Shown here one piece after another: positions 1 to 64,000 of a DNA stretch of 64,000 nucleotides. Origin of the DNA: a virus. Lineage: Duplodnaviria > Heunggongvirae > Uroviricota > Caudoviricetes. The number at the start of each line of letters is the position of its first letter. Within the stretch, counting starts at the first letter, position 1. The notes under the pieces were generated by a model, which made no database searches, was not told where the DNA came from, and worked only from the letters and a program-made list of their open reading frames with translations. The stretch spans positions 111,836 through 175,835 of IMG/VR virus record IMGVR_UViG_3300033076_000838. One strand, written 5' to 3'. The position numbers and the translations under genes were made by a program.

Positions 1-1
1 A

Positions 2-97
2 AAGTATGTAGAAACAAAAGATGTATCTGAATCAATTGAGTTTGCTAATAAAAACGCAACTCTTGTGGTTCAAAAACGTGGTGTTACAACTATATAG
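2..97 (+). CDS. 3' end of an upstream CDS (partial). The C-terminus ...ANKNATLVVQKRGVTTI resembles a PfkB-type sugar kinase C-terminus.
   Basis: Frame 2 is open from the window edge to TAG at 95-97; the start lies outside the window. Confidence 0.3.
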   Translation, partial: KYVETKDVSESIEFANKNATLVVQKRGVTTI

Positions 98-99
98 TT

Positions 100-714
100 A
101 TGAAATATAAATTAAATAGATTACCAATCATAACTGCAAGAACCGGTATTTGGATTAAACGTTATGATAGTGATAATTCAAATTTAATTGATTATAAATT
201 TAACGATTATGGTTATCGGGCATCATTTAATTACGAATCCCTTTTAGATACTGAAAAAATAGTATGTATTGGATGTTCGTTTACCGAAGGTGTTGGATTG
301 AATGAAAATGAAACTTGGCCATATCTCTTATCACAAAAAATAGGATTACCTTATTTGAATTTAGGTATTGCCGGTGGTTCGGATGGATATGTAATGTGGC
401 AAATAAAAAATGTATTAGAGAATATACAATCTAATAATATTTTTGTTTTATCACCACCATCTGGTAGATTTTTTGAATTAACGGATTTAGAATTTGAAAA
501 CACACAAAGTTGGGATGTGGAAACTCCAACAAAAAGTTATTCAAATTTTTATGATTTAAATGGATTTATTTTAAAATCGGTATGTGAACGATATAATATA
601 AAACATCTAAATTGTTTAGAATATGGTGATGAATGGGAACGTGCAAAAGATGGACAACATTTTGGAATAGATTATCAGAAAAAAATAGTAGAAGAATTTT
701 ATAAAACAATATAA
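100..714 (+). CDS. SGNH/GDSL-like hydrolase family protein
   Basis: ORF track. N-proximal GCSFTEG block resembles the GDSL catalytic Ser motif. Confidence 0.5.
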   Translation: MKYKLNRLPIITARTGIWIKRYDSDNSNLIDYKFNDYGYRASFNYESLLDTEKIVCIGCSFTEGVGLNENETWPYLLSQKIGLPYLNLGIAGGSDGYVMWQIKNVLENIQSNNIFVLSPPSGRFFELTDLEFENTQSWDVETPTKSYSNFYDLNGFILKSVCERYNIKHLNCLEYGDEWERAKDGQHFGIDYQKKIVEEFYKTI

Positions 715-717
715 GTT

Positions 718-1122
718 ATGTCAGAAAGAAAGTATTTACCAACCCTAGCGGAATTAGTGGATAGATTATCCATTTCACAATTAAAAGAGGTGTTTATTTC
801 AGAACACAAAGAAGAATATTCGCAAGAGATTTCGGATATTCTACATGATATTCAATTAATCATAGAAGAACAAGATGTAGTCCTAACGGCAGAAAGTATT
901 AGAGCAATCGTAGTACTTGCACAAATGAATTTACATATTTGGCATAATGAATCAAATGTTCGTAGTGGTAAAGAAGGACCGAATGCTCTTGCACTTACAC
1001 ATGGATTAAATGGTATTCGTAATACTGCAAAGAATAAAATCCAAGAGAAAGTTGGTGGTAGAAAGGATTATAAAATAGATTGTCTTGCAGCAGATTTCAA
1101 AGATTGGGAAATTAGTTGGTAA
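718..1122 (+). CDS. hypothetical protein
   Basis: ORF track; tightly packed + strand block. Confidence 0.45.
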   Translation: MSERKYLPTLAELVDRLSISQLKEVFISEHKEEYSQEISDILHDIQLIIEEQDVVLTAESIRAIVVLAQMNLHIWHNESNVRSGKEGPNALALTHGLNGIRNTAKNKIQEKVGGRKDYKIDCLAADFKDWEISW

Positions 1123-1123
1123 T

Positions 1124-1939
1124 ATGAATATATTAGTTTCGGGTTGTAGTTTTACAGGAGAAGATTGGGCATGGCCATCATATTTTGATTCCAAAAAACA
1201 CTATGTAGCTAATCTTGCACATCATGGTGCAGGTAATACATATATTCGTAGACAAATTCAAAAAGAACTCTTTTTCAAAGAACGTTTAAATAGAGATTTA
1301 GAATACGATTTTGTTATCGTGCAATGGAGTACAATAGATAGATGGGAATATCCATTCATCATCACATCAGAAACCGATAGTCCAATTATTAAATTTCAAA
1401 AACAAAATGGTGAAGATGTAATTGGTAAAGTTGCATATAATCGTAATGGAACATCATTAGAAGGTAAATGTAGTATTTTTTATGAAAATTTGTATTCAAA
1501 ATATGGACAATTGATAAATACATTAGATGATATTTATTACACACAATTGTTCTTAGAAAATTTAGGAATACCTTATATGATGTTTACTATTGCAAATTTC
1601 CTTACAACGGAAGTTTCATTTGATATGATTAAAAACATAAAAAATATTAAAGGTGATTTACAACAACAACGAACTAATAATTTAGAAATTGAAAGTATGT
1701 TGGAATTTTGTAAAACTACCGATACAATTGATATTTTAAAAAAACGTATAAATTGGGATAAATTTGTATGGACTAGTGATTTTAAAATCGATGGAATTGG
1801 TGATGGATTTACTGAATATTTAATTAACAAAGGTGAATCATTTAAACACAACGGAAATCATCCAGATGAAACACAACATTTGAATTTTTTTAATGATATA
1901 ATATATCCAAAATTTCAATCAAAAAAGAAATTGTTATGA
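1124..1939 (+). CDS. SGNH/GDSL-like hydrolase paralog (start trimmed to the ATG that follows the upstream stop)
   Basis: ORF 1085-1939 overlaps the upstream gene; the ATG at 1124 gives MNILVSGCSFTGE. Confidence 0.5.
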   Translation: MNILVSGCSFTGEDWAWPSYFDSKKHYVANLAHHGAGNTYIRRQIQKELFFKERLNRDLEYDFVIVQWSTIDRWEYPFIITSETDSPIIKFQKQNGEDVIGKVAYNRNGTSLEGKCSIFYENLYSKYGQLINTLDDIYYTQLFLENLGIPYMMFTIANFLTTEVSFDMIKNIKNIKGDLQQQRTNNLEIESMLEFCKTTDTIDILKKRINWDKFVWTSDFKIDGIGDGFTEYLINKGESFKHNGNHPDETQHLNFFNDIIYPKFQSKKKLL

Positions 1940-2307
1940 TATTAAAACCGGCAAAAATAGAAAAGACTTGGGGGTATGAATTATGGATTCATAATGATTC
2001 ACAATATTGTGGTAAATTATTAGTATTTCCAGAAATGGGTAATCATTTTTCAATGCATTATCATATGATTAAAAATGAAACTTGGTATATACAAAGTGGT
2101 AGTTTTGAATATCATTATATAGATACTGAAAATGCAAAAAAAGTTAAAAATATAATTAAAGAAGGTGATGTTGTTTATATTGAAAAGGGTAAACCACATC
2201 AGTTAATAGCATTAGAAGATAATTCGGTGGTATTTGAAGTATCAACCGAACATTTTGAAACCGATTCTTATAGAATATATAGAGATTCACATTACGATTT
2301 AAAATGA
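1936..2307 (+). CDS. cupin-fold protein (sugar isomerase or epimerase-like)
   Basis: ORF track; small His-rich beta-barrel-type sequence (HYHM...H); overlaps neighbours by ATGA. Confidence 0.4.
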   Translation: MILKPAKIEKTWGYELWIHNDSQYCGKLLVFPEMGNHFSMHYHMIKNETWYIQSGSFEYHYIDTENAKKVKNIIKEGDVVYIEKGKPHQLIALEDNSVVFEVSTEHFETDSYRIYRDSHYDLK

Positions 2308-2693
2308 CAAAAGTTTGGATAAATGGAACATTTGATGTCGTTCATTTGGGACATATTGAAATGTTAAAAAAAGGAGCAGATTTAGGTGATTTTTTAATTG
2401 TGGGGATTGATAGTGATAGAAGAGTGAGTGAACTAAAAGGTGAAACACGTCCAATAAATAAATTGGTAAGTAGAATGACACTTTTAGAATCCATACGATA
2501 TGTAGATAGAGTATTATCGTTTGATTCAGATAAAGAATTAGAAACTCTAATTAAAACCATAAGACCTCAAATTATGGTAATAGGTGAAGAATATAAAGAT
2601 AAACGAATTATAGGAAAAGAGTTTGTAGGTGAAATTGTGTATTTTCCTAAATTAGAAGGTTTTAGTTCAACCGATATAATAAGTAAACTATGA
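2304..2693 (+). CDS. cytidylyltransferase-like nucleotidyltransferase (TagD / RfaE domain II type)
   Basis: N-terminal INGTFDVVHLGHIEMLK carries the HxGH motif of the cytidylyltransferase family. Confidence 0.6.
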   Translation: MTKVWINGTFDVVHLGHIEMLKKGADLGDFLIVGIDSDRRVSELKGETRPINKLVSRMTLLESIRYVDRVLSFDSDKELETLIKTIRPQIMVIGEEYKDKRIIGKEFVGEIVYFPKLEGFSSTDIISKL

Positions 2694-3475
2694 TAAACAA
2701 AAAGTTTGAGTGGGAGAAAACCAAAACCGAAGGTTTCGGTAGAGTTGTTATAGATAATTTCTTAGATGAAGAAACTTGTATGCAACTTTATGAAGAATGT
2801 ATGAATGCTCCAAAAGGTGGATGGACAGTGTTTACCAGAGCAGGTTCGCGTATGGAAGAGTTTAATGACCTAATTTCACTACCAACTGCACATAGAGTTA
2901 CTTACGATATAATGCATTCAGGCGAATTCTTATATCAACTTGAAAATATGACAGGAATTGTAGGATTATTACCAGACCCACATTTAGTTGGTGCTGGATA
3001 TTCTATTTTAAGAAACGGAACTGTCCTTTCACCCCATTATGATTTCAATTGGAATGATAGAATTCGTTTACATAGAAAATTGACATCATTACTTTATATC
3101 ACACCAAATTGGAAAGAAGAGTGGGGTGGACATAATGTAATATGGAATGCAAATCCGGAGTTAGACCCATCTGCTAAGATAATCGAATCAACCGCACCAC
3201 TTTTCAATAGATTCGTTATAAATGAAAATGTACCAAAAGGACCAATACATTCGGTAAGTAAGGTAGAATGTCCAGATGATGTATATGGTAGATGTGCAAT
3301 TCGTTTTTTCTATTATGTTTCAACATCTGAACCTGATAAGGAAAATCCACCACATCGTAGTACATATTCATCAAATGAATATTCACATCATAAATTACAT
3401 GAGGAAGAAGAGTGGAATGGACATTTTGTAGGACAAGGTGGTGAAGATTATGGTTATAATCCTAAAAAGAAATAA
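2690..3475 (+). CDS. 2OG-Fe(II) oxygenase-like protein
   Basis: HYD ... GGH spacing resembles the HxD...H facial triad; weak. Confidence 0.4.
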   Translation: MINKKFEWEKTKTEGFGRVVIDNFLDEETCMQLYEECMNAPKGGWTVFTRAGSRMEEFNDLISLPTAHRVTYDIMHSGEFLYQLENMTGIVGLLPDPHLVGAGYSILRNGTVLSPHYDFNWNDRIRLHRKLTSLLYITPNWKEEWGGHNVIWNANPELDPSAKIIESTAPLFNRFVINENVPKGPIHSVSKVECPDDVYGRCAIRFFYYVSTSEPDKENPPHRSTYSSNEYSHHKLHEEEEWNGHFVGQGGEDYGYNPKKK

Positions 3476-4108
3476 ATGAAAGATTATATAATAAATGATA
3501 GTTGGGATTGGGTTACACATTTTGAAACCGAAATAGCACAATATTGTGGTTCAAAGTACGCAGTAGCATGTGATAGTAATTCAAATGCAATCCGATTGGT
3601 ATTACATTATTTAGGAATAGTAGGACAAGAGATTGGAATACCTGCAAGAACTTACGTTTCCGTACCCAACCAAATAATACTTTCAGGTAATAAACCAATA
3701 TTTGAAGATACGCAATGGGATGGTATGTATCAATTGGGTTACACAGGAATATATGATGCAGCAACTGCGTTTTATGAAAGAATGTATTACGATACTTTGG
3801 ATGAATCTTATATGATACTTTCATTTCATATTAAGAAAATCTTAAACATTGGCCAAGGTGGAATGATACTTACAAACGATGAAAGATTTAATGAGTGGGC
3901 AAGACCGATGATATACGATGGAAGACATAAATACAAATTGTATAAAGACGATGAGTTTGAATGTGTAGGTTGGCATATGTATATGTCACCCGAACAAGCA
4001 AAAAGAGGATTAGAGATTTTTCATTCACCAAAAATACAATCATTCAATCCACACTGCGGTGGTAGTTGGTTATATGATGATTTAAGTACTCAAAAAATAT
4101 ACCAATAA
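3476..4108 (+). CDS. DegT/DnrJ/EryC1-like PLP enzyme fragment (short)
   Basis: SFHIKKILNIGQGG resembles the PLP-Lys region of the DegT family; only 210 aa. Confidence 0.35.
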   Translation: MKDYIINDSWDWVTHFETEIAQYCGSKYAVACDSNSNAIRLVLHYLGIVGQEIGIPARTYVSVPNQIILSGNKPIFEDTQWDGMYQLGYTGIYDAATAFYERMYYDTLDESYMILSFHIKKILNIGQGGMILTNDERFNEWARPMIYDGRHKYKLYKDDEFECVGWHMYMSPEQAKRGLEIFHSPKIQSFNPHCGGSWLYDDLSTQKIYQ

Positions 4109-4830
4109 TGAAAGTATTATATTCTCATGGAGATTCGGTAGTATGGGGTGCGGAATTAGAAAATAAAGAAACCGAACGTTTTTCACATTATGTTGCTCAA
4201 CATTATGGTTGGATAGATTGTAATAACGCATCTGCAGGAGTATCAAACGATTATATATACAGACAAACACTTAGAGATGTTGCTCATTGGTTAGAACATA
4301 AAATAGTATGGAGTGAAGAAACCGGTTGGATTGAAGCAGATGAATTGGTTGTAGTTATTGGATGGACATCCCCTACAAGATTTGAATGGTGGACTGGTAA
4401 AGAATATCAACAAGAAAGGTTATGGGTAGGATACGATAAGTGGGGTGAGAATGATAAGGATAGAACAACGGAAGACAAATTCGTATTGAATCAGACAGAA
4501 GACATACCTTCTTATATTAGAACATATAATCACATTATATCCCTTGCGAGTTATTTAGATAAAAACAATATATCTTATTATTTTTTCAATACATTCTATG
4601 ATTATAAAAAACAATATGAACCAACAAATTTGATAGATAGATATGGTAAACCTAATTTTCAGTTAGGATTATCTGCTTTATGGAAACAATTACCAGATGA
4701 ATTTACATTTGGCAATATGTATGATTACATACGATTTATGGGTGAAGGATTTTTACCACGCAATCATCCCACAAAACAAGCACATAAAGAATGGAGTAAA
4801 TTTTTAATAGATGAACTTAAAGGATTATAA
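4108..4830 (+). CDS. SGNH-like hydrolase
   Basis: N-terminal YSHGDSVVWG resembles the GDSL block I. Confidence 0.45.
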   Translation: MKVLYSHGDSVVWGAELENKETERFSHYVAQHYGWIDCNNASAGVSNDYIYRQTLRDVAHWLEHKIVWSEETGWIEADELVVVIGWTSPTRFEWWTGKEYQQERLWVGYDKWGENDKDRTTEDKFVLNQTEDIPSYIRTYNHIISLASYLDKNNISYYFFNTFYDYKKQYEPTNLIDRYGKPNFQLGLSALWKQLPDEFTFGNMYDYIRFMGEGFLPRNHPTKQAHKEWSKFLIDELKGL

Positions 4831-6013
4831 ATTTATAGTTAGTTCTGGTTGTAGTTATGGAGTAATGATGCGAAGTTTATTTTTCAAAAACCCATACCTT
4901 AATTCAATATACACTAATTTTAATAATGATATTTTAAATTATAAAGTTGATAAAACTAAACTTATATTTTTAGGATTAAATTTACCAAGTCAATCATCAG
5001 AGTGGGCTTTTCATAGCGTTCAGTATGTAATAGATAAATTACTTAAAGAAGGAGTATCATCTGAAAACATATATTGTTTCGTAGAATGGACTCAATATGA
5101 TAGAATAACAAATACTAACGAAAATTTTATTGATATATCTAAATTAGAACAAATAAATTTAGTTCAAAATAATAGTAATGATATACCATATGATGTATTA
5201 AATCATCTTAATCTTACTTTTTTAAAAGATTTATCATGTATTGGTGTTATTAATAAATGTGCATACATAAATTCACAAAGTATAACATCGTCTGAAATTG
5301 AGAATGTTTTTGGAATATATGGTAAAATAATGTATGAGAAACACTTTGAAATACATAAAAAAACTACAAACATTTCATTCATAAAAAATTATCTAAATAA
5401 TATAATTTCCTTACAAAATTATTTAAAATCTTATGATATAAAATATAATTTTTGTAACATGCAATCAGAATTTGATGGTTGGGTAAGAAATGGGTTTGAA
5501 TATCAGCAAAAAATAAAATATGGAAGTAAATATCATAAATATTCTATAAATAGTAACGGTCAAATTCTTCAAAATTTGAATTATGAAAACGATAGATATG
5601 ATGGTATTCATATTACAACGGCATATCCACAAATAACACATTTATATAACCTAATTGATTTTTCAAATTGGTGGACTTATAATGAAGATGGTTATAAGTT
5701 TGGTGGTATTGATGAATATTTTTTATCTAAATACGATATATACGGATATTCAAACTTAATGCATTGGAAAGGTGGTGATATAAATCCATATGATATTGTC
5801 GGTGGATACAACTGGCATCCTACTGAAATTTTATATAGTTTATTACACAACACTGCATGTTTTAATAATTCATTTGTGAATGTTAAACAAGAATGGATAG
5901 ATTATTTAAATAAATTATTGAATGAAGATATTGAATTTGATGGTATTACTAAACACAAATTATCTTGTTCTAAAAATTATTATAAAAGTATTTTAAAATA
6001 TGATATTATCTGA
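4811..6013 (+). CDS. large SGNH-like protein, tandem paralog A
   Basis: KFIVSSGCSYG N-terminus; roughly 400 aa; paralogous to 6000-7193. Confidence 0.5.
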   Translation: MNLKDYKFIVSSGCSYGVMMRSLFFKNPYLNSIYTNFNNDILNYKVDKTKLIFLGLNLPSQSSEWAFHSVQYVIDKLLKEGVSSENIYCFVEWTQYDRITNTNENFIDISKLEQINLVQNNSNDIPYDVLNHLNLTFLKDLSCIGVINKCAYINSQSITSSEIENVFGIYGKIMYEKHFEIHKKTTNISFIKNYLNNIISLQNYLKSYDIKYNFCNMQSEFDGWVRNGFEYQQKIKYGSKYHKYSINSNGQILQNLNYENDRYDGIHITTAYPQITHLYNLIDFSNWWTYNEDGYKFGGIDEYFLSKYDIYGYSNLMHWKGGDINPYDIVGGYNWHPTEILYSLLHNTACFNNSFVNVKQEWIDYLNKLLNEDIEFDGITKHKLSCSKNYYKSILKYDII

Positions 6014-7193
6014 TTATAAATTTATAGTTGCAAGTGGGTGTAGTTATGGTACTACTCTTAATAGTTTAGATAGTAAATTAATAGACGTTAAATTAGAAAC
6101 TGATAATAAATTAATTTTTATTCAGGTAAATTGTGCAAGTCAAGGTGCAGATTGGGCGTATGATAGTACTATTTATACAATCGAAACATTATTAAAATTA
6201 GGAGTTAAATCTGAAAACATATATTGTTTCGTAGAATGGACAGAAATACAACGTATAACAATCAATCAACCAAATACATTACATAATTTCTTAAACGATA
6301 ATATTTCAAATTCAACTGCACATCATTTTTTTATTAAAGGAACGGATTCGAATATATTATCCTTTTTATATAACAAATTAAATATCAGGTCTTTAAATGA
6401 GGTTCATAATATAATGGCCATAGATGGTTTGTTTTATATAAATCCATTACATACCGACCCAAATGATATTTCAAAATTTAAAAATGTTGAGTTAGATTTC
6501 TATTACAATATTTGGTCGGATTATGAAATACAAATACCTATTGAAGTGAAAATAAAAAAATATTTAGATAATATTTTAAATTTACAACGATTTTTAACAC
6601 AATACGCAATCAACTATAATTTTGGTATGATGTATTCACAATTTAGTGGATGGGTTGAATTGGACGATAATATTATACACAAATATACAATTCACAAAAA
6701 TAAACCAGCAATAATTTTTGATAAATGTATTCATATAAACCCAAATTATAAAATAAATTTAAACATATCAGAATCGGATGATTTGATAAAAATATTTCCA
6801 CAATTTAAACATTTGGTTGATAAGATAAACTTTTCAAATTGGTGGTTTTATGAAAAAGGTGGGTATAGATATGGTGGAATAGATGAATATGCATTAGAAG
6901 AGTTTGGGATATATGGATATTTAACAACGGAATATGATGTTCGAAGCAATTTAAATAATATCGATGTATCACATATAAATCCATCATTTGGTTATCATCC
7001 TCATGAATTTATACATATTTTATTAACTAACGATATGATGTTTAACAATCCGTTTTTTAAAGTTAGTAGTGAAACTATAACTAAAATTAAAGAAATGGTT
7101 AATGAAGATGTTCAATCAAAAAATAAAACAAAACATAATTTAGCAGTATCCGAATTAGAATTTCAGAAATATAGTAAAATACAATACTTATAA
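6000..7193 (+). CDS. large SGNH-like protein, tandem paralog B
   Basis: KFIVASGCSYG; shares the SENIYCFVEWT and FSNWW blocks with paralog A. Confidence 0.5.
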   Translation: MILSDYKFIVASGCSYGTTLNSLDSKLIDVKLETDNKLIFIQVNCASQGADWAYDSTIYTIETLLKLGVKSENIYCFVEWTEIQRITINQPNTLHNFLNDNISNSTAHHFFIKGTDSNILSFLYNKLNIRSLNEVHNIMAIDGLFYINPLHTDPNDISKFKNVELDFYYNIWSDYEIQIPIEVKIKKYLDNILNLQRFLTQYAINYNFGMMYSQFSGWVELDDNIIHKYTIHKNKPAIIFDKCIHINPNYKINLNISESDDLIKIFPQFKHLVDKINFSNWWFYEKGGYRYGGIDEYALEEFGIYGYLTTEYDVRSNLNNIDVSHINPSFGYHPHEFIHILLTNDMMFNNPFFKVSSETITKIKEMVNEDVQSKNKTKHNLAVSELEFQKYSKIQYL

Positions 7194-7204
7194 AAAACAG
7201 GTAT

Positions 7205-8203
7205 ATGTCAATAGATTACAATTTAAAACTAAAAAACTTAGCGTGGAATTTTATTATCTATAAAATAGGTGAAAATTACTGGCTCACCAATCCCAAAATA
7301 GGTTCAAGATTTTTAACAAACTTTAGTCAGATTGATGGTAATTCCACACACTATTCGTTTGTAGTTTACCCATATACCACAATTTCAAATACAAATATTT
7401 CATTTGATTCATTACATGATACTTTTACCGATATTGCTTCAGATACTTTAATAGCGGGTAAGTTTAATAATTGGAAATTAAAAGGCGTTGATAATAAAAA
7501 TGAACCTATGACTTCCGAAAGTATCAAATCCATTTTAACCAATATATCACATGTTATAATACGGAATCCAATAGATAGATTAAAAAGTGGTATTATTCAA
7601 CTATTCGTAGAGTGGTTTTTTGAGACGAGAAAATATTTTCTAAAGAATGAATCTTGGCAACATGTAAATTTATTTGATGATTATACTAAACAAAATGATT
7701 ACGATATAAATTGGGAGTTATTTTATAATTTATTTGATGATGATTCATTAAACAAAATGAATTTAAATTTAGATATTGTCAATAGAAATTCTGCAAAAAT
7801 AAAATCAAATTGGAACGCGGAGTGGAATAAATTTTCACAATCATTTTTAAATGATGCAATTAAAACTAAATTTTTTGAATATAATATAGATTCAAACGTG
7901 CATACTCAATCTTTTTTATATAATCAATATCATTTTTTACACGATTTAGAATTGTATAATAAAATAAAAATATTAGATTTATCGGAATTAGATAATCATA
8001 AAAATTTATTACTACAAACCCATCCAAATAAACAAAACTTAATAAATCATTTCAATAGTCCTACTATAAAGGAAACAAACGATGTATTCAAGAATATAAA
8101 TTGGGGTGAAATATATAAATGGATTGAAAATTCAAAAATATATACACAAGAATTACATACTTATTTTTCTATGTTAGAATATTCAACTACTACTAAAAAT
8201 TAA
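7205..8203 (+). CDS. hypothetical protein, tandem paralog A (possible sulfotransferase-like fold)
   Basis: YWLTNPKIGSRF and IRNPIDRLKSG blocks resemble sulfotransferase PAPS-binding motifs; weak. Confidence 0.4.
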   Translation: MSIDYNLKLKNLAWNFIIYKIGENYWLTNPKIGSRFLTNFSQIDGNSTHYSFVVYPYTTISNTNISFDSLHDTFTDIASDTLIAGKFNNWKLKGVDNKNEPMTSESIKSILTNISHVIIRNPIDRLKSGIIQLFVEWFFETRKYFLKNESWQHVNLFDDYTKQNDYDINWELFYNLFDDDSLNKMNLNLDIVNRNSAKIKSNWNAEWNKFSQSFLNDAIKTKFFEYNIDSNVHTQSFLYNQYHFLHDLELYNKIKILDLSELDNHKNLLLQTHPNKQNLINHFNSPTIKETNDVFKNINWGEIYKWIENSKIYTQELHTYFSMLEYSTTTKN

Positions 8204-8210
8204 TTATCAT

Positions 8211-9188
8211 ATGACACAAAATATTTTAAATGGTTATCAATTAATGTTTGATTATACTTTAATACCGATTGGTAGTAGGTATTGGATTACTAATGCAAAG
8301 GTAGGTAGTAGATATTTGACACAATACCAAACGAAGGAAGAAGACACATTAAAAATAAAAATAATAATTTGCACTTCGGATGATGAAGAAACCACACCGG
8401 ATTCTATGATATACGATGTTAATGGGGTTAGATGTAAAATACAAATTAGTATGGGTACATATAATGAACCATATTTAAATTTAACACCTGTAAAGTTTAA
8501 AAATATTATGGATAGATGTTCAGTTTGGCTTATAAGAAATCCATTCGAACGTTTTAAATCGGGAGCAATTCAAAAAATTACTGAATTTTATTTAGATATG
8601 CGTGATGTTTATATGAATAATAGAGGCGAATGGGAATCCGTATTATTTACACCGAATAGAGCAATGCATAGAGAATATCCATTAGATTGGTCATTTTTCT
8701 TCGAGCGATTTCCTGATTTAGTTGATAATTCAGCCGAACAAAATAAAAAATGGTTTGAAACTTGGAAACGTTTTGCAGAGTATCTATTTTTAGATATAAG
8801 TAGATATGCAGATGTAAGCCAAATATTATCCGGTGATGTCCATACACAACCTTATTTATATCATTTGAACTTATTATTTACACAATTGGGTATATTAAAT
8901 AAATTGACTATTTTGGATATATCAGAATTGGATTCTCGAGATGACTTATTTATAACCGAAATTGGTAAAGTAAAATTTAATGAAATTAATTCAGAATTAA
9001 TAAAAGATTATAAGATAGATACAAAGGGTAATACTCGCACGGATACCGAATTTAAACATTTTATAAATGAATCATTAGTACAATATAAAGATGTAAATTA
9101 TACATCATTAGAACGTTATTTCAAAATATCAGATATATATCGATGGGAAATGGTAATGTATTTAATGCTACTTAATTCTAATAAATAA
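8211..9188 (+). CDS. hypothetical protein, tandem paralog B
   Basis: YWITNAKVGSRY and IRNPFERFKSG; paralog of 7205-8203. Confidence 0.4.
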   Translation: MTQNILNGYQLMFDYTLIPIGSRYWITNAKVGSRYLTQYQTKEEDTLKIKIIICTSDDEETTPDSMIYDVNGVRCKIQISMGTYNEPYLNLTPVKFKNIMDRCSVWLIRNPFERFKSGAIQKITEFYLDMRDVYMNNRGEWESVLFTPNRAMHREYPLDWSFFFERFPDLVDNSAEQNKKWFETWKRFAEYLFLDISRYADVSQILSGDVHTQPYLYHLNLLFTQLGILNKLTILDISELDSRDDLFITEIGKVKFNEINSELIKDYKIDTKGNTRTDTEFKHFINESLVQYKDVNYTSLERYFKISDIYRWEMVMYLMLLNSNK

Positions 9189-9309
9189 TCTTATGAAAAA
9201 ACTATTGATTAAAATACTATATACAATATGGATACGATTAGCAAACAAAAATCGTTTACCAAAAGTATGCGAACGATTAAATTTGTGGATAAACAAATTA
9301 GAAAAATAG

Positions 9310-9495
9310 ATGAGTAAGAATAGAATAAAAGGAATCTATGTAGAAGTAGAAACCGATGAGAATAAAGTAGAACAAATCCATATCAAAGAATTGGATAGGG
9401 AAGACTACGAACAATTTTTAGAAATGATGCATGGATTAAGGTTAGCATACATAACCTCAATGCGTAAAATAGATAATGGAGATGAGCGAGATTAA
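9310..9495 (+). CDS. small hypothetical protein
   Basis: ORF track. Confidence 0.35.
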   Translation: MSKNRIKGIYVEVETDENKVEQIHIKELDREDYEQFLEMMHGLRLAYITSMRKIDNGDERD

Positions 9496-9664
9496 TAGAG
9501 AAGAACATTTAATCAAAACGTTTCCATTAGAAGATGGAACGACATATATTCAATCATTAGATAAATTTAATCAAGTAGAAGATAGTTTGTGTCCTAAATG
9601 TCAATCAATAATACGTGATATGGATAAATTATGTTGGAAATGTTTAATAGAATCAAATAAATAA
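9476..9664 (+). CDS. small hypothetical protein (CxxC...CxxC)
   Basis: ORF track; CPKC...CWKC zinc-ribbon-like. Confidence 0.35.
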   Translation: MEMSEINREEHLIKTFPLEDGTTYIQSLDKFNQVEDSLCPKCQSIIRDMDKLCWKCLIESNK

Positions 9665-9670
9665 TAAGTT

Positions 9671-9862
9671 ATGAATAAAGAAAACATTAAAATTCCGCGT
9701 AGATATGAAAGAGAAATCAACGCATTAGGAGTGCAAATTTCTGGGTTGCGTAGTGAAAATGAAACTTTACAATATCAAATCGATAAGAATACAAAAATAA
9801 TCGAACAATTAGAACACCAAGTGGAATCAATCTACAATACTATTAAGAAAGAAGAAAACTAA
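9671..9862 (+). CDS. small coiled-coil protein
   Basis: ORF track. Confidence 0.35.
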   Translation: MNKENIKIPRRYEREINALGVQISGLRSENETLQYQIDKNTKIIEQLEHQVESIYNTIKKEEN

Positions 9863-10008
9863 TGCCTAAGATATCGTGGGATGAAATCGAACGAGAGAAT
9901 CGAACCCAAACGAAACCCAAAAAGAAAGTAACAAAATTAAAAACCGAAGAACCCAAAGACAAGAAGAGAGATAGTTGGATAGGGATAAACAAAAAACAAC
10001 GATGGTAA
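9862..10008 (+). CDS. small basic protein (48 aa)
   Basis: The ATG overlaps the upstream stop (TAATG); fills a gap; below the ORF-track cutoff. Confidence 0.25.
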   Translation: MPKISWDEIERENRTQTKPKKKVTKLKTEEPKDKKRDSWIGINKKQRW

Positions 10009-10009
10009 T

Positions 10010-10231
10010 ATGTACGAAGTCAAAATAAGATATAACACCAATGCAGTTAATTCAGATGACTTACATTGGCGAGTTATAATAGATGGAGTAGAACACCTAG
10101 CAAGAGAAGTAAATATAAACACACCTACACACACTACCAAAGACTTCATTAAGGAAGTTGGTGAGAAATGGCATATCACAACGAAATGCAAGAGTATCGT
10201 TTGGAAGGGGGATGTATGTATAATCAATTAA
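10010..10231 (+). CDS. hypothetical protein
   Basis: ORF track. Confidence 0.35.
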   Translation: MYEVKIRYNTNAVNSDDLHWRVIIDGVEHLAREVNINTPTHTTKDFIKEVGEKWHITTKCKSIVWKGDVCIIN

Positions 10232-10234
10232 GAT

Positions 10235-10426
10235 ATGAGAAAATTTTTTAGAAGTCAAACCGATAAGAAAATATTCGGAGTTTGTTCTGGTCTAGCAAGA
10301 TATACCAACACCGATGTTGCTTTATGGAGAATCGGTTTCTTAGTAGGTATATTCACACCACTACCGGTAATTATATTTTATTTAGTTACAACGATAGCAT
10401 CGGATGGAATAGAGTATTTAGATTAA
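10235..10426 (+). CDS. PspC-domain small membrane protein
   Basis: KKIFGVCSGLARYTNTDVALWRIGFLVGIF matches the PspC domain consensus, followed by a TM segment. Confidence 0.55.
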   Translation: MRKFFRSQTDKKIFGVCSGLARYTNTDVALWRIGFLVGIFTPLPVIIFYLVTTIASDGIEYLD

Positions 10427-10638
10427 ATCATATAGTGAAATAAAATATATACTAAAATAGTAGGAAAATCGAATAGTTTCGTTTATTTATCGGTATTTAT
10501 ATTCGTATAAGTTTTCCCCTAACACTTACCGATGATAACGATGAACTATATTTACACTATTATAGATGGAATAAATAATGGTATTATACTAATGATAGGC
10601 ATTGGTATGATATGTTACCTAATTAAAAAAAATAAACG

Positions 10639-10836
10639 ATGGAACAAATAATCGGCGGTTACAAAGAATTCGTAGTAATAGAAAGAGAATTACTAAACGA
10701 ATTATTAGAAGAAAGTAAAGACTATACGAATAGTAAAGGACTACATGCAAAGGGTATCGGTAAAGGAATCGAACGAGCAGTAGAACGAATCAAAGAGAAT
10801 AACATATACAACAAAGATTTTCAGATTAAAAAATAG
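10639..10836 (+). CDS. small hypothetical protein
   Basis: ORF track. Confidence 0.35.
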   Translation: MEQIIGGYKEFVVIERELLNELLEESKDYTNSKGLHAKGIGKGIERAVERIKENNIYNKDFQIKK

Positions 10837-10839
10837 GTT

Positions 10840-11211
10840 ATGAAAAGGTTTATAATCACACTTATTCTTATACTAGGAGTATCAATACAATCACAATCTC
10901 AAACCAAATCGGATAGTTTGCGTATAAACGAAATAGATAATACCTTACGAGAGTATGGTAAACAACAAACGTTATCAAACAAAATAACAATAGTATCCAT
11001 AGCAACAATAGGAATAGGTACTATATTAGGAATACCGGCAGGAACACTCTTAGTAGTCAACACAATAGCAGATTTAACCACAATCCTAATAAGTAGCAAA
11101 TCAAATAAACGATTAAGCAAACATAAATCAAACCCAACGGATACAACCCGCACGAAGGCCACGGAAGGGAATAGGACCGATGGGATAGGAATAAACTATA
11201 TAGTACAATAG
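10840..11211 (+). CDS. secreted or membrane protein
   Basis: N-terminal signal-like segment and a mid TM segment. Confidence 0.4.
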   Translation: MKRFIITLILILGVSIQSQSQTKSDSLRINEIDNTLREYGKQQTLSNKITIVSIATIGIGTILGIPAGTLLVVNTIADLTTILISSKSNKRLSKHKSNPTDTTRTKATEGNRTDGIGINYIVQ

Positions 11212-11312
11212 TATAAACTACAATACACTATAACACAACTAATCACAACTACAATCGATATGGTCGAATCCCTTTGGCCGGAGTCGTCAACTAAAATTTT
11301 TTTGATAGTAAT

Positions 11313-11498
11313 ATGAATGAATTTAATCAATTTCTACACACACTAGCAGATAGTGAATACTCAATGGAAAGGAAAACACAAATGTTAAGAATGGTAATCG
11401 AAGACATCCAATCCTACGGAATAGGTAGTGATGAGAATATAAAAGGACATTTAAATATAATAACCGATATAATAAACACACACAATGAATTGGATTAA
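11313..11498 (+). CDS. small hypothetical protein
   Basis: ORF track. Confidence 0.35.
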   Translation: MNEFNQFLHTLADSEYSMERKTQMLRMVIEDIQSYGIGSDENIKGHLNIITDIINTHNELD

Positions 11499-11709
11499 AC
11501 ACTATAAGCAAAATCATCAATGGTTTACCACTATGAGTAAATCATACATGCATGGAACACCAAAATTACAATATTGGTTTAGATACCCTATTGCGTATGT
11601 AAAGTATATGATATGGGCAATGAGAGGATGTATCCATTGGGAACGAGAAACCCATACGTTGCGTAACACTAATCATAATTCAGACTCACATAGTAGTAAT
11701 AAGAACTAA
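11485..11709 (+). CDS. small hypothetical protein
   Basis: ORF track. Confidence 0.3.
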   Translation: MNWIKHYKQNHQWFTTMSKSYMHGTPKLQYWFRYPIAYVKYMIWAMRGCIHWERETHTLRNTNHNSDSHSSNKN

Positions 11710-12677
11710 GTAGGGAATAGTAATCAATAAGACAATGATAAGGATAAACTCAGTCTAAATGAGAATATCCTTTTTTTATGTCCATACGATAACACACCCA
11801 GTACACATACACACTATAACGCACTATATAGTCGAGATAGGGATAGTATAAAGAAAAGAGTACCAACCCTTCACTCCTGAGCTTGTAGTATCCAACTCCT
11901 GAGCTCACACAAGTAGAGAGAATCGAGAGTGCTGAGACCACTGAAAAACATAGGGATTTTAAGGGGTGCTGAGGGGGATTGAGTGCCCATGCGATGAAAT
12001 TATTCTACCCTATTGGAATTAACCTCCCATTTTCCATCTAAGCGGGTCATATGAGGATGTTTGAGTGGGCTATGAGACTAAAAGGTTTGAAAATGGTTAA
12101 TGTGCGATAATCGGATTTTGATGGATTTGGCCATTTTCTCCCACATTTCGACACTATAGCAATATAATTCATAAGCATATACGCATTCTTTGTCACAAAA
12201 ACAAATTTTTATATCCATATTTTCATATACTTTTATACACATATGTAACGGCTTTATTCACATTTGTAAATCGGACATAATGTCATAGTGCCAAAGTCCT
12301 CTCGATTGCAGTATTATCAAGGATATCCCCAATGCGTTGAATGAATTGCAAATCGTTTGAATACGACATATTGTCATAGTTTTTATTTGGAATTGTGAAT
12401 TTTTTTTCGTACCTTTATAGGGTGGGAGGGCGGTAAGCGTTTGACTGACGTTGCCCAGTTTAATTTCCTTCGTGACTAGACAGAAATATAAATGGTTGAT
12501 AATCAGTGCGTTCCCTCTCTTAGAAAAATACAAATCCATTTTGTTATATAATTTACATTATGTTAAGTAGAGTGGCCTGAGATTAGAATAGTCCAACGAA
12601 TCGCAACGCACTGGAAGTCAACGAGTTAGCTAAACGTCTGATAGTCAATCGAGAATTTTTAAAAAAAGTAGGGAAGG

Positions 12678-12720
12678 ATTTGGTAATCTCAGCATTCTCT
12701 CCTATCTTAGCTATGTAATC
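12678..12720 (+). promoter_or_regulatory. phage promoter cassette (variant)
   Basis: ATTTGG ... TTAGCTATGTAAT about 10 nt before the ATG at 12733. Confidence 0.45.
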
Positions 12721-12732
12721 AAATGATAAGAT

Positions 12733-12954
12733 ATGTTAGATACAATTAAAATGAAATTCTTTTTGAAGATGAGGGAAATAGAAGAACAACGAGATGAGAC
12801 AATGTCTGACCCTAAGTTCCAACAATGGATGAGGGAGTTGAATGTGAGTCAGTCTTATGAAGACCCTACCTCTAAGATTAACGCAAAGGAGTTACAATCG
12901 CAGTATGGTTATCATGGTGCTAGGGGGTATAAGGGAATAAACTTTAAATTTTAA
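12733..12954 (+). CDS. hypothetical protein
   Basis: ORF track; GC-richer codon usage. Confidence 0.4.
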   Translation: MLDTIKMKFFLKMREIEEQRDETMSDPKFQQWMRELNVSQSYEDPTSKINAKELQSQYGYHGARGYKGINFKF

Positions 12955-12959
12955 TTATA

Positions 12960-13061
12960 TGGGTACGCACATTAGTATTTTAGAAGCAGTGGTCATCGCA
13001 GGTCTAGTCCTATTCGTTTACGTTTTTATTAAGACGTGGATGGAAAAAGATGAGAAATAAT
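12960..13061 (+). CDS. 33-aa single-TM peptide
   Basis: MGTHISILEAVVIAGLVLFVYVFIKTWMEKDEK; not in the ORF track (too short). Confidence 0.2.
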
Positions 13062-13102
13062 TTGGATATATCAGATTTTATTCGTATCTTAGCTTTGTAA
13101 TA
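13060..13102 (+). promoter_or_regulatory. phage promoter cassette (TTTGGATATAT-N-TTCGTATCTTAGCTTTGTAATA)
   Basis: Full consensus copy, but no ORF follows for about 340 nt. Confidence 0.6.
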
Positions 13103-13104
13103 AT

Positions 13105-13330
13105 GATACACCGATTGAGATGTTCTCTAGGAGGTATCTAAGATATAGAACATAAGTCCCTATAGGCGATGAAAGATACTCGGGCAATATCTATTGACAC
13201 TCTATCCGTAGTTGTAGGGGTACACTATGTGGTAGACTAAAAGGGAGGTCCTCTCATTCTCTCCTATCCTAAATGTTCGTTCTGAACTACCCACTCCGAA
13301 GATTGACCTCCGCGGGGTGGGTTTTATTTT
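13105..13330 (+). ncRNA. candidate small noncoding RNA (promoter-to-terminator unit, about 225 nt)
   Basis: A consensus promoter directly upstream and a GC-rich hairpin (CCCACTCCG...CGGGGTGGG) followed by a T-run at 13290-13330; no ORF longer than 25 codons. Confidence 0.4.
13290..13330 (+). terminator. intrinsic terminator
   Basis: A 9-bp GC-rich stem plus TTTTATTTT. Confidence 0.55.
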
Positions 13331-13389
13331 GCCCCTACTATATAGTATGACACATTGTCAGTAAAAAAAATTAAAAAAAGTGATAAAAT

Positions 13390-13442
13390 ATTTGGATATA
13401 TGGAGATTTATTCGTAGGTTAGCTATGTAATAAATGATAAGA
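13390..13442 (+). promoter_or_regulatory. phage promoter cassette
   Basis: TTTGGATATAT...TTCGTAGGTTAGCTATGTAATA upstream of the ATG at 13447. Confidence 0.55.
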
Positions 13443-13446
13443 CACT

Positions 13447-13671
13447 ATGACAAACGAAATGATTAAAAAGGAATTTGATGTGGAATACTTAGTAGATATG
13501 GCGTTAGATTCCCTAAAAGATGGTGATAGTATAGAAGATATGTTAAGATGGGTTCTACTATCTGCCAAGAGTGATGAGTGGTTTGAGGGTAAGTATCCCA
13601 ATAAATGTTCCGATAAGGAGTATGATGGTAATGAGGTTATATTTTACAACATTAAAACAATAGGTCAATAA
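13447..13671 (+). CDS. hypothetical protein
   Basis: ORF track. Confidence 0.45.
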   Translation: MTNEMIKKEFDVEYLVDMALDSLKDGDSIEDMLRWVLLSAKSDEWFEGKYPNKCSDKEYDGNEVIFYNIKTIGQ

Positions 13672-13672
13672 T

Positions 13673-13912
13673 ATGAGATATTCAGACAGTAAGATTCAAG
13701 AATTGGTTAAAGTAATAGGTAAAGAGGTATCAGAGAACTTCTCCCCAACCCTACGAGCTAAGTTGGTAAGTATTAATGAGTTCGCAGGTATGTGTACTAT
13801 GGAGGTTGTACCATCCCCATATGAGGGAAGTTGGTCTGCTTCTCAAAACTACACTGCTGGGCATAGGTATGAGGCCCCTATCTATCGTATCCACAACGCG
13901 TTCTTTTTCTAA
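13673..13912 (+). CDS. hypothetical protein
   Basis: ORF track. Confidence 0.45.
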   Translation: MRYSDSKIQELVKVIGKEVSENFSPTLRAKLVSINEFAGMCTMEVVPSPYEGSWSASQNYTAGHRYEAPIYRIHNAFFF

Positions 13913-13928
13913 AAATAATCCATAAAAT

Positions 13929-13972
13929 ATTTGGATATATCAGAAAAAGGTTGTATGTTAGCTTTGTAATAA
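13929..13972 (+). promoter_or_regulatory. phage promoter cassette
   Basis: AATAATCCATAAAATATTTGGATATAT...TTAGCTTTGTAATA. Confidence 0.55.
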
Positions 13973-13984
13973 GAGATAAACGTT

Positions 13985-14215
13985 ATGAATAATATGAACA
14001 CTGCCCTACTAAGTAATCCCAACAATCCCCACTACTTCATATGTGAGGGTGAGATTAACATCATTACAAGAGATACCAACCTAATCGATTTCCTTCCGTT
14101 TAAGGATGCCAAAGAAGCAGGTAAGTATGCTAAGAGTTTAGGTAAAGGCCACTTCGCAGTATTCGCCACTCATTTCGAATGGGAGAAGATGGTAGGATAT
14201 TGGGGCATAAAATAA
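13985..14215 (+). CDS. hypothetical protein
   Basis: ORF track. Confidence 0.45.
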   Translation: MNNMNTALLSNPNNPHYFICEGEINIITRDTNLIDFLPFKDAKEAGKYAKSLGKGHFAVFATHFEWEKMVGYWGIK

Positions 14216-14236
14216 TTCAAAAAAAAGTGAAGAAAT

Positions 14237-14280
14237 ATTTGGATATATCGTATATTCTTCGTATGTTAGCTTTGTAATAA
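14237..14280 (+). promoter_or_regulatory. phage promoter cassette
   Basis: TTTGGATATAT...TTCGTATGTTAGCTTTGTAATA. Confidence 0.55.
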
Positions 14281-14306
14281 GAGATAAACATTTAAAACAT
14301 AAAGAT

Positions 14307-14888
14307 ATGAAAAGTAAGAAAATCGGTTTGGTAATTGAAGGTATTAAGTTTGAGATTAAGGCGGAGGCGTTAAGAACTACTGATTATTGGGGTAAACCTA
14401 TTGAACCTAAAGTCTATGGTTCTGGTCCTATCGCTGGTGCTATGGTTAAGACATTTGTTAAGACCAAATACCCAAAGGTGGTTTGTTCGGTTAAATCATC
14501 ATCCTTTGCGAATGGTAACTCCTTAGATGTCTATGTTTCCTATCCTAATGGTAGTGAGGTAGAGAGTGAGATTTTCTCTGACATCGCTCGTTTCGCCAAT
14601 GCGTTTGAGTATGGTAGATATAATGGTTGGAATGAGAGTTACGAATCATATGAGGTGAGTGGTTTGAAAACTGATAAGGGAACTGAAATCGAAGCGGGTG
14701 TTAAGTATGTTCATGTAAATAACAAACCTGCCTTTGGTACTCCTGGTGATGTGGTTCGTATGTTAAGAGGTATGATTGCCGGTGAGTATGTATGGGGACC
14801 GATTTCCTTAGAGGAGGCGATTAAGAGAGTTAAGAGTTACAAGGTATCTGATTCTAACATTTCAAAAGCCTTACCTTACCTTGCGTAA
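14307..14888 (+). CDS. hypothetical protein
   Basis: ORF track. Confidence 0.5.
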   Translation: MKSKKIGLVIEGIKFEIKAEALRTTDYWGKPIEPKVYGSGPIAGAMVKTFVKTKYPKVVCSVKSSSFANGNSLDVYVSYPNGSEVESEIFSDIARFANAFEYGRYNGWNESYESYEVSGLKTDKGTEIEAGVKYVHVNNKPAFGTPGDVVRMLRGMIAGEYVWGPISLEEAIKRVKSYKVSDSNISKALPYLA

Positions 14889-14945
14889 CACTAATAATAC
14901 AAACAGCTCACTATATAGTATATAACACATAAAACAAATAAACAA

Positions 14946-15203
14946 ATGTATAAGATTCAAAAAGACGGTAGTTACAAATACAAAAACGTAAAATTCGTAG
15001 ACGTACCGCACCCAGTATTCCAAACTATGGTAGAGATAGAGAAAGCACCAGCAAGATTACGCTCTCTCATAGGTAAGAAGTATGTGACAGTAGAAAAGGC
15101 TATCATCGCAGTAGATGTACTCTCAGCAGAAACACTCATAGATAAAGGATACAAAGAGGCAGTGAAGGATATGCAAGATGCAGGACTTGCCTTAGATTTG
15201 TAG
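14946..15203 (+). CDS. hypothetical protein
   Basis: ORF track. Confidence 0.45.
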   Translation: MYKIQKDGSYKYKNVKFVDVPHPVFQTMVEIEKAPARLRSLIGKKYVTVEKAIIAVDVLSAETLIDKGYKEAVKDMQDAGLALDL

Positions 15204-15408
15204 TGGAGGGGGGGGGGTACGCTTGACCAGCCCCCACCGAATTTCTTGTAACTCAGGAATTTCGATTTTGGTATAGGGGGGCTCGTATTCGTTTTATTGT
15301 GCGGGCTAGCTTTTTCACCCCTAGGAAAAAACAGGCTACCTACCCCTAAGGGCTTGCGTTGTGTGTCAAAAGAGATAATGAGTCAATAACAATTATATAA
15401 CAGGTATT

Positions 15409-15702
15409 ATGCCAACAAATACAAATAAAAGATATGGGAATAAAGTAAACCCATATGAATTTACTCCATCTCATGTAAAGGGATTAGAAAGAATGGCAAA
15501 GTGGTATGGGGAGAAGAAAGGGAATACTATTTTTGAAATTCATTTGAATTGGGGTCTATGTAATGTCCTACGTTATGATGGGAGGAGTTGGGGAGAGTAT
15601 ATTACTAACTATATAGAGAGGGATAGATATGGGGATGTTGCAAAGGTGGTACTTAATGAGTTGAGGTCAATCTACTTGCAGTATATAGGGGAGAGTAAAT
15701 AG
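15409..15702 (+). CDS. hypothetical protein (Trp/Tyr-rich)
   Basis: ORF track. Confidence 0.4.
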   Translation: MPTNTNKRYGNKVNPYEFTPSHVKGLERMAKWYGEKKGNTIFEIHLNWGLCNVLRYDGRSWGEYITNYIERDRYGDVAKVVLNELRSIYLQYIGESK

Positions 15703-15741
15703 AGTGATGGGTTGGTACTCTTTTTTTAAACTATAAAGAAT

Positions 15742-16044
15742 ATGGATATGGAAGATAAGATAAAGTATATGGAAACCATGAGGGATTGGTTTCAATGGGT
15801 ATTGCATTTAGAGGATGTGAATGAGGGTATTCGTTGGAGGTATAGAGGTCGTGCGGGTGTGTATGTTACTACATCGGAAATAGTGAGGACTCTGAATACC
15901 ATGATAGGGAAGTATATTATAGGATGTACTATGGAAGATAGGGATAGGGGTACTCTTAATCTATATAGGGAGTTTTATAATAGGAATAAGGAATATAGGT
16001 TTGTTAGTAGGACTACTATTTATACTCTTATTACTACTATATAG
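15742..16044 (+). CDS. hypothetical protein
   Basis: ORF track. Confidence 0.4.
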   Translation: MDMEDKIKYMETMRDWFQWVLHLEDVNEGIRWRYRGRAGVYVTTSEIVRTLNTMIGKYIIGCTMEDRDRGTLNLYREFYNRNKEYRFVSRTTIYTLITTI

Positions 16045-16112
16045 TGAGTCAATTGTATTGTTAGTGTTACCGAAGATTTGGTTATTTGAAAAATTATTAG
16101 TATATTTGGATT

Positions 16113-16358
16113 ATGAAACATGAGATATTAAAACCTAAACAAAGGGATTGGTTAGAATGGTTATTGGGAGATGGTAGGTATTGGATGGCTATTCATATCA
16201 ACGCACCGGAGAATATAGAACGTATTCGTTGGACTTGTATAAATGGGATATATGAGGTGGGAACTAAACAACTACTCAATTTTCTTTTAATTCGATTTAA
16301 TGAGAATGAGGAGGCTAAGAAGGATTGGAGGAATTTTCAAAAATATAAAACAATGTAA
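16113..16358 (+). CDS. hypothetical protein
   Basis: ORF track. Confidence 0.4.
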   Translation: MKHEILKPKQRDWLEWLLGDGRYWMAIHINAPENIERIRWTCINGIYEVGTKQLLNFLLIRFNENEEAKKDWRNFQKYKTM

Positions 16359-16724
16359 ATGAGAAAGAACTCAATGTGGAGTGCATTAAGAACATCACCC
16401 GTACCAAATCACGTAGAGATGGACCCGATGTATGTTAAGTGGTTAGAAGGTATCGCAAAGATGTGGGGATGGTATAATGGTGTATATGATATTGCACCGG
16501 AATTAGTATGGAGGATGCCGAATGATGGTACGTTTCATAAATCGCACGATGTTCTATTGTTTGAAACCAAAGATATAAGGGAATACCTATCCGATGTCTT
16601 AGATAGGAGGTATTGGAAGGAAGAAGAAAAATATATTCTTAATGGGATACGGAAGTTCTACTTACTAAATCAAAAGTGGGGGATGGATGTAGAAAGGTAT
16701 GTAACAACAATAGTGACCATATAA
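16359..16724 (+). CDS. hypothetical protein
   Basis: ORF track. Confidence 0.4.
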   Translation: MRKNSMWSALRTSPVPNHVEMDPMYVKWLEGIAKMWGWYNGVYDIAPELVWRMPNDGTFHKSHDVLLFETKDIREYLSDVLDRRYWKEEEKYILNGIRKFYLLNQKWGMDVERYVTTIVTI

Positions 16725-16762
16725 TTTGGATATGTGGAAATAATTTCGTATCTTTAGGTATT
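16724..16762 (+). promoter_or_regulatory. phage promoter cassette
   Basis: ATTTGGATATGTGG...TTCGTATCTTTAGG. Confidence 0.5.
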
Positions 16763-16788
16763 CTAAAAATCGGTTAAAACGACAACAT

Positions 16789-17076
16789 ATGTCAAACATT
16801 AAAATATATAATCCAAAAACCTTTGAAGCCGGATATAAGTTATATGTGGAACAACGGAGTGGTCTGATGAAAATCCGTAATTGGTTAGTAACTTTGGATA
16901 CGAATTGGACATTACATATTTTTAAAGATACTGACCCTACCATACGAGATGTGTATGGTAAAGATTGGGTAATGGAAGTTATAAATGAGGTAATTACGGA
17001 TAATTTCTATACCGAAAAGCAAAGAGAAATATTAACAGCAATAAGAACCGAATACATTTACAATGCCAGTATATAA
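16789..17076 (+). CDS. hypothetical protein
   Basis: ORF track. Confidence 0.45.
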   Translation: MSNIKIYNPKTFEAGYKLYVEQRSGLMKIRNWLVTLDTNWTLHIFKDTDPTIRDVYGKDWVMEVINEVITDNFYTEKQREILTAIRTEYIYNASI

Positions 17077-17305
17077 ACTAACCAATGACCAAAGAGACCT
17101 CTTATTAGCTATGATACAGGATTTCGGTCAATTCGATAATCAAGAAGGTATTATACAAGCACTTACCAAAGTATATAACGATGGTGAATATATGGGTGGT
17201 ACAAAGATATATCTGAATAGTGTTAGGGAAATTTGGTTAAAGGACATATATGGTGAAGACCTATCTTGTTGGCACGAACTTAGAGAAACAATTGAATGGA
17301 GTTAG
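17063..17305 (+). CDS. hypothetical protein
   Basis: ORF track. Confidence 0.4.
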   Translation: MPVYKLTNDQRDLLLAMIQDFGQFDNQEGIIQALTKVYNDGEYMGGTKIYLNSVREIWLKDIYGEDLSCWHELRETIEWS

Positions 17306-17330
17306 AGAAACAATTAAACTATAAAGGATT

Positions 17331-17585
17331 ATGAGTGGATTAAAAAAAGGAGTATTATTTGTGGCGGTATTACTTTTAGTAGTAACCTTTGTTAGAATGG
17401 TGGCGTTATTCTTACCAAACCCAAAAACCAAATACACTATCTACGCAGCAGATAAAGTATATCACTGCAACCAATTCGATGTAAGTGGTAATACCATCTA
17501 CTTTAAAGATGTAAACAAAAAGAATGTTTGTATCAACGGAAACTACACCCTTATTTACGAAACCGAAGATAAAATTAAAGAATAA
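17331..17585 (+). CDS. small membrane-anchored protein
   Basis: N-terminal TM segment. Confidence 0.4.
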   Translation: MSGLKKGVLFVAVLLLVVTFVRMVALFLPNPKTKYTIYAADKVYHCNQFDVSGNTIYFKDVNKKNVCINGNYTLIYETEDKIKE

Positions 17586-18076
17586 TGGAAGAGAAAGATG
17601 AATTAGGTATAAAATATACCGATATGTTGGCGGAGATAGCAAAATACTTAGATGAACTCAAAGCCCCATCATCAGAATCGTATTATCATTTTGAAGACGG
17701 AGATGATATATTCGGAGATAACACGGGCATCATAAACCAAGTCCTTAACTCCGGCACTACCATCACCTATGATAAAGAACATACCTTAACAAGAGATAAA
17801 GGTTATTTCGTTTATTGGTTGATGATGAACTTTGCGTTCTTAGAAGACCATGGCTTCAAATCTAAATATAATATTGACCCAGCAAAGATAAGTACTGGTT
17901 GGGGAAGAAGCATTCTTCATTCAGGTACCTACAATAACACCGATAAGGCATTCTTACAGGAGGTAAGTGAATGGATGAAAGAAAAAGATTGGGTTTACAA
18001 AAAACCTATCCTTAATGAACATAACGACACCTTACCCCTTATTCAACGCCTACCAATAGAAGCAATGAAACTATAA
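17585..18076 (+). CDS. hypothetical protein
   Basis: ORF track. Confidence 0.45.
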   Translation: MEEKDELGIKYTDMLAEIAKYLDELKAPSSESYYHFEDGDDIFGDNTGIINQVLNSGTTITYDKEHTLTRDKGYFVYWLMMNFAFLEDHGFKSKYNIDPAKISTGWGRSILHSGTYNNTDKAFLQEVSEWMKEKDWVYKKPILNEHNDTLPLIQRLPIEAMKL

Positions 18077-18402
18077 TGGAATCACTAACTATCAAACAAC
18101 AGGAATTCCTTCTTTGGGTCAATCGCAACTATGAATGGTTAAAGATTCGAGGCTTCGAACCATCCATACAATCTTTTCCACATTGGCTCTATGAAATCTT
18201 AAATACTGGAGAATACACCGAAGAAGATAAATTCCACATCAACTACACTATTAAGTTTATTAAATCGATGGGATTGACTACTTACAATTCGGATTGGACG
18301 TGGGATAAGAATGGTGCGGAATTAGATTGGTTGTGTAATGTGAGAGGAGTGGGTATAAGTAAAATCATAAATGGCGGAACTGCATTAGGAACTATCAAAT
18401 AG
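18076..18402 (+). CDS. hypothetical protein
   Basis: ORF track. Confidence 0.45.
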   Translation: MESLTIKQQEFLLWVNRNYEWLKIRGFEPSIQSFPHWLYEILNTGEYTEEDKFHINYTIKFIKSMGLTTYNSDWTWDKNGAELDWLCNVRGVGISKIINGGTALGTIK

Positions 18403-18444
18403 CCGTAGGTTTCAAAAAAGCGATTTTCGACTAAAACGAACAAT

Positions 18445-18822
18445 ATGAAATATAGAACAAGAAAACTGATTAAGCCGGAAGACCTGAATAGTAGGGGAAC
18501 TTTATTCGGTGGACAATTACTTAAATGGATAGATGAAGAAGCAGCAATCTTTGCAATGTGTCAACTATCTCGTCCAACCGATAATGAAGTGCCCAACATC
18601 GTAACTAAGGCGATTTCGGAGATTGATTTTAAATCATCGGCGTATGTGGGGGATATTATTGAGATTGGGTGTGGGTTGGTGGGATTCGGTAATACATCCA
18701 TTACATTAGAATGTGAGGTTCGTAATAAGTACACACAAGAGATTATTGTAAAGATAGATGAGATAGTATTTGTCCAATTAGATAAGAGAGGGAAGCCCAC
18801 TCCACATGGATTTATAAAGTAA
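18445..18822 (+). CDS. hotdog-fold acyl-CoA thioesterase-like protein
   Basis: N-terminal LFGGQLLKWIDEEAAIFA resembles the YbgC/4HBT thioesterase signature. Confidence 0.5.
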   Translation: MKYRTRKLIKPEDLNSRGTLFGGQLLKWIDEEAAIFAMCQLSRPTDNEVPNIVTKAISEIDFKSSAYVGDIIEIGCGLVGFGNTSITLECEVRNKYTQEIIVKIDEIVFVQLDKRGKPTPHGFIK

Positions 18823-18843
18823 AACGAATATTTGTAAAGTAAA

Positions 18844-19110
18844 ATGGATTTAAAGAACGCAATTGAAGGTAAAACTTATACGGTCTTATGTGTGCCTCGA
18901 AATGAACCTTGTCAGAATTGTACCCCTTGTCTCAAATTGAAGATAATGGAAATGGGGATATACCCATCCGAACGTATCTTAATGGAAGGAAAGAGATTAG
19001 GTATATGGATAGTTAAAATATTAGATGGTAGGGGTAATGTAACATCCACCCTTGCAATGAGGGAAAATGAGGTAGAAGGAATTGAAGTAGAAGAATATTT
19101 GGATATATGA
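18844..19110 (+). CDS. hypothetical protein
   Basis: ORF track; its 3' end overlaps the next promoter. Confidence 0.4.
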   Translation: MDLKNAIEGKTYTVLCVPRNEPCQNCTPCLKLKIMEMGIYPSERILMEGKRLGIWIVKILDGRGNVTSTLAMRENEVEGIEVEEYLDI

Positions 19111-19136
19111 AATATTCTTCGTATATTAGCTAAATA
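19097..19136 (+). promoter_or_regulatory. phage promoter cassette
   Basis: TTTGGATATATGAAATATTCTTCGTATATTAGCTAAAT. Confidence 0.5.
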
Positions 19137-19146
19137 AACAAACAAT

Positions 19147-19740
19147 ATGAATAGTAAACTATTATCAGATTTTGCAAAACCAACGATTATAACCGGTCAA
19201 CAATATGGTACGAAGATTTCCGTAGAAATAGACCATAGTGATACTGACATCGATGAGTTATTCGATGCATTCCGAACACTTGTGATTGGATTAGGTTATT
19301 CCGATACAACATGGAAACAATGTATAATGGAAAGAGCCGAAGAGTATAATGATGAGGAAAATGAAATTTTACAATCCCAAAAAGATAGGGAAACATTCTT
19401 TGATGCAATAACCAATCCAACCCAACCAACTCAAGATGCGATAGATGTAATTGAAAGGTATGTTGCTGGTTTAGATGTATCCCAAATAGATGATGCCCTT
19501 AATGAACATAATGAAAATGAGTGGAATGATGAGATGGAGAAACGATATTGGGAGAATGAAGGTAATGAACATATGCCACCGGAGTTAGAAGAACAATTTT
19601 GGAACGAACAACCACCAGAACCATTTGCAACACCAGAAGAGGTAGAAAAGTATAACATAGATGGTGAGTTTGATGATTATGGTAAACGTATAGTTAAAAC
19701 CACAAAGAAGGTTGGTAGACGAGGAATCAAAAAGAAATAA
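19147..19740 (+). CDS. acidic hypothetical protein
   Basis: ORF track; Glu/Asp/Asn-rich. Confidence 0.45.
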   Translation: MNSKLLSDFAKPTIITGQQYGTKISVEIDHSDTDIDELFDAFRTLVIGLGYSDTTWKQCIMERAEEYNDEENEILQSQKDRETFFDAITNPTQPTQDAIDVIERYVAGLDVSQIDDALNEHNENEWNDEMEKRYWENEGNEHMPPELEEQFWNEQPPEPFATPEEVEKYNIDGEFDDYGKRIVKTTKKVGRRGIKKK

Positions 19741-19741
19741 G

Positions 19742-20254
19742 ATGAAAGTAATATTTTTGGATATAGATGGTGTATTAAATCACGAGGCATTTTACAAAGA
19801 ACGTCACGAAAGACGTGATGAAGAATGTGTGTGGGAACATCCGTATTCAGAAATAGACCCAAAAGCCGTAAGTAATCTAAACACACTATGCGATGAAACT
19901 GATGCTAAGATTGTTATATCATCAACGTGGAGACATTACGGATTGGAGTATTGTAAAGATGTATTAGAGAAGATGGGATTTACTGGTGAAATAATTGACA
20001 TAACACCATCCCACCAATCGAGATTCAGAGGTTTAGAAATTTTAGATTGGGTAAAAAGTAATGAAGAACTAATCGGTGATAGGTATTTTAACTTTACCGA
20101 ATATGTTATATTAGATGATGATTCCGATATGTTATATTGGCAACGAAATAATTTCCTTTTGATTGACCGATTTGTTGGTTTAACTATGGGAGATGTGTTT
20201 AGAGCAAAAAGAATTTTAAACGGAGGGAAGATTTTAAAAGTGAGTGAATTATGA
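19742..20254 (+). CDS. HAD-superfamily phosphatase-like protein (DxDGV)
   Basis: MKVIFLDIDGVLN matches HAD motif I; start trimmed to the ATG after the upstream stop. Confidence 0.5.
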   Translation: MKVIFLDIDGVLNHEAFYKERHERRDEECVWEHPYSEIDPKAVSNLNTLCDETDAKIVISSTWRHYGLEYCKDVLEKMGFTGEIIDITPSHQSRFRGLEILDWVKSNEELIGDRYFNFTEYVILDDDSDMLYWQRNNFLLIDRFVGLTMGDVFRAKRILNGGKILKVSEL

Positions 20255-20841
20255 AAGTAATATTTTTAGACCACGATGGTGTTATTTGTTTAGCAACTGA
20301 ATGGGGTGGTAGATTTAAGAAACAACGAAATGTAGGTAGGAAACTATCTCAATCCGTATTGTCCTTACCAGTCAGTGCAAGATTTGATAATTTTAATAAG
20401 AAAGCAATTATTGTATTAAATGAGATATTGGAAGAAACTAACGCTGATATTGTTGTCTCGTCTGATTGGAAAAGATGGGCAAGTGTTGAGGAGATGGGTG
20501 AGTATTATGAATCACAGGGCATCAAAAAGAAACCGATAGCATTCACAAAGACAGTAGGTGAATGTACGAACTACAATCCACATACGTTTCAATGGTCACC
20601 AAAATGGATGTTAGAACAAGAAAGAGCATTGGAGATTGACCAATTTTTAATAGACCACCCAGAGATTACGAATTGGGTAGCAGTGGATGACCTTAATATG
20701 GGTATTCCACAAACACACGAAACTTGGGGTGAGATGGAAATGGATTGGGGTTTAACTAATTTTGTACACACACCTAAGAGTAGAGAAGGAATTAAACAAT
20801 CAAATATAAAAGAACAAATAATTAAATTTTTAAATAACTAA
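20251..20841 (+). CDS. HAD-superfamily phosphatase-like protein, paralog
   Basis: MKVIFLDHDGVI N-terminus. Confidence 0.5.
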   Translation: MKVIFLDHDGVICLATEWGGRFKKQRNVGRKLSQSVLSLPVSARFDNFNKKAIIVLNEILEETNADIVVSSDWKRWASVEEMGEYYESQGIKKKPIAFTKTVGECTNYNPHTFQWSPKWMLEQERALEIDQFLIDHPEITNWVAVDDLNMGIPQTHETWGEMEMDWGLTNFVHTPKSREGIKQSNIKEQIIKFLNN

Positions 20842-20843
20842 CT

Positions 20844-21233
20844 ATGGGAAGATTTGCTAACACAAAATCGATGATTTACACCAAACAAAGGGTGAGAACT
20901 TTAAATGCAAAACGTTTAACCGCGATGCCACCATCTGGTGATGTTAGTAAAGTTGATGCATATAGACAGAAATTAGGTAAGTTATTGGCTGCAGGACATT
21001 TAAAGATTAATGGATTTAGTTCGATGCAGATACAAAAAGAACCACATTTTTTAGAACATGGTGTTACTATCAGACGTGAGCTTACATTTAGTAATGTAAT
21101 AAATCATAAAGGTGGGGGAGATGCTCCACATCTTACTGGTTACTTAGAAAGTGGTAATGAGATTGATTCTAAATATAAAATTAAAGGATGGTTCAACGAA
21201 GATGGGACAATCCGTATTGAATTAGTAAATTAA
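20844..21233 (+). CDS. hypothetical protein
   Basis: ORF track. Confidence 0.45.
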   Translation: MGRFANTKSMIYTKQRVRTLNAKRLTAMPPSGDVSKVDAYRQKLGKLLAAGHLKINGFSSMQIQKEPHFLEHGVTIRRELTFSNVINHKGGGDAPHLTGYLESGNEIDSKYKIKGWFNEDGTIRIELVN

Positions 21234-21242
21234 AGATAATAT

Positions 21243-21815
21243 ATGATAAAGTTAAAAAATCTTATTAAAGAAGAAAAAGAACCTGTATATGAATATGGGT
21301 GTGCAATGTTATATTTTGAACCCAATAATGAGGTTGTTGAGTTTCAAAAGACAATTAGACCAGAAGATATTTACACCGAAGATAAGAATGGTGGGTATGG
21401 ATTGGAAACTGAACCACACTGCACTCTATTGTATGGATTACACGAGGAAGTGGAATTAGAAGATGTTAAGAATGTATTAGATAATATTGTGTTTGGATAT
21501 TGTAGAATACATAACCCATCACTTTTTGAGAACGAAAAGTTTGATGTATTAAAGTTTGATGTTGGTTATACTCATAAAGGTGGTGCGTTTTTACATAATG
21601 CCAACCGATTGTTAAACAATTTACCAAATACACAAACATATCCAGATTACCACCCACATATGACGGTTGCGTATTTGAAGCCGGGAATGGGTAAAAAGTA
21701 TGTTGAAAGTTTAGGTGGTGTTCCTGCGTTTATATACAAACCAACACATTTAGTATATTCACAATCAGATGGAACTAAAACTGAAATTACATTACGTCAA
21801 AATAAAAATAAATAA
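21243..21815 (+). CDS. 2H phosphoesterase (LigT / cyclic phosphodiesterase-like)
   Basis: Two H-x-T/S-x motifs: HCTLLYGL and HPHMTVAY. Confidence 0.55.
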   Translation: MIKLKNLIKEEKEPVYEYGCAMLYFEPNNEVVEFQKTIRPEDIYTEDKNGGYGLETEPHCTLLYGLHEEVELEDVKNVLDNIVFGYCRIHNPSLFENEKFDVLKFDVGYTHKGGAFLHNANRLLNNLPNTQTYPDYHPHMTVAYLKPGMGKKYVESLGGVPAFIYKPTHLVYSQSDGTKTEITLRQNKNK

Positions 21816-21816
21816 T

Positions 21817-22179
21817 ATGAAAAGGGAGTATAAGGATTTTATTATTCGAGCTCTATATTTTACAATACCATCATCTGGTCCTGGTCTTAGGGATTGGGTA
21901 GGTAGAAGATTTTTTGACAAGTTTGGTATTCAACCTGATAAGATTGATGTACTACAAGAAGATAAATACACAAAGAGTGATAATGTATCAGAAACAAGTT
22001 GGATTGGGAAACTAACATTATCCCTAACGATTGATGGTGAAACATTTTCCCTAACAAGAGATTGGGAAGCAGAGTATGAATATGATACTAAACATCCTTG
22101 TTACAACGATGATTATTACTACGAATCAGAGGTCTGCCATTCAGTTATAACAGCAAAGGAGTTACTTAGAAACTTATAA
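21817..22179 (+). CDS. hypothetical protein
   Basis: ORF trimmed to the ATG following the upstream stop. Confidence 0.4.
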   Translation: MKREYKDFIIRALYFTIPSSGPGLRDWVGRRFFDKFGIQPDKIDVLQEDKYTKSDNVSETSWIGKLTLSLTIDGETFSLTRDWEAEYEYDTKHPCYNDDYYYESEVCHSVITAKELLRNL

Positions 22180-22182
22180 GGT

Positions 22183-22791
22183 ATGAAAACGTCAATAACA
22201 TCAGTGGATATGAAGATATGTGTTGCTGCAATAAATCATCATACTTATCCAAATCCACATCGTATAACTTTGAAACAACTTTTTGATAATTACAAAGATA
22301 TACCAAAACCACAAGGTTGGACGTTAGCTGAGAATGTTGGTCTTAATGTAGAGAAACGACATGCTATTCAACGATTAGCAAGTTGGAGTATGACTAATAC
22401 TCTACATTCATATCAAATGAGATTGCAATTGTTTTCACTATTACAACAAACATCATTAGATGGATATTATCCAATTCAAATGATTCCTCTATTAAATCGT
22501 TTAAGAGCAGATTATAGTAGAGAAAAAAGAAGCAAGAAAGATTTAATGCCAGGCGAATGGGGATATATCGGTTGGGCGATTCTAAACTATGTTGAGGATA
22601 AAGGATTCGCACGATATACTGAAATGGAGAACTTTTATCAAACCCAACTAAGAGGATTTGATAAACATACCAAAGGTGGTTCGTTTATACACCACTTAAA
22701 TAATTTAAAGAGAGAAGACCCGAATCGTAGATGTAAACGATATTTACATAAAAGCGATAATGAAGGTATGTGGGAAACCTTATACCTATAA
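22183..22791 (+). CDS. hypothetical protein
   Basis: ORF track. Confidence 0.45.
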   Translation: MKTSITSVDMKICVAAINHHTYPNPHRITLKQLFDNYKDIPKPQGWTLAENVGLNVEKRHAIQRLASWSMTNTLHSYQMRLQLFSLLQQTSLDGYYPIQMIPLLNRLRADYSREKRSKKDLMPGEWGYIGWAILNYVEDKGFARYTEMENFYQTQLRGFDKHTKGGSFIHHLNNLKREDPNRRCKRYLHKSDNEGMWETLYL

Positions 22792-22933
22792 CGAAAGGAG
22801 ACCGTTTGGAACACTTTATATGGGGATTTATTACCGGTATGGTATTTATGATGATTGGGAATATTGCGTATTGGGTGTGTGTAAAGATTGGTATTGATGA
22901 TAATGAATTTATAAACAAATAAACTATAAAACT

Positions 22934-23245
22934 ATGTTTAACGAAAACGAAGATTTTGAAAACTTTGAAGGTGATGAATTACCACAACGTTTAGGTCAAC
23001 TATTATTGAACTCTGATTTATTTAGAGATATGTTGATAGAGCAATCTATATCAGTATTAAGAGACCCTAAGTTTCAGATGGAATATGCATTAGAGGATTC
23101 GATAGATATACCTACTAAACTACAAGATATAGATGAACTGATTGAATGGGCTGTAGAACGTGAGATGTATGAAGATTGTGCAATGATGGTTAAACTAAAA
23201 GAACGTATCGTAGAAGCAATTGATATTCAATCAATTGTAAATTAA
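22934..23245 (+). CDS. hypothetical protein
   Basis: ORF track. Confidence 0.4.
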   Translation: MFNENEDFENFEGDELPQRLGQLLLNSDLFRDMLIEQSISVLRDPKFQMEYALEDSIDIPTKLQDIDELIEWAVEREMYEDCAMMVKLKERIVEAIDIQSIVN

Positions 23246-23304
23246 TCCCCTTTTATTTGGATTTCTCAATTATTTTTTGTATCTTTACACAATAAGAAAA
23301 AGAT

Positions 23305-23904
23305 ATGATAAATAATATAGAACTAATCAAACCCTTACTTACCTTTGATAAAGAAGGTGAGTTTTATATGTTGTATATCTTTAAGAGAAAGAAAGACCAG
23401 ACAACTGATAAAGCAAACCACCAATCAGTAAGAACAATCAAAACTTATTGTATTGAGAGTATTGAACAATTGGAGAAACGATATGATGAGATTATCCAAT
23501 TGTGTGAGATGTTTAAGGCAAGAGCATACATTCATATTCAAAAACAAAATCATAAGGATGTTGCAATGAATATGATTACTGAAATTGTCAATCGTATCCA
23601 ATCAGGCCAAATCAATCAACAACACGTTTTTGATAGTGTAGTTGGCCAAATCAAAACACAAGAGAAGAGATGGATTGTGGATATTGATGATGTTGAGTTG
23701 TATGATTTGAAACCTATAATGGATTTCATAGATACATTACGACCAGAAGGACATAAGACTGAAACCATCATTCCAACAAAGAGTGGCTATCATCTTATCA
23801 CTAAACGATTTGATGTGATGGAGTTTAAGAAGAGGTATCCTGAAATCGACATACAAAAGAAGAACCCAACATTATTATATTACCCAAATAGTATAGACAA
23901 TTAA
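23305..23904 (+). CDS. hypothetical protein
   Basis: ORF track. Confidence 0.45.
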   Translation: MINNIELIKPLLTFDKEGEFYMLYIFKRKKDQTTDKANHQSVRTIKTYCIESIEQLEKRYDEIIQLCEMFKARAYIHIQKQNHKDVAMNMITEIVNRIQSGQINQQHVFDSVVGQIKTQEKRWIVDIDDVELYDLKPIMDFIDTLRPEGHKTETIIPTKSGYHLITKRFDVMEFKKRYPEIDIQKKNPTLLYYPNSIDN

Positions 23905-23908
23905 AATT

Positions 23909-24109
23909 ATGGAAGAGAAAGATTACTCACAATATATTGGTAAACGAATTTCGGTAGTATCACCTCGTTGGCCAAAAGAAAGATTGGTTGGTACTTGTCA
24001 ATTTATTGGGATTGGATTTAGTGGTGATTTTCAAGTTACATTAGATAGAATGCCAATATGGCCAGTAGACCCAACTGATATTAGAATAATTAAAGATAAA
24101 ATAAAATAA
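23909..24109 (+). CDS. small hypothetical protein
   Basis: ORF track. Confidence 0.4.
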   Translation: MEEKDYSQYIGKRISVVSPRWPKERLVGTCQFIGIGFSGDFQVTLDRMPIWPVDPTDIRIIKDKIK

Positions 24110-24763
24110 ATGAAATTAACATTAAACAAAGGACAAAAGTTATGGTTTACAAGTGATACCCACTATAATCACGCAAACATTTGTTCTGCTACAACAAAGT
24201 GGACAGACCCCGTAACTTGTAGAGAGTTTAAATCATTAGAACAAATGAACGCTCATTTAGTTGGTAATATCAACGAGTTCGTAGGACAAGATGATATTCT
24301 ATTCCATTTAGGTGATTGGTCATTCGGTGGGTTCGAACAAATTGAAATATTCAGAAATCAAATCATTTGTAAAAACATTCACATCATTACAGGTAACCAC
24401 GACCACCACATTGAAAATAACAAAGAAGGTATTCAATCTATTTTCAGTTCGGTAAACAAATACCTAAACTTAAATGTGAAATGGAATGTGGGAACACACT
24501 TTGCAGGTGAACAACGATTTGCCTTAATGCACTTTCCAATTGCAAGTTGGGATAATATGGCTAAGGGTGCAATTCACTTACACGGCCACGTTCACTTTGA
24601 ACCTCGTTTACGAATCGGTAAAGGTAAGATGATGGATGTTGGTGTAGATGGTAATGCGTTATACCCAATTGAAATGAAGACGGTTTTAAGTTTGATGGAT
24701 AAACAACCAATTAAATCCCTTTTCAATTTTGACCATCACGAGATAGTTGAGAATTATAGATAA
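24110..24763 (+). CDS. calcineurin-like metallophosphoesterase
   Basis: Blocks SDTHYNH, FHLGDWSFGG, ITGNHDHH and GHVHF. Confidence 0.6.
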   Translation: MKLTLNKGQKLWFTSDTHYNHANICSATTKWTDPVTCREFKSLEQMNAHLVGNINEFVGQDDILFHLGDWSFGGFEQIEIFRNQIICKNIHIITGNHDHHIENNKEGIQSIFSSVNKYLNLNVKWNVGTHFAGEQRFALMHFPIASWDNMAKGAIHLHGHVHFEPRLRIGKGKMMDVGVDGNALYPIEMKTVLSLMDKQPIKSLFNFDHHEIVENYR

Positions 24764-24965
24764 TATGAAGAAACTAATTTGTAAAGTAATAGGCCATAAG
24801 TATTCCTATAATTTTGGATGGATGCCTTCTAAATGTGTATGTAAGAGATGTGGTATGAAATGGAAATCCGTAAATAACCCAAACTATATACCCGGTGAAT
24901 CCAATCCTTTAAGTGAGGATATAATGATTTGGGTAGAAGATAAACAAAATACAAATGGAAGATAA
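24747..24965 (+). CDS. small Cys-rich protein
   Basis: ORF track; CKVIGHK...CVCKRCG. Confidence 0.35.
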   Translation: MRIIDNMKKLICKVIGHKYSYNFGWMPSKCVCKRCGMKWKSVNNPNYIPGESNPLSEDIMIWVEDKQNTNGR

Positions 24966-25167
24966 AAAAATAACAATTAAACTATTCAATTTTCCTTATA
25001 TCCTATTTCAGTTACCAACTGCAATGATTGGATATACAATTCACAATAGTGGATTTTGGGCGGTAATGGATTTCTTCTTTGCTCCACTTGCGTGGTGTAA
25101 GTGGTTGATTTTCCAAGAGGTTAATATGAGTATTATCAAAGAAACATTCAATTTTTTCTTAAAATAA
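24955..25167 (+). CDS. small membrane protein
   Basis: Hydrophobic segments. Confidence 0.35.
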   Translation: MEDKKITIKLFNFPYILFQLPTAMIGYTIHNSGFWAVMDFFFAPLAWCKWLIFQEVNMSIIKETFNFFLK

Positions 25168-25172
25168 AATAT

Positions 25173-25352
25173 ATGATAAAAGTATTCACATCAAACGTAA
25201 GTCCAGATGATAATAAAGCTGGAGATAGTTTCACACAAATGATTGATAAGTGGTTATCAACACAACCAACATCTACAAAGATTACCAACATTCATAGTAA
25301 TTCAAATGAGTATGGTTGGATGATTATTATTCAATACGAAAGAGGATATTAA
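25173..25352 (+). CDS. small hypothetical protein (59 aa)
   Basis: ATG at 25173; fills a gap; below the ORF-track cutoff. Confidence 0.3.
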   Translation: MIKVFTSNVSPDDNKAGDSFTQMIDKWLSTQPTSTKITNIHSNSNEYGWMIIIQYERGY

Positions 25353-25353
25353 T

Positions 25354-25629
25354 ATGAATAGAGAATATAAGATTATGCGACATTCGTATTTTGATGAATA
25401 CGGAAAAGAAAGTAATATCTACTACTATATTTTAGAGAGTAGAAAATTTTTAGGTATTCCATTTTGGAAAGAGATAACACATCAGATATGTGGTATGGGT
25501 GATTGTTATAATGTAAGAACGCAATTCAAAACATTAGAAGAAGCAGATACTTTTGTTAAGGAAAAACTTTGTACAAAAGTAGCAGTATCTAAATGGGTGG
25601 AAGTTGAAGTTAAAAGTGTAAGTTGTTAA
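25354..25629 (+). CDS. hypothetical protein
   Basis: ORF track. Confidence 0.4.
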   Translation: MNREYKIMRHSYFDEYGKESNIYYYILESRKFLGIPFWKEITHQICGMGDCYNVRTQFKTLEEADTFVKEKLCTKVAVSKWVEVEVKSVSC

Positions 25630-25632
25630 ATT

Positions 25633-25794
25633 ATGGAAAAAATACAACGATTAGAAGAATTATCCGATAAAGTAAGAAAGGGAGAACCTATTGGATTTGG
25701 TGAAGCATTGGAAGTTATCCAATATCAACAGGCTTTAAAAGCAAACAAAGTATCATTAAAAGATAAAATTATTAATTTCTTTAAACGAAAATAA
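25633..25794 (+). CDS. small hypothetical protein (53 aa)
   Basis: Fills a gap between ORFs. Confidence 0.25.
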   Translation: MEKIQRLEELSDKVRKGEPIGFGEALEVIQYQQALKANKVSLKDKIINFFKRK

Positions 25795-25795
25795 T

Positions 25796-26104
25796 ATGAG
25801 TATAACAATATCAAATGATTCATCACATTTAACGATGGAAGGTAGTACTAAAGTTACTATTAAAGCATCGCAAACGATAATGGGTACTAATACACAATTA
25901 CCAATTGAAATAACGGGTGACTTCAAAAATATTCCACCACACTTACATCAATTGTATATGCAATCTATGTGGGCTTCGTATGGTAGTGTGAATGTGTATA
26001 ACAATACGGATGATGAACCATATCCAATGACAATAGAAGAAAAGCAAAAGGAGTGGCGTTGGAATAGGTTGACAAAATTACTTTTGAAAGCAATAGGAAA
26101 ATAA
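25796..26104 (+). CDS. hypothetical protein
   Basis: ORF track. Confidence 0.4.
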
Positions 26105-26105
26105 T

Positions 26106-26714
26106 ATGGCAAAGTTTAGAAAACAACCAGTTGAGGTTGAAGCAGTTCAATATAAAGGTTGGATGACTGATGAAGTTAAAGATTTCGTTGGAGATAATTT
26201 AATATCAGAATCCCGTTGGGGAGATGAAGGTGGACCAGTTGGATACTTTATTAAAACATTAGAAGGTACATCATATATGTTAAGTAAAGGTGATTGGGTT
26301 ATCAAAGGAGTACATGGTGAGTTCTATCCTTGTAAACCTGATATATTTGAAAAAACATATGAATCAGTAGAAGGTATAACTGAATTAGAAGCATATAAAG
26401 AATTAGTACATAGTATGTTTACTGGTTGGTTCAACGCCAATGATTACTTCGCTTACGCATGTGCATGGGGTGTAACTATTTCGGAAGAAGATTTCTATTG
26501 GATTATCGAACACATTAAAAAACATCCAAAGGAAGGTATGTATTCCGCAATGGCTTACATACAAAATATAGAACCAATTCCACCACATATCAACGATGAG
26601 TTCAAAATTGCAATTCAAGAGTTAGTAGATAGAAAACAAGAAGTGAGTTCTGATTTTGATAATGGTGATGATTATTATCAAAAAGGCCCTTATAGAAAAA
26701 TAAACAAAGATTAA
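26106..26714 (+). CDS. hypothetical protein
   Basis: ORF track. Confidence 0.45.
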
Positions 26715-26715
26715 A

Positions 26716-27138
26716 ATGTTACCAAAGAATTTAATATTATTGAGAGGATTACCAGGAGCTGGTAAATCTACATTTGCTAAAACAATGTGGAGTGAATATG
26801 TTATATGTGAAGCAGATGATTATTTCGTTGATGAAGAAACCGGTGAATACAAATTCAATGCAAGAGATTTACCAAAAGCACATAGTTGGTGTAAATCCAA
26901 AGTTGAAACCTTTATGCAAGATAATCAAGCGAATGCCCAATTCTATACAAACATCGTAGTATCTAATACATTCACACAAGAATGGGAAATGGAGGATTAT
27001 ATCAGATTGGCACGAACCTATGGATATAAAGTATTCTCGTTGATTGTTGAAAATAGACATGGTGGAGTAAATCAGCATAATGTCCCTGCGGATAAGTTGG
27101 TCGAAATGCAAAATCGTTTCAGTATAAAATTAATATAA
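26716..27138 (+). CDS. P-loop NTPase, polynucleotide-kinase-like (AAA_33 type)
   Basis: Walker A LLRGLPGAGKSTFAK at the N-terminus; 140 aa kinase-domain size. Confidence 0.5.
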   Translation: MLPKNLILLRGLPGAGKSTFAKTMWSEYVICEADDYFVDEETGEYKFNARDLPKAHSWCKSKVETFMQDNQANAQFYTNIVVSNTFTQEWEMEDYIRLARTYGYKVFSLIVENRHGGVNQHNVPADKLVEMQNRFSIKLI

Positions 27139-27139
27139 G

Positions 27140-27544
27140 ATGGCGAATGAAATGCTGGAACGAATGAAGACGTTTTTAGAATCCGAAGAGGGTCAGAAAT
27201 CTATATCGGAATTTGCTAAAAAATATGCAAGAGATTTAGACCACAAAGCTAGATGGGTTGAAAAATTCAAAGAACGATGTGAATCGGATTTAAATGGTAC
27301 ATTAAAAAAATTAACAAATAAATACTATTCCAAAGAATATACGGATAGGGAATATTATAAATGTAAATGTGAACCAAGAGAACCCCTACTTTGGTTAGCA
27401 TATGAATACGCTACGAAATATTGTAAACCATATAGGGGTAAGAAATACATAAATATGTTTACTGCCGATGCATATCATTTCGGTTCATATGTTATTCAGC
27501 TAATGATAGGTCAGGGTTCTGCATTAAGAATTGATAAAAAATAA
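27140..27544 (+). CDS. hypothetical protein
   Basis: ORF track. Confidence 0.4.
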   Translation: MANEMLERMKTFLESEEGQKSISEFAKKYARDLDHKARWVEKFKERCESDLNGTLKKLTNKYYSKEYTDREYYKCKCEPREPLLWLAYEYATKYCKPYRGKKYINMFTADAYHFGSYVIQLMIGQGSALRIDKK

Positions 27545-28091
27545 AACTATGGGTATAATAAAACCACCAATTGGAAACATTAAAAAGTTTGAATCCAATT
27601 TAGAACATATTCCACAATCTCATTTCGTAAAGAAAACTGAAAGGGAAGCAATTACCAAACATATACCGGTAGAAGAACCATTTACAACCGGTAGTTTTAA
27701 GGTGGGTGATAATGAGTTTCATATCACAACACCACCACAACCAACATCTTCGTATAACCCATACACTTTTACGATGGAAACATCATATAAGGGTGTATTA
27801 GAAGCAATTGAAAATGGTAAGGATACTGATTTAGTTGCAATGCCAGTTGGTGAGGTTCGTAAGATGCAAGAAAGGATTAGGGTGTTGGAAAGAGAGGTAA
27901 TGAAATCCCCATCAGGAAAAACGGCACTTCATACCCAAATGATGTTGGATATGGAAAGAGAAAGGATAAAGACGGAACAAGAGAGGATAAAATTTATTTC
28001 AAAACATAAACAAGAAACCGAATTAAGGAAAGAGGAGATTAAACGACAGATTATGATGTCAAAGGGGTGGGATAAAATGTTTAAATCATAA
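27531..28091 (+). CDS. hypothetical protein with C-terminal coiled coil
   Basis: ORF track. Confidence 0.4.
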   Translation: MIKNKTMGIIKPPIGNIKKFESNLEHIPQSHFVKKTEREAITKHIPVEEPFTTGSFKVGDNEFHITTPPQPTSSYNPYTFTMETSYKGVLEAIENGKDTDLVAMPVGEVRKMQERIRVLEREVMKSPSGKTALHTQMMLDMERERIKTEQERIKFISKHKQETELRKEEIKRQIMMSKGWDKMFKS

Positions 28092-28105
28092 GTAATTGAT
28101 AATCA

Positions 28106-28131
28106 ATGGGTTGTAAAATAACCCATTTTTT
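28106..28131 (+). terminator. intrinsic terminator
   Basis: ATGGGTT-GTAAAAT-AACCCAT hairpin plus T-run, immediately followed by a promoter. Confidence 0.5.
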
Positions 28132-28132
28132 A

Positions 28133-28167
28133 TTTGGATATATCCCAAAAAGTTTGTATATTAGCAG
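28133..28167 (+). promoter_or_regulatory. phage promoter cassette
   Basis: ATTTGGATATATCCC...GTTTGTATATTAGCAG. Confidence 0.5.
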
Positions 28168-28187
28168 TATAACATTAAAACATAAAT

Positions 28188-29048
28188 ATGAGATTATTAT
28201 TAGACCTTACCGATATTTCTAATTCGGATATTAGTTACGAAATATCAAAGTTTCCAGATGGGCAACAATCAATTACAATCAGTTCATTTTTAGTTGAATC
28301 AAATAAAGATTCAATAGTTCAACTTTCTTCTCGTATGAATTCATTCAGAGATATTGAGATGATTATTTGTGCTAATCAGATTCTAAAAGAAATGGGTGTT
28401 CAAAAGGTTGAATTATATACTCCTTATTTTTTAGGAGCACGTAGTGATAGAAAGTTTGGTGAAGGTCAAACTAACTATCTTAAAAATGTGATTTGTCCGA
28501 TTATCAATTCACAAGGATTTTCCAAAGTGATTGTGTTAGACCCACATAGTGATGTATTAGAGGCTTGTTTAAATAACTTTCATAAGATAAATAATATTCG
28601 TTTAGTTGATGATGCATTATCTTACTTTCTTAAAGAAAATGATGATGATAAAGTTATGTTAGTATCGCCTGATGCTGGTGCGTTGAAAAAAATATTCGAT
28701 GTTGCAAAAGAGTTTGGTATTAGTAAAGTAACTACCGCTTCCAAAGTTAGAGATGTGTTAAGTGGACGTATTTTACGAACCGAATTACCAACTATGGATT
28801 TGAGAGGTATAGAACATATTGTTATTATAGATGATATTTGTGATGGTGGTAGAACCTTTATCGAATTGGCGAAAGCAATCAAAGAAATTACTACATTACC
28901 AATTCACTTAATTATAACACATGGTATATTCTCAGCAGGATTTGGTGAGTTAGAAAAATATTTTGATTCCATTCACACTACTGATTCAATTCATGAGGAT
29001 GTATTAGAATTAGGAGCAACAAAGGTTACACAATTAGCAGTATTTTAA
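28188..29048 (+). CDS. prs: ribose-phosphate pyrophosphokinase (PRPP synthetase)-like protein
   Basis: VLDPHSD, MLVSPDAGALKK and the PRPP-binding loop IIDDICDGGRT. Confidence 0.6.
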   Translation: MRLLLDLTDISNSDISYEISKFPDGQQSITISSFLVESNKDSIVQLSSRMNSFRDIEMIICANQILKEMGVQKVELYTPYFLGARSDRKFGEGQTNYLKNVICPIINSQGFSKVIVLDPHSDVLEACLNNFHKINNIRLVDDALSYFLKENDDDKVMLVSPDAGALKKIFDVAKEFGISKVTTASKVRDVLSGRILRTELPTMDLRGIEHIVIIDDICDGGRTFIELAKAIKEITTLPIHLIITHGIFSAGFGELEKYFDSIHTTDSIHEDVLELGATKVTQLAVF

Positions 29049-29059
29049 AAAATAGTAAT

Positions 29060-29533
29060 ATGAATTATTTAGATGAATTTCTTAACCCAACCGAACCAAT
29101 TCGTACCAATTCAAATGTGGATGAGTATTTAGAAACCGGCAAATCTTTACGAAGATTGGTAGATGAATATACAAAGTATGGGTCATTATGTATTGGTTTT
29201 GATTTTGATGGCACGGTCTATGATTATCATAAGACTGGTGCAAAGTATGACCAAGTAATTGACCTATTGAGAGATTTAAAAGAATTGAATTGTACGTTGA
29301 TTTGTTGGACAGCTCAAAAGGATTTAATCTTTGTCGAGGAATTCTTAATAGATAACAACATTCCGTTTGATGGTATAAACACCGATGGAATCAATTTAGG
29401 TTGGGAGAGTAGAAAACCTTTCTTTTCAGCCCTATTAGATGATAGAGCCGGGTTGAAACAGGTCTATGAAGACCTCTACAAATTGGTAAATATTATGAAA
29501 AAACGTATCGATAAATTTGGTAATACCAAATAA
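29060..29533 (+). CDS. HAD-like hydrolase (DFDGT)
   Basis: CIGFDFDGTVYDYH is HAD motif I; LLDDRAG is motif IV-like. Confidence 0.45.
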   Translation: MNYLDEFLNPTEPIRTNSNVDEYLETGKSLRRLVDEYTKYGSLCIGFDFDGTVYDYHKTGAKYDQVIDLLRDLKELNCTLICWTAQKDLIFVEEFLIDNNIPFDGINTDGINLGWESRKPFFSALLDDRAGLKQVYEDLYKLVNIMKKRIDKFGNTK

Positions 29534-29552
29534 AAGTTGTATATTAGCTTTA
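29515..29552 (+). promoter_or_regulatory. phage promoter cassette (variant)
   Basis: AAATTTGG ... GTTGTATATTAGCTTTAT. Confidence 0.4.
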
Positions 29553-29574
29553 TAAAATTAAAACATAAAAGATT

Positions 29575-31047
29575 ATGAATCCATTATTATTGACCGATGG
29601 TTATAAGACAGGACATCACCAACAATACCCAAAAGGGACTACGTTGGTTTATTCCAATTTTACCCCACGTTCTAATAAGTACGCACCAAAAGGGTGTGAC
29701 AAAGTTGTATCATTTGGTCAACAAATGATTATGAAACAAATTCACGAGGCATTCCAAAATGAGTTTTTCTCCAAACCAAAAGATGAGGTTTGTGGTGAAA
29801 TGAAACGTGAGTTAAGTATGTATTTGGGAACTGATTATGATGTTACTCATTTTGAGAAACTACATGATTTAGGTTATTTACCAATTGCAGTAAAAGGTAT
29901 TGAGGAAGGTACAATAGTTCCTATCAAAGTACCAGTATTAACAATCTATAATACTCTACCCGAATTCTATTGGGTAACGAATTATTTAGAAACAATCATC
30001 TCAAATTTATTGTGGAAACCAATGACCTCTGCTACAATTGCACATACATATCGTAAGGTATTAACTGCTTGGTTAGCAATGACCGATATTGAAAAAGATT
30101 GGTTTATTGATTGGCAAGGACACGATTTCTCAATGAGAGGTATGGATTCAGTTGAGGCTACAATCGCAAGTGGTTTAGGTCACTTAACATCATTTAGTGG
30201 AACTGATAGTTTACCTGCAATTTATGGAGCAAGAAAGTACTATGGTGAGAAAGAATTTGTAGGCGGTTCAGTAAATGCAACCGAACATAGTGTAATGTGT
30301 GCGGGTAGTAAAGATGATGAGGTTGGTACATTCCGTAGATTATTAGAAACATATCCAACGGGTATTCTTTCAGTTGTATCTGATACATGGGATTTATGGA
30401 AAGTATGTACCAAACACGTTGTTACTTTGAAAGAAGAAATTTTAGCAAGAGATGGTAAGTTGGTAATCAGACCTGATAGTGGTGACCCTGTCGATATTCT
30501 TTGTGGAAATGGTAGAGAGGTTGATGCTTATAACGATGTTGATGGTAGAGAGCGTTGTGAAAGTAAAGGTGTTATTGAATTACTTTGGGATGTGTTTGGT
30601 GGAACTATCAACGGACAAGGTTACAAAGTATTAGATTCTCATATCGGAGCAATCTATGGTGATAGTATTACGATTGAAAGAGCTAATGAAATTTGTAAAA
30701 GATTAGAAGCAAAAGGTTTCGCATCTACAAACGTTGTATTAGGAATTGGTTCATTCACTTACCAATATAACACTCGTGATACGTTTGGTTTCGCAATGAA
30801 AGCTACTTACGTTGAGATTGATGGTGAAGGTAGAGAAATCTTCAAAGACCCAATTACCGATGATGGAACTAAAAAATCAGCAACAGGTCTATTAAAGGTG
30901 TTTAAAACAACTTTGGAAGGTGATATTGTATTACATGACCAAGTTAGTTGGGAAGAAGAGAGCGAAGGTATATTACAAACCATTTATGAAAATGGTGAGT
31001 TCTATAACGAAACAACTTTGACAGAAATTAAAAATAGATTAAAATAA
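29575..31047 (+). CDS. nadV: nicotinamide phosphoribosyltransferase (NAMPT / NadV-like)
   Basis: N-terminal LLLTDGYKTGHHQQYP is the NAMPT signature; 490 aa. Confidence 0.65.
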   Translation: MNPLLLTDGYKTGHHQQYPKGTTLVYSNFTPRSNKYAPKGCDKVVSFGQQMIMKQIHEAFQNEFFSKPKDEVCGEMKRELSMYLGTDYDVTHFEKLHDLGYLPIAVKGIEEGTIVPIKVPVLTIYNTLPEFYWVTNYLETIISNLLWKPMTSATIAHTYRKVLTAWLAMTDIEKDWFIDWQGHDFSMRGMDSVEATIASGLGHLTSFSGTDSLPAIYGARKYYGEKEFVGGSVNATEHSVMCAGSKDDEVGTFRRLLETYPTGILSVVSDTWDLWKVCTKHVVTLKEEILARDGKLVIRPDSGDPVDILCGNGREVDAYNDVDGRERCESKGVIELLWDVFGGTINGQGYKVLDSHIGAIYGDSITIERANEICKRLEAKGFASTNVVLGIGSFTYQYNTRDTFGFAMKATYVEIDGEGREIFKDPITDDGTKKSATGLLKVFKTTLEGDIVLHDQVSWEEESEGILQTIYENGEFYNETTLTEIKNRLK

Positions 31048-31067
31048 ACAATTAAAATTAAAACAAA

Positions 31068-32942
31068 ATGTTACAATCAATTTTAGGTTACGCATGGTTA
31101 CTAATCCCATTCTTAGCATTAGTATTTTATAAATTCGTATTAAGAGTTTTCTTCGGTATGGTTATTATACCAGAAAACAAAATCGGTTTGATTACCAAAA
31201 AGTTCGTTCTTTTTGGAACAAACAAATCTTTACCAGATGGTAAGATTATCGCATTGAATGGTGAACCGGGTTTCCAAGCTCATACTTTAGCTCCTGGTTT
31301 ATATTGGGGATATTGGATTTGGCAATATTCGATTGACCAAGCTAATTTGACCGTAATCGAAAAAGGTAGAATCGGTTTATTATCAGCAAAGGATGGTGCT
31401 CAATTACCAACCGGTGCAATCTTAGCTCGTCATATTGAGTGTGATAATTTCCAAGATACAAGAGCGTTTTTATTAAATGGTGGACAGAGAGGTAAACAAG
31501 TAGGTTATTTGAATAACGGGGTTTATCGTATCAATCCATTCTTATTTGATGTGGCAACAGCAGATATTACAAATATTGAAGATGGACAAGTTGGTATTAT
31601 CACAGCCTTAGATGGTACTCCATTAGATGCAGGAAATATCGCAGGTACTGTCGTTGAAGGACATAATAACTTTCAGGACTTTGATAAGTTTTTAGCAAAT
31701 GGTGGTCAGAGAGGTTTACAAACACAAGTAGTTCAAGCAGGTAACTATTCATTTAACCCGTGGGCAGTACAAGTTGAGAAAGTACCGATGACACAAATTC
31801 CAATTGGTCACGTAGGAGTAGTAATCTCATATGTGGGTAAAGAAGGTAAAGATACATCAGGTGCATCTTTCAAACATGGTAATATTGTAGGTAAAGGTGA
31901 GAAGGGTGTTTGTGGTTCTCCATTAGACCCAGGTAAGTATGCAATTAATCCTTATACACATAAGATTGAAGTTGTACCAACTACTAACCTTGTATTGAAT
32001 TGGGCAAACGCACGTTCTGAATCTCATAATTTAGATAAAGGATTAAGTACAATCACAGTCCGTTCAAAAGATGGTTTCCCATTCAATTTGGATGTATCAC
32101 AAATCATTCACATTCCCGCAACCGAAGCACCAAAAGTAATTGCACGTTTCGGTTCAATGCAGAATTTAGTTTCACAAGTATTAGAACCAACGATTGGTAA
32201 CTATTTCAGAAACTCTGCACAAGATAGTGATGTAATCGCGTTCTTATCAACTCGTCAAAGTAGACAAGATGCAGCGAAGGTAGCAATCTCAAAAGTATTG
32301 GATGAGTATAACGTATATGCAGTAGATACTTTGATTGGTGATATTAACCCACCAGAATCATTAATGAAAACATTAACTGATAGAAAGATTGCACAAGAAG
32401 AAGAGGTTACATTTGAAACACAACGTAAAGCACAAGACCAACGTAAAACATTGGAATCAGCGAAGGCGTTAGCGGATATGCAAGGTCAAATGGTAGCAGC
32501 ACAACAATCGGTAGAAATTTCCGAAAGAGAAGCACAGGCATCGGTTAAGAAATCAGAGGGTGAGGCTAAAGCAATTGAATTAAAAGCAACTGCACAAGCA
32601 AACGCGAAGAAAGTAACTGCACAAGCAGATGCTGCACAAATTGAATTGACCGGTAAAGCGGAAGCAACAAAGATTGAAGCCATTGGTAAATCAACCGCGG
32701 AGGCATATCAATTACAAGTTAAAGCAATGGGTTCTGACAACTTCTCTAAATTTAAGATTACCGAAGAGATTGGTAAGAACGGAATTAAGATTATTCCAGA
32801 GGTTCTTATCGGTGGTAATGGTAATGGTTCTCCAATTGATGGTTTATTAGGTATGGAGTTGTTAAAACAAATTACCGACAAAAGAGATTTGCAATCAATT
32901 GTAGATACAACAACTGAAACTACAACTAAAAAAGGTAAGTAA
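31068..32942 (+). CDS. SPFH / band-7 (flotillin-like) membrane protein
   Basis: N-terminal TM segments, an SPFH core, and a long Ala/Gln/Glu/Lys-rich coiled-coil C-terminus as in flotillin YqiK. Confidence 0.55.
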   Translation: MLQSILGYAWLLIPFLALVFYKFVLRVFFGMVIIPENKIGLITKKFVLFGTNKSLPDGKIIALNGEPGFQAHTLAPGLYWGYWIWQYSIDQANLTVIEKGRIGLLSAKDGAQLPTGAILARHIECDNFQDTRAFLLNGGQRGKQVGYLNNGVYRINPFLFDVATADITNIEDGQVGIITALDGTPLDAGNIAGTVVEGHNNFQDFDKFLANGGQRGLQTQVVQAGNYSFNPWAVQVEKVPMTQIPIGHVGVVISYVGKEGKDTSGASFKHGNIVGKGEKGVCGSPLDPGKYAINPYTHKIEVVPTTNLVLNWANARSESHNLDKGLSTITVRSKDGFPFNLDVSQIIHIPATEAPKVIARFGSMQNLVSQVLEPTIGNYFRNSAQDSDVIAFLSTRQSRQDAAKVAISKVLDEYNVYAVDTLIGDINPPESLMKTLTDRKIAQEEEVTFETQRKAQDQRKTLESAKALADMQGQMVAAQQSVEISEREAQASVKKSEGEAKAIELKATAQANAKKVTAQADAAQIELTGKAEATKIEAIGKSTAEAYQLQVKAMGSDNFSKFKITEEIGKNGIKIIPEVLIGGNGNGSPIDGLLGMELLKQITDKRDLQSIVDTTTETTTKKGK

Positions 32943-32945
32943 TAT

Positions 32946-33422
32946 ATGGCATTAGTATTAAAGCCAAGTATGGAAGGGGTGGATAGATTTCCAACCCCTA
33001 CCATATTTTTAGCAGGTTCAATCGAAATGGGAGCCGCTGAGAATTGGCAAGAACGAATAGAAAGAGAATTCAAAGATGAAGAGGTTACATTCTTCAATCC
33101 ACGTAGAGATGATTGGGATAGTAGTTGGTCACATACGAGTGAACAATTCAACACACAAGTAAATTGGGAATTAAATGCATTAGATGATTCGGATATTATC
33201 TTTATGTATTTTTCACCCGAAACTAAATCACCAATTTCTTTATTAGAATTAGGATTATATGCAGACCATCACAAAATGATTGTAGTTTGTCCTGATGGAT
33301 TTTGGAGAAAGGGTAATGTAAGTGTAGTTTGTACACGATATTCAATTCCGATGTTTAACACAATTCAGGAAGGTATATTTGCTTTACGAACAGCCGTTAG
33401 AAAAAATCAAACATTATATTAG
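32946..33422 (+). CDS. nucleoside 2-deoxyribosyltransferase-like protein
   Basis: IFLAGSIE ... SLLELGLY blocks are typical of the NDT-like fold. Confidence 0.45.
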   Translation: MALVLKPSMEGVDRFPTPTIFLAGSIEMGAAENWQERIEREFKDEEVTFFNPRRDDWDSSWSHTSEQFNTQVNWELNALDDSDIIFMYFSPETKSPISLLELGLYADHHKMIVVCPDGFWRKGNVSVVCTRYSIPMFNTIQEGIFALRTAVRKNQTLY

Positions 33423-33424
33423 GA

Positions 33425-33452
33425 TATTTGAAAAATTTTTCGTATATTTGTA
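33425..33452 (+). promoter_or_regulatory. phage promoter (short form)
   Basis: ATATTTGAAAAATTTTTCGTATATTTGTAAT. Confidence 0.4.
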
Positions 33453-33467
33453 ATATAAACGATAAAA

Positions 33468-34598
33468 ATGGAAAATTTAAATTCAATTTGCTACATTGCA
33501 ACAATTAATGAGATTAACCCAATTGAGGGTGCGGATAACATCGAACTAGCAGTAGTTGGTGGGTGGAACTGCATCACCAAAAAGGGAGAACAAAAGATAG
33601 GTGATTTGGTAATGATTGCTACAACCGATGCAATTATCCCATTTGAGTTATCCGAAAAGATGGGCGTTACTAACTATCTACGAAAAGGTGGTAGAGTTAG
33701 GACAGTAAAATTAAGAGGCGTTTATTCAGAATGTTTAATCATCCCAATCCAACATATTCCATTTATGGAAAACTATTATGAAGGTAAGGATATGATGAAA
33801 GTGATGGGTATTTACAAATACGAACCACCTGTTAAAATGGTTCAACTTGCAGGTGGTAGAAAGATTCGTTATCAAGACAATCCTAATTTCCATGTGTACT
33901 ATAAGTTCCCTAACTTAAAGAATGTGCCGGGAATGTTTACCGAAGAAGACACGGTCGAAATCACTCGTAAGATTCACGGAACTAATGCCCGTTATGGTAT
34001 TGTTAAGAAAAACAAATTATCATTATGGGATAAAATTAGAAAGTTTATTGGATTAGCAGATAAGTGGATTGAATACGAATTCGTAGTTGGTTCGCATAAT
34101 GTGGAGAAGGGTTCAGATTCTAACGGATTCTATGATACTAATGTTTGGTATGAAATCGAAAAGAAATACAACATCAAACAAAAGTTATGGGATTATGTTA
34201 AGGATGATGCAATGGAACCTGAAATCGGTGATGGTATTACCTTATATGGTGAGATTTACGGAGCGGGAATCCAAAAGGGATATGATTATGGGTTGAAAGA
34301 GATTGAGTTCGTAGGATTCGATGTAAAGGAGGAAGGTGAGTATTTAGACCCAATCAATTCAAAGTTGTTAATCGAACATATTTTGGAATTACCATATGTG
34401 GAGCAATTATATTATGGTAGATGGTCACAAGAAGTGCAAGATAAGTATGTATTCAATAACTACATCAAAGGTACGAAAGTACCAGAAGAGGGTATTGTAA
34501 TCAAACATCAATCTAAGGGAAGAGAAAAAATAGCAAAGGTAATCAACCCTGATTATTTAATCTTCGCTGAAAAACATAACGTAGGTGATTCACACTAA
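33468..34598 (+). CDS. ATP-dependent RNA ligase (Rnl2 family) with an N-terminal tRNA-binding OB domain
   Basis: Motif I TRKIHGTNA (T4 Rnl2 has EKIHGTN), motif IV EGIVIKH, and a KIAKV motif V. The N-terminal roughly 130 aa resemble the Myf/CsaA tRNA-binding fold (EGADNIELAVV...IGDLVMIA). Confidence 0.65.
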   Translation: MENLNSICYIATINEINPIEGADNIELAVVGGWNCITKKGEQKIGDLVMIATTDAIIPFELSEKMGVTNYLRKGGRVRTVKLRGVYSECLIIPIQHIPFMENYYEGKDMMKVMGIYKYEPPVKMVQLAGGRKIRYQDNPNFHVYYKFPNLKNVPGMFTEEDTVEITRKIHGTNARYGIVKKNKLSLWDKIRKFIGLADKWIEYEFVVGSHNVEKGSDSNGFYDTNVWYEIEKKYNIKQKLWDYVKDDAMEPEIGDGITLYGEIYGAGIQKGYDYGLKEIEFVGFDVKEEGEYLDPINSKLLIEHILELPYVEQLYYGRWSQEVQDKYVFNNYIKGTKVPEEGIVIKHQSKGREKIAKVINPDYLIFAEKHNVGDSH

Positions 34599-35118
34599 AC
34601 CAACTGCATTAAATCACAACGATTCCAAAGATAGAATCATTGCAACTCATTTCTTACAAGAAAGAGGTTGGTATGATATTGAGGAAGGTGGTGAGTTTGA
34701 ATTAGATTTAATTGTTCCAAAATTCAAACGTGGAGCAGATGTAGAATGTTTTAAGGGTGATATTAATACATTCAAAACTGATGGGTATTTTAGAATTCCA
34801 TTTAGAAAACAAAAGTATTGGAGTGGCGAACCCACTTACATAGATAATGGTGATAGTCAACAAATTAATCCTTACAAAGATTGGTTAGTTGACTATATCC
34901 AATTTTGTAATTCAGGTACCGATGAATTACTTTGGTATAACTACAAACTTGTAAAACACTATCATAAAAACATAATTGAGTGGAAGGGTTTATATAAAAA
35001 GAATTTTATAGGCAATCAAGCTAAATTTATAAAAATACCATATGAAGATGGTATAAAGTATATTCAAAGATGGAAACTGATTAATGGAAGGTGGACAAAA
35101 ATAGATTTGGTAAAGTAA
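34585..35118 (+). CDS. hypothetical protein
   Basis: ORF track. Confidence 0.45.
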   Translation: MIHTKPTALNHNDSKDRIIATHFLQERGWYDIEEGGEFELDLIVPKFKRGADVECFKGDINTFKTDGYFRIPFRKQKYWSGEPTYIDNGDSQQINPYKDWLVDYIQFCNSGTDELLWYNYKLVKHYHKNIIEWKGLYKKNFIGNQAKFIKIPYEDGIKYIQRWKLINGRWTKIDLVK

Positions 35119-35140
35119 AAAATATTTCGTATCTTTGTAA
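35105..35140 (+). promoter_or_regulatory. phage promoter (short form)
   Basis: GATTTGG...TTCGTATCTTTGTAAA. Confidence 0.5.
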
Positions 35141-35150
35141 AAAGTAATTA

Positions 35151-35561
35151 ATGAGACTTACTAAAAAATTATTAAAACGTATTGAAAAAAGTTTCGATAT
35201 GATTATAGAGGAATATGGTGAGAGCAAATGGTATGATGATATACCATACTTAGATATAATGGGTAGAGATTCTATTATGGATTATGCTGATGATTTTGCA
35301 GATGGTAAAGTTCGTAAAAAAGATTTAGATTATATACAAGGATGGTTTGACCCGACTGATAATAGTATTGTTCTGATACTAGAAAATATAGATTCAATCA
35401 AAGAGGTCATAAAAACCATATTACATGAATATCAACATTATTTACAATGCCCTAGTTGGATACAACGTTATTACAATATGGGATATACTTATGATAATCA
35501 CCCATATGAAATTCAGGCATTTGATGCTGAACGTAAATGGAAACACTTTTTAACTAAATAA
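35151..35561 (+). CDS. small HExxH (zincin-like) protein, paralog of 55821-56219
   Basis: HEYQHYLQCPSWIQRYYNMGY...HPYE. Confidence 0.45.
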   Translation: MRLTKKLLKRIEKSFDMIIEEYGESKWYDDIPYLDIMGRDSIMDYADDFADGKVRKKDLDYIQGWFDPTDNSIVLILENIDSIKEVIKTILHEYQHYLQCPSWIQRYYNMGYTYDNHPYEIQAFDAERKWKHFLTK

Positions 35562-35564
35562 CTT

Positions 35565-35840
35565 ATGGCAGAATTTAGTAAACAATATTGTGAAATCTAT
35601 GAACCAATGCTAAGTTGGGATTTTGATATTGATGAAATAGCAGAAGGAATACCAAAAGGACATTACAAACCAATCGTATGCGAAGGGTTTGGGTTTTTAG
35701 GTATTGGTGTTAGATTGGATGGGACAATAACCATCTTAATTGATGATAGTGATGAGAGTCGTGAAAACGCAGGTTCGATGAGACAGGTAGAATATAAAAA
35801 ATATATTGATACACATAAATCAAAATCACAAGGAATCTAA
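35565..35840 (+). CDS. hypothetical protein
   Basis: ORF track. Confidence 0.4.
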   Translation: MAEFSKQYCEIYEPMLSWDFDIDEIAEGIPKGHYKPIVCEGFGFLGIGVRLDGTITILIDDSDESRENAGSMRQVEYKKYIDTHKSKSQGI

Positions 35841-35841
35841 T

Positions 35842-36009
35842 ATGGGCAAGTTCTATGAAGATTTAGATACTCTTAATGAGTTAGTTAAAAAGTTTGAAAA
35901 GAAAAATAAAATAAGTGAGTTCATCATTAGGGCTTTGAGAAATATGAAAGAAACTCCAACTAAATCAGTATCAGATGTCATTAGAGAAACAAAACGAGAA
36001 TTCAATTAA
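35842..36009 (+). CDS. small hypothetical protein
   Basis: ATG after the upstream stop. Confidence 0.35.
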   Translation: MGKFYEDLDTLNELVKKFEKKNKISEFIIRALRNMKETPTKSVSDVIRETKREFN

Positions 36010-36031
36010 TTCTGGTCATTATTTGGAATTA

Positions 36032-36211
36032 ATGGATAGATTGCATGTTGTTAATTGCACGATTGATGACCATATCTTAAATCATCCTCTTACGGAACAT
36101 CACAAAGATATACAAGATAAAATTGGAGATGCCTTAGAATTATTATTTGAAGCTTACCAAATGGTTGGCAATGAAAGTTACGAATATGATAAAGAGAATA
36201 ACACACATTAG
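36032..36211 (+). CDS. small hypothetical protein
   Basis: Internal ATG of ORF 35975-36211. Confidence 0.25.
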   Translation: MDRLHVVNCTIDDHILNHPLTEHHKDIQDKIGDALELLFEAYQMVGNESYEYDKENNTH

Positions 36212-36965
36212 TGATACACACAACAAACACAATCAACTTACCGATAAATTATCAGGTGGGGATATTCTCATTCATAGTGGGGATATATCTTCGTTAGGTA
36301 GAGAACGCGAAGTTGAAGGGTTTATCAAATGGTTTAATAAGATTGAGGGTTATACTCACAAAATCTTTATTGCCGGTAATCACGATATGTCTTTTGAATC
36401 TGAAATCTTAATGCAAAATAAAATTGATTATTTTGATGGTAAAAGGACAGTATGGGAAACCGAAGGTAATACACATTTTCCATCAAACGGAAAACCACAA
36501 TGGTTGGATATATTGTTAAATTCATGCTTAAACGATAATGTTTATTATTTAGAAAATTCTGACATTACAATTGATGGATTAAAGATTTGGGGTTCTCCTA
36601 TTACACCAACGTTTGGATATAATTGGGCATTCAACAAAGATAGAGGGCATGATATTAATGAGGTGTGGAGTAAAATTCCAACTGATACTGATATTGTTAT
36701 TACACACGGTCCAATCTTTGGATATTGTGATAGAACTGATAGAGGTTATTTAAATGTAGGGTGTGAAGATTTATACCACCGATTAAATGAAATTAAACCA
36801 CACTTACACTTTTCGGGTCACATCCACGAAGCATATGGATATAGACACACCGGGTGGGGTTATGCGTTTAATGGATGTAATTGTGATTTAAGTTATTTAG
36901 TAAATAACAAACCACTTACATTTGATTATGATTTTGAATTGAAAAGTATTATAGATTTTATATAA
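36186..36965 (+). CDS. calcineurin-like metallophosphoesterase (second copy)
   Basis: ITHISDTHNKHN, GDISSLG, IAGNHD and GHIHE blocks; the start is ambiguous (36147 or 36186). Confidence 0.55.
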   Translation: MIKRITHISDTHNKHNQLTDKLSGGDILIHSGDISSLGREREVEGFIKWFNKIEGYTHKIFIAGNHDMSFESEILMQNKIDYFDGKRTVWETEGNTHFPSNGKPQWLDILLNSCLNDNVYYLENSDITIDGLKIWGSPITPTFGYNWAFNKDRGHDINEVWSKIPTDTDIVITHGPIFGYCDRTDRGYLNVGCEDLYHRLNEIKPHLHFSGHIHEAYGYRHTGWGYAFNGCNCDLSYLVNNKPLTFDYDFELKSIIDFI

Positions 36966-37433
36966 ATGGAAACAAATAAAAAAATATGGTTATATTTGGA
37001 TGATGTAAGAACTCCAACTGATAGCAAATGGCAAGTGGTTAGAAACTACGATGAGTTTATTGCACACATCCGTATGAATGGGTTGAATAATTACGAATTG
37101 ATTTCATTAGACCACGATTTAGGAGATACTGCAATGAATGAGTATTTCAACAACGTTTCACCTAACTATACCTTAGATTACAACAACATACAAGAGAAGA
37201 CTGGATTGCATTGTGCTAAATGGTTGGTGAATCAATTTTATAACGAAAATCCAAAATGGAGTAAGTTAGCAAGAGATGTGAAAAAGGGTAAACCATTTCC
37301 ATTTCCAAAAGTATATGTTCATTCAGCAAACCCAATCGGTTCTGCTAATATGATGGGATATATAAACAATTTCTTTATGAACGAAGCCCAACCACAAACA
37401 TGTATTAGGGTTAATATAGAACACACAATTTAA
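36966..37433 (+). CDS. hypothetical protein
   Basis: ORF track. Confidence 0.45.
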   Translation: METNKKIWLYLDDVRTPTDSKWQVVRNYDEFIAHIRMNGLNNYELISLDHDLGDTAMNEYFNNVSPNYTLDYNNIQEKTGLHCAKWLVNQFYNENPKWSKLARDVKKGKPFPFPKVYVHSANPIGSANMMGYINNFFMNEAQPQTCIRVNIEHTI

Positions 37434-37444
37434 AACAAAAAGTT

Positions 37445-38101
37445 ATGACAGGAACATTAATTTTAATTGCAATCGCAGTATTCATATTATGGATGATTTA
37501 TTCAGGTTGGTCTGCACCTCTTATGAAAGAAAACAAAGATGGTAGTTTTACAACAATCAGACCCGAACGAAAGTTTAGTGATTTATTTAAAAAGAAAGAT
37601 GAGGTTAAAGAGGTAGAACAACCAAATGAATTTCATAATGTTGAAGCATTTCAAAAGTTAGCAGGTATTAAACCACATGATAAAGATAAAGCTGCATTTA
37701 ATCCTCTTAACAATAAGTTGAATGAAACTCTTGTTGATGCTCTAATGAAGGCTGCAGAACTACATGAATTTCCAACACAAGATGAGACTATTCCAGTTAG
37801 AACGGAAAAGATTACTACTATTCAACGAGAAACCAAAGAAGATATTGACCCATTAGCTTCAATCCCTTTGAGTAGAGTATCGCGTGAAGCTAAATTAAGA
37901 ATTGCAGAAATTGCTAAGGAAGACATCAATAGACAATTAGAAGAACAAGCATCTAATATACATCCAGCAATCAAAGCAGAATTTGAAAAAGAATTAGAAG
38001 AAGCAAATAAAATAGTAACAGGTCAAATTATAAATGACCAAAGAGTTGGTGTAGAATTTACAAAACCAAAACGTAAATATACCAAGCGTAAAACAAAATA
38101 A
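37445..38101 (+). CDS. membrane-anchored charged protein
   Basis: N-terminal TM segment; Lys/Glu-rich. Confidence 0.45.
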   Translation: MTGTLILIAIAVFILWMIYSGWSAPLMKENKDGSFTTIRPERKFSDLFKKKDEVKEVEQPNEFHNVEAFQKLAGIKPHDKDKAAFNPLNNKLNETLVDALMKAAELHEFPTQDETIPVRTEKITTIQRETKEDIDPLASIPLSRVSREAKLRIAEIAKEDINRQLEEQASNIHPAIKAEFEKELEEANKIVTGQIINDQRVGVEFTKPKRKYTKRKTK

Positions 38102-38102
38102 A

Positions 38103-38726
38103 ATGAAATTAGAATTTAAAGATACATTTTTTGAAAGTGTAGAAAAGTTAGTTTGGTATGATTCCAAACTATGGAAGATATGGGAATTTTTTAAAAGAGG
38201 ATTACCAACATTCTTTAAGAATATTTGGAGATTCCGTAAAGAATTATATAATCACCAGTGGTGGGATTATCGATATACATTAGAGATGTTGCATCGTTCT
38301 CTAGTGATTATGGAAAAGGAAATTTCCGTAAAGGGAATAGAAGAAGATGTTAGTAGAAATAAGAAAGTTGCTAAAATGCAAAGAGCAATTCAACTTATAG
38401 AGAATCGATTGAATGACAATTATGTTGAACAAGCTGAAAAAGAATTGGGTGAAATCATTCATCGTGATTGGGAGTTTGAACCAAATGAAAGTGGAACATA
38501 TACTCTAAAAGATAACGAAACCAAAGAAGAAAAAGAACATAATGGTAAGGTGTTTAGATTAGCACAAACTATTGATGATAGAGAATGGAGAGAATTATGG
38601 AATATCTTCAAAGGACAATCTACAATTGATTTTAAGAAATATAAAAAGACACTATCAAAAGAAGAACAAGCAACCGCATGGGATAGTTGGTTCAATGGTT
38701 CTGATATGAGAGGTTGGTGGGATTAA
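38103..38726 (+). CDS. hypothetical protein
   Basis: ORF track. Confidence 0.45.
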   Translation: MKLEFKDTFFESVEKLVWYDSKLWKIWEFFKRGLPTFFKNIWRFRKELYNHQWWDYRYTLEMLHRSLVIMEKEISVKGIEEDVSRNKKVAKMQRAIQLIENRLNDNYVEQAEKELGEIIHRDWEFEPNESGTYTLKDNETKEEKEHNGKVFRLAQTIDDREWRELWNIFKGQSTIDFKKYKKTLSKEEQATAWDSWFNGSDMRGWWD

Positions 38727-38740
38727 TTAAAATTTAAATT

Positions 38741-39058
38741 ATGACAACAAAGGAATTCAACGAAAAGTATAAAGACTATTTAGAAGAAGGTCATTATGGA
38801 TTGGATATAAACATTCCATCGGTAGTAGAATATTTGGATAGTATATTTGAATATGGTTTAACATTTTTACCTGGTTTCAAATATTCCCAAATAAAATTAA
38901 AGTTTGATATGGCTAGATTTTACTTTGATACAGACATTCAGGATAAAAGAATTGAAGCACCAATTGGTAATAGAATTGAAAGTGAAATAAATCGATTGGT
39001 AAAGGAATATGATAATTCTTTAAAAGGCCATAATCCAGAAATTAAAGATATTGTATAA
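38741..39058 (+). CDS. hypothetical protein
   Basis: ORF track. Confidence 0.4.
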   Translation: MTTKEFNEKYKDYLEEGHYGLDINIPSVVEYLDSIFEYGLTFLPGFKYSQIKLKFDMARFYFDTDIQDKRIEAPIGNRIESEINRLVKEYDNSLKGHNPEIKDIV

Positions 39059-39219
39059 TGGAAGCAAAATTAGTAGTAATAGCAGTTATTTTTATATCAC
39101 TTATACCAATTGTATATTTATGGGTAAGAGGTATTGATTATATGCATAAAAATCATTCAGATTATACTGGTGATGACCTCTTCGGTATAACGGAAACAAA
39201 AAAGGAAACAAATGAATAA
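39058..39219 (+). CDS. small single-TM protein (53 aa)
   Basis: MEAKLVVIAVIFISLIPIVYLW...; the ATG overlaps the upstream stop. Confidence 0.3.
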   Translation: MEAKLVVIAVIFISLIPIVYLWVRGIDYMHKNHSDYTGDDLFGITETKKETNE

Positions 39220-39340
39220 ATTTGAAAAAATCGGTGAAGGTATTTTGTTAGGTATTGGAATATCAGTTGGAGTTTTAGTAATATCCACATGTCTAATAAT
39301 TTTAAAAGCGTTTATTGAATCAGTATTAACAATATTTTGA
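39212..39340 (+). CDS. small TM protein (42 aa)
   Basis: MNKFEKIGEGILLGIGISVGVLVISTCLIILKAF. Confidence 0.25.
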   Translation: MNKFEKIGEGILLGIGISVGVLVISTCLIILKAFIESVLTIF

Positions 39341-39663
39341 GTATGATACAAAAATTAATAGGGTTCTTTTCAAAGAATCAAAAGTATTTCACAATTGGTG
39401 GTGCGTGTTTATTGTTAGTTCTTAATGGAGAACAACGAACTAGAATCTTTAAATTACAGCAAGAATTGAAAACTGCACAAATGTTACAAGGTGGTGATAT
39501 TGTTAAAGATTCGTTAGTAAATGAAAACGATAGTTTAAGATTAGAATTATTCAATTCACAAAATCTAAATGGTAGATACGAAATGGGTATGGAATATCTC
39601 TATGAAATCAATCCAAAAGCTGGAAAAGAGTTTGAGGAGTATATAAACAATAATACCGAATAG
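39337..39663 (+). CDS. membrane protein
   Basis: N-terminal TM segment. Confidence 0.4.
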   Translation: MSMIQKLIGFFSKNQKYFTIGGACLLLVLNGEQRTRIFKLQQELKTAQMLQGGDIVKDSLVNENDSLRLELFNSQNLNGRYEMGMEYLYEINPKAGKEFEEYINNNTE

Positions 39664-40008
39664 ATGCCACTTAATTTATTATATGGAATCCTTTATGGTA
39701 TTTTAGGACAAGTTATATCTTTTATGCAATTACAAGGTAGTATAAAGTATGGTTGGTTTCAAAAATATCCAATCTTAGTTTTATTATCAGCAATACCATC
39801 AACTTGGTTATACATTAAATCAGTTGATAATTTAGTAATATGGGGTGATGGTCAATTATGGCCAAGTAGATTAATTGGGTTTGGTATTGGAATAATCATA
39901 TTCGTTACTCTAAGTATGATACTTTTTAATGAAGAACTGACACTTAAAACTATAACCTGTTTATTACTTGCATTAAGTATTTTATTAATTCAGCTGTTTT
40001 GGAAATAA
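39664..40008 (+). CDS. multi-pass membrane protein
   Basis: 3-4 hydrophobic segments. Confidence 0.45.
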   Translation: MPLNLLYGILYGILGQVISFMQLQGSIKYGWFQKYPILVLLSAIPSTWLYIKSVDNLVIWGDGQLWPSRLIGFGIGIIIFVTLSMILFNEELTLKTITCLLLALSILLIQLFWK

Positions 40009-40060
40009 TGTATATATTTATACATGAAATATTTTCCATCACCACTTAATTTTTTCTATT

Positions 40061-40297
40061 ATGTTCTCCAAATTCATCAAAAGCCGTATGTCTTTGGTGG
40101 AACAAGAATCTAAAAAAAACACCAATTCCTTTGCGTTCGGTAGAACGGATTTGGAAGGGTTAGAGGAATGGTTGTATAATAGAGAAGCCCGTTCTATTAG
40201 ACAAACTGACTCGAATGTTACTTTGGATAATGTCAATTCCCTTACAGGCCGCGATGGTTGGGATGACAACTTGATTCACACCGAAGGTGATTTCTAA
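40061..40297 (+). CDS. hypothetical protein
   Basis: ORF track; followed by a terminator. Confidence 0.4.
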   Translation: MFSKFIKSRMSLVEQESKKNTNSFAFGRTDLEGLEEWLYNREARSIRQTDSNVTLDNVNSLTGRDGWDDNLIHTEGDF

Positions 40298-40305
40298 AAG
40301 AAATT

Positions 40306-40333
40306 AAAAAGCCCCTATGTTGGGGTTTTTTTA
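40306..40333 (+). terminator. intrinsic terminator
   Basis: AAAAAGCCCC-TATGTT-GGGGTTTTTTT. Confidence 0.6.
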
Positions 40334-40364
40334 TGCAAAATATTTTAAAAATAATCCATAAAAT

Positions 40365-40406
40365 ATTTGGAAATATCAGCTTTATTTCGTAGTTTAGCTT
40401 TGTAAT
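40365..40406 (+). promoter_or_regulatory. phage promoter cassette
   Basis: AATAATCCATAAAATATTTGGAAATATCAG...TTAGCTTTGTAATA. Confidence 0.55.
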
Positions 40407-40431
40407 AGGAATTAAACATAAAACATAAAAT

Positions 40432-40692
40432 ATGGATATTAGAGAAAAATGTAGAGAACGTGCGATTGAATTCGCGAAAGAGTGGGAAAATGAATTCCCA
40501 ATTGTAACTGAACATAACATCGATATTATGGTTTCGATTATGTGTACCCGTGATAAGAGTTCTTATCCCGGTGGTGGATTCGTTGAAGCAGTTTGTGATA
40601 ATAATTTATATCAAGCAGTAACACGTGCAGATTCATCAAATCTTAAAGTATTAAAATTGTTAGTGTTGTGTCATCGTAATTGTTTCGTATAA
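40432..40692 (+). CDS. hypothetical protein
   Basis: ORF track. Confidence 0.45.
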   Translation: MDIREKCRERAIEFAKEWENEFPIVTEHNIDIMVSIMCTRDKSSYPGGGFVEAVCDNNLYQAVTRADSSNLKVLKLLVLCHRNCFV

Positions 40693-40693
40693 A

Positions 40694-40825
40694 ATGAAAG
40701 TATTAGATAAATGGGATTTGGCAGTTATAGTAGTTGATGGAATCCATCTTACATTATTATCCGGTCTTTTGATTGGAATGGTGTATTTATTTTTTAAAGA
40801 AATTTTAAAAGAAGAATATGAGTAA
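40694..40825 (+). CDS. small TM protein (43 aa)
   Basis: MKVLDKWDLAVIVVDGIHLTLLSGLLIGMVYLFF. Confidence 0.3.
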   Translation: MKVLDKWDLAVIVVDGIHLTLLSGLLIGMVYLFFKEILKEEYE

Positions 40826-40988
40826 TGAATTAACAATAGGCGATTTACAAACCATCGAACTTATTCTAACCGAAGCATCAGCATGGGGATTACGTTATGA
40901 GGTTGAAGAAACTGCCAAAAAACTTATTGAAGAAGGTAGTGATATTTTGGCAGCATATGAAGATGCGTATGCTGATTGGGTAAAATAA
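40818..40988 (+). CDS. small acidic protein (56 aa)
   Basis: MSNELTIGDLQTIELILTEA... Confidence 0.3.
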   Translation: MSNELTIGDLQTIELILTEASAWGLRYEVEETAKKLIEEGSDILAAYEDAYADWVK

Positions 40989-40999
40989 TTTTTTCTAAT

Positions 41000-41125
41000 A
41001 TATACTATTATGGATATAAATCAAGTAGTAAATAGTGTAGGTGCAGGATTAGCAGGAGCTTTAACTTTCTGGTTAATGGGTGCACTTAAACGTGATATAC
41101 AACGTAGAAAAAATAAAAAAAAATA
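41000..41125 (+). CDS. small TM peptide (about 40 aa, holin-like); exact end uncertain inside an A-run
   Basis: MDINQVVNSVGAGLAGALTFWLMGALKRD. Confidence 0.25.
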
Positions 41126-41386
41126 ATGGCCAAAATAGTACACATTTTAGAAGGTTGGGGAAACTATGTTATGGACAAGTTCGATATGTTAGATTCCGAT
41201 ACACAAGAGTTAGCAAGTAAAAGATTATTACATTGCGATGCATGTCATATGAGAGATGGTAATTCATGTTCAACAAGTAGAATAGGATTTCATGAGATTA
41301 CGAAACAATTAACAAAAGGTTGTGGTTGTAATATATCAGCAAAAACTTTATCAAGAGGTTCTCATTGTCCATTAGGTAAATGGTAA
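41126..41386 (+). CDS. Cys-rich small protein
   Basis: HCDACH...CGCN...HCPLG. Confidence 0.4.
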   Translation: MAKIVHILEGWGNYVMDKFDMLDSDTQELASKRLLHCDACHMRDGNSCSTSRIGFHEITKQLTKGCGCNISAKTLSRGSHCPLGKW

Positions 41387-41395
41387 ATAAATTTT

Positions 41396-41665
41396 ATGAA
41401 AATAATAAAAAATGAAAAAGTAATCGAATTACTTGAAGGTATTGGAGTTGTGATGCGAATCATAGCATTTGGAACTCTATCTATTATGGGCCCGAATACT
41501 CCGTTTCTTTGGATGTGGATTTGGAATACCATCGATGCTGTTATTTTAACTTATGCGGCATGGGAAAGAGATAATAAATCATACATCTTATTAAACACAT
41601 TTTGGTTAATTGTAGGTGTTGTTGGTATTTACACCTCAATATATGGAAATGGAATTTCACACTAA
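41396..41665 (+). CDS. membrane protein
   Basis: Two TM segments. Confidence 0.4.
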   Translation: MKIIKNEKVIELLEGIGVVMRIIAFGTLSIMGPNTPFLWMWIWNTIDAVILTYAAWERDNKSYILLNTFWLIVGVVGIYTSIYGNGISH

Positions 41666-41686
41666 CCTTGCCCGTCTAAAATTCAA

Positions 41687-41938
41687 ATGAGCGGTAAAGT
41701 AATACACATAGATGAGAGTCAGATTCAATTAATCAATCTAATAGATGCTTGGTTAAGAGATGAGATGCGAAATGATAAAAATGATTATACCACAATTGGG
41801 GTAGTTGCAAATGCAAGAGTATTTTTATCAAAAATTTTAGAAGAAGGTTGGTATAGAGAAGGTAGTGAACAACAAGCCCTACTAACCGATTTAAGAAATG
41901 ATTGGATTCGTAATGGTGGTAAGTGGAAAGCTAAGTAG
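41687..41938 (+). CDS. hypothetical protein
   Basis: ORF track. Confidence 0.4.
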   Translation: MSGKVIHIDESQIQLINLIDAWLRDEMRNDKNDYTTIGVVANARVFLSKILEEGWYREGSEQQALLTDLRNDWIRNGGKWKAK

Positions 41939-42115
41939 CTATAAGCTCTTACTTATACTCTTTTTATTTAACTTTATCAGCTTCTAGTTTTAAAGCTCTT
42001 TTATAATTATTAGCTTTTCAGAAAATTTATAACACTTTTTTCAAAAAAAGTTATTAACATATTAAATATTCATAATATGTTGATAATCAATCCCTTATAA
42101 ATCCAATAAAATAAA

Positions 42116-42152
42116 TTTGGAAATATGGGGATTTTTTCGTAATTTAGTCTTA
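42116..42152 (+). promoter_or_regulatory. phage promoter cassette (variant)
   Basis: AAATTTGGAAATATGGGG...TTCGTAATTTAGTCTTAT. Confidence 0.45.
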
Positions 42153-42165
42153 TAAAATTTAAACG

Positions 42166-42411
42166 ATGAAAGTATTAGAGTTAATAAGATGTATGAAATG
42201 TGGTGGTGATATGCCACTTTTACGATTATCTAAATATGGATACAAATCTTGTGTAAATTGTAGTACAACTGAAAGAGTTGGTGGTGTTCCAATTACCAAT
42301 CACAAAACAGGTAATACAATTCAGATTGTTCCCAAAGAGGTGGCAGAAAATCTTATTCGTTTATCACAACGACAAGGGTATGGTGTGTGTAAAGGAATGA
42401 AATATAATTAA
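42166..42411 (+). CDS. C4 zinc-finger protein (TraR/DksA-like)
   Basis: CMKCGG...CVNCS. Confidence 0.4.
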   Translation: MKVLELIRCMKCGGDMPLLRLSKYGYKSCVNCSTTERVGGVPITNHKTGNTIQIVPKEVAENLIRLSQRQGYGVCKGMKYN

Positions 42412-42421
42412 AACTTAAACT

Positions 42422-42691
42422 ATGAAACGAATAATAATTGGATGTATATTGCTATCAGCATGTGGACCAATTCAGCCTGAATATGTAGATAAAGATGGTA
42501 AAGAATACGTGTTCATATCACATTGTGTCAAATCTCATACTGAAACTGATTATGGCTATCATTATGGATACAATACAATAAAGGGTGGGTTTGATTGGCA
42601 CTATGGTATGGATACTAAAACTATTTGTGATAGTTCAGTAGTTGATACGATTGAAATCAATAAAGATAAAAAATTCTACGCTAAGAAATAG
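42422..42691 (+). CDS. lipoprotein
   Basis: MKRIIIGCILLSAC lipobox. Confidence 0.45.
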   Translation: MKRIIIGCILLSACGPIQPEYVDKDGKEYVFISHCVKSHTETDYGYHYGYNTIKGGFDWHYGMDTKTICDSSVVDTIEINKDKKFYAKK

Positions 42692-42693
42692 TT

Positions 42694-43254
42694 ATGATGG
42701 TATATAGACGGTTTCAATATGAAGATGGATTAGATATTATTGCTCCTTTAAAACATGGAACTCGTTGGTTAGAAGAAGAAACACATCCAATTAAAATAAT
42801 AGAAGACCCACTATCCAAAGGAGAATTAAAAAAATATCCAATTAATGAAACTACATATTGGATATATAGAAATGGTAAAGACCATTTATTATCTGCTTTG
42901 ATGACAGAAATACGTGGTGCTATTGAATTTGAAACCGATGATATACAAACTATTATTGATAAATTTTTAAGTGGTGATACAACACATTGGTCATCAACTA
43001 CCTACAAAAAAATGTATCAGTATTGGAATATCCATAATTTTATACCAATACATCTATCAAATATTTCATCATTATTTAATGTTAGGTTTCAAAAAGAAAA
43101 ATATGAAATGCAATCTTATACCAAAACACCATACGATGTAAATTATATTATTGAATTAGTTGGTGATAAAACTTTAAATCAATTATTGAAAATGGTAAGT
43201 AAAGATGAAATTTATTTAAATATGATATTAACAAATACCCATAAAATAATTTAA
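42694..43254 (+). CDS. hypothetical protein
   Basis: ORF track. Confidence 0.45.
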   Translation: MMVYRRFQYEDGLDIIAPLKHGTRWLEEETHPIKIIEDPLSKGELKKYPINETTYWIYRNGKDHLLSALMTEIRGAIEFETDDIQTIIDKFLSGDTTHWSSTTYKKMYQYWNIHNFIPIHLSNISSLFNVRFQKEKYEMQSYTKTPYDVNYIIELVGDKTLNQLLKMVSKDEIYLNMILTNTHKII

Positions 43255-43913
43255 TGAAAGTAAATTATAAAATACAACAAGTAAAACCTAAAATATTTGC
43301 AGTAATTATTAAAGATGATTACGATAGGGCAATGACTTTTTGCAGAATGCAAGAATACTACGAATCTCCAAACCCCAAGTTCAGAGGTAAATCATTTGAT
43401 ATGTGGGAATATATGAAATGGTATAGTAAAGAATATGGTAGAGGATTTACTTATGGAACTGATTGGAGTGGATTCAACGTTCCGTTGGAAGTTGCATATA
43501 ATTGTTATGATAAACATTACGATACTTACACTCCATATGATGAGATAATGGAAAAGATTGTATTTGATATTTACGAAATGAATGGTGATAGTTGTGATGG
43601 TTATATTATTGGATGTGGTAATATAAAAGATGATACATTCAAACATGAGGTTTGTCATGGGTTATATCATACGAATAGTGAATATAAAAAGTTGGCTAAT
43701 GAAAACATTAAGTTAATTTCAAAAGACCACTACACTATTTTCAAAAACAATTTATTGGAAATGGGATACACTACCAAAGTAATAGATGATGAGATTCAAG
43801 CGTATTTACAATATGGTTGGGAAAGTAATAAATTTGGTAAAGGTGTTTCATTAGAAATACGCGAAATGTATAATAGTTGGTATGAAGATGATTTGAAAAA
43901 ATATTCAAAATAA
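43254..43913 (+). CDS. HExxH-motif protein
   Basis: FKHEVCHGLYH. Confidence 0.4.
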   Translation: MKVNYKIQQVKPKIFAVIIKDDYDRAMTFCRMQEYYESPNPKFRGKSFDMWEYMKWYSKEYGRGFTYGTDWSGFNVPLEVAYNCYDKHYDTYTPYDEIMEKIVFDIYEMNGDSCDGYIIGCGNIKDDTFKHEVCHGLYHTNSEYKKLANENIKLISKDHYTIFKNNLLEMGYTTKVIDDEIQAYLQYGWESNKFGKGVSLEIREMYNSWYEDDLKKYSK

Positions 43914-43936
43914 AAAAACGTAATATATATAAATAT

Positions 43937-45106
43937 ATGGATAGTAAAGTTGATTTAACAAAATACGTTTGTAGAGCACCATTTGAAGATTTTATGGTTT
44001 TCAATAATTCTACTTGGTTTTGTTGTCCAGATTGGATGGAAATACCTTTTGAAGAATGGTCGATGATTACTGAAAATGAAACTGATAATTTAAAATCAGT
44101 TTGGTTTAATGATATTAATCAACGAGTAAGACAAGGTGTTTTAGATGGAACATATAAATATTGTTCTAAAACAAAGTGTCCGTATTTATCAAAATTAATT
44201 AATACCGATGAAAAAACTTTATTAAAACAATTTGAATCGGATGCCGGTAAATCAGTTTATTTTGGATATTTTTATAAAAGAAATGAATTTTTTAAAAAAT
44301 ACAATTTAAGTGAAACTGATAAAGAGTGGAAATTATTTCCTCGTCTTATTTACTTTAATTTTGATTATGCATGTAATTTACGATGTCCATCATGTAGATT
44401 AGATACTATAACAAATCGTAGAGATAAAGTGATAGACGGTATTATTGATGATATAAATAATCAATTTAGTGAAGATGTTGAAGTAATACATATGACAGGA
44501 AGTGGTGACCCATTTTACTCAAACGCATTTAGAAACTTTATGCAAACATTTGATGTAAAAAAATATCCAAAATTAAAAGCTATTTATTTAGTTTCTAATG
44601 GAAATATGTGGACACAAGAAATGTGGGAATCGGTAAAAGCAATTCATCCATATGTGTATGAATATGAAATTTCAATCGATGCAGCAACACGTGATACATA
44701 TGAAAATAAAGTAAGATTAAATGGTCATTGGGATACTTTAATTAAAAATTTAAAATATCATTCTACATTAAAATTCATAAATAGAAATTTTTCTTTTGTA
44801 GTACAAGACCATAATGTAGGTGAGATAAACAAATTTGTAAAATTGATTCAAAGTATATATGATTATAATGAAACACCATATACTATTACTTTTAGAGCAA
44901 TACAAGATTGGAATCATCAAACAAAAGAATGGATAAAGGAACGTTCAGTGCAAGACCCGTCCCACCCATTACACAACGTATTATTAGAACAATTAAGAGA
45001 ATTAGGTAACAAAAAATATGTAATACATAACTTTTGGCATTTATTGACGGAAGAACAAAAAACGAATGAAATTTTCGATGAACCAAAAAGAACAAAATTA
45101 ATATAA
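43937..45106 (+). CDS. radical SAM domain protein
   Basis: CNLRCPSC, a CxxxCxxC cluster at about aa 147. Confidence 0.5.
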   Translation: MDSKVDLTKYVCRAPFEDFMVFNNSTWFCCPDWMEIPFEEWSMITENETDNLKSVWFNDINQRVRQGVLDGTYKYCSKTKCPYLSKLINTDEKTLLKQFESDAGKSVYFGYFYKRNEFFKKYNLSETDKEWKLFPRLIYFNFDYACNLRCPSCRLDTITNRRDKVIDGIIDDINNQFSEDVEVIHMTGSGDPFYSNAFRNFMQTFDVKKYPKLKAIYLVSNGNMWTQEMWESVKAIHPYVYEYEISIDAATRDTYENKVRLNGHWDTLIKNLKYHSTLKFINRNFSFVVQDHNVGEINKFVKLIQSIYDYNETPYTITFRAIQDWNHQTKEWIKERSVQDPSHPLHNVLLEQLRELGNKKYVIHNFWHLLTEEQKTNEIFDEPKRTKLI

Positions 45107-45109
45107 ATT

Positions 45110-45310
45110 ATGACACTACAAGACATCAGCAGAAAATATAGAATTTCTGACAACTATTTAAGTTCAAAAGAAGATGCATTAATCGTTACTGCAGCATCTA
45201 TAAACGATTTGATTGAAGAATTACAACCAATCAACGGAACAACAAGTGTAACGGAAAAAATGCAACGATTAGTGGATTTTTTACAAGATGTAAAAAATTC
45301 TACATTTTAA
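45110..45310 (+). CDS. small hypothetical protein
   Basis: ORF track. Confidence 0.4.
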   Translation: MTLQDISRKYRISDNYLSSKEDALIVTAASINDLIEELQPINGTTSVTEKMQRLVDFLQDVKNSTF

Positions 45311-45346
45311 TTTGGAAAATTAAAAAACTTTTCGTATCTTTGTATA
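45310..45346 (+). promoter_or_regulatory. phage promoter (short form)
   Basis: ATTTGGAAAATTAAAAAACTTTTCGTATCTTTGTATAAA. Confidence 0.5.
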
Positions 45347-45367
45347 AATTAAATAAAATCATAAAAG

Positions 45368-45796
45368 ATGAACGTAAAACAAGCATTAAAGGTTAAAAAC
45401 AAATTGGTTACTGAAATGAAGGCTGCATATGGTATTCTTCAAAAGTATAACTCAATTGAAGAAGGTAATCCTCGTAGATATTCTATGATGAATACTTTGG
45501 AAAAAATCAAAACTCTACAAGCGGAGTTGGTGGATTTAAAAACAAAAATCCATAAAGCAAATCAACCAGTGTATGATAAAATCTTTGCATTGGCAGAATT
45601 AAAAGGAATGATTAAGGAGTTGAAAAAAGTTTCAACCGAAGAAGGTAAGGTTAATGAAAGATACGGAAGTGTTGTTTCAGTAAAAGAAGTAGAATTAAAT
45701 GTAACTGATATTGATGCTGCAATTGCAGTGTTAGAATCACAAATTGAGGGATTGCAAAATGAATTAGATATTCATAATGCAACAACTCAAATTTAA
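45368..45796 (+). CDS. coiled-coil protein
   Basis: ORF track. Confidence 0.45.
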   Translation: MNVKQALKVKNKLVTEMKAAYGILQKYNSIEEGNPRRYSMMNTLEKIKTLQAELVDLKTKIHKANQPVYDKIFALAELKGMIKELKKVSTEEGKVNERYGSVVSVKEVELNVTDIDAAIAVLESQIEGLQNELDIHNATTQI

Positions 45797-45979
45797 AAAT
45801 ATTGAGTGAGTGGGGTTTGAAAACTATTAATTAGTTTATTCTTACAATTCTACTATGATGCCAAAATAGCGGATGAACGAATAAGATAACGAATAATTTA
45901 CAAACCTCAAAAATATTAGGGTCTCTTGTCGGCACGTCAATACAATCAAACCTCGCTGAAACCCGAATAACCTTTTTGA

Positions 45980-46264
45980 TTGGATTCATTCTCCACAAAC
46001 TCAAACTTATTAACCACTAAAACAAAAATTATGAATTGGTTTATTACCTATTACGTTCTTTGTATTATTTATTGTTTCTATCAATTAAGCAAAAAATATA
46101 AAGCAAGAGGTGTAGATTATGGAACATCACCAGAGTTAGATTCGATAATGGTATTAGTTATGGCTGGAATATTAGCACCAGTAGATGTAACAATTACTTG
46201 GATTAAAATGGTGAAAGAAGCTGAAGAAGTTAAACGTGAAATTGAAAAAAGGAATATATATTAA
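45980..46264 (+). CDS. small membrane protein
   Basis: Two TM segments. Confidence 0.4.
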   Translation: MDSFSTNSNLLTTKTKIMNWFITYYVLCIIYCFYQLSKKYKARGVDYGTSPELDSIMVLVMAGILAPVDVTITWIKMVKEAEEVKREIEKRNIY

Positions 46265-46277
46265 TATATTCTAATTT

Positions 46278-46366
46278 AGAGAGTTGGCCGAGTTGGTTGA
46301 TGGCACCGGTCTTGAAAACCGGCAGATGTAAAAGTCTCGGGGGTTCGAATCCCTCACTCTCTGCCA
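46278..46366 (+). tRNA. tRNA-Ser (anticodon TGA), type II, CCA encoded
   Basis: Acceptor AGAGAGT/ACTCTCT, anticodon loop CTTGAAA, long variable arm, T-loop GGTTCGAATCC. Confidence 0.8.
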
Positions 46367-46370
46367 AAGT

Positions 46371-46580
46371 ATGATGTTAGAGTTCAAAAAACCAATACCA
46401 GTAGTAGTAGAAGGTAACAAAGATGGATACGCAATCTACGTTACTGATAGTGGTATGTTTGAAAATGATATTTGGTGTGTAGTATTATGTGATGGTGGTA
46501 TAGTTAGACATTACAATTCATCTCAAATAAGGATTTTTCATAACGCAACATTTGACATCAAAAAAGATAATAAATTGTAG
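46371..46580 (+). CDS. small hypothetical protein
   Basis: ORF track. Confidence 0.4.
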   Translation: MMLEFKKPIPVVVEGNKDGYAIYVTDSGMFENDIWCVVLCDGGIVRHYNSSQIRIFHNATFDIKKDNKL

Positions 46581-46748
46581 TGTGTTGGAATTGATTGTGT
46601 AATAACAATCGTGGCAGACAAGCCCTCCTGTCTCGGGGGTGGTGAGAACGAAATAGGTTAGTAATATGGGGTAGACCACCATCCGGCCGGAGAAGTGTTA
46701 TTAACTGAATCGCATCGTGGAGTGTTCGAATCCTCCCACTACAGCAAA
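46576..46748 (+). ncRNA. tRNA-like element of abnormal length (about 173 nt): canonical T-loop plus an acceptor-like pairing TGTAGTG/CACTACA
   Basis: 3' end GGAGTGTTCGAATCCTCCCACTACAG pairs with TGTAGTG at 46576, but the D and anticodon arms are not canonical. Could be an intron-containing or degenerate tRNA. Confidence 0.25.
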
Positions 46749-46770
46749 AGTAAAAAGTTCTTTAACATAT

Positions 46771-47116
46771 GGGGATGTCTGGTATTGACAGATATGAAGT
46801 GTTAGTACAACTGCAAGCAAGGTTAGATGGAAACCTTTGAATACCTATCAAACAATAAACGGCGTTAATAACTACGCTTTGGCTGCCTAATCCCAAAGGG
46901 AAAAGACAACCTCGGGTCGATGCACATTAAACCTCGGAACACAAGTGCTTACAAAGGTGGAAACCAATTGAACCCAAAATCGAATTGGAAACATTAATGA
47001 TAACGAATGTATAAATCTTTATCTATTTTGTTCAGTTAGAAAACGGAACTAAGCTTGTGAATGAAGTTTATTAAACCATATTTTGGACGGGGTTTCGATT
47101 ACCCCCATCTCCACCA
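46771..47116 (+). ncRNA. ssrA: tmRNA (SsrA), tag peptide (A)GVNNYALAA
   Basis: 5' GGGGATGTCTGGTATTGACAG and 3' GGACGGGGTTTCGATTACCCCCATCTCCACCA match the tmRNA tRNA-like domain, with a G3-U70 pair. Internal GGC GTT AAT AAC TAC GCT TTG GCT GCC TAA at 46861-46890 reads GVNNYALAA plus stop. Confidence 0.85.
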
Positions 47117-47276
47117 TTTTTTACGTTTTGTATATTTTTATATATTTATACATACGTTTTGGAATAAGGGTTGAAGCCAACAACTAATAAAACCGATTGT
47201 GTGAACATCTTTCCAACTTATTAGCGGAGGGGTTAAAAAGCCGGATACCCTTAATTCAAAAAAAAAATAAAAAAAG

Positions 47277-47314
47277 ATTTGGAAATATGAAAACTATTTC
47301 GTATCTTTACAAAG
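47277..47314 (+). promoter_or_regulatory. phage promoter (short form) driving the initiator tRNA
   Basis: GATTTGGAAATATGAAAACTATTTCGTATCTTTACAAAG. Confidence 0.5.
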
Positions 47315-47345
47315 TAAAAAGAAAACGTTCTTTAAAATATTATAT

Positions 47346-47417
47346 CGCAGGGTAGAGCAGTGGTAGCTTGGTGGGCTCATAACCCATAGGTCGGAGGTTC
47401 GAATCCTTCCCCTGCAA
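47346..47417 (+). tRNA. initiator tRNA-fMet (CAT)
   Basis: C1-A72 mismatch; three consecutive G-C pairs closing the anticodon stem (GGG-CTCATAA-CCC). Confidence 0.75.
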
Positions 47418-47442
47418 CTAAATAAAAAAACTTTAAAAAAGA

Positions 47443-47479
47443 TTTGGAAATATGAAAACTATTTCGTATCTTTACAAAG
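47443..47479 (+). promoter_or_regulatory. phage promoter (short form), duplicate
   Basis: Identical to the 47277 copy. Confidence 0.5.
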
Positions 47480-47535
47480 TAAAAGAAACCAACCAAACAA
47501 CACAACTATTTTTTAACAATTTAAACAATTAGTAT

Positions 47536-47694
47536 ATGACAAAGTTTTGGAAGTGGTTCGAAAAGTATGGATTTTTAGTTTTAGGTATTAGTAACCTATT
47601 ATGTTTTAATCCTTACAATGCAGTAATTGGGTTAGTATTTATTACCTGGTTTATTGTAGACAAAAAAAATAATAAAAAAGATTTGGAAAATTAA
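47536..47694 (+). CDS. small TM protein (52 aa)
   Basis: MTKFWKWFEKYGFLVLGISNLLCFNPYNAVIGLVFITWFIV...; its 3' end overlaps the next promoter. Confidence 0.3.
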   Translation: MTKFWKWFEKYGFLVLGISNLLCFNPYNAVIGLVFITWFIVDKKNNKKDLEN

Positions 47695-47719
47695 AAAAGT
47701 TTTCGTATCTTTACAAAGT
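47682..47719 (+). promoter_or_regulatory. phage promoter (short form) preceding the ORF-free RNA region
   Basis: GATTTGGAAAATTAAAAAAGTTTTCGTATCTTTACAAAG. Confidence 0.5.
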
Positions 47720-47759
47720 AATCAAACGGATTACAAAAAACGTTCTTTAAAATTATTGA

Positions 47760-49195
47760 AAATATTGTACATAGTAGACTTGTTCTACATAGTACATACC
47801 CGCCGCATATGGTGGTTAAATAAACTTGGAAACAAGGATAAAGTGAATACAATGGTTATTGTGTTTGCGGTTTCATCTTCGGATGGAGCTTGAGTATGCA
47901 AGTGGAATATCATTAGACCTGATTAGTGAGGGTAACTCCGTAGTGAAATGGTTTGATGACTGGGCTCTAGTAGAAGTTCAGTTGAGGTAGGAATATCAAT
48001 AAGAATAATCCATAGAGTTATTGCAAGAAGTAAGGACTTAATCTCTCCTTATCATTGCGTGATTCAATATTAGAGGTTGCTTAAAACCGAAAGGTATGTT
48101 GATGTACAGGTGGTGCTGTTATTTACCTTACCTACATCTCACCAAAGAGTGGGTAATGAAGTAATCTTAAAGTATGACGTTAGAGATAACGTATCGAGTA
48201 GTATAGTATTCCGTTCTTCAAAATGGAACGGAGCTAGTGGTAATCCACTACTTGAATTCATCTACAACCAAAACTCAATTTGCTATTGGTGCAAACTATA
48301 AACAAATAAAGAGAAAGAGGTTACCAGTTGCAGACGAAAGGTGTGTACATAGTAGGGAGTTGTTCCCTGCCACAAATCCCCTCAAAGGAGATGTGATTCT
48401 TTCGAAAAGCTTCTAGCACTGCGAGGTGTTAATCGGGTCGGCGGATTCGAAGAGGTAGAGTACGAAGAGAGTAGTTTGTAACTTTATGAGTGGTAGGCAT
48501 TACTTACCCACATTGAATTGGTACTTCTCAAAAGGAAGTGGAAATTAAGGCAACCCATAACCCTTATAAAGCTGGTTCACAATATGGAGTATTCTCATCC
48601 TTATATTTTTACAATGGTTGTATATTGGTTCGATTCCAATAGTAAAAGCTTCGTAGTGGTTTACGCCAGATTGGTTCGATGTACCTTCGAATAACTGAAT
48701 ACCACTTAAAATAAAAAAGAAAAAAGGTATAATGGTATGGTTTTCCGTAGGGGATTTTCGCCTTAAAGAATCTCAATGATACGAATTTAATTGATGGTAA
48801 GTAACGGATGTAGCTAGTCCTTTGAAAGAACCACCCTACAAAATCTTTCTTTTTTAAACGAACTAATCCTTCGAGGCTTATATTAACCAGAGCATGACTT
48901 GGATGGAGTATTTTGAAGATGGATTAGTTTTTTTATTTAGCTAATAACAAAAAAACAAACAAACGTTACGAAAAAATAATTTTTAGATATTTATAACAAG
49001 ATGAAAAACTTAGCATTACATACAAACAACCAATTACCTACACAAAGACGTGAGTGGGCTGGGAATTGTATGTTTAGTACGATAGTCCTTCCGCAAGCAG
49101 AATTGAATTTTGGCAAGGTAGATTATATTAGTACTCCGTTAAGGGAAGCATCAGGTTGGTAATGATGTAAGATTTAAATAGAAAATATTTGAAGA
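47760..49195 (+). ncRNA. candidate large structured noncoding RNA (about 1.4 kb ORF-free, GC-richer region inside the tRNA array)
   Basis: Promoter at 47682 and terminator at 49197-49229. No ORF longer than 75 aa on either strand. UUCG and GNRA-type hairpins such as CATCTTCGGATG, and tRNA-like T-loop fragments such as ATTGGTTCGATTCCAAT at about 48617. Confidence 0.4.
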
Positions 49196-49196
49196 A

Positions 49197-49229
49197 CCCT
49201 TAACTGATAAAAAAGTTAAGGGTTTTTTC
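49197..49229 (+). terminator. intrinsic terminator
   Basis: CCCTTAAC-TGATAAAAAA-GTTAAGGG plus TTTTTT. Confidence 0.6.
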
Positions 49230-49235
49230 GTATAA

Positions 49236-49307
49236 GGGTTGGTAGCTCAGAGGCAGAGCAATGGTCTGTTAAACCATAGGTCGAGATTTCGAAATTCTCC
49301 CTTCCCT
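49236..49307 (+). tRNA. tRNA-Asn (GTT)-like; acceptor stem has U4-U69 and U5-U68 mismatches
   Basis: D arm GCTC/GAGC, anticodon loop CTGTTAA, T-loop TTCGAAA; acceptor GGGTTGG/CCTTCCC is imperfect. Confidence 0.5.
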
Positions 49308-49325
49308 CAATTAGTTCTTTGATAT

Positions 49326-49397
49326 GCGAATATCGTATAGTGGTTATTACTCCTTCCTTCCAAGTAGGAGACGTAGGTTCGATTCCTACTATTCGCT
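49326..49397 (+). tRNA. tRNA-Gly (TCC)
   Basis: Acceptor GCGAATA/TATTCGC; anticodon loop CTTCCAA. Confidence 0.65.
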
Positions 49398-49405
49398 CAA
49401 TAAAT

Positions 49406-49477
49406 TGCCCGATGGTGTAATGGTTAGCATACATCACTTTGACTGATGTAGTATAGGTTCGAATCCTATTCGGGCAT
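49406..49477 (+). tRNA. tRNA-Gln (TTG)
   Basis: U1-A72; anticodon stem CATCA/TGATG; loop CTTTGAC. Confidence 0.7.
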
Positions 49478-49483
49478 CAATTA

Positions 49484-49559
49484 GGAGATTAGCTCAGTTG
49501 GTTAGAGCATTTGGTTTACATCCAAAGGGTCATAGGTTCGAATCCTATATCTCCTACCA
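49484..49559 (+). tRNA. tRNA-Val (TAC), CCA encoded
   Basis: Acceptor GGAGATT/ATCTCCT; loop TTTACAT. Confidence 0.75.
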
Positions 49560-49566
49560 TTTAAAT

Positions 49567-49648
49567 GCCGACGTCGCATAGTGGCAATTGCAAGGGACTG
49601 TAAATCCCTCCTCTTCGGAGTTCGTAGGTTCGAGTCCTACCGGCGGCA
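49567..49648 (+). tRNA. tRNA-Tyr (GTA), type II
   Basis: Anticodon stem AGGGA/TCCCT, loop CTGTAAA, long variable arm. Confidence 0.7.
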
Positions 49649-49656
49649 CAACAAAT

Positions 49657-49729
49657 GGAGCTTTCGTATAGCTGGTGCGTACGTTGGACTGAAAATCCAA
49701 AGGACGAGGTTCGATTCCTCGAGGCTCCA
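49657..49729 (+). tRNA. tRNA-Phe (GAA)
   Basis: Acceptor GGAGCTT/AGGCTCC; loop CTGAAAA. Confidence 0.75.
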
Positions 49730-49735
49730 CATAAT

Positions 49736-49809
49736 GAATCCGTAGCTCAGTTGGTTAGAGCACCTCACTTTTAATGAGGGAGTCAATGGTTCGAGTCCAT
49801 TCGGGTTCA
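49736..49809 (+). tRNA. tRNA-Lys (TTT)
   Basis: Acceptor GAATCCG/CGGGTTC; loop CTTTTAA. Confidence 0.75.
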
Positions 49810-49814
49810 CATAT

Positions 49815-49890
49815 AGGGTAATAGAGGAGTCCGGTCTATCTCGCTTCGTTTGGGACGAAGAGCACGCAGGTTCGAATCCTGCTTACCCTA
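49815..49890 (+). tRNA. tRNA-Pro (TGG)
   Basis: Acceptor AGGGTAA/TTACCCT; anticodon stem CTTCG/CGAAG, loop TTTGGGA. Confidence 0.7.
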
Positions 49891-49896
49891 CAACAC

Positions 49897-49970
49897 TGGT
49901 AGTTAGCTCATTTGGTTAGAGCATCTCGCTGATACCGAGAAGGTGGCAGGTTCGAATCCCGCACTACCAA
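49897..49970 (+). tRNA. tRNA-Ile (GAT)
   Basis: Acceptor TGGTAGT/ACTACCA; loop CTGATAC. Confidence 0.7.
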
Positions 49971-49981
49971 CTTTGAAATAC

Positions 49982-50052
49982 ACGAGTATGGTGCAATGGT
50001 AGCATACGGCTCTCCAAAAGCTTTGATGTGGGTTCGAATCCTACTACTCGTG
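49982..50052 (+). tRNA. tRNA-Trp (CCA)
   Basis: Acceptor ACGAGTA/TACTCGT; loop CTCCAAA. Confidence 0.65.
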
Positions 50053-50115
50053 CTAAATGAATAAAACTATGAAACAATTATTTGACAAACATTAGGTAAC
50101 GAAACCTAATGTAAA

Positions 50116-50307
50116 ATGAAAGAAGAAAAAGTAAAAAAAATGAATGCAATCTACAACTATTGTATGATTTGCAACAAACGAAATGGTAGTTGGTACTATG
50201 ATTGTCACCCATCATCATTTGGAGCAAAAAGACATGGTAGTGGTAAGATTGTAAGAGTAAGAGAGTGTAAAAGTTGGAAACACAACCGAAAGACTCAATG
50301 GAAGTAA
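50116..50307 (+). CDS. small basic Cys-containing protein embedded in the tRNA array
   Basis: ORF track; CMICN...C...C. Confidence 0.35.
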   Translation: MKEEKVKKMNAIYNYCMICNKRNGSWYYDCHPSSFGAKRHGSGKIVRVRECKSWKHNRKTQWK

Positions 50308-50311
50308 AGAT

Positions 50312-50383
50312 AGTTCCGTAGTTTAACGGATAGAACAATTGGCTACGAACCAGTAAATGGGAGTTCGATTCTCTCCGGAACTA
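50312..50383 (+). tRNA. tRNA-Arg (ACG)
   Basis: Acceptor AGTTCCG/CGGAACT; anticodon stem ATTGG/CCAGT, loop CTACGAA. Confidence 0.7.
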
Positions 50384-50390
50384 CACAATT

Positions 50391-50463
50391 GTCAGGTTGG
50401 CCGAGATGGTTTAGGTGGTGCTCTGCAAAAGCATTTACGTTGGTTCGAATCCAACACTTGACT
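50391..50463 (+). tRNA. tRNA-Cys (GCA)
   Basis: Acceptor GTCAGGT/ACTTGAC; loop CTGCAAA; short D stem. Confidence 0.6.
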
Positions 50464-50468
50464 CAGAT

Positions 50469-50538
50469 TGCGTGACTTAGTGGAAAAGAGTTATCTCTCA
50501 TAAGGATGACCAATTGAGTTCGAACCTCAAACACGCAA
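50469..50538 (+). tRNA. tRNA with CAT anticodon (elongator Met or Ile2 type); D arm atypical
   Basis: T arm TTGAG-TTCGAAC-CTCAA; loop CTCATAA; acceptor TGCGTGA/ACACGCA. Confidence 0.45.
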
Positions 50539-50543
50539 CATAT

Positions 50544-50629
50544 AGAGAGTTACCCAAGTTGGTGAAGGGGCCTGTTTGCTAAACAGGTAGGATGTAAAAG
50601 TCGCAAGAGTTCGAGCCTCTTACTCTCTA
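50544..50629 (+). tRNA. tRNA-Ser (GCT), type II
   Basis: Acceptor AGAGAGT/ACTCTCT; loop TTGCTAA; long variable arm. Confidence 0.75.
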
Positions 50630-50649
50630 CGGAAAAAAATAATACTTAT

Positions 50650-50723
50650 GTCCGTATGGCGTAATTGGCAACCGCACTGGTCTTAGAAACCAGTTTGTGT
50701 AGGTTCGAATCCTACTATGGACA
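50650..50723 (+). tRNA. tRNA with TAG anticodon (reads CUA, Leu by the code) but with a short, type-I variable arm
   Basis: Acceptor GTCCGTA/TATGGAC; perfect anticodon stem CTGGT/ACCAG; loop CTTAGAA; 5-nt variable loop. Confidence 0.55.
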
Positions 50724-50748
50724 CAAAACTAAAAAAAAAGGTAATACT

Positions 50749-51207
50749 ATGGTTTTTAAAAAATTACAATCGAAAGAAGAAATCCAATTGGTTCAGTACA
50801 TTAAAGAGTATATGGAATTAAATACTGATGCTGAGATATTGATTGGTTGTGATTCACAAAACTCTCGTAGTAAAACTATTTACGCAATTGTAGTAGCATT
50901 ATATAGACCGGGTAAAGGTGGTCATGTTCTTTATAGAAAATGGAGTACTGAAAGAGAAAGAGTTCGTTCTATTAGATTATTACAAGAAGTTTGGTTTGCA
51001 ATTGAAACTGCAGAATACTTAAAAGAGAATGGTGTTAAAAAACCTAAGTGGATTGATGTGGATTTAAATCCAGACCCACGATACAAATCTAATGAGGTAT
51101 TCAGACAGGCAGTTGGTATGGTTGAAGGTATGGGATATTCAGTAAGGTATAAATCCTTAGGTCCTATTGCAACATATTGTGCTGACCATTTAGTAAAAAA
51201 TAATTAA
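50749..51207 (+). CDS. hypothetical protein, possibly an RNase H-like fold (weak)
   Basis: Start trimmed to the ATG after the tRNA (the ORF-track start lies inside the tRNA). ILIGCDSQNS...YAIVVALYRPGKGGHVL is weakly RNase H-like. Confidence 0.4.
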   Translation: MVFKKLQSKEEIQLVQYIKEYMELNTDAEILIGCDSQNSRSKTIYAIVVALYRPGKGGHVLYRKWSTERERVRSIRLLQEVWFAIETAEYLKENGVKKPKWIDVDLNPDPRYKSNEVFRQAVGMVEGMGYSVRYKSLGPIATYCADHLVKNN

Positions 51208-51214
51208 ACAAATG

Positions 51215-51252
51215 TTTGGATATATTAAAATAAATTCGTATATTTGTTAAAC
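51215..51252 (+). promoter_or_regulatory. phage promoter cassette
   Basis: TGTTTGGATATATTAAAATAAATTCGTATATTTGTTAAAC. Confidence 0.5.
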
Positions 51253-51279
51253 AATTAGGGAGAACGTTCCCTAATACAT

Positions 51280-51350
51280 CGCGAGGGGGAGGTAAGGTAT
51301 TTCATTGGTCTCATAAGCCAAACTAAGTGGGTTCGATTCCCACCCTACGC
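51280..51350 (+). tRNA. tRNA with CAT anticodon (Met or Ile2 type); acceptor and D arms imperfect
   Basis: Anticodon stem TTGGT/GCCAA, loop CTCATAA, T arm GTGGG-TTCGATT-CCCAC. Confidence 0.45.
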
Positions 51351-51371
51351 AACAAAAAAATGTTAAAAAAG

Positions 51372-51409
51372 ATTAGGAAATTTAAAAATTATTTCGTATC
51401 TTTACAATG
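51372..51409 (+). promoter_or_regulatory. phage promoter (short form) driving tRNA-His
   Basis: GATTAGGAAATTTAAAAATTATTTCGTATCTTTACAATG. Confidence 0.45.
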
Positions 51410-51439
51410 TTCTTTGAGATGATGGTTAGTAAGTAATAT

Positions 51440-51514
51440 GGTGTTTGTAGCTCAACTGGTTAGAGCATCCGATTGTGGTTCGGAAGGTTGTGAGTTCGAA
51501 ACTCATCATTCACC
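51440..51514 (+). tRNA. tRNA-His (GTG) with G-1; acceptor has U4-U69 and U5-U68 mismatches
   Basis: Extra 5' G pairing with C73; D arm GCTC/GAGC; loop TTGTGGT. Confidence 0.65.
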
Positions 51515-51587
51515 CAAGGGGTTTTCAGTCCCAAGTGCTGGTTAGATGAAACACGCTATCCGTATGAGCCCATCAAAACTGAAACTT

Positions 51588-51659
51588 GCTCGGTTCGACA
51601 AGCGGTTAAGTCACGTCCCTTTCACGGATGAGTCACGGGTTCGATTCCCGTACCGAGTA
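51588..51659 (+). tRNA. tRNA-Glu (TTC)
   Basis: Acceptor GCTCGGT/ACCGAGT; anticodon stem CGTCC/GGATG; loop CTTTCAC. Confidence 0.6.
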
Positions 51660-51962
51660 CAAGACATACATCAGCCACATTAATTCCTTCAACCATATTG
51701 AGAGGTTAGTGTATGTTTAGGTAAGAGAGAAGAAGTGGTTGGGACATCTCTTTTACCGATAATATTGTATCAAATGTGCAGTGAAAATTGATGTAGGCAT
51801 ACATTGATGAGGTGGGTTCGATTCCCGTTTAATAATTCTTAGGTCAAAAGCCGGAGGAAGAAGCCAAGTAATTGAGAACACATTATAGCCGGAGTGGGTG
51901 TGCACCTCGTCTAGAGACCCTAATAGTTCCTAATAGGTCGGTATGGAACTGATACATAATTT

Positions 51963-52035
51963 GCCTCCTTAGCTCAGTTGGTAGAGCATCTCATTTGTAA
52001 TGAGAATGTCACTGGTTCGAACCCGGTAGGAGGCT
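51963..52035 (+). tRNA. tRNA-Thr (TGT)
   Basis: Acceptor GCCTCCT/AGGAGGC; loop TTTGTAA. Confidence 0.75.
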
Positions 52036-52329
52036 CGAGTGGATTCATCAGTTGATGAAAACCAATCGGGGGTTGTCCCACTAGAATGGAAACATCCCCT
52101 GCAAATAATGGCTCTATAATTGTTGAGGTCGCACCAAAAGCAATGAGTGGGTGAATGATGATTGAATGTAGCAATCTCCTTAATACTAGGATTGGAGTGT
52201 AAAATTGTTCATACATTTAGTAAGTAGTTCATAAGATGGGTTCGATTCCCATTAGAGTCTCAATGATTACTGAAATTGAATGATACGAGTCCTCAAAGTT
52301 CGAAAAGAGTCAGGCAGTAATCGTTATTT

Positions 52330-52406
52330 GGTGTATTGGTGTAGAGGCCCAACATGCTTCCCTGTCACGGAAGAGACCACGAGTTCGAATCTCGTATACA
52401 CCGCCA
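52330..52406 (+). tRNA. tRNA-Asp (GTC), CCA encoded
   Basis: Acceptor GGTGTAT/ATACACC; anticodon stem CTTCC/GGAAG; loop CTGTCAC. Confidence 0.75.
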
Positions 52407-52407
52407 T

Positions 52408-52479
52408 GGCTCCATAGGTAAAGGGATATACCGCCTCTCTTCTAAAGAGGATTTTCAAGTTCGAGTCTTGATGGGGCTA
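52408..52479 (+). tRNA. tRNA-Arg (TCT)
   Basis: Acceptor GGCTCCA/TGGGGCT; D stem GGTA/TACC; loop CTTCTAA. Confidence 0.7.
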
Positions 52480-52526
52480 CATAACATTAAAACATTAAAC
52501 CTTAAAATAAACCAAAACAAAATTGT

Positions 52527-52937
52527 ATGCAAAATCTTTTTATTAGTATTATTATGTTGTTTTTACCATTAGAGGTTACGACAACAAATGTAGAAATTGA
52601 AGAAAGTAGTAATTTAGAAGAGTTAGGAGTAGTGACGGTCACAACTTACAAACCAACATCAGGAGAAACTGATTCTACACCAAACGTTACCGCAAGTGGA
52701 TTTAAGATTAGTAAGAAGAATCCTAAGAAACACCGAATCATCGCAGTAAGTCGTGATTTAAAACGTAAGTTAAAATTCGGACAGAAAGTTCGATTGAAGA
52801 ACGCAGGTAAGTATAATGGTGAGTATGTTGTAAGGGATGTAATGAATAAGAGATATAAAAAACGTATTGATATTCTAATCAACCCAAAAGACAAACAAAC
52901 AAAACTTTCAAAAGTGAAAGTCTATAAAGTGAAATAG
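52527..52937 (+). CDS. 3D-domain (MltA / YuiC-like) cell-wall hydrolase-like protein
   Basis: TTYKPTSGETDSTPNVTASG...IIAVSRD...LKFGQKV...GEYVVRDVM...RIDIL matches the three-Asp 3D-domain pattern; N-terminal signal segment. Confidence 0.5.
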   Translation: MQNLFISIIMLFLPLEVTTTNVEIEESSNLEELGVVTVTTYKPTSGETDSTPNVTASGFKISKKNPKKHRIIAVSRDLKRKLKFGQKVRLKNAGKYNGEYVVRDVMNKRYKKRIDILINPKDKQTKLSKVKVYKVK

Positions 52938-52942
52938 AGTTT

Positions 52943-53028
52943 GCCCCGATGGAGAAACTGGTAGACTCGCAGCACTTAAAATGCTGTTCGCCGTAAGGAG
53001 AGTGCAGGTTCAAATCCTGCTCGGGGCA
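52943..53028 (+). tRNA. tRNA-Leu (TAA), type II
   Basis: Acceptor GCCCCGA/TCGGGGC; loop CTTAAAA; long variable arm. Confidence 0.8.
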
Positions 53029-53131
53029 CAATGTAATGATTCGAAAGAATAGCGGAACGGATGCTAAGAATGAAATGGAAACAATTGAAGCTCGTATAAA
53101 GGAGTGAATTTGAAACAAACCGCACAGACAT

Positions 53132-53215
53132 TACATTATTTGGGGGTGTAGCTCAGTTGGCTAGAGCACTTGCCTTGCACGCAAGGGGTCGTGGGTTCGA
53201 GTCCCTCCTCCTCCA
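53132..53215 (+). tRNA. tRNA-Ala (TGC) with G3-U70; U6-U67 mismatch
   Basis: Acceptor GGGGGTG/CTCCTCC; loop CTTGCAC. Confidence 0.65.
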
Positions 53216-53267
53216 CTATCGTTGATATAAACGATAAAAACTATTATCATCAATATAGATGATATTA

Positions 53268-53344
53268 GGGCTTGTAGCTCATTCGGTTAGAGCAACTGAC
53301 TCATAATCAGTAGGTAATAGGTTCGATTCCTATCTGGCCCACCA
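53268..53344 (+). tRNA. tRNA-Met (CAT), CCA encoded; U6-U67 mismatch
   Basis: Acceptor GGGCTTG/CTGGCCC; D arm GCTC/GAGC; loop CTCATAA. Confidence 0.7.
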
Positions 53345-53360
53345 ATTTAATAAATAAATT

Positions 53361-53549
53361 ATGCAACACTTAAATGAATACATGAAAGGGTTATTACCTA
53401 TCGTAGTTGTTACACTTGCGTTATACATATACGATTCACATAGGAATCCTTATACCCATAGTTCTATTTTAGAAATTTTCGGTGGAGTTATGGTGTGTGT
53501 TCTTTTAATAGGTGCTGTTAAGGAATACAATCGTAACGATGAGGTATAG
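53361..53549 (+). CDS. small membrane protein
   Basis: Two TM segments. Confidence 0.4.
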   Translation: MQHLNEYMKGLLPIVVVTLALYIYDSHRNPYTHSSILEIFGGVMVCVLLIGAVKEYNRNDEV

Positions 53550-53748
53550 TAGTTTTAATTACCCAATAAGACGAATTAACGATAAATTATATCAGGTCAT
53601 TGCTGAATATTCTTTTGAAGTTGTCAAAGATGTCAATAGTATCAAAGAATGGTTAGAATGTGATGTAGCATTCAAAAGTAACCAAACAAACACTTATCTT
53701 TTTTGTAGAACAATCGAAGATGTCAATTTCGAATCTATAACCACATAA
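53539..53748 (+). CDS. small hypothetical protein
   Basis: Internal ATG of ORF 53512-53748. Confidence 0.35.
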   Translation: MRYSSFNYPIRRINDKLYQVIAEYSFEVVKDVNSIKEWLECDVAFKSNQTNTYLFCRTIEDVNFESITT

Positions 53749-53757
53749 TTTTATTGG

Positions 53758-54651
53758 TTGATATTTATAGGTATGGATTATAAACGTTTACGCAGTTTAA
53801 GAAACTCATACCCTGCAGTATCAAATACTGATGTTTCATCTTATTATGAAGATAAGGGTGAATACATACGCAGATATGGTAATGATAGAGATAATGCATA
53901 TATAGACCTATTTTCATATCCAATCGATAAAATACAAACCTTAGACCCCGTAACATATCCTTATGTTGATTTTTCATTCATCGTTCAATTCTATGATGAA
54001 GAACAAGGTTTTATAGAAGAATGGACATCTGCTCCTTTTAAGAAATTATTGGAAGAAGCAAAAAAAGAAAAAAATCCTTATTTTAATAAATTTACTGTCG
54101 CAGTTATTCCAATCGATTATGGTGATTTAAAAAACCATCATCGTAAAAATAAATTAGCAATTGGTGAAAAATATGCGGAAGTTGAAGTAACAAAAACCAT
54201 ATCAACTATTGAAGATATGCTATTACACATTCAATGGCTGACAGTATTCACCGACCAATTCCGTAATACAAATATTGGTAATAAAATTGATGACCCTAAA
54301 TATCCAATCGATGGTATTGGTAGTTGGATTAGTACCCATAATCCAAATGGAACGTTTGGGTTTGGTTGGGAAAAATATTTAAAACAAACGTTGGAAGATA
54401 AGGTTTTCGCTGATGAAATTACAAGTGATACTTTAATACCAGATGTAATTAAAAAAACAAAACCATCTGATAAGAGTTTACCGATTCAACAACAACCAAC
54501 ACAATTACCTGCAGTAGAACCTACACCACCAAATGTTCCACCACAACAACCTGTATATTACAATACTCGTTATAATCAATATTATCCAACGGATGTAAGT
54601 CAAGAACAAGATATAATTCGTTTCAGAAATGGTGAATATAATTATCGTTAA
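53758..54651 (+). CDS. hypothetical protein with a Pro/Gln-rich C-terminus
   Basis: ORF track. Confidence 0.45.
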   Translation: MIFIGMDYKRLRSLRNSYPAVSNTDVSSYYEDKGEYIRRYGNDRDNAYIDLFSYPIDKIQTLDPVTYPYVDFSFIVQFYDEEQGFIEEWTSAPFKKLLEEAKKEKNPYFNKFTVAVIPIDYGDLKNHHRKNKLAIGEKYAEVEVTKTISTIEDMLLHIQWLTVFTDQFRNTNIGNKIDDPKYPIDGIGSWISTHNPNGTFGFGWEKYLKQTLEDKVFADEITSDTLIPDVIKKTKPSDKSLPIQQQPTQLPAVEPTPPNVPPQQPVYYNTRYNQYYPTDVSQEQDIIRFRNGEYNYR

Positions 54652-54671
54652 TTTAACCCAATTTAAATAAT

Positions 54672-55031
54672 ATGAAAAGAAGAACCTTTACAACAATCGA
54701 TTGGAGAAGATACTTAGAACCAACTAATGATAAACGCGTTGAAAAGTTTTTAGAGGCCAGAGGGTTTGATGTAATGAATCAGGTTTCTCAAAATATTCAT
54801 AACGCAGGATTGAAAGGTTGGGATGAAGTGGCAATATTAGTTCATCCTAATGCATCTGCAATATCATTAGTTCCAAAAGAAGAATATATAGAGGCATTAG
54901 ACCATTGTTTAGAATGGTTCAAAAATAAAGAAGAATATGAGATGTGTGGAAAAATCGTAAAGTATAAAGAAGACATACTTAACTATAAGAAACCGGTGAG
55001 GAAGAAGAGAGAAAGTAAAAAGTTAATTTAA
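54672..55031 (+). CDS. hypothetical protein
   Basis: ORF track. Confidence 0.45.
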   Translation: MKRRTFTTIDWRRYLEPTNDKRVEKFLEARGFDVMNQVSQNIHNAGLKGWDEVAILVHPNASAISLVPKEEYIEALDHCLEWFKNKEEYEMCGKIVKYKEDILNYKKPVRKKRESKKLI

Positions 55032-55052
55032 AAAAACAAACGTTTCATTTTT

Positions 55053-55778
55053 ATGGCAGAGAATCAATCCCAAAAACACAAGCAGTTGACAGAACAAATA
55101 CAAGAAGATAAAACAAACAGACCAAAGGCTCCAATTAAGTTTCAGTTACAATTAAACGAAGAACAAAAAGAAGCAAAAGAAAAGATTCTCAATAACGCAA
55201 TTACCATCCTAAGTGGTAAAGCTGGAAGTGGTAAAACTCTTTTGGCATGTCAGGCAGCATTGGATATGTTGTTCAAAAAGAAAATCAATAAAATTATTAT
55301 CACAAGACCGACAGTTAGTAAAGAAGAAATCGGATTCTTACCAGGTGACCTTAGAGAAAAAATGGAGCCGTGGATGCAACCAATTTATTCTAACTTTTAT
55401 CAATTATACAATAAAGAAAAAATTGATAAGATTTTAGAATCTGGTCAAGTAGAAATCGTTCCTCTTGCATTTATGAGAGGTAGAACTTTTTTAGATTCAT
55501 TTATTATTGTGGATGAAGCACAAAACTGCACGAATGACCAAATGGAAATGATTACATCTCGTTTAGGTATTCGTAGTAAAATGGTAATTTGTGGTGATAC
55601 CCAACAAGTGGATTTAAAATATAAGGGAGAAAGTGGATTTAAGTTCTTATTATCCGTTGCAAAGAAAATTAAGGATATGGATTCCCAAACCCTACTTACC
55701 AACCATAGACACCCAGTCGTTGATGCCCTATTAGATGCATATACTGAATTCAACGAAACAATAGGTAAAAAATCATAA
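55053..55778 (+). CDS. phoH: PhoH-like ATPase
   Basis: Walker A SGKAGSGKT; ITRP, GFLPG, IVDEAQN and GD-QQ-DL blocks typical of PhoH. Confidence 0.7.
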   Translation: MAENQSQKHKQLTEQIQEDKTNRPKAPIKFQLQLNEEQKEAKEKILNNAITILSGKAGSGKTLLACQAALDMLFKKKINKIIITRPTVSKEEIGFLPGDLREKMEPWMQPIYSNFYQLYNKEKIDKILESGQVEIVPLAFMRGRTFLDSFIIVDEAQNCTNDQMEMITSRLGIRSKMVICGDTQQVDLKYKGESGFKFLLSVAKKIKDMDSQTLLTNHRHPVVDALLDAYTEFNETIGKKS

Positions 55779-55792
55779 GTAGTTGATAATGA

Positions 55793-55818
55793 ATGGGTTA
55801 GAAAATAACCCATTTTTT
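55793..55818 (+). terminator. intrinsic terminator (near-duplicate of the 28106 copy)
   Basis: ATGGGTT-AGAAAAT-AACCCAT plus T-run. Confidence 0.5.
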
Positions 55819-55857
55819 ATTTGGAAAATCCAAAAAAACATCGTATATTAGCATATA
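55819..55857 (+). promoter_or_regulatory. phage promoter cassette
   Basis: TATTTGGAAAATCC...CATCGTATATTAGCATAT. Confidence 0.45.
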
Positions 55858-56219
55858 TGAATAAGAGAGATATTTCCCAAATAATTCACCAATACTTTGA
55901 TAAGATAGTTTCACATTATGGGTATTCATCCCATCATACTGAAACGCCCTGGTTGGTTATTGAGGATTCTCCATATTCAGATGCTGATGATAAAGATATA
56001 ATCGGTGAGTATTGTGCGATGGATAATGAGTTGATTGTGTATTGGAAAAACATCAAAGATACGGAAGAGTTGATTAAAACTCTTATTCATGAATATCAAC
56101 ATTATTTACAATCTCCTTCATGGATGACACGTTATTACAAAATGGGGTATGATTATCATAATCATCCATACGAAACTATTGCCTACGAAAGAGAGAAAGA
56201 TTATAAATTATTTATATGA
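55821..56219 (+). CDS. small HExxH (zincin-like) protein, paralog of 35151-35561
   Basis: HEYQHYLQSPSWMTRYYKMGY...HPYE. Confidence 0.45.
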   Translation: MENPKKHRILAYMNKRDISQIIHQYFDKIVSHYGYSSHHTETPWLVIEDSPYSDADDKDIIGEYCAMDNELIVYWKNIKDTEELIKTLIHEYQHYLQSPSWMTRYYKMGYDYHNHPYETIAYEREKDYKLFI

Positions 56220-56581
56220 AAACAAAGCAATTCAAAAGCGAATTTAACCCAACATTAGAAGTTGCAATAATGGGAAAAGATGATTTCCGTTATGAGATTA
56301 TTAAACCTATGTTTGAGGAATATGGTTTTGGATTTATCTTACCTGCATTTAATTTAATCGTAATGGATGGTGAATTGAAGTTAGGTAAAGACATTTATAA
56401 ATTTATCGAGGCGCATGAAGTTGCACATTATATGTTAGGTCATACCGAACATCATAATTCAGATGATGAAATTATGGCTGATAGATTAGCTCATAAAATG
56501 TTGGATGGTAAGGGATATAAAAAATCGGCACAATTGGTAATTGATAAGTTCGAAGAAAGACACGGAATAAAATTTTATTAA
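56216..56581 (+). CDS. small HExxH protein (ImmA/IrrE-like motif)
   Basis: EAHEVAHYMLGH. Confidence 0.4.
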   Translation: MKTKQFKSEFNPTLEVAIMGKDDFRYEIIKPMFEEYGFGFILPAFNLIVMDGELKLGKDIYKFIEAHEVAHYMLGHTEHHNSDDEIMADRLAHKMLDGKGYKKSAQLVIDKFEERHGIKFY

Positions 56582-56585
56582 AAAT

Positions 56586-56624
56586 ATTAGGATATATGAA
56601 AATAATTTCGTATGTTAGCTGAGT
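56586..56624 (+). promoter_or_regulatory. phage promoter cassette
   Basis: ATTAGGATATATGAAAATAATTTCGTATGTTAGCTGAGTAATA. Confidence 0.5.
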
Positions 56625-56638
56625 AATAAGAACACACT

Positions 56639-57061
56639 ATGGGTAAATATAAATTCAAAAATCGCAAGTTTCCAATTCAGTTTCAGAAAGTAGTTGATTA
56701 CATCAATAACCTAAAAGGTATTGAGGTTTCCCTTTCTAACTCTACTTGTTTTATGGGACACTTTAATAGACAGATTTTCATTCATCACAATTACGATTTG
56801 AATGAGAATGGATTATTTGCTTTACTACATGAATGTGGACATGCATTACAACCGGTAAATAATGTTGGCTGTAATGCTTACAAAAACATCGATAATGATG
56901 AACATCCAAAAGAATTTATGATGGGTCAATTCTTAAATGAATTAGATGCATGGAATAGAGGATGGGATATTGCTCAAAAATTAAACCTTAAAATAAATGT
57001 TAAACAATTTGAAAAAGAAAAACAAATGGCTTTACTTACCTATTTTACTACTACTTGCTAG
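56639..57061 (+). CDS. small HExxH protein
   Basis: LLHECGHALQP. Confidence 0.4.
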   Translation: MGKYKFKNRKFPIQFQKVVDYINNLKGIEVSLSNSTCFMGHFNRQIFIHHNYDLNENGLFALLHECGHALQPVNNVGCNAYKNIDNDEHPKEFMMGQFLNELDAWNRGWDIAQKLNLKINVKQFEKEKQMALLTYFTTTC

Positions 57062-58238
57062 TTGTACTAAGGAAGATATACCAACTCCACAACCGATACC
57101 ATCGGTAGTAAATACTGATAAACTAAAACAATCTACTACAATTTATAATGAAAGTGTTTTTAATCAAGAAAACAATTTAGGTTGGTATAGTTCTCATTTA
57201 GGAAATACTCCTACAAAAGATGTTGCAGTTGGTGTTGCGTATTTTGATTTTAATGGAGATTCGGAAATGGATATGTTACTTAAAAACGCTAGTAGTGGTA
57301 TATTTGAATTTTGGATTAAATCGGGTAATACCTACATAAAAGAAGATTACACTAAGGGTAAGATTATCCAATTAAAAGGAACGCGTAGAATTATTACCAC
57401 CGATATAAATGGGGATAAGTATGTAGATTTCGTATTAGCATTAGCAGATGATAATGATTTTACACAACGAGGATTATATTTTCTTAAAGGTGATAAAGAT
57501 GGGTTTGAACTGATTCAATATTCAAACGATAGTAAAGATTTTTATCATGGTGCCACTGCAGGAGATGTAAATAAAGATGGTAAAATAGATATTATACTTT
57601 CCGGCCCAACTTATTTCTTAGCAGGAAATGGTGATTTTACATTTTCAAAAATAGATTGGCCTACACAAATGTTAGAAATGGGTGGGTTGGGTTTATATTT
57701 TGGAGCAGCATGTATGGATTTGGTTGATTTAAATAAAGATGGATATTTGGATTTGATTAGAGGATTTCATAATAACAAAGACGAACAGCCAGGAAATTTA
57801 TATGGTAAATCTATGATAATTAATTTTGGCAAATCTGATTATCCGTACTTTGGAGAAAAACAATACTTGGAAACGATAGAACCAAATTCAAACGTTACGT
57901 TAGATTTTGCTTTCTATGATTACGATAAAGATGGTGATATAGATATTTTTTCAAATAGTAATTTTGATTATAACGATGAATACTATATTCAGTATTTTGA
58001 AAATAATTCAGGCAAATTTTCCAATAAAACCAAAACAATATTTGATGGGGATTCGTATAAAGTTTTTAACCATTATGCAATTGATTGGATTAAAGTATGT
58101 GATTGGGATAAGGATGGTAATGTTGAAATCTTAATAGAAGGTAAGAATCATAAAAGAGAAAATGGCGTATGGGTAGAACCCAATTTTAACTCATTTAAGA
58201 TGGGAACAAGTGGTAAATTTTTACAATATAAGTTTTAA
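56997..58238 (+). CDS. lipoprotein with FG-GAP / beta-propeller-type Asp-rich repeats
   Basis: Lipobox LLLASC; repeated D-x-[DN]-x-DG blocks (DINGDKYVD, DVNKDGKID, DLNKDGYLD, DYDKDGDID, DWDKDGNVE). Confidence 0.5.
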   Translation: MLNNLKKKNKWLYLPILLLLASCTKEDIPTPQPIPSVVNTDKLKQSTTIYNESVFNQENNLGWYSSHLGNTPTKDVAVGVAYFDFNGDSEMDMLLKNASSGIFEFWIKSGNTYIKEDYTKGKIIQLKGTRRIITTDINGDKYVDFVLALADDNDFTQRGLYFLKGDKDGFELIQYSNDSKDFYHGATAGDVNKDGKIDIILSGPTYFLAGNGDFTFSKIDWPTQMLEMGGLGLYFGAACMDLVDLNKDGYLDLIRGFHNNKDEQPGNLYGKSMIINFGKSDYPYFGEKQYLETIEPNSNVTLDFAFYDYDKDGDIDIFSNSNFDYNDEYYIQYFENNSGKFSNKTKTIFDGDSYKVFNHYAIDWIKVCDWDKDGNVEILIEGKNHKRENGVWVEPNFNSFKMGTSGKFLQYKF

Positions 58239-58297
58239 TTGATAATCAACTAGTTACATATTATGATAAAAAAAGTTTCTAAATAGATAAGAAAATG

Positions 58298-58336
58298 TTT
58301 GGATATATGAGAAATTCTTCGTATATTAGCTGTATA
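58298..58336 (+). promoter_or_regulatory. phage promoter cassette
   Basis: TGTTTGGATATATGAGAAATTCTTCGTATATTAGCTGTATAAG. Confidence 0.5.
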
Positions 58337-58364
58337 AGATTGAGAGATAATAAAAGACAACAAA

Positions 58365-58844
58365 ATGAACAAAAAAATTATTTACATTGACATGGATGGT
58401 GTGTTGGTCGATTTAAAGGCCGAGTTTGACAAGTGGTTTGAACGTCATCCACATTTAGTTGATAAATACAAAAAATGTCCTGACCATATTCCTGGTATTT
58501 TCCGAATTCCCCCACCAATCGAAGGGGCAGTTGAGGCAGTTAAGAAATTGGCAGAAAGTGGAAAGTACGAATTGTTTATCGCTACCGCAGCACCGTGGGG
58601 AAACCCTGATTCTGCTTCCGATAAACGATATTGGGTTGAGGAATACTTTGGAAACATCTTCCACAAACGAATGATTGTTACTCACCGAAAAGACCTTTTA
58701 ATGGGCGATTACTTAATTGATGACCGATTAAAGAATGGGGCCGGAGAATTTAGAGGTGAATTATTACGATTTGGTTGGGCGTATGAGAGTGAAACTTGGA
58801 ATGAATATCCAAATTGGGAATCAATCTTAAACAAATTGTTATGA
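58365..58844 (+). CDS. 5'(3')-deoxyribonucleotidase-like HAD hydrolase (NT5C type)
   Basis: IIYIDMDGVLVDLKAEF N-terminus. Confidence 0.5.
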   Translation: MNKKIIYIDMDGVLVDLKAEFDKWFERHPHLVDKYKKCPDHIPGIFRIPPPIEGAVEAVKKLAESGKYELFIATAAPWGNPDSASDKRYWVEEYFGNIFHKRMIVTHRKDLLMGDYLIDDRLKNGAGEFRGELLRFGWAYESETWNEYPNWESILNKLL

Positions 58845-59398
58845 TAAACAAATGGGTGATAATTGGGTGTTTACTATTTACTGCTTGTAGTAAAGAGGAT
58901 ATTGGAGAACCGCAATGGGGACCAGAACAACAAATTCGACAAAATACTACTACACAAACAAAACCAATACCAATATTAGAATTGGATGGTAGATTACCAA
59001 TAGATAGAAACGGATATTATCACTTACCATTAGTTAGTACATCTACCCAAACTATACATCGAATTACCGGTAGTGTAAAAAATACAATAGAACCGATAAA
59101 GGTAGAATGGGAAAATAATTTGTTTTGGTGGTTACTAAAAGGTGATACGATTAGTAATGTAACCAAACTATATATCAATCCCCTCGATGGTTCACGTAAT
59201 TACGTTAATTTACCCCCAATTACTACTTGGAAGGATGAGTTAGTACCAACGATAAATACATCTTCATATGCCGGCACAAACGGGGAAATAAATACGGTCA
59301 TTGCTCCTATCTATAAAATGAAAGGTGATACGATGCGAGTGGTATGTAGAGTAATTGAATATAATGTAAGTAAACAAATAAACATAGTATTAGAGTGA
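58841..59398 (+). CDS. lipoprotein
   Basis: MINKWVIIGCLLFTAC lipobox; start trimmed to the ATG overlapping the upstream stop. Confidence 0.45.
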   Translation: MINKWVIIGCLLFTACSKEDIGEPQWGPEQQIRQNTTTQTKPIPILELDGRLPIDRNGYYHLPLVSTSTQTIHRITGSVKNTIEPIKVEWENNLFWWLLKGDTISNVTKLYINPLDGSRNYVNLPPITTWKDELVPTINTSSYAGTNGEINTVIAPIYKMKGDTMRVVCRVIEYNVSKQINIVLE

Positions 59399-59724
59399 GT
59401 AAGAAAAAAATGTCACCCATATCATTTCCAGAATCTTTGATTACGGAACAAATCTTTGAAAGACAAGGTTGGGAAAAAGTTCAGCTAGATGAAGATGAAG
59501 GCCCGAATGGATATTATTGGATATTACCTTTACCAAAAGATAATCCATCCGAAGATGCTCCAATTTTAATTTCATCGGTAAATGATGAGTGGAAAGATAT
59601 TGGATTACCAGAAGGTAGTTATGTAGTTGAAATTGAAGATTTTTTAGGATTAGGATTTTGTGAAAGTGTAGAACAATTAGAAATCTTATATCGAGCATTA
59701 ACTGGTTCAGAAATAGACGATTAA
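59395..59724 (+). CDS. acidic hypothetical protein
   Basis: ORF track. Confidence 0.4.
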   Translation: MSKKKMSPISFPESLITEQIFERQGWEKVQLDEDEGPNGYYWILPLPKDNPSEDAPILISSVNDEWKDIGLPEGSYVVEIEDFLGLGFCESVEQLEILYRALTGSEIDD

Positions 59725-59734
59725 AATATAAATT

Positions 59735-60394
59735 ATGAAAAATTACACAGCAGAAGACCTACAAAAGAATTATGATAAATTCATTGAGGCATTGAGTAAA
59801 GTATTTAGTGGTGAAAGATTAGAGAAATTAAAGTTTATGTATTCCGAAGGTGAATTGGGAACTGAATTAGTCTTAGCACCTGCAAGTGGTAAAGAACATT
59901 ACCATTCGGCATATACTGGCGGATACTTAGACCATGTGATGAATGTAGCACGTAATGCATATAAAATGAAGAAGATTTATGAAGAAGGTGGAATCAAAGT
60001 AGATTTTACTGATGAAGAATTATTCTTTGCAGCATTCCATCACGATTTAGGTAAGTTGGGTACAAAGGGTAAACCACATTATATTGAGGAAGAATCTGAA
60101 TGGCATAAAAAGAATCAGGGTTCTATGTTTAAAATAAATGGTGAAAATCATTATATGGATGTAACCCATCGTGCATTATGGTTACTTAATCAATATGGTA
60201 TCACATATACCGAAAAAGAAATGATTGGGATTATGTTAGCAGATGGATTATACAACGAAGGTACTAAACCTTACTTTATCAGTTTCCGCCCCGAGATGAG
60301 GTTAAAAACCGACCTTCCGTACATTCTACATTGGGCAGACCATATGAGTTGTAGACAAGAGAATAAGCAGTGGGAAGATTCGCAAGTATTCTAA
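59735..60394 (+). CDS. HD-domain phosphohydrolase
   Basis: H...FHHDLGK motif. Confidence 0.5.
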   Translation: MKNYTAEDLQKNYDKFIEALSKVFSGERLEKLKFMYSEGELGTELVLAPASGKEHYHSAYTGGYLDHVMNVARNAYKMKKIYEEGGIKVDFTDEELFFAAFHHDLGKLGTKGKPHYIEEESEWHKKNQGSMFKINGENHYMDVTHRALWLLNQYGITYTEKEMIGIMLADGLYNEGTKPYFISFRPEMRLKTDLPYILHWADHMSCRQENKQWEDSQVF

Positions 60395-60509
60395 CTGACA
60401 AGTTGTCAAATGAATTTTTAAAATACTGACAATATGTCATATAATATCGATTGGTATGGATATTGTATAATATGTGGTATATTGTTTAACTAAAAAAAAG
60501 AAAAAGATT

Positions 60510-60905
60510 ATGTACACAGCAAATTTAAACCATTTATTAGATTTATTTGAAAAAGATTTACCAAAATGGCCAAACTGGACAACAACAACAATCAACGAAT
60601 CTCCGTTAGGATATGTCAAACAACATGATGATTCATATCAACTTGCGTTTGATGTAGTAGGACATTCAAAAGAATCAATCAATATTGATGTAGAAGGAAA
60701 CCTTTTAAAAATCAAAGCAGAAACTAAATTAGAAGAAGATTCTATTCTTAAAAATTTGGTTTCAACTATAAACCATTCGATTCGTATTTCAAATACATAT
60801 GATATTACACAAACATCTGCTGAGGTGGAAAATGGTATCTTATTAATCAGTATTCCAAAAAAGGAAGAAGCAAAACAAAAGAAAATTTCAGTAAAAGTAA
60901 AATAG
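60510..60905 (+). CDS. small heat-shock protein (Hsp20 / alpha-crystallin family)
   Basis: YQLAFDVVGHSKESINIDVEGNLLKIKAE ... GILLISIPKK is a typical ACD; start trimmed to the second ATG. Confidence 0.55.
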   Translation: MYTANLNHLLDLFEKDLPKWPNWTTTTINESPLGYVKQHDDSYQLAFDVVGHSKESINIDVEGNLLKIKAETKLEEDSILKNLVSTINHSIRISNTYDITQTSAEVENGILLISIPKKEEAKQKKISVKVK

Positions 60906-60927
60906 TTTTAGTATCTCTCTCTCATAA

Positions 60928-60957
60928 AAGGTCATCATTATATGGTGGCCTTTTTTA
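60928..60957. terminator. bidirectional intrinsic terminator between convergent gene blocks
   Basis: AAGGTCATC-ATTATAT-GGTGGCCTT, flanked by T-runs on both strands. Confidence 0.55.
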
Positions 60958-61338
60958 TATTAAAGAATTGGTGTAGTTATTACCAAAGTTTTTTAAGATT
61001 ATGTTATTGAAATATTGTTTATAAAAAACACCTGCAGGAGCATTTGTTAAGATTTCCATAAATACATAATCAACAACAATTTCATCTCCAACATTTATAT
61101 TACAATTTGCATATAAATCATATCCATCTAAATTGATGGTTTCTTTTACATAGGTATTTGGTGTATTTGAATGATTACAATATCTACCCAACTCTCTATC
61201 ATACCATCCGTAAATATTTTTTGGATATTCTTTAATCGGTGTATTTTTATAATATTCACCTATGAATTCATCTTTTACAAATATCTTTGTTGCAAATACT
61301 GCTTTACCTTTTATTTTAGTATCTAAGATAGAATACAT
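60955..61338 (-). CDS. SET-domain protein (putative protein-lysine methyltransferase)
   Basis: RYCNHSNTPN (NHSxxPN motif) and the C-terminal GDEIVVDY post-SET-like block. Confidence 0.5.
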   Translation of the reverse strand: MYSILDTKIKGKAVFATKIFVKDEFIGEYYKNTPIKEYPKNIYGWYDRELGRYCNHSNTPNTYVKETINLDGYDLYANCNINVGDEIVVDYVFMEILTNAPAGVFYKQYFNNIILKNFGNNYTNSLI

Positions 61339-61955
61339 TATAATAAATGTTTTAAACTATCATCACTATAAAAATCAACACCATTAAATTTCGTATGCCA
61401 TATGACATATTGGTTGTTTTGAAATAATCGATGGTGTTTCCATGAATCTGGCCAAGATGCTACCTCTTCATCGGTAAACGTTATAATTTCAGAATTTAAT
61501 TTACTATTAGGGTGATAGTGTGCATAATAGGTTAATATTGTCCCTTCTTTACAATTAGGTTTAACCATATCCATAAAAAATGGAAGATTTCCATCAGTAT
61601 CGGTATCAAAATATACACCATCAAATTTTTTATCTTCTAATGGTAATACATCTACCCAATTACCAAAAATAACATTTATTGGTATAGTTTTTGTCTTTGC
61701 CCATTCTAATGCTCGTTGATATTGTTGTGGATGAATTTCTATGACAGTATAAGATGTTACGTTTGGATTACTTGTAATGAAATCTGCAGAGATGTGCATA
61801 CCAAATCCTAACTCTAAAATATCACCACCATTTTGTATAGTAATTTCTGCCATACGTTTTGATATTTTAGTTTCACATACGTGCATTATTGTATGATTAG
61901 TTTCTGGATTATAAATCCCCTCATCAGTAATAATAATATTTTCAGTTCCGTTCAT
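61338..61955 (-). CDS. class I SAM-dependent methyltransferase-like protein
   Basis: GGDILELGFGMH, a glycine-rich motif I. Confidence 0.45.
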   Translation of the reverse strand: MNGTENIIITDEGIYNPETNHTIMHVCETKISKRMAEITIQNGGDILELGFGMHISADFITSNPNVTSYTVIEIHPQQYQRALEWAKTKTIPINVIFGNWVDVLPLEDKKFDGVYFDTDTDGNLPFFMDMVKPNCKEGTILTYYAHYHPNSKLNSEIITFTDEEVASWPDSWKHHRLFQNNQYVIWHTKFNGVDFYSDDSLKHLL

Positions 61956-62659
61956 TACAATATAGTTGTTGGTTTATTTAAGTTTGGATGTTTTATATAA
62001 ATAGATGATTTTTGTAATGAGTTGAAATCTAATAATGTTAAATCATTTTCTGGTTTATATGTTGGAATATATTTGTTAATTTTATAATCGGTATCTAATA
62101 AAAATTTATAAAACCATACCCAAACTGATTCATTTGGTTTTGAATTTGACTTTCCTTTTACTTGTCTAATATTACCACTTTCAGTTTCATATACAATTAT
62201 CATATGACTTATATTTGAATCTTTGGTTTGTTCTCTTAACTCTAATGTAGTATGACCGTAATTTACTCTACCACAATCCTCCATTCTAAGCATGGATTCA
62301 ATACAAAACAATTTTTGTAAATCTATCCAATAAAATCCAATCCCATTTTCTCTATAATCTAAAATAATTTTATTTTTCTCTATATAATTTTGAGTATCGT
62401 AGGTTTTTTTATATTGATTAAAAAAATTTATCCATATATTTTGAATTTTGGTTAATGATATTGCATCTAATGATTCATATGATATAGTTGTGGAATCTAC
62501 ATAATTACAAAGATGATATACCATATTTATTATATCCGATTTTTTTATGGAATTAATATCATCAATATCATTTTTCAACTTATTAAAAATAATACTACCC
62601 AAATCTGGTCCTAATATTTTATAAATCTCTTGCTCTCTTTTGGATAATTTGCTTGACAT
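61955..62659 (-). CDS. hypothetical protein
   Basis: ORF track; translationally coupled to its neighbours. Confidence 0.45.
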   Translation of the reverse strand: MSSKLSKREQEIYKILGPDLGSIIFNKLKNDIDDINSIKKSDIINMVYHLCNYVDSTTISYESLDAISLTKIQNIWINFFNQYKKTYDTQNYIEKNKIILDYRENGIGFYWIDLQKLFCIESMLRMEDCGRVNYGHTTLELREQTKDSNISHMIIVYETESGNIRQVKGKSNSKPNESVWVWFYKFLLDTDYKINKYIPTYKPENDLTLLDFNSLQKSSIYIKHPNLNKPTTIL

Positions 62660-63267
62660 TATATTAAAGTTTTATCAGATTTTTTATAAAATTCTACATT
62701 TACATCGTATTGTATCGATTGCGATTTGATTTTATTTATATCGTTTAAATTACTTATATCAAATCCGTTTTCGATTAAAAAACTAATTGATGTTTCTAAA
62801 TCATTACATACGTTTTTATATAATTCATTATTTAAACTTACTTCAATTTTACCTGCACGGATTGATTGTAATTTATCACCAAATGATTTTAATATTGTCA
62901 AATCATTACCTTGTGCATCGCAGTGAAAATAATCAATAATATCAATATTGTTTTGAATTAAAAATGTATCCATTCTAATAACATCAACCAATACTTGAGA
63001 TACATATTTAATTTTGGTATTCTCTTTTGAAAATGTAGATAATTCATATAAAGATGATGATTGTCCATCTGCTGAAATATTAAATGTGGATGTGCCATCA
63101 AAATCACTAACAGCCTTTTCTATTATTTGAATGTTTGTATTATTTTTAAATTTATATCGTAATGTTTTTGCAAGAAATGGATTTGGTTCAAATGACCATA
63201 TTATAGCATCTTTGAAAAACTTAGAAGTATTACCACCATCATTAGCACCGATTTCTATTATATTCAT
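62659..63267 (-). CDS. FkbM-family methyltransferase
   Basis: MNIIEIGANDGGNT N-terminus. Confidence 0.5.
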   Translation of the reverse strand: MNIIEIGANDGGNTSKFFKDAIIWSFEPNPFLAKTLRYKFKNNTNIQIIEKAVSDFDGTSTFNISADGQSSSLYELSTFSKENTKIKYVSQVLVDVIRMDTFLIQNNIDIIDYFHCDAQGNDLTILKSFGDKLQSIRAGKIEVSLNNELYKNVCNDLETSISFLIENGFDISNLNDINKIKSQSIQYDVNVEFYKKSDKTLI

Positions 63268-63965
63268 TATAATATTTTTTTAGTGTTATTAAATCTACTT
63301 GTAACATTTTTCTCGGCCATATGACATAATCCATTTGAATCTAGATTTTCATATGATGGGTTTTCGTTAAATAAATAATTTATATCCGTAAAATACAAAT
63401 TTGGATATTGTTGATTCAACGTTATAGGTGGAATAGTATTATATCGTTTAGAAAAAAAATCGTAATTAATATCTATGATATTTAATACTTCTGAATATGC
63501 TTTATTAATCAATTCGTATTTGTTTGTAGATAATATGGATGTATTATTTAATTCGGTAAATTCTAATTTATTAATAGAATATTTTTCAAAAATATATTCA
63601 AAATCAGATATAGCATTTAATTTAATAGGATGTTTGTAACACAGATTTAATTTATCTGGAATTATTATTTTATCTAATTTACTAAAATCTTTAATAATCA
63701 AATCATTATCCAAATGAATGAATGGTCTATCTATTAGTGATAATACTTTTAATTTTGGATAAGACCATAACGTATCTATTTTATATTTAGTATCAACATC
63801 AAATTCAATCCAATTATATTGTAGTGATGTATTTTTAAAATAATCAATATCCGAATATATGGTTGGGATTATACCATATGTATTTAGATTTTGAATAGAA
63901 TATCTTAAATACACTTCTGTCACATCTTTTAATCTTATAGGTAAGTAAGTGAATACAACATCCAT
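63267..63965 (-). CDS. hypothetical protein (possible glycosyltransferase-like)
   Basis: ORF track; first gene of the minus-strand cassette. Confidence 0.4.
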   Translation of the reverse strand: MDVVFTYLPIRLKDVTEVYLRYSIQNLNTYGIIPTIYSDIDYFKNTSLQYNWIEFDVDTKYKIDTLWSYPKLKVLSLIDRPFIHLDNDLIIKDFSKLDKIIIPDKLNLCYKHPIKLNAISDFEYIFEKYSINKLEFTELNNTSILSTNKYELINKAYSEVLNIIDINYDFFSKRYNTIPPITLNQQYPNLYFTDINYLFNENPSYENLDSNGLCHMAEKNVTSRFNNTKKIL

Positions 63966-64000
63966 TATATTAAAGATTGTTTTGTAGTGGTTGATGTATT

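Follow-up and report, generated by a model that had tools for sequence, protein, structure and literature searches.

Repeated cassettes in a jumbo phage resemble an idealised Bacteroidota host promoter

What reads the cassette that recurs along a viral genome ahead of small genes, tRNAs and a giant RNA, and does its conservation beyond the core promoter elements call for a factor encoded by the phage? The window analysed here, a stretch of viral DNA of 64,000 nucleotides, belongs to a jumbo phage that is uncultured and roughly 230-290 kb in size. A preliminary description had listed more than 20 copies; all 22 of its positions hold one, and a relaxed regular expression recovered three others (12386, 16077 and 23256), giving 25 copies, all on the + strand, between 12386 and 58331 (12.4-58.3 kb; Table 1). 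All lie in intergenic gaps or at gene boundaries, with 21 of the 25 cores fully outside ORFs and the other four sharing 4-18 nt with the 3' end of the ORF in front of them. The cassettes make up roughly 3% of the sequence. Their consensus is A-TTTGG-(A/T)AAT(A)T-N9-TTCG-TAnnTT(T/A)(G/A), and the spacing, initially given as a variable 12-15 nt, is fixed in 25/25, with 20 nt from TTTG to TA and 15 nt from TTTGG to TTCGTA. The -33 element reads TTTG in 22 copies and TTAG in three, followed by G in all; a copy placed at 33425 does exist, but its register starts at 33419 and its -33 element is TTAGG. The term 'near-identical' applies inside subfamilies, as for cassettes 47278 and 47443, which are identical across ~45 nt (family D2), but not family-wide. 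With a 35-nt position weight matrix, the 25 members scored 23.3-42.6 bits in leave-one-out evaluation, compared with 6.3 bits (+ strand) and 9.8 bits (- strand) for the top non-members in the window; in 100 Markov-1 simulated 64-kb sequences the maximum averaged 10.0 bits and reached 19.6 at the highest. Allowing one mismatch, TTCGTATNTTWRC matched 21 times against 2.8 +/- 1.6 expected, and sigma-70-type sites showed no enrichment in the window (81 against 98.6 expected; 96 against 96.7 expected).

Table 1. Positions of the cassettes, hairpins and GOLLD transcript in the window.
Feature	Position	Strand	Form	Context
Cassette	12385..12419	+	-7 TACCTTTA	no ORF >=40 aa within next 315 nt
Cassette	12678..12712	+	TTAGC class	upstream of ORF 12733-12954
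Cassette	13060..13094	+	TTAGC class	13097-13335 without ORF >=40 aa
Terminator-like hairpin	13306-13321			closes ORF-free stretch 13097-13335; upstream of cassette 13391
Cassette	13390..13424	+	TTAGC class; -7 TAGGTTAG	upstream of ORF 13447-13671
Cassette	13929..13963	+	TTAGC class	upstream of ORF 13985-14215
Cassette	14237..14271	+	TTAGC class	upstream of ORF 14307-14888
Cassette	16076..16110	+	exact TATATTTG	ORF 16113-16358; ATG 4 nt past -7 box
Cassette	16724..16758	+	TATCTTTA	upstream of ORF 16789-17076
Cassette	19097..19131	+	TTAGC class	upstream of ORF 19147-19740; orthologous copy L096:887
Cassette	23255..23289	+	TATCTTTA	upstream of ORF 23305-23904; orthologous copy L096:4568
Terminator hairpin	28105..28127	+		T-run continues into -33 TTTGG of cassette 28132
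Cassette	28132..28166	+	TTAGC class	upstream of ribose-phosphate pyrophosphokinase-like gene 28188-29048
Cassette	29515..29549	+	TTAGC class; GTTG for TTCG	upstream of nicotinamide phosphoribosyltransferase 29575-31047
Cassette	33418..33452	+	-33 TTAGG; -7 TATATTTG	upstream of RNA ligase 33468-34598; orthologous copies L016:518 and L096:13936
Cassette	35105..35139	+	TATCTTTG	upstream of ORF 35151-35561
Terminator-like hairpin	40313-40325			upstream of cassette 40365
Cassette	40365..40399	+	TTAGC class; TAGTTTAG	upstream of ORF 40432-40692
Cassette	42115..42149	+	TAATTTAGT	upstream of ORF 42166-42411
Cassette	45310..45344	+	TATCTTTG	upstream of ORF 45368-45796
Cassette	47277..47311	+	TATCTTTAC	36 nt upstream of tRNA-Met(CAT) 47346-47418
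Cassette	47442..47476	+		upstream of 52-aa ORF 47536-47694, or of unknown RNA
Cassette for GOLLD RNA	47681..47715	+		predicted start near 47718
Predicted full GOLLD transcript, ~880 nt	47718..48601	+
Cassette	51214..51248	+	TATATTTG	34 nt upstream of tRNA-Met(CAT) 51281-51351
Cassette	51372..51406	+	-33 TTAGG; TATCTTTAC	36 nt upstream of tRNA-His 51441-51515
Terminator hairpin	55791..55815	+		fused to cassette 55819; paralogue of 28105-28127
Cassette	55819..55853	+	TTAGC class	ATG 55857, 5 nt past -7 box
Cassette	56586..56620	+	-33 TTAGG; TTAGC class	upstream of ORF 56639-57061
Cassette	58297..58331	+	TTAGC class	upstream of 5'-nucleotidase-like gene 58365-58844

The repeat had been assigned to the -33 TTTG / -7 TAnnTTTG type, the consensus of Bacteroidota primary-sigma promoters (PMC6847099, PMC7366714), and consensus, spacing, strand, intergenic site and target distances all fit this assignment. 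The sigma-ABfr / sigma-A promoters were described by Bayley 2000, Vingadassalom 2005 and Chen 2007, as far as these are summarised in PMC6847099, PMC7366714 and PMC9723704; the -7 element TAnnTTTG has since been revised to TAHHTTTG, and transcription starts 4-5 nt downstream of it (PMC6847099, PMC7366714, PMC9723704). A purine within a conserved RTAA lies 4-5 nt past the -7 box of the cassettes, which fits this start-site distance. At least 120 stretches of cellular genomes contain the extended motif with the correct spacing, and 71 of the 80 matches listed by title are Bacteroidota, which agrees with the host proposed initially. So do the translation signals: Shine-Dalgarno-like motifs are depleted, preceding 5 of 108 genes compared with 9% of random windows, and A predominates ahead of start codons (at -3 in 60%, at -12/-11 in ~70%), so that the predicted signals of the window match the Bacteroidota type.

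The preliminary description had read the conservation outside the core as a sign of an additional phage factor. The positions concerned are an A before and a G after TTTG, an AT-rich block, a C/G and an A-rich spacer, a T-rich segment followed by TTCG before TA, and a C after the -7 box. The host comparison set comprised 835 kb of chromosomal DNA, most of it from Bacteroidota and chiefly from gut Bacteroidales, in stretches picked for containing one perfect motif each; independent TTTG-Nx-TAnnTTTG sites in this DNA numbered 58 at x=20, 29 at x=19 and 6-12 at other spacings. The 58 promoters have A before TTTG in 76%, G after it in 60% and C after the -7 box in 83%, as well as the AT-rich block followed by C/G and the A-rich spacer, and from -16 to -13 the bases T, T, C and G rank first or tie for first. 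These flanking preferences are those of the phage cassette, but weaker. At least 119 viral stretches carry the motif as well, against just 8 when the same letters are separated by a spacer 2 nt longer, and 79 of the at least 119 have no detected homolog of the window ORFs within the fetched DNA. Moreover, a scan of 60 ORFs from the window, which spans only some 25% of the phage genome, turned up no sigma, RNA polymerase or transcription-factor domain. All three results argue against deducing an additional factor from the extended conservation. A factor-dependent promoter of the T4 MotA-box type, in which a phage-specific box replaces one host element, seems unlikely, as both host elements are present, the extended positions fit host preferences and the 60 ORFs scanned in this part of the genome yielded no such factor.

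We conclude that the 25 copies are probably strong promoters read by host RNA polymerase with the Bacteroidota primary sigma (sigma-A / sigma-ABfr). Judged by its sequence, the cassette is an idealised version of the Bacteroidota host's own promoter, placed ahead of small genes, tRNAs and the giant GOLLD RNA. Its motif, statistics, positions, orthologous conservation and occurrence in Bacteroidota chromosomes and other phage contigs are observed; sigma-A dependence, start sites and expression timing are inferred. Sigma would contact the -33 (A)TTTGG and the -7 TAnnTT(T/A)(G/A), held at a constant 20 nt from each other, while the A-tract between about -55 and -38 may work like an UP element and the AT-rich blocks near -28/-18 and the TTCG at -16 to -13 would represent host flanking preferences brought near consensus. 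Transcription would start at the conserved purine of RTAA, giving short, A-rich leaders without a Shine-Dalgarno sequence. Within the auxiliary gene region, each copy would head a small transcription unit (mean ~four genes), and an upstream terminator hairpin fused to some copies would insulate neighbouring units. The region contains ORFans, NAD salvage genes, RNA repair genes, 25 tRNAs, a tmRNA and the GOLLD RNA. The -33 box, a -7 box agreeing at 7 or 8 of 8 positions, the 20-nt spacing at the host optimum, the AT-rich blocks, the purine and the predicted leader type are shared with Bacteroidota primary-sigma promoters; the phage cassettes differ in their far higher information content. Thus the -33 element, which is weak in host promoters and not detected in F. 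johnsoniae, is near-invariant and extended to ATTTGG in the phage, where TTCG at -16 to -13 is nearly fixed, and half of the phage copies have TTAG for TTTG, some with G at -10/-9.

The genes served by the cassettes bear further on this reading. Copies had been placed 10-30 nt before a start codon or tRNA. Of the 17 protein-gene copies that have a normal leader, 16 show 13-37 nt between -7 box and start codon; three cassettes lie 34-36 nt (~35) upstream of tRNA-fMet, a second tRNA-Met(CAT) and tRNA-His, in line with the earlier remark that copies precede tRNA-fMet and tRNA-His. Direct sequence reading of tRNA-Met(CAT) 47346-47418 reveals the initiator features, a C1xA72 mismatch and a GGG/CCC anticodon stem. 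The range does not cover cassette 47443 (61 nt), cassettes 16077 and 55820, where the start codon is just 4-5 nt past the -7 box, cassettes 12386 and 13061, which have no ORF >=40 aa downstream, or the GOLLD cassette (~500 nt to the conserved 3' half of the RNA). Because its ATG is 4 nt past the -7 box, the mRNA of ORF 16113-16358 may be leaderless, and 12422-12665, downstream of cassette 12385, is possibly a non-coding transcript. The cluster of three copies reported earlier was recovered at 47278-47713. Its GOLLD cassette precedes a 3' domain at 48194-48601 (261.5 bits, Rfam) and a 5' domain conserved from ~47738 in four phage contigs, the window and three others, in all of which a cassette lies 498-531 nt upstream of the Rfam domain; conservation of the RNA picks up again right after the predicted start. 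It is very improbable that the repeat is something other than a promoter, such as a selfish short repeat or a sequence bound by a protein of replication, packaging or silencing. Sequence by itself cannot prove transcription, and nothing specific favours such a role, against which stand the strict co-orientation with genes, the fixed distances to start codons and tRNAs, the correspondence of both boxes and their spacing to the host promoter, and the presence of the repeat at ordinary Bacteroidota chromosomal promoters.

The -7 box itself is less uniform. Its TA and TT never vary among the aligned copies, and its last two bases are TG in 5/25, TA in 7/25 and AG in 13/25, so that each copy matches TAnnTTTG at 7 or 8 of 8 positions and only five are exact. 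The TTAG form (TAnnTTAGC), present in 13 copies, alters the near-invariant T at -6, and five TTAG copies have a G at -10 or -9, a base hardly ever seen there in Flavobacterium johnsoniae promoters (PMC6847099). With a search pattern that admitted TTAG equally with its alternatives, TTAG accounted for 3 of the 121 hits in genomes and 22 of the 138 in viral DNA, compared with 13 of the 25 window copies. The form itself, the G at -10/-9 and the rarity in genomes mean that half of the copies are not textbook host promoters, and the TAnnTTAGC variant, rare in host genomes, is the one feature left unexplained. T4 middle promoters need MotA and AsiA, and some or all copies, chiefly the 13 with TAnnTTAGC, might similarly form a separate temporal class that depends on a phage-encoded sigma-like protein, sigma appropriator or polymerase modification. 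Besides its enrichment in phage DNA and the altered host position, the TTAG class is linked with GGATATAT after the -33 element (8/13 versus 1/12) and with a common upstream AAAAAGTGA..AAATA, it is retained at orthologous L096 positions, and the cassettes directly before a tRNA or the GOLLD RNA all use the other form, TTTAC or TTTGT. Factor-dependent phage promoters, however, usually have one element replaced, and here the -33 element, the spacing and all other positions are alike in both classes. Furthermore, the nicotinamide phosphoribosyltransferase promoter has TATATTTG in its L090 orthologue where the window has TATATTAG, indicating that the two -7 forms interchange; the TTAG-specific flanks could stem from descent of one duplicated cassette, and the scan of 60 window ORFs yielded no candidate factor. 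We therefore regard a separate class as unlikely.

In keeping with a role as host-read promoters, cassettes persist among relatives of the phage. The window and L096 share six cassettes at orthologous positions, and cassette 29515 is conserved at the corresponding site in L089/L021, L096/L011 and L090. Over aligned positions, this promoter shares 88-93% identity with its L089 and L096 orthologues, compared with 71% at third codon positions of the adjacent nicotinamide phosphoribosyltransferase gene, a difference that points to purifying selection on the promoter. The terminator stem at 28105-28127 still pairs in relatives through a compensatory G:C to A:T change. The closest analogue appears to be the PeSL (promoter-early stem-loop), the host-consensus early-promoter cassette found dozens of times per genome in T4-type phages, where its recombination gives rise to indels, swaps and mini-circles (PMC2839356, PMC4122927). 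Like PeSLs, the copies seem to be numerous consensus promoters for the host primary sigma with AT-rich upstream DNA (25 in 46 kb, with an A-tract), and lie directly before small ORFans or auxiliary genes in variable regions (the window targets mostly lack a family match); two further PeSL traits, a joined terminator stem-loop and a place at rearrangement junctions, are seen at some copies. They differ in being of the Bacteroidota -33/-7 type rather than sigma-70 -35/-10, in the lack of a Shine-Dalgarno sequence, in having a stem-loop at a minority of copies and in showing recombination at two junctions only.

This likeness raises the possibility, compatible with host-read promoters but somewhat unlikely, that the cassettes double as short homology patches for gene gain, loss and swap, with whole-cassette copying rather than per-base selection explaining the similarity over 50-75 nt. 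Subfamilies are alike over 45-75 nt, including flanks without a known promoter role, and a composite module of stop codons, terminator hairpin and promoter is found at two places in the window and recurs in relatives. In L096, the gene found at 38741-39058 of the window is inserted precisely where the RNA-ligase cassette ends on its 3' side, the window-specific ORF 18844-19110 adjoins cassette 19098, and, as with PeSLs, cassettes stand before ORFans in a region variable among relatives. Against this, just 2 of roughly 10 rearrangement junctions observed between the window and L096 are at cassettes; orthologous cassettes are more alike than paralogous ones, hence there is no sign of ongoing homogenisation; and most copies have no evident stem-loop, which is clear at 28105-28127 and 55791-55815 and terminator-like at two more cassettes.

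T4 early promoters beat host promoters in consensus match, add an A-rich upstream element and out-compete them for unmodified host polymerase. The window cassettes seem comparable in exceeding the host consensus match and in their A-rich upstream element; they differ in host phylum and sigma specificity, and there is no evidence here of an Alt-like polymerase modification. Since large phages usually take over host transcription through host-like promoters, the finding is useful for annotation rather than surprising: the cassette family has annotation value for this phage, and it points to Bacteroidota as the host.

The promoter-like cassette is present at all 22 positions given in the preliminary description, and a relaxed search with TT(T/A)G-N17-22-TAnnTT(T/A)(G/A) revealed three further copies at 12386, 16077 and 23256, which confirms the repeat and enlarges the family to 25 copies. 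Alignment of the copies on the first T of TTTGG yields the consensus A-TTTGG-A(A/T)AT(A)T-(G/C)A-aaa-t-tTTCG-TAT-n-TT-(A/T)(G/A)-C, with an A-tract some 15-20 nt 5' of the aligned TTTGG; TTTG and TA are separated by exactly 20 nt in 25/25 copies, which corrects the spacer of N12-15 originally proposed. The family was separated by leave-one-out scoring with a 35-nt weight matrix: its members scored 23.3-42.6 bits, compared to 6.3 bits (plus strand) and 9.8 bits (minus strand) for the top non-member in the window, and to a mean top score of 10.0 bits (highest, 19.6) in 100 Markov-1 simulated 64-kb sequences. Allowing one mismatch, TTCGTATNTTWRC occurs 21 times in the window versus 2.8 expected. 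All 25 copies lie on the plus strand and span 12386-58331; cassettes are absent from 1-12.3 kb, a tightly packed block of sugar-modifying enzymes, and from 58.4-64 kb, where genes are on the minus strand from 60.9 kb on. The ~0.7 kb leading from the cassette-free left block to the first cassette (11710-12385) has an odd composition and no convincing plus-strand ORF, and may be a module boundary. Inside ORF 14307-14888, a cassette-like TTTGGTACTCC...TTCGTATGTTAA at 14733-14766, with a spacer 2 nt longer than that of the family, may represent a weak promoter within the ORF or have arisen by chance.

The primary-sigma consensus of Bacteroidota consists of a -33 TTTG and a -7 TAnnTTTG box, with the start site 4-5 nt past the -7 box and AT-rich blocks near -28 and -18 (PMC6847099; PMC7366714; PMC9723704). 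Both boxes, the AT-rich blocks and a conserved purine (RTAA) at the expected start are all found in the cassette, and sigma-70-type sites are not enriched in the window (81 versus 98.6 expected; 96 versus 96.7 expected). Translation signals likewise fit Bacteroidota, since Shine-Dalgarno-like motifs precede few genes (5 of 108, versus 9% of random windows) and the regions upstream of genes are rich in A, the base found at -3 in 60% of genes. We scanned cellular and viral collections with the extended pattern TTTGG-WWAW-N11-TTCGTAT-N-TT-W-R, which includes positions that the preliminary description had placed beyond the host core. At least 120 stretches of cellular genomes match it, and among the 80 matches listed by title 71 are from Bacteroidota (Bacteroidales, Prevotella, Flavobacteriales, Chitinophagaceae, Sphingobacterium, Kapaibacterium and others), eight from other phyla and one unnamed; several of the non-Bacteroidota matches fall in apparent coding sequence. 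Boxes, AT-rich blocks, start purine, translation signals and chromosomal matches agree with the initial proposal, and the reading of the cassettes as Bacteroidota-type promoters of a phage with a Bacteroidota host is, at the level of sequence, well supported.

Conservation past the core elements had also been taken to suggest recognition by an additional phage factor. The same extended pattern matches at least 119 stretches of viral contigs, compared to just eight when the letters were kept and the spacer was lengthened by 2 nt (one in another such longer-spacer scan), and for 79 of the 119 viral stretches listed, the fetched DNA shows no homolog to any ORF of the window. Some viral matches have many copies, such as L234 (13 copies in 13.6 kb of a 412-kb contig) and L227 (seven copies). 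Independent TTTG-Nx-TAnnTTTG sites in 835 kb of fetched genome DNA, counted with the selected matches left out, number 58 at x=20, 29 at x=19 and 6-12 at other spacings. At x=20, A precedes TTTG in 76% of host sites, G follows it in 60% and C follows the -7 box in 83%; an AT-rich block leads through C/G into an A-rich spacer, and T, T, C, G rank first or joint first at -16 to -13, so that these sites are a weaker form of the phage cassette. Because host promoters share the flanking preferences, the extended conservation points to an optimised host promoter and an extra factor is not needed; with the same flanks in host sites and in viral stretches lacking window homologs, the argument for such a factor is not supported. 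Among the 60 window ORFs scanned, none showed a sigma, polymerase or transcription-factor domain, a weak point given that the window covers about a quarter of the genome. We propose that the cassettes would be host promoters pushed to their optimum and read without a phage factor.

A more specific case for phage control might be made from the -7 box, which reads TAnnTTAG(C) in 13 of the 25 copies and thereby changes a near-invariant T at -6. Five of these 13 also carry G at -10 or -9, a base virtually absent from these positions in F. johnsoniae promoters (PMC6847099). In scans admitting TTTG, TTTA, TTAG and TTAA equally, the TTAG share is 13/25 in the window, 22/138 among viral matches and 3/121 among genome matches. 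Behind the -33 box, GGATATAT is associated with this TTAGC class, whose copies at the left end of the region also share an upstream AAAAAGTGA..AAATA; the five cassettes directly 5' of a tRNA or the GOLLD RNA are all TTTAC or TTTGT. The abundance of TTAG in the window relative to genome matches and the departure of its -7 box from the host pattern would be expected of a distinct phage-specific class, poorly read by unmodified sigma-A and activated or timed by a phage-encoded polymerase modifier. However, the orthologue of a TTAG copy in the relative L090 reads TTTG, the two forms thus being apparently interchangeable, and we consider a class of this kind improbable. Were it real, the TTTG/TTTAC class (before tRNA-fMet, the second tRNA-Met(CAT), tRNA-His and GOLLD) would be constitutive or immediate-early, and this would be the first temporal promoter switch to be reported from a Bacteroidota phage. 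The TTAGC class could also be weaker or differently timed, or stem from mere descent from one duplicated cassette. TAGCTTTG, located 5 nt downstream, was considered as the true -7 box of this class and rejected, as it is present in 4/13 copies only.

Read as optimised host promoters, the cassettes are suitably placed: 21 of the 25 cores lie wholly outside ORFs, and the other four overlap the final 4-18 nt of the preceding ORF. The -7 box is 13-37 nt from the next ATG in 16/17 protein-gene copies with a normal leader (61 nt at 47443), and at copies 16077 and 55820 the ATG lies just 4-5 nt past the -7 box, so that their mRNAs would be leaderless or nearly so. Other copies precede RNA genes (see Table), including a tRNA at 47346 read directly from its sequence as the initiator because of a C1xA72 mismatch and a GGG/CCC anticodon stem. 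After copies 12386 and 13061 come ~250 nt in which no ORF reaches 40 aa (12422-12665 and 13097-13335), stretches that may correspond to small RNAs or short peptides; neither has an Rfam match at E up to 1 or folds better than shuffled controls (z = -1.35 and -0.35), and the second stretch ends at a terminator-like hairpin (13306-13321). An upstream terminator hairpin is joined to some copies, and the T-runs of the hairpins at 28105-28127 and 55791-55815 continue directly into TTTGG; the stem still pairs in the relatives L096 and L089 despite a G:C to A:T change.

Two further elements adjoin cassettes. The palindrome (A/G)TTGATAATCAA(T/C) occurs at 23219-23231, 28095-28107, 42079-42091, 55782-55794 and 58238-58250, 37-38 nt 5' of TTTGG at four cassettes and 60 nt 5' at the fifth; upstream of 28133 and 55820 it is embedded in TAAGTAATTGATAAT, with stop codons in all three frames, and it may be an operator or merely a translational stop module. 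AACGTTCTTTAAAAT has two exact occurrences, just 5' of tRNA-fMet (47324-47338) and at the conserved beginning of the 5' domain of GOLLD (47739-47753), and near-copies 2 nt before the tmRNA (46754-46768) and 20 nt before tRNA-His (51406-51420). With three mismatches it is weakly above chance (19 versus 10.3 expected), and may be a leader or processing signal common to RNA genes.

Table. Cassettes preceding RNA genes, and distant relatives with a partly retained cassette
Sequence	Cassette	Adjoining feature	Arrangement
Window	47278	tRNA-Met(CAT) at 47346	cassette 34-36 nt 5'
Window	51215	tRNA-Met(CAT) at 51281	cassette 34-36 nt 5'
Window	51373	tRNA-His at 51441	cassette 34-36 nt 5'
Window	47682	GOLLD match 48194-48601	
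L016	8032	GOLLD match 8530-8939	
L021	16853	GOLLD match 17351-17762	
L227	5202-5233	GOLLD match 4293-4702	minus strand
L094, L097, L099-L104, L108, L110, L124, L138/L139, L162		nicotinamide phosphoribosyltransferase gene	TATATTTAC box, replaced -33 half

GOLLD, a giant cage-forming RNA of unknown function, is represented in the window by an Rfam match (RF02032) of 261.5 bits. A cassette lies ~500 nt 5' of the Rfam match in four phage contigs, among them L227, in whose fetched DNA no ORF homolog of the window was found, and the alignment proceeds from the cassette through a short variable leader to strong conservation from AAACGTTCTTTAAA on. GOLLD RNAs exceed 800 nt and are conserved in the 3' half, less so in the 5' half (PMC12286853). 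A predicted transcript of ~880 nt (~47718-48601) fits this size and conservation, which marks copy 47682 as the predicted GOLLD promoter. Three other phage contigs likewise have a tmRNA, a promoter cluster with tRNA-fMet, GOLLD and a tRNA array in this order. In L021, a weak tRNA match (17770-17840) lies directly 3' of GOLLD, and a T-arm-like sequence in the window (48619-48640) may correspond to it.

Conservation in relatives speaks for a function of the cassettes. The same cassette is found in the closest relatives (L009-L023, L089-L092 and L096), six positions being orthologous between the window and L096, and L137 bears a TTCTTATCTTTGTA variant. The cassette of the nicotinamide phosphoribosyltransferase gene has GTTG for TTCG and a CCAAATAAAAG spacer, both retained in L089/L021 and L096/L011, and is 88-93% identical at aligned positions versus 71% at the third codon positions of the adjacent gene. 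Upstream of this gene in distant relatives (see Table), the TATATTTAC -7 box is retained and the -33 half replaced; most of these loci carry TTGTTAATAACTTT, then a hairpin or T-run, and the arrangement of TTGTTAATAACTTT with TATATTTAC may represent a second type of cassette or else a regulated promoter.

The window encodes 25 tRNAs, a tmRNA and the GOLLD RNA, along with PhoH, an SPFH protein and many ORFans. The tmRNA (46771-47116) has homologues at the same position in L016, L021 and L227 and specifies the tag peptide GVNNYALAA, the Bacteroidota tag being GENNYALAA; a literature check of the tag against Bacteroidota tags found nothing, and the tag is not used as evidence. An NAD/nucleotide salvage block (28188-33422) comprises a ribose-phosphate pyrophosphokinase-like gene, nicotinamide phosphoribosyltransferase, a 624-aa SPFH/Band 7 protein and a nucleoside 2-deoxyribosyltransferase-like protein. 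An RNA-repair set at 19712-27138 and 33468-37433 (RNA ligase, cREC_REC, two HAD_SAK, two metallophosphatases, an AAA_33 kinase and a 2'-5' RNA ligase-like protein) adjoins the tRNA array, as would fit a defence against anticodon nucleases of the host. T-arm-like sequences (GGTTCGAWTCC) with acceptor-like tails, uncalled by the tRNA finder, at 46715-46756, 51807-51830 and 52231-52253 may be degenerate or unusual tRNAs. Among isolated phages no close relative was found, either by DNA or by RNA ligase protein (best identity, ~28%), but a large family of relatives is present in IMG/VR, with contigs reaching 230-290 kb; this indicates that the window derives from an uncultured jumbo phage.

The closest analogue of the cassettes is the promoter-early stem-loop (PeSL) cassette of T4-type phages, of which there are ~50 per genome, and in each a terminator stem-loop accompanies a sigma-70 promoter of consensus type with an AT-rich upstream region; PeSLs are found in hyperplastic regions, where they precede ORFans and serve as points of recombination (PMC2839356; PMC4122927). 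Copy number, placement and the upstream A-tract are common to both, and a fused terminator is present in a minority of window cassettes. Two rearrangement junctions relative to L096 fall at cassette edges: a gene is inserted exactly 3' of the cassette found before RNA ligase in the window, and a window-specific ORF abuts cassette 19098. These are suggestive of PeSL-like shuffling, two cases being too few to claim it. A literature search found no previous account of such cassettes in phages of Bacteroidota.

We conclude that the cassettes are probably a Bacteroidota counterpart of a well-known phage strategy. They permit host assignment to Bacteroidota from sequence alone across a large, uncultured family of jumbo phages and supply a ready operon map for 46 kb in which the genes are otherwise anonymous, and the predicted promoter and 5' end of GOLLD would aid in expressing or deleting this RNA in a Bacteroidota system. 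The cassette also sharpens the extended consensus ATTTGG-N15-TTCG-TAnnTTTG, which is faint in host data, and is a candidate strong compact promoter for Bacteroidota genetic tools.

Follow-up and report, generated by a model that had tools for sequence, protein, structure and literature searches.

The gene cluster at positions 28,188 to 31,047 of the window, by which we mean the whole 64,000-nt stretch of viral DNA that was analysed, appears to be a NARP1 operon for NAD+ reconstitution with a HAD-type phosphatase added to it. We assign this reading a probability of roughly 0.55, which blends our separate figures for the enzyme core, for the link of the HAD gene to that core and for the HAD substrate. 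The first-pass annotation of this DNA had described a Prs-like gene, a small HAD gene and a NAMPT-like gene, and the three are co-oriented open reading frames on the plus strand at exactly the coordinates it gave. The genes and the transcription signals around them are as follows.

28105..28127, plus strand: terminator-like hairpin with a 10-pair stem, followed by the T-run TTTTATTTGG; it closes the upstream unit just before the promoter-like motif of Adps.
28133..28164, plus strand: promoter-like bipartite motif TTTGG-N-TATATTAG, copy P1, upstream of Adps.
28154..28186, plus strand: 33-nt leader TTGTATATTAGCnnTATAAnATTAAAACATAAA, copy 1, ending 1 nt before the Adps ATG.
28188..29048, plus strand: Adps, 286 aa, a PRPS-like ADP-ribose pyrophosphokinase; predicted reaction ADPR + ATP -> ADPR-PP + AMP.
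29060..29533, plus strand: small HAD-superfamily phosphatase, 157 aa, with no separate cap domain in the model; proposed NARP1 accessory enzyme.
29516..29547, plus strand: promoter-like motif, copy P2, overlapping the 3' end of HAD, upstream of Namat.
29537..29569, plus strand: 33-nt leader, copy 2, ending 5 nt before the Namat ATG.
29575..31047, plus strand: Namat, 490 aa, a nicotinamide ADP-ribose transferase; predicted reaction ADPR-PP + nicotinamide -> NAD+ + PPi.

Spacers of 11 nt and 41 nt separate Adps from HAD and HAD from Namat, respectively, the distance from Adps to the Namat start is 527 nt on the same strand, and no terminator-like site was seen between the three genes. The promoter-like motif has nine matches in the window, all on the plus strand, where 0.18 were expected, and its copies have a longer consensus in common, tATTTGGATATAT-N11/12-GTATATTAGC. 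The leader occurs in exactly two near-identical copies in the 64 kb and in none of 100 shuffles. Together, motif and leader span 28133-28186 before Adps and 29516-29569 before Namat. Because no promoter-like motif or leader of its own was seen before HAD, this gene would ride on the Adps transcript, while Namat probably has its own start besides the Adps-led transcript. The co-transcription proposed in the first-pass annotation thus stands for HAD and is probably incomplete for Namat.

A megablast search of the 2.9-kb region against isolated phages returned only a 160-bp patch, in Staphylococcus phages, which indicates that there is no close cultured relative; protein-level searches were therefore used. 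In the family scan, the third protein matched NAPRTase and NAMPT_N, phrog_448 at 662 bits and NF006629 at 560 bits (cut-off 405), in agreement with the earlier NAMPT-family call, and the NAMPT motif DGYKTGHH reported for it lies at residues 8-15. The protein scored 557 bits against the structures of SPbetaL1 Namat (PDB 9W5X/9W5W; PMC12774641), whereas it scored only about 225 bits (221-239) against NAMPT entries from human, rodent and Xanthomonas, and it is 53-54% identical to the SPbetaL1 and FADO Namat proteins, both of which have been tested experimentally. The published signature of the SCH selectivity clamp, GS-X-phi1-X-phi2-X-phi3-TRD with aromatic X, which is not found in NAMPT, is matched exactly by the adenine-clamp motif G392-S-F-T-Y-Q-Y-N-T-R-D402, and this motif is identical to that of SPbetaL1 and FADO. 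The SCL loop, TPRSN-K35-Y36, has the Lys-then-aromatic form that FADO, Hakuna and Bas63 also have, and the alignment suggests that it supplies a third residue stacking on adenine. The catalytic residues D8, Y10, F185, R188, H238, R299 and D301 (residue list for NAMPT-like enzymes in PMC12774641) are invariant in an alignment with SPbetaL1, FADO, Bas63, Bas60 and others, so that the NAMPT-like core of nicotinamide-stacking Tyr/Phe, Asp, Arg and catalytic His is complete. The third gene product is a Namat, predicted to favor ADPR-PP over PRPP and to make NAD+ directly from ADPR-PP.

The first protein matched Pribosyltran/Pribosyl_synth and phrog_619 (223 bits) in the family scan, as its assignment to the Prs family had implied, and the PRPP-loop motif IIDDICDGGRT was found at residues 213-223. 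However, it reached none of the Prs equivalog cut-offs. With the Prs model TIGR01251 it scored 104 bits, under the cut-off of 113, in comparison with 139, 106, 100 and 96 bits for the four tested Adps proteins (Bas63, SPbetaL1, Gary and FADO, respectively) and 423 bits for E. coli Prs, the only cellular Prs in the comparison. An Adps HMM built without the window protein gave it 201 bits and E. coli Prs 112 bits. The residues DDICD (215-219), K186, H120 and D162 are present. By motif matching rather than alignment, the PP loop D215-D-I-C-D219 with F224 corresponds to D212-D-I-C-D216 with F221 in the Adps of Vibrio phage ICP1 (structures in PMC13586617), and the beta-hairpin A184-L200 with K186 corresponds to A183-L199 with the catalytic K185. 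The C-terminal alpha11-alpha12 filament and regulatory module of Prs is lacking; the alignment of E. coli Prs runs about 20 residues further. Among Adps proteins, the window protein is very divergent from those of Bacillus phages (56-73 bits) and nearer to the Bas60/Gary/Bas63 type (109-152 bits), with 37.5% identity and 152 bits to Bas60. According to a published survey, 97% of Adps-clade genes adjoin Namat and bacterial prs genes rarely do; the gene studied here has Namat in its vicinity. Its product lies outside the housekeeping Prs family and is of the Adps type, with ADPR pyrophosphorylation as its predicted activity.

The pair is, with high probability, the NARP1 core (Adps plus Namat) and not a PRPP/NMN salvage pathway. 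The first-pass annotation had offered both readings and had held that sequence alone cannot tell them apart, but by criteria published since, the sequence does decide: the Namat clamp signature and an Adps score in the range of validated Adps proteins point to NARP1. Ordinary salvage, in which Prs would make PRPP, NadV/NAMPT would make NMN and a phage or host NMN adenylyltransferase would act last, as in NARP2, is very improbable. Although both proteins match Prs and NAMPT family models, Namat keeps some PRPP-dependent NMN synthesis in vitro (published) and the window is part of a genome likely to exceed 280 kb, outside which window an NMNAT may lie, this reading is at odds with the complete clamp, with a Namat far nearer to the solved Namat than to any NAMPT, with a Prs-like protein that scores as tested Adps do, and with the neighborhood survey. 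The locus also differs from NARP2 (Nampt plus Nmnat) in carrying the adenine clamp, and a Pfam scan of 32 ORFs of the window turned up no NMNAT domain. NARP3 (PnuC plus NadR) was considered and is irrelevant to the locus.

The middle protein had no Pfam match in the family scan, but the earlier HAD call is supported by motif I (DFDGT), by phrog_1238 and by a weak match to the BT0820 HAD-phosphatase model. The HAD motifs I DxDx(T/V), II S/T, III K/R and IV DD/ExD are all present on a Rossmannoid core; in a diverse and in a deep alignment, motifs I, III and IV show no variation and the Thr of motif II hardly any. For the structure, the alignment comprised sequences at least 60% identical to the query. 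The nearest solved folds are 2obb (BT0820) and 1xpj (VC APC26283), and other structural relatives are the phosphatase domains of T4 Pnkp and Pnkp1 and the phage pentose 5-phosphatase AfhF (9iqw), none of which handles ADPR. Identity to BT0820, VC APC26283 and AfhF is only 14-24%. The PDB entries of 2obb and 1xpj carry no functional description, and AfhF takes the 5-phosphate off arabinose 1,5-bisphosphate in a DNA-hypermodification pathway; unlike the window HAD, none of the three is linked to NAD+ genes. From its motifs, we infer that the HAD protein is an active Mg-dependent phosphomonoesterase.

HAD genes of this kind lie beside NARP1 genes in many genomes. Adps and Namat were next to HAD in all of the first 10 loci examined. 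Among 80 HAD-seeded viral loci, Namat was found within 8 kb in 60 and Adps in 58, and Adps and/or Namat were adjacent in 68 of 80 bacterial HAD loci (Bacteroidota and Paenibacillaceae). After clustering of HAD at 90% identity over phage and bacterial contigs, 119/143 clusters adjoin Adps/Namat. The genes come in at least six orders in Herelleviridae, crAss-like phages, Phass-1 and the sampled metagenomic and bacterial loci, with Adps-HAD-Namat the commonest. In about 17-22% of HAD clusters, the flank holds no NARP1 gene, and some of these clusters have as a neighbor an RNA ligase, a “Swiss-army-knife” RNA-repair HAD or a calcineurin-like phosphoesterase. The HAD gene is therefore not incidental; it is a recurrent, tightly linked third gene in a large subset of NARP1 operons, and it likely works together with NARP1. 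Its description in the first-pass annotation as not a standard member of either pathway agrees with the literature searched, in which no role of a HAD gene in NARP1 operons is reported and the Aravind-lab surveys of viral NAD+/ADPr systems describe no HAD gene in NAD-synthesis operons, but it undersold how often the gene recurs. In sum, the NARP1 core was already known, and the HAD variant was not found in the literature searched.

Further genes of the window bear on what the HAD protein may do.

26716-27138: P-loop kinase.
31068..32942, plus strand: SPFH/Band-7 membrane protein (PF01145, E 9e-27), 20 nt 3' of Namat.
32946..33422, plus strand: putative nucleoside 2-deoxyribosyltransferase-like protein (PF15891, E 1.5e-34).
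33468-34598: RNA ligase.
36147-36965: Metallophos protein.
36966..37433, plus strand: cREC_REC (cyclic-phosphate-processing receiver domain) protein (PF20274, E 1.2e-21).

The RNA ligase, P-loop kinase, Metallophos protein and cREC could be partners of HAD in a phage tRNA-repair kit, in which HAD would be a 3'/2'-phosphate end-healing enzyme that merely sits among NARP1 genes. The presence of these four genes nearby and the Pnkp-like fold matches speak for this, and yet we rank it low because of the linkage counts: within 8 kb in the HAD-seeded viral loci, an RNA ligase was found in 6/80 and a kinase in 4/80, against 60/80 for Namat, and in the 80 bacterial loci the ligase and kinase queries gave no matches, against 65-67 for NARP1 genes. 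Moreover, HAD abuts Adps/Namat in operons of Bacillus Wphvirus, crAss-like phages and Paenibacillaceae whose flanks hold no annotated or detected ligase, and in the window it begins 11 nt after Adps without a promoter of its own. Unlike a Pnkp-type end-healing HAD, it is a stand-alone protein without consistent kinase or ligase linkage. We consider a role in RNA repair improbable.

Other neighbors recur with the core itself. An SPFH gene was present in the 6-kb flanks of 19 of the 80 nearest Namat loci, as well as in the crAss-like phage cr126_1, and the SPFH protein is a recurrent NARP1 neighbor. PF15891 genes were found in 33/80 Namat-seeded and 14/80 HAD-seeded loci, sometimes between HAD and Namat; the sole solved relative is the uncharacterised 4mcj, and a literature search on PF15891 gave no result. 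In one locus group (L036/L038/L040), the cREC gene overlaps the beginning of Adps, and in three other loci (L030, L044 and L051) it lies upstream of Adps in the same cluster; among Namat-seeded loci it occurs in 4 of the 17 with HAD and in 5 of the 63 without. Action of cREC on 1''-2'' cyclic ADPR phosphate has been predicted (PMC9503650). It is possible that cREC is a partner that opens ADPR-1'',2''-cyclic phosphate, and it could equally be an RNA-repair enzyme.

The known system closest to the three-gene arrangement is NARP1-AP of Vibrio phage Gary, Adps-Adpp-Namat, which counters aRES (bioRxiv 10.64898/2026.01.28.702374). Its Adpp is a phosphatase that turns ADPR-1''-phosphate into ADPR. 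As in NARP1-AP, the window has three genes with a small hydrolase in the slot between Adps and Namat, here with intact phosphatase motifs, and in this phage clade too the third gene is kept by some close relatives and absent from others. However, Adpp is a Macro domain, whereas the window protein is a HAD-fold, DxDxT, metal-dependent phosphatase and not a Macro/Poa1p-like one (PF01661, PF14519 or PF20016), and tblastn with Gary Adpp and 17 Adpp-like Macro proteins detected no Macro homologue in the 64-kb window. The locus should therefore not be filed as strict NARP1-AP. The 80 loci nearest in Namat form 73 clusters at 95%, of which 17 have HAD, 18 have an Adpp-like Macro gene and none has both (Fisher p = 0.008), although these loci are phylogenetically non-independent and the significance of the anticorrelation is lost with Namat clusters at 80% identity (p = 0.37). 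In locus L039, an intact Macro gene and an intact HAD gene share one operon, which is the sole co-occurrence found. Strict exclusivity of the two is rejected on both grounds, and the intact pair in L039 indicates that HAD and Macro are not strictly redundant. We infer that HAD may be a non-homologous functional counterpart of the Macro Adpp.

A mechanism can be proposed, in which the Adps and Namat steps are backed by sequence criteria that stem from experimental papers. Host NADase defences (SIR2, TIR, DSR and similar) would release ADP-ribose, which Adps would pyrophosphorylate to ADPR-PP; Namat would then couple nicotinamide with ADPR-PP, so that NAD+ is remade. HAD would widen or repair the ADPR supply by taking a phosphate off a phosphorylated ADPR derivative. 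The likeliest candidate substrate, which we put forward tentatively, is ADPR-1''-phosphate. This compound might come directly from an aRES-type RES-domain defence, from ADPR-PP losing its terminal phosphate, or from the opening of ADPR-1'',2''-cyclic phosphate, possibly by the cREC of some operons. ADPR-1'',2''-cyclic phosphate is a spontaneous decay product of ADPR-PP, ADPR-cP builds up in infected cells, and the published aRES list takes in Bacteroidetes, Bacillus cereus and Paenibacillus. Under this proposal, to which we give somewhat less than even odds, HAD would be a second, non-homologous class of NARP1-associated phosphatase that, alone or with cREC, returns ADPR-1''-phosphate and ADPR-cyclic-phosphate to the pathway. 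Their source could be an aRES-type defence or the pathway's own unstable intermediate.

HAD could also aid NARP1 through a different substrate, such as 2'-phospho-ADPR from NADases that cleave NADP+, an ADPR phosphate isomer made by an undescribed defence, or inorganic pyrophosphate, the removal of which would pull the Namat reaction forward. This seems unlikely, though less so than a role in RNA repair. No data favour any specific one of these compounds, and a common role agrees better with the way in which HAD and Macro take each other's place in one slot among close relatives. An inorganic pyrophosphatase is already present in hosts, which counts against pyrophosphate. In view of the Macro-plus-HAD operon L039, HAD may instead answer a still-undescribed NAD(P)+ cleavage.

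The HAD-extended operon that we favor has the same two-enzyme core as NARP1 of Bas63, SPbetaL1 and FADO (Osterman et al., bioRxiv 10.1101/2024.02.11.579819), with the DDICD PP loop, the catalytic Lys and the truncated C-terminus in Adps, and with Adps upstream of Namat. It differs in having HAD between the core genes and in the separate promoter-like leader copy of each core gene. The principle proposed for HAD, an accessory enzyme inside the NARP1 operon, is the same as that of RyDEP in the NARP1 locus of mycobacteriophage DyoEdafos (bioRxiv 10.64898/2026.05.28.727677), which converts an ADPR derivative to linear ADPR for Adps; RyDEP itself is a glycosidase with a RyR domain, its targets are 2'/3' cADPR signals, and its fold and chemistry are unrelated to HAD. 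The proposed logic also resembles the yeast Cpd1 plus Poa1 route for ADP-ribose 1'',2''-cyclic phosphate (cited in 10.64898/2026.01.28.702374 and PMC9503650), where a cyclic phosphodiesterase and then a phosphomonoesterase regenerate ADPR, as cREC might do before HAD in those operons that have cREC upstream of Adps, abutting it in one locus group. The yeast enzymes are a 2H and a Macro protein, unrelated to the cREC and HAD of the phages, and the phage version is a prediction.

NAD+ depletion is among the commonest bacterial antiviral strategies, and the rebuilding of NAD+ by phages decides whether such defences work. Work from 2026 showed that NARP1 operons acquire “adaptor” enzymes, through which unusual products of NAD+ breakdown enter the pathway, and two have been described, the Macro Adpp against aRES (10.64898/2026.01.28.702374) and RyDEP against Thoeris signals (10.64898/2026.05.28.727677). 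The locus points to a third adaptor family, a viral and bacterial HAD phosphatase that often occupies the Adpp slot. If this is true, “NARP1 plus phosphatase” would reach beyond phages of Proteobacteria to those of Bacteroidota and Bacillus, and also to chromosomal three-gene modules in Bacteroidota and Paenibacillaceae. If the HAD substrate differs from ADPR-phosphate, the gene would flag a route of NAD(P)+ breakage not yet described. Should HAD act as an ADPR-phosphate phosphatase, the arms race would have produced a non-orthologous replacement, and the gene would help to forecast which phages overcome the aRES-like systems of Bacteroidota and Firmicutes.

Three open reading frames, all on the plus strand, occupy the positions at which the first-pass annotation had placed a Prs-like gene, a small HAD hydrolase gene and a NAMPT-like gene:

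28188-29048, plus strand, Prs-like ORF (Adps), 286 aa
29060-29533, plus strand, HAD-like ORF, 157 aa
29575-31047, plus strand, NAMPT-like ORF (Namat), 490 aa

The genes are separated by spacers of 11 nt (Adps/HAD) and 41 nt (HAD/Namat). Both motifs quoted in that annotation were found in the proteins, and family scans upheld the Prs-like and NAMPT-like assignments. It had left two readings for the pair, the NAD+-rebuilding pathway NARP1 or a NadV-type salvage.

We compared the first protein with phage Adps and with E. coli Prs. Against the Prs model TIGR01251 it scored 104 bits (cut-off, 113); the tested Adps proteins of Bas63, SPbetaL1, Gary and FADO scored 139, 106, 100 and 96 bits, respectively, and E. 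coli Prs 423 bits. None of the scored phage proteins reached the Prs equivalog cut-offs. An HMM built from eight reference Adps proteins, with the window protein left out, gave the latter 201 bits versus 112 bits for E. coli Prs. In pairwise comparisons the nearest protein was Bas60 Adps (152 bits, 37.5% identity), followed by those of Gary (123 bits) and Bas63 (109 bits), with E. coli Prs at 58 bits. According to the structures of ICP1 Adps (2026, PMC13586617), the family is marked by remodelling of the PP loop, by a hairpin lysine with a catalytic role and by loss of the C-terminal alpha11-alpha12 module. The window protein, compared with ICP1 Adps by motif matching and with cellular Prs through the E. 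coli enzyme, contains D215-D-I-C-D219...F224, a 17-residue segment A184-L200 with K186, and H120 and D162, and its C-terminal end falls before the start of the Prs C-terminal extension.

In Namat, a selectivity clamp favours ADPR-PP over PRPP; it is composed of a conserved helix motif, GS-X-phi-X-phi-X-phi-TRD with X aromatic, and a variable loop that provides the third stacking residue (PMC12774641). The clamp helix of the window protein, G392-S-F-T-Y-Q-Y-N-T-R-D402, is identical in SPbetaL1 and FADO and matches Bas63, Bas60 and Gary, the clamp loop carries K35-Y36 of the Lys-then-aromatic type, and all catalytic-core residues are kept. When searched against all PDB sequences, the protein scored 557 bits to 9W5X/9W5W, which are SPbetaL1 Namat (PMC12774641), versus 221-239 bits for NAMPT of human, rodent and Xanthomonas origin. 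With the Namat proteins of SPbetaL1 and FADO, both shown by experiment to counter NAD+ depletion, it shares 53-54% identity.

Because the Adps signatures and scores occur together with an adjacent Namat gene, we assign the pair to NARP1, with a probability of roughly 0.9. The Namat clamp motif, the match to a solved Namat and the Adps-range TIGR01251 score all uphold this branch of the earlier either/or. In a published survey, 97% of Adps-clade genes had an adjoining Namat, and NARP1 was present in 4.3% of phage genomes. Salvage through PRPP and NMN, as in NARP2 (Nampt plus Nmnat), is an unlikely function of the pair; no NMNAT was found among the 32 ORFs scanned in the window, which is only part of the genome. 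As NARP1, the core is an additional member of a known, well-characterised system.

The middle protein gave no match in Pfam. It contains a DFDGT motif, weakly matches the BT0820 HAD-phosphatase model and matches phrog_1238, whose PHROGs label, "phosphoheptose isomerase", we take to be a misnomer. In alignments with 12 diverse homologues (34-72% identity) and with 55 closer ones, D48, F49, D50 and T52 of motif I, K119 of motif III and D127-D128 of motif IV were invariant, as were R32, E36, H57, N107 and R129; T84 of motif II was invariant among the 55 closer sequences and almost so among the 12 diverse ones. HAD phosphatases typically carry the Asp+2 residue in motif I. Judged by its motifs, the middle gene is predicted to encode an intact HAD phosphatase.

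This HAD protein is a recurrent member of NARP1 operons. Its family was detected by tblastn in 81 INPHARED records, mostly of Bacillus Bastillevirinae, Lak and crAss-like phages, and the gene adjoined the pair in all three isolated-phage contexts examined, in the orders Adps-Namat-HAD (Bacillus phage Hakuna), Namat-HAD-Adps (crAss-like phage cr126_1) and Prs-Nampt-HAD (Phass-1). Directly 5' of the Phass-1 genes is an annotated nicotinamidase (L003 896-1441), which is odd for a nicotinamide-consuming pathway. An alignment-seeded scan of IMG/VR returned 80 HAD loci, of which 60 had Namat and 58 had Adps within 8 kb, mostly directly adjoining and most commonly in the order Adps-HAD-Namat. Among the 80 loci returned from species-representative bacterial genomes, Adps and/or Namat adjoined HAD in 68, in the order Adps-HAD-Namat in Bacteroidota and HAD-Adps-Namat in Cohnella and Paenibacillus. 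Among these bacterial contigs (L178-L257), those of Bacteroidota (Flavobacterium, Saprospiraceae, Chitinophagaceae, Mucilaginibacter) often carried all three genes as one module, as did those of Paenibacillaceae (Cohnella, Paenibacillus); the modules may be prophage-borne or chromosomal. RNA ligase and P-loop kinase genes were near HAD in 6/80 and 4/80 viral loci, respectively, and neither query matched within the 80 bacterial loci. Where NARP1 is missing, the HAD loci reduce to a few lineages of more distant homologues, some with an RNA ligase, a Metallophos protein or RNA-repair HADs nearby. When HAD sequences were de-duplicated at 90% identity, NARP1 genes adjoined 119 of the 143 clusters; at 70% they adjoined 60 of 77. 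The first-pass view that HAD is not a standard member of either pathway is borne out by the NARP papers searched and their Table S1, none of which mentions a HAD protein, though it understates how often the gene recurs beside NARP1. The covered portions of the table list Proteobacteria phages only, and the term "Bacillus phage" is absent from the table.

The aRES defence splits NAD+ into nicotinamide and ADPR-1''-phosphate, the latter being unusable for NARP1; ADPR is restored by the Macro-domain phosphatase Adpp, which is present in 15% of NARP1 operons and was tested in the Adps-Adpp-Namat operon of Vibrio phage Gary (Osterman et al. 2026, 10.64898/2026.01.28.702374). The published aRES list includes Bacteroidetes, Bacillus cereus and Paenibacillus. 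In the 80 IMG/VR loci whose Namat most resembles that of the window (53-85% identity), HAD was present in 17, a Macro protein homologous to Gary Adpp in 19 (representative 37.5% identical, E 7e-17) and both in none. De-duplication at 95% Namat identity left 17 clusters with HAD only, 18 with Macro only, 0 with both and 38 with neither (Fisher p = 0.008). Upon clustering at 80% this anticorrelation disappeared (p = 0.37), since a given Namat cluster then includes HAD-bearing as well as Macro-bearing loci. Among all 240 loci, the two occurred together only in L039, as Macro-Adps-HAD-Namat with both genes intact. At 8410-11018 of that locus, a 309-aa ORF that looks like an inserted mobile element splits Namat exactly inside the SCH clamp motif (...GVG / ...TRDSLG); Namat of several Bacillus phages (Izhevsk, Kirov, Tsamsa) likewise aligns as two pieces. 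Since some close relatives of the window operon lack the HAD gene, with Adps abutting Namat (e.g. L098), HAD behaves as a facultative insert in the NARP1 operon, as do Adpp and RyDEP. The window module has the same architecture as NARP1-AP (NARP1 plus Adpp) but lacks the Macro domain that defines it, so that it may function in the manner of NARP1-AP while standing outside that pathway.

On sequence criteria, Adps would convert ADPR and ATP to ADPR-PP, and Namat would combine ADPR-PP with nicotinamide to form NAD+. HAD would release ADPR from a phosphorylated derivative by phosphomonoester hydrolysis. Its most economical candidate substrate would be ADPR-1''-phosphate, because three routes may lead there: cleavage of NAD+ by aRES, loss of the terminal phosphate from ADPR-PP (giving ADPR-P, as after apyrase treatment) and opening of the ring of ADPR-cyclic phosphate. 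Published work has observed ADPR-P on apyrase treatment and the build-up in infected cells of ADPR-cyclic phosphate, into which ADPR-PP decays spontaneously. Several operons with HAD have a cREC ("cyclic-phosphate processing receiver") gene upstream of Adps, and in one locus group it overlaps the Adps start; among Namat-seeded loci, cREC was commoner in those with HAD (4/17) than in the others (5/63). In the window, one copy lies 6 kb downstream:

36966-37433, cREC_REC protein

The cRec domain has been predicted to open 1''-2'' cyclic ADPR phosphate (Aravind and colleagues, PMC9503650) and equally, in a survey from the Aravind laboratory, to act on RNA ends. Processing of cyclic ADPR phosphate by cREC and then HAD would, if correct, mirror the yeast Cpd1/Poa1 route.

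The NARP1 cluster of the window is flanked by RNA-repair-like genes, a set that includes the cREC_REC gene above as well as:

26716-27138, AAA_33 P-loop kinase
33468-34598, RNA ligase (PHA02142 OB-fold plus RNA_ligase)
36147-36965, calcineurin-like phosphoesterase (Metallophos)

Thg1-like, CCA-adding-enzyme-like and "Swiss-army-knife" HAD genes are found near Namat in the relatives L100 and L101. Also present in the window are:

31068-32942, SPFH/Band-7 membrane protein, 624 aa, 20 nt after Namat
32946-33422, PF15891 nucleoside 2-deoxyribosyltransferase-like gene

SPFH genes are near NARP1 in 19/80 related loci and in crAss-like phage cr126_1 (L002 5408-6199); we know of no functional link between SPFH and NAD+. 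Of the 80 nearest Namat loci, 33 have a PF15891 gene with NARP1, which makes it commoner than HAD or Macro. Other loci with the gene include L015, L018, L019, L030, L037 and L044, and in several loci its position is between HAD and Namat. The one relative with a solved structure, 4mcj, is uncharacterised, and the PF15891 protein may be a further accessory enzyme acting on ADPR derivatives.

The window is AT-rich (GC 23-39%), with almost all long ORFs on the plus strand, and contains a translation-related array:

46278-53344, plus strand, 25 tRNA genes and a tmRNA gene (tag peptide GVNNYALAA)

Such an array is typical of a jumbo phage that has its own translation and repair toolkit. No close cultured relative of the window was found; the nearest relative is a 288,673-bp IMG/VR contig of identical gene order, with 84-94% protein identity in HAD, Namat, SPFH and the PF15891 protein and only 61% in Adps. 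The source is an uncultivated jumbo-type phage. A bipartite promoter-like motif, TTTGG-N17-22-TATNTTAG (longer consensus, tATTTGGATATAT-N11/12-GTAT(A/G)TTAGC), occurs in nine copies versus 0.18 expected by chance:

12679-58329, plus strand, nine promoter-like sites, e.g. 13061, 13930, 14238, 19098, 28133, 29516, 55820, 58298

One copy each is located 5' of Adps and of Namat, and a terminator-like hairpin lies just 5' of the Adps copy. A near-identical 33-nt leader up to the start codon (28154-28186 and 29537-29569) precedes only these two genes; it occurs twice in the 64 kb and never in shuffled sequences. No copy of the motif was found for HAD, which starts 11 nt past Adps. The leader appears to be a duplicated element for regulation and translation initiation, common to Adps and Namat and lacking in the HAD gene. 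Bacteroidota promoters are of the -33 TTTG / -7 TAnnTTTG type, and the resemblance of the motif to them hints at a Bacteroidota host, in agreement with the bacterial taxa that hold the closest HAD, Adps and Namat homologues.

The HAD insert makes this module a variant form of NARP1. We found no report of the breadth of the HAD-NARP1 linkage in the literature searched, and this linkage leads to a one-protein experiment with a clear prediction.

Follow-up and report, generated by a model that had tools for sequence, protein, structure and literature searches.

The region from 46278 to 53344 of the window, by which we mean the whole 64 000-nucleotide stretch analysed (Caudoviricetes, IMG/VR record IMGVR_UViG_3300033076_000838), is most probably an island of translation RNAs in an AT-rich jumbo phage (GC 32%), in which a tRNA(UAG) with a short variable arm is a leucine tRNA and the tasks of the CAU anticodon are split four ways. 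The array is a known kind of locus, and its new element is a compact type of CAU tRNA.

ARAGORN and Rfam, the latter at its gathering threshold (29 bits for tRNA), agreed on 25 tRNAs on the plus strand, with Rfam scores of 35.8–74.2 bits (Table 1). A further CAU tRNA, at 50469, falls below the default thresholds of the tools; ARAGORN made no call there by default, and called tRNA-Met(cat) at 50469–50539 in its -ps80 or -mt mode. As this gene occurs in 27 distinct variants without indels and with strong covariation, we regard it as real, and the figure of 26 tRNAs given in the preliminary description therefore stands. Together with it, the 25 called tRNAs comprise 24 anticodon species and cover all 20 amino acids; every one encodes N73–C74, and only four the full CCA. 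A third tRNA-Ser, previously listed, was not recovered, there being only two such genes (46278, UGA; 50544, GCU), and the extra ‘Ser’ was probably the 171-nt tRNA-like RNA or the tmRNA. Amino-acid identities were assigned from identity elements and published discriminators, which have been calibrated for the most part with E. coli and other bacteria outside the Bacteroidota.

Table 1. Features of the translation-RNA island (positions in the window).
Feature	Position	Strand	Basis
tRNA-Ser(UGA), class II, G73, CCA encoded	46278..46366	+	ARAGORN; Rfam 56.6 bits
171-nt tRNA-like RNA	46576..46746	+	blastn conservation; RNAalifold; acceptor covariation
tmRNA, tag peptide GVNNYALAA	46771..47116	+	ARAGORN; Rfam RF00023, 82.8 bits; conserved in relatives
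Promoter-like repeat (TTTGGAAA...TTCGTATCTTTACAA), putative function	47276..47315	+	repeat family D2
Initiator tRNA-fMet (CAU)	47346..47418	+	Rfam 63.8 bits; initiator features
Further D2 copies	47441-47480, 47680-47719, 51213-51252, 51371-51410		repeat family D2
GOLLD RNA (5′ domain ~47730-48193; Rfam-defined 3′ domain 48194-48601)	47730..48601	+	Rfam RF02032
Candidate tRNA-like minihelix directly 3′ of GOLLD	48606..48649	+	pattern only
Ten-tRNA block: Asn GUU, Gly UCC, Gln UUG, Val UAC, Tyr GUA, Phe GAA, Lys UUU, Pro UGG, Ile GAU, Trp CCA	49236..50053	+	ARAGORN, Rfam
tRNA-Arg(ACG), tRNA-Cys(GCA)	50312..50464	+	ARAGORN, Rfam
Compact non-canonical CAU tRNA, elongator-Met type (assigned)	50469..50539	+	Rfam 21.5 bits (below gathering threshold); ARAGORN -ps80/-mt; covariation
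tRNA-Ser(GCU), class II, A73	50544..50630	+	ARAGORN
Short-arm (class I) tRNA-Leu(UAG)	50650..50724	+	Rfam 64.7 bits; covariation; Leu-type D arm, identity elements
RNase H-like protein (PF04308) inside the array	50749..51207	+	Pfam E 1.3e-20; synteny
Divergent initiator-like CAU tRNA, second copy	51280..51353	+	ARAGORN 51281-51351; Rfam 35.8 bits
tRNA-His, tRNA-Glu(UUC), tRNA-Thr(UGU)	51441..52036	+	ARAGORN, Rfam
Conserved non-coding modules between tRNA-His, tRNA-Glu and tRNA-Thr	51670-51756, 51766-51962	+	blastn conservation
68-nt non-coding module, 100% identity in four relatives	52037..52104	+	blastn conservation
Second large tRNA-like RNA candidate	52110..52261	+	conserved in L016/L017
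tRNA-Asp(GUC), tRNA-Arg(UCU)	52330..52480	+	ARAGORN, Rfam
tRNA-Leu(UAA), class II	52943..53029	+	ARAGORN
tRNA-Ala(UGC)	53142..53216	+	ARAGORN, Rfam
Canonical CAU tRNA, tRNA-Ile2 (lysidine) type (assigned); CCA encoded	53268..53344	+	G3-C70, C4-G69; rule of PMC1635315

All four CAT anticodons noted earlier (47346, 50469, 51280/51281 and 53268) were found again, and their bearers were classified as initiator, Met or Ile2 by the discriminators that Silva et al. 2006 had published (PMC1635315). The tRNA at 47346 has every defining feature of a bacterial initiator tRNA-fMet (C1×A72, G2–C71, C3–G70, A11–T24, G12–C23, G29G30G31:C39C40C41 and A73), including the C1–A72 mismatch and the three G–C anticodon-stem pairs already pointed out, so that the description as a phage tRNA array that includes a true initiator was borne out. 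Such a tRNA is indeed uncommon in phages, as had been remarked, but it is precedented, since 114 of 50 697 phage records match 47346. For the other three, the preliminary guess of an elongator Met, a possible Ile2 and an extra copy agrees with the discriminators (PMC1635315), which make 50469 Met, 53268 Ile2 and 51280 initiator-like. The register of the last was fixed by the array-wide N73–C74 rule, and its family reads ‘CGCGGGG...CCCCGCAAC’ in relatives. It shares C1×A72, G2–C71, C3–G70, A11–T24, G29–C41, G30–C40 and A73 with bacterial tRNA-fMet, but differs in having U31·G39 for the third G–C pair, G12·U23, an A5×A68 mismatch and one additional nucleotide at the passage from T stem to acceptor strand.

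The compact tRNA at 50469 has an acceptor of 6 bp with an unpaired R7/R66 and lacks the 8–9 linker. Its D stem has 3 bp and carries the loop AGTGGAA (7 nt), its anticodon stem of 6–7 bp is closed by U31·G39, and its variable loop has 3 nt; the T arm is normal, and A73–C74 is present. Across its 27 variants, from 38 contigs, the acceptor is 99.4% paired with all six pairs covarying, and the D, anticodon and T stems are 100%, 93% and 100% paired (range over helices 91–100%; 0/500 shuffles); the anticodon loop, T loop, D-loop GG, A73 and C74 are invariant. The sequence motif of this type was found almost exclusively in phage contigs, a homologue being present in the 642-kb huge phage LR756502. 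On its sequence features, we assign it to the elongator-Met type; its compact core resembles that of tRNA-Pyl or mitochondrial tRNA-Ser(UCN).

The opposite assignment, with the compact tRNA as the lysidine-modified tRNA-Ile2 and 53268 as the elongator tRNA-Met, is in our judgement unlikely. The compact tRNA does carry U12:A23, which belongs to the IleRS elements of E. coli, the very frequent ATA (526 codons) might favour an unusual dedicated tRNA, and phage databases label relatives of 53268 ‘tRNA-Met’, although by anticodon only. Moreover, the determinants for TilS and MetRS are lineage-specific and their discrimination co-evolves with the host (PMC1635315), and for this reason the two identities could be swapped. 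However, 53268 has G3–C70 and all its orthologues G3–C70 or A3–T70, also with C4–G69, and according to Silva et al. these 3:70 bases occur only in tRNA-Ile(CAT) (PMC1635315), whereas the compact tRNA has C3–G70 in 25 of 27 variants, together with G4–C69, which is the Met/fMet state. In addition, the one high-coverage match of 53268 in the E. coli collection that was inspected is ileX-like and annotated by PGAP as ‘tRNA-Ile’. With 50469 as the elongator Met and 53268 as the Ile2, AUG and AUA would be divided between the initiator at 47346, a spare initiator-like copy at 51280, and these two, of which the tRNA-Ile2 would depend on the host TilS.

We considered whether 50469 and 51280 might instead be decaying pseudogenes, or non-translational decoys such as a sponge for tRNA-targeting nucleases, and find the two possibilities, taken together, rather improbable. 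Both tRNAs score poorly against the standard model (21.5 and 35.8 bits, respectively), 51280 has its acceptor A:A mismatch and one nucleotide too many behind the T stem, and the 8–9 linker is missing from the compact tRNA. Decay is nevertheless hard to reconcile with a compact tRNA that is free of indels, covaries in every helix and keeps its critical loops and 3′ end invariant, and whose slot in the array is retained, being filled in one relative (L009) by a canonical-shaped orthologue. Likewise, 51280 differs from its orthologues only at loop, variable-region and junction (position 26) sites, and in L016 and L017 a tRNA of its type replaces the initiator in the slot after the tmRNA. Sequence features of this kind would also be compatible with a decoy role.

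The tRNA at 50650 has the anticodon loop CTTAGAA and, as described before, a short variable region, of 4–5 nt. It is present in 16 of the 16 relatives covering the site, and its cloverleaf is 96.8% paired, with 17 of 20 pairs covarying. Its D arm, with a 3-bp stem and an 11-nt loop, is as in the same phage’s tRNA-Leu(UAA), and in alignment with E. coli leuW it matches apart from the long arm. That arm had been taken for an identity element of bacterial tRNA-Leu, a view contradicted by the identity rules of E. coli LeuRS, which requires A73, A15:U48, G18G19, A20a and U8:A14, while the arm is dispensable (PMC9976931); U8, A14, A15, G18, G19, A20a, U48 and A73 are all invariant across 14 tRNA(UAG) sequences. 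The best full-length blastn matches are annotated as tRNA-Leu, and ungapped matches fall on short-arm tRNA-Leu in T5-like, Gordonia and Aeromonas phages. Precedents are known from T5, from Phendrix (a Gordonia phage), from Akh-2 (an Aeromonas phage), from the huge phage of 642 kb and from the tRNA arrays of mycobacteria, for which Behra et al. 2019 pointed out the short variable loop of tRNA-Leu(TAG). Judged by these elements, 50650 is an ordinary phage leucine tRNA: a tRNA-Leu body minus the long variable arm, which carries everything known to be recognized by a bacterial LeuRS, and which is the sole CUN decoder of the set.

A recoding or mis-charging device, as proposed in the preliminary description, by which CUN would be read with another amino acid so as to poison host translation or recode phage genes, on the model of the yeast mitochondrial tRNA-Thr(UAG) or the Ashbya tRNA-Ala(UAG), is extremely improbable: the class I shape is unusual among bacterial tRNA-Leu, CTN makes up only a minority (22%) of phage Leu codons and fungal mitochondria do have CUN reassignments based on UAG tRNAs (PMC7609411), but here the anticodon loop has the normal 7 nt rather than the 8 of the yeast tRNA, the LeuRS elements and Leu-type D arm are retained, an otherwise complete set has no other CUN decoder and pair 3:70 is C–G in 8, U–A in 5 and G–C in 1 of the 14 sequences but never G:U, so that the alanine identity element G3:U70 is absent. 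CTN codons also exchange with TTA and TTG in orthologues as other Leu codons do, standing opposite Leu codons in 74–85% of cases compared with 80% for TTA and 69% for TTG, a comparison that reports the meaning of the codon and not the charging of this tRNA. Finally, T5 has a homologous gene whose annotation reads tRNA-Leu and whose record states that a version with a CUA anticodon is an effective amber suppressor.

Besides the tRNAs, the region contains a tmRNA, a GOLLD RNA and a number of conserved RNAs resembling tRNA, none of which the preliminary description mentioned. The 3′ domain of GOLLD matches the whole RF02032 model (1–416) with 261.5 bits (E 2e-73) and its 5′ part is 81–91% conserved among relatives; in six relatives tested with Rfam, GOLLD was found in six and tmRNA in five. 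The 171-nt RNA, which matched no Rfam family, has a 7-bp acceptor (TGTAGTG/CACTACA), a T arm, G73–C74 and a long branched body in place of an anticodon arm. RNAalifold gave 48 pairs, of which 16 covary, and the acceptor is changed compensatorily to TGTAAGG/TCTTACA in L002 and TGTGGTA/TACCACA in L009; this RNA always lies directly 3′ of tRNA-Ser(UGA) in relatives and ends in a full CCA in L009, L010, L011 and L015. The candidate minihelix would combine a 7-bp stem (TTTTTAC/GTAAAAG) with a T arm (ATTGG-TTCGATT-CCAAT), and the candidate at 52110 has an acceptor GGCTCTA/TAGAGTC, a T arm and U73–C74.

The array is syntenic across 17 IMG/VR jumbo-phage contigs of 17–289 kb, in which the order of the ten-tRNA block is unchanged and the RNase H-like gene always stands immediately 3′ of tRNA-Leu(UAG); no close DNA relative was found among 50 697 deposited phage records. 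The phage’s PhoH protein shares 62% identity with its counterpart in Flavobacterium phage immuto (next match 47%), and all five genomes of > 634 kb in one study, a group that would include LR756502, were predicted to infect Bacteroidetes (PMC7162821); the host probably belongs to the Flavobacteriia/Bacteroidota. The D2 repeats, among which four exact 15-mers occur, lie upstream of the fMet tRNA, a small ORF, GOLLD, the second initiator-like tRNA and tRNA-His, respectively, and may be a repeated phage promoter motif from which the array is transcribed; maturation would involve host RNase P, trimming at the 3′ end and the addition of CCA. The phage prefers GCA, CCA, ACA, GTA, TCA, TTA, AGA, AAA, GAA and CAA, and ATA accounts for 37% of its Ile codons. 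The match is imperfect, because 57% of Gly codons are GGT, to which the only Gly tRNA (UCC) is not cognate. The array probably constitutes a complete minimal decoding set, in which each four-codon box has a U34 tRNA, AUA is assigned to Ile2, and an elongator Met is present beside an initiator, its 24 anticodon species and second initiator-like copy giving 26 tRNA genes, and would allow A/U-ending phage codons to be translated independently of a mismatched, depleted or cleaved host tRNA pool. An RNA ligase, a Metallophos phosphoesterase and NAMPT with PRPP synthase form a repair and anti-defence context in the window, in line with the tRNA and RNA-repair logic of jumbo phages (reviewed in PMC7824862).

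With T5 tRNAL2 (AJ604531), Phendrix tRNA-Leu(UAG), Akh-2 tRNA-Leu(UAA) and mycobacterial tRNA-Leu(TAG), the tRNA(UAG) shares a length of 74–77 nt, a variable region of 4–6 nt, a D stem of 3 bp bearing the loop NAAYTGGNANN, and invariant U8, A14, A15, G18G19, A20a, U48 and A73, although identity is only ~75–80% and the acceptor stems are unlike. In the 642-kb phage, short-arm and long-arm versions are adjacent, whereas here the short-arm tRNA alone reads CUN within a complete set. The compact tRNA has, in common with tRNA-Pyl and mammalian mt-tRNA-Ser(UCN), 0–1 nt separating the acceptor stem from the D stem, whose loop is small, a lengthened anticodon stem of at least 6 bp and a variable loop of 3 nt, and, like mt-tRNA-Ser(UCN), it retains G18G19 and a standard T loop (PMC7609411). 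It differs in its anticodon (CAU versus CUA/UGA), its discriminator (A73 versus G73), its six acceptor pairs with a conserved purine–purine 7:66 and its phage origin; as there is no sequence homology, the likeness is one of architecture, not membership. As in the arrays of jumbo and huge phages and mycobacteria, the locus is a dense same-strand cluster covering all or most amino acids, with GOLLD within or beside it and tmRNA and RNA-repair genes nearby (PMC12286853, PMC6582537, PMC7162821, PMC7824862); GOLLD env-38 lies downstream of a Met-tRNA, and GOLLD here ~310 nt downstream of the initiator tRNA. What this family adds to the known arrays is the tRNA-Met of compact form, a second tRNA of initiator-like type and, interspersed with the tRNA genes, several conserved tRNA-like RNAs.

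ARAGORN called 25 tRNAs and one tmRNA, all on the plus strand, between positions 46278 and 53344, and the same 25 tRNAs were found by Rfam at gathering thresholds, with scores of 35.8-74.2 bits against a cut-off of 29. A further CAT tRNA, starting at 50469, gave 21.5 bits in Rfam, below that cut-off, and no call from ARAGORN under default settings; because the comparative pair counts set out below support it as a real gene, the total of 26 tRNAs given in the preliminary description is right. That description had also listed a third tRNA-Ser, but the array holds two tRNA-Ser genes only; the extra 'Ser' near the start was probably the tRNA-like RNA at 46576-46746 or the tmRNA. Both the tmRNA and the GOLLD RNA lie within the array and had been absent from the earlier account.

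Features of the array and of the surrounding window (positions in nucleotides of the window)
Feature	Position	Description
PRPP synthase and NAMPT genes	28188-31047	NAD salvage
RNA ligase gene	33468-34598	T4 Rnl1-like; phrog_968
Promoter-like repeat, copies outside the array	35106-35137, 45311-45342	
Metallophos phosphoesterase gene	36147-36965	
171-nt tRNA-like RNA	46576-46746	7-bp acceptor stem, T arm, G73-C74, long branched body
tmRNA (RF00023)	46771-47116	Rfam 82.8 bits vs 47; ARAGORN tag GVNNYALAA
Promoter-like repeat, copies inside the array	47276-47315, 47441-47480, 47680-47719, 51213-51252, 51371-51410	
Initiator tRNA-fMet	47346-47418	All initiator features present
GOLLD RNA (RF02032), 5' domain	about 47730-48193	
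GOLLD RNA (RF02032), 3' domain	48194-48601	
44-nt minihelix	48606-48649	Acceptor stem and T arm directly after GOLLD
Compact CAU tRNA	50469-50539	Non-canonical; elongator-Met type predicted
Class II tRNA(GCU)	50544-50630	
Short-arm tRNA-Leu(UAG)	50650-50724	
RNase H-like gene	50749-51207	PF04308/DUF458; embedded in the array
Initiator-like CAU tRNA	51280-51353	ARAGORN 51281-51351; Rfam 35.8 bits
197-nt module	51766-51962	Always directly 5' of tRNA-Thr; 85-88% identity
68-nt non-coding module	52037-52104	100% identical in relatives L001, L006, L013 and L017 despite diverged flanks
152-nt tRNA-like RNA candidate	52110-52261	Acceptor stem, T arm, U73-C74; between tRNA-Thr and tRNA-Asp
112-nt module	53030-53141	Between tRNA-Leu(UAA) and tRNA-Ala; 84-95% identity
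Ile2-type CAU tRNA	53268-53344	Canonical shape, CCA encoded
PhoH gene	55053-55778	

The anticodons are UGA and GCU (Ser), UAA and UAG (Leu), ACG and UCU (Arg), UCC, UUG, UAC, GUA, GAA, UUU, UGG, GAU, CCA, GCA, GUG, UUC, UGU, GUC, UGC and GUU, together with CAU in several roles. Each four-codon box has a tRNA with U34, except CGN, which is served via ACG. With the Ile2, elongator Met and initiator tRNAs, the set reaches all 20 amino acids and covers essentially all sense codons, CGG being the likely exception; the locus is a minimal yet complete decoding set, with 24 anticodon species for 20 amino acids. The set fits the codon preferences of the phage (GCA 61%, CCA 62%, GTA 45%, TTA 62%, AGA 51%, AAA 75%, GAA 77% and CAA 89%), Gly excepted, for which GGT accounts for 57%. 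N73-C74 is encoded by all 25 of the tRNAs called by ARAGORN but the full CCA by four only, implying maturation by a CCA-adding enzyme. The discriminator itself varies in the serine-type genes: among 17 sequences, that of the window included, the class II tRNA(GCU) has A73 in 14 and G73 in the other three, and tRNA-Ser(UGA) has G73 in seven sequences and U73 in five. Such variation is odd, because G73 of E. coli tRNA-Ser is an antideterminant against LeuRS (PMC9976931).

The classes earlier proposed for the four CAT tRNAs proved broadly right when judged by the discriminators that Silva et al. published (2006, PMC1635315), in which C3-G70 is the Met and fMet state, tRNA-Ile(CAT) alone has G3/A3 or C70/T70, Ile2 often has C4-G69, and A11-T24 with G12-C23 is found only in fMet. 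Labels of 'tRNA-Met' in the phage database were set aside, as they are assigned by anticodon alone. The gene at 47346 combines C1xA72, G2-C71, C3-G70, A11-T24, G12-C23, three G-C pairs at 29-31:39-41 and A73, and is a textbook initiator. A phage-borne initiator had been called unusual, and it is indeed uncommon, but it has precedents: initiator-like tRNAs were matched in 114 of 50,697 phage records, with examples in phiCbK-like Caulobacter phages, Cellulophaga phi4:1, Pseudomonas D3 and huge phages. The gene at 53268 is, by its sequence features, of Ile2 type: its 3:70 pair is G-C in the window and A-T in most orthologs, C4-G69 is present in it and all its relatives, a U6xU67 mismatch is conserved, and the one high-coverage match inspected in the E. 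coli collection is ileX-like and annotated by PGAP as tRNA-Ile. This assignment fits the heavy use of ATA, which makes up 37% of the Ile codons of the phage.

The CAU gene at 51280, with its register set by the array-wide N73-C74 rule, has the initiator features C1xA72, G2-C71, C3-G70, A11-T24, G29-C41 and G30-C40, but deviates by U31.G39 and G12.U23, by a mismatch at A5xA68 and by an additional nucleotide following the T stem. In other contigs, its relatives have the acceptor stem of the E. coli initiator (CGCGGGG...CCCCGCAAC, with the E. coli-like strands CGCGGGG/CCCCGCA) and the anticodon arm GGU-CUCAUAA-GCC, and in two of them (L016 and L017) it is this type that follows the tmRNA, in the slot of the initiator. 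Changes between the gene and its orthologs are confined to loop, variable-region and junction (position 26) sites. With some uncertainty, we read it as a divergent second initiator-like gene of putative function.

The CAU tRNA at 50469 has an unusually compact form. Of the first 18 sequences, the window counted, 14 have a 72-nt element, free of indels, between tRNA-Cys and the tRNA that follows; scanning for its motif located it in 38 IMG/VR contigs, the largest of 436 kb, and a homolog is present at about 6000-6070 in the 642-kb huge phage LR756502 (L022). Pair counts were made on 27 distinct variants from the IMG/VR contigs and LR756502. Acceptor pairs 1-6:67-72 are formed in 99.4% and all six covary, whereas the pair one step further out is formed in 48% only and lies outside the stem, and positions 7 and 66, mostly purines by eye, pair in 3.7%. 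A first register, with a 7-bp acceptor stem one nucleotide upstream, a bulged A and C73, was rejected because of that poorly formed extra pair. The D stem comprises 3 bp directly after position 7 (100% paired; 10:25 is C-G, A-U or G-C) and closes a loop of AGTGGAA, the anticodon stem has 6-7 bp (93% paired, five pairs covarying) closed by an invariant U31.G39, the variable loop has 3 nt, and the T arm is standard, with 100% pairing and covariation in all five pairs. None of 500 shuffles reached the observed values. Measured against a canonical cloverleaf, with its 7-bp acceptor stem, 2-nt linker, 5-bp anticodon stem and 4-5-nt variable loop, the molecule is therefore aberrant in all four respects, having a 6-bp acceptor with R7/R66 and no linker.

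CAU, A73 and C74 are invariant among the variants, C3-G70 is present in 25 of the 27, and 1:72 is paired in all 27; these features, together with a D stem of the non-fMet form N-T-T/A-A-N, point to an elongator Met tRNA. ARAGORN, run with a lowered threshold or in mitochondrial mode, returned the same register as tRNA-Met(cat), with the label 'D-loop mtRNA'. In the same slot, the relative L009 has a canonical-shaped CAU tRNA that shares the TGCG acceptor start and the UCUCAUAAGG loop with the compact tRNA, which supports orthology of the compact form with an ordinary tRNA. When one genome from each of 185,579 prokaryotic species was scanned for the motif, 27 matches were obtained, of which 26 were chance matches without a T arm and one was a true copy, identical to a viral variant and located on a 1.6-kb MAG contig; the scan is sequence-specific, and cellular tRNAs of the same fold but other sequence would escape it. 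In some relatives (L001, L004-L006, L008, L013 and L017) an extra element of ~60 nt with a T-arm-like hairpin (e.g. GGATACTGGGTGTATCGCCTGACGAGGAGAGTGTGGTTCAATTCCACA) lies between tRNA-Cys and the compact tRNA, with repeats of ATAATATATTATACA downstream; the window has neither the element nor the repeats.

The short-arm tRNA(UAG) had been regarded as a possible recoding or mis-charging device, or as an identity switch, on the premise that the long arm is an identity element of tRNA-Leu. It is present in every relative covering the site, as a gene of 74-76 nt: in 15 relatives it lies directly 5' of the RNase H-like gene, and in L011 it has another place in the array. When the phage family was aligned with three short-arm tRNA-Leu genes of deposited phages, the cloverleaf was paired in 96.8% of cells and 17 of the 20 pairs showed double-sided changes, which was reached in none of 500 shuffles. 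The variable region measures 4-6 nt in all family members, short of the 10 nt or more of a class II arm. The D arm is of Leu type: its stem has 3 bp and its loop, TAATTGGCAAC, 11 nt. The same D-arm architecture is found in the phage's own class II tRNA-Leu(UAA), and E. coli leuW, a tRNA-Leu(UAG), aligns with the gene, D arm included, apart from the missing arm. Across 14 sequences, U8, A14, A15, G18, G19, A20a, U48 and A73 are invariant, so that the core elements U8:A14, trans-Levitt A15:U48, G18G19 at the Leu positions and A20a are all present. E. coli LeuRS requires A73, U8:A14, A15:U48, G18G19 and A20a, but needs neither the long arm nor the anticodon (Giegé and Eriani 2023, PMC9976931). 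The premise is therefore wrong: the long arm is a structural hallmark of tRNA-Leu, not an identity element for E. coli LeuRS.

Two known types of reassigned tRNA(UAG) (types per PMC7609411) are excluded, the Ashbya tRNA-Ala because pair 3:70 is never G:U and the yeast mitochondrial tRNA-Thr because the anticodon loop has 7 nt. The codons themselves were followed in 43 ORFs of the window with orthologs in the relatives (139 HSPs). CTA was aligned to Leu codons in 85%, CTT in 74% and CTC/CTG in 84%, compared with 80% for TTA and 69% for TTG, and the most frequent partners of CTN codons were TTA, CTT, TTG and CTA; judged by these alignments, CTN codons act as Leu in the phage genes. With the LeuRS elements invariant and CTN behaving as Leu, a role in recoding or mis-charging, or an identity switch, is not supported, and we conclude that the molecule is a leucine tRNA minus its arm, predicted to be charged with Leu. 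The main question raised by the preliminary description is thereby settled.

Such tRNAs turn out to be a recurrent but little-discussed feature of phages. The best full-length blastn matches among deposited phages carry a tRNA-Leu annotation, and ungapped matches in T5-like phages span the variable region. In the record of phage T5, AJ604531, a tRNA-Leu of 77 nt (tRNAL2) is annotated, with the note that tRNAL2 with a CUA anticodon suppresses amber codons effectively; a tRNA-Leu of 75 nt that reads CUA is found in Gordonia phage Phendrix, and a 74-nt tRNA-Leu(UAA) in Aeromonas phage Akh-2. LR756502 carries, within 1 kb (4050-5055), short- and long-arm forms of both tRNA-Leu(UAG) (74 and 84 nt) and tRNA-Leu(UAA) (76 and 85 nt). 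A tRNA-Leu(TAG) with a short variable loop also occurs in a horizontally acquired mycobacterial tRNA cluster with GOLLD (Behra et al. 2019, PMC6582537). A blastn search with tRNA(UAG) against E. coli genomes gave no match.

The GOLLD RNA was detected by Rfam at 261.5 bits (gathering 150; E 2e-73) over model positions 1-416 of 416, and at 260-307 bits in all relatives tested. It lies about 310 nt downstream of the initiator tRNA, and before it stands one copy of a repeated motif, TTTGGAAA...TTCGTATCTTTACAA, of which four exact 15-mers lie inside the array. Written out, the repeat is TTTGG(A/T)AA-N-TTCGTATCTTT(A/G); it is promoter-like, and resembles the -33 TTTG and -7 TAnnTTTG promoter elements of Bacteroidetes. 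The exact consensus TTTG-N17-21-TAnnTTTG is not enriched in the window (5 matches vs 3.9 expected), where only the phage's own longer version is repeated. The tag of the tmRNA is much longer in most relatives (e.g. AVELSTMTFEDAMAFVGADYAVAA), and is GEYNYAIAA in L009.

The intergenic segments consist mostly of conserved modules, as found by blastn against the relatives. Rfam, run at an E-value threshold over 45900-53600, assigned no family to them; weak matches to Plastid-ycf2, YrlA, tmRNA_permuted and PreQ1 lay far below gathering scores and were artefacts, antisense to or overlapping tRNAs. Single-sequence folding of three intergenic modules gave unremarkable z-scores (-0.96 to -1.75), and our structural claims rest on comparative data, where such data exist. 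They do for the 171-nt RNA, which always lies 3' of tRNA-Ser(UGA) in the relatives: 16 of its 48 pairs predicted by RNAalifold covary, its acceptor stem covaries across contigs, and four relatives encode the full CCA. No Rfam family matches it, and inspection of the alignment by eye showed no conserved frame for a tmRNA-like tag ORF. Its body may contain an H-type pseudoknot (AGACA-AG-CCCTCC-TGTCT-C-GGGGG). The 152-nt candidate and the 44-nt minihelix likewise finish with a T arm, an acceptor strand of 7 nt and N73-C74, and each has a 5' strand matching the acceptor strand; the sequences of the former show no variation. The 68-nt module is directly 3' of tRNA-Thr in the window but directly 5' of tRNA-Asp in the four relatives sharing it, indicating that modules are shuffled between genomes. 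The ends of the 112-nt module can pair (AATGTAATG/CATTACATT). The tRNA cluster of phage T4 also encodes two stable RNAs of unknown function.

The window, with a G+C content of 32%, has no close DNA relative among the 50,697 deposited phages, and megablast of the 7.3-kb region against them gave a single 53-nt tRNA match, so that there is no close isolate. Relatives were retrieved as 17 IMG/VR viral contigs (17-289 kb) through the RNase H-like protein of the array, at 67-91% protein identity; gene order is largely kept in them, with the tmRNA, CAU tRNA, GOLLD and tRNA block in the same order. In 15 of these 17 contigs the RNase H-like gene directly follows the short-arm tRNA-Leu(UAG), and it could conceivably have a role in RNA processing. 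The PRPP synthase and NAMPT, RNA ligase, Metallophos and PhoH genes likely form a tRNA-repair and anti-defence toolkit near the array, and they correspond to the genes for RNA repair and NAD salvage that jumbo phages have been described to carry (PMC7824862). The PhoH protein shares 62% identity with its counterpart in Flavobacterium phage immuto, the next match being 47%. All five genomes >634 kb in one study were predicted to infect Bacteroidetes (PMC7162821), a group to which LR756502 would belong; from these leads and the promoter-like repeat we infer a host among the Bacteroidetes.

It is plausible that arm loss in tRNA-Leu and core compaction in tRNA-Met would allow escape from host tRNA-targeting defences. 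That the deviant phage adaptors amount to deliberate structural camouflage, being charged and used by the ribosome and yet escaping such defences, we consider rather unlikely. The candidates would be the armless tRNA-Leu, the compact tRNA-Met and the initiator-like copy with U31.G39, possibly joined by the 150-170-nt RNAs with acceptor stem, T arm and N73-C74. Host synthetases would still charge the adaptors and ribosomes would still use them, and the defences escaped, among them anticodon nucleases, VapC-like toxins against tRNA-fMet and MenT-like nucleotidyltransferases, would be those whose recognition depends on the class II arm, on the geometry of D arm and linker, or on the anticodon stem. 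If this were true, the compact tRNA-Met would be the first non-organellar, non-Pyl tRNA of its fold class.

Phage tRNA arrays with GOLLD and tmRNA are already known, and the locus is a variant of the known jumbo-phage islands of tRNAs with tmRNA and GOLLD. What may be new is the compact tRNA-Met, its sequence motif having been found almost exclusively in phage contigs, and with it the set of tRNA-like RNAs; a literature search of incomplete coverage found no prior description of a compact CAU tRNA, and its novelty is unproven. Because default tools miss this tRNA, published tRNA counts for huge phages may be too low. The dense conserved non-coding RNAs around GOLLD offer a compact syntenic system for the roles of GOLLD and tRNA-like RNAs in infection, and a natural compact tRNA-Met, presumably accepted by bacterial machinery, is of interest for tRNA structure and orthogonal translation. 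Its conserved compaction is otherwise known only from tRNA-Pyl and mitochondrial tRNA-Ser(UCN). In tRNA-Pyl there are 0-1 linker nucleotides, the D loop is small, the anticodon stem is lengthened and the variable loop has 3 nt, and the mt-tRNA-Ser(UCN) of mammals shows a similar architecture while retaining G18G19 and the T-loop consensus (PMC7609411). The compact tRNA is alike in architecture to tRNA-Pyl but is no member of that family, having CAU, A73 and U1-A72 rather than CUA, G73 and G1:C72 with a cognate PylRS; with mammalian mt-tRNA-Ser(UCN) it shares the compact core, G18G19 and the T-loop consensus.
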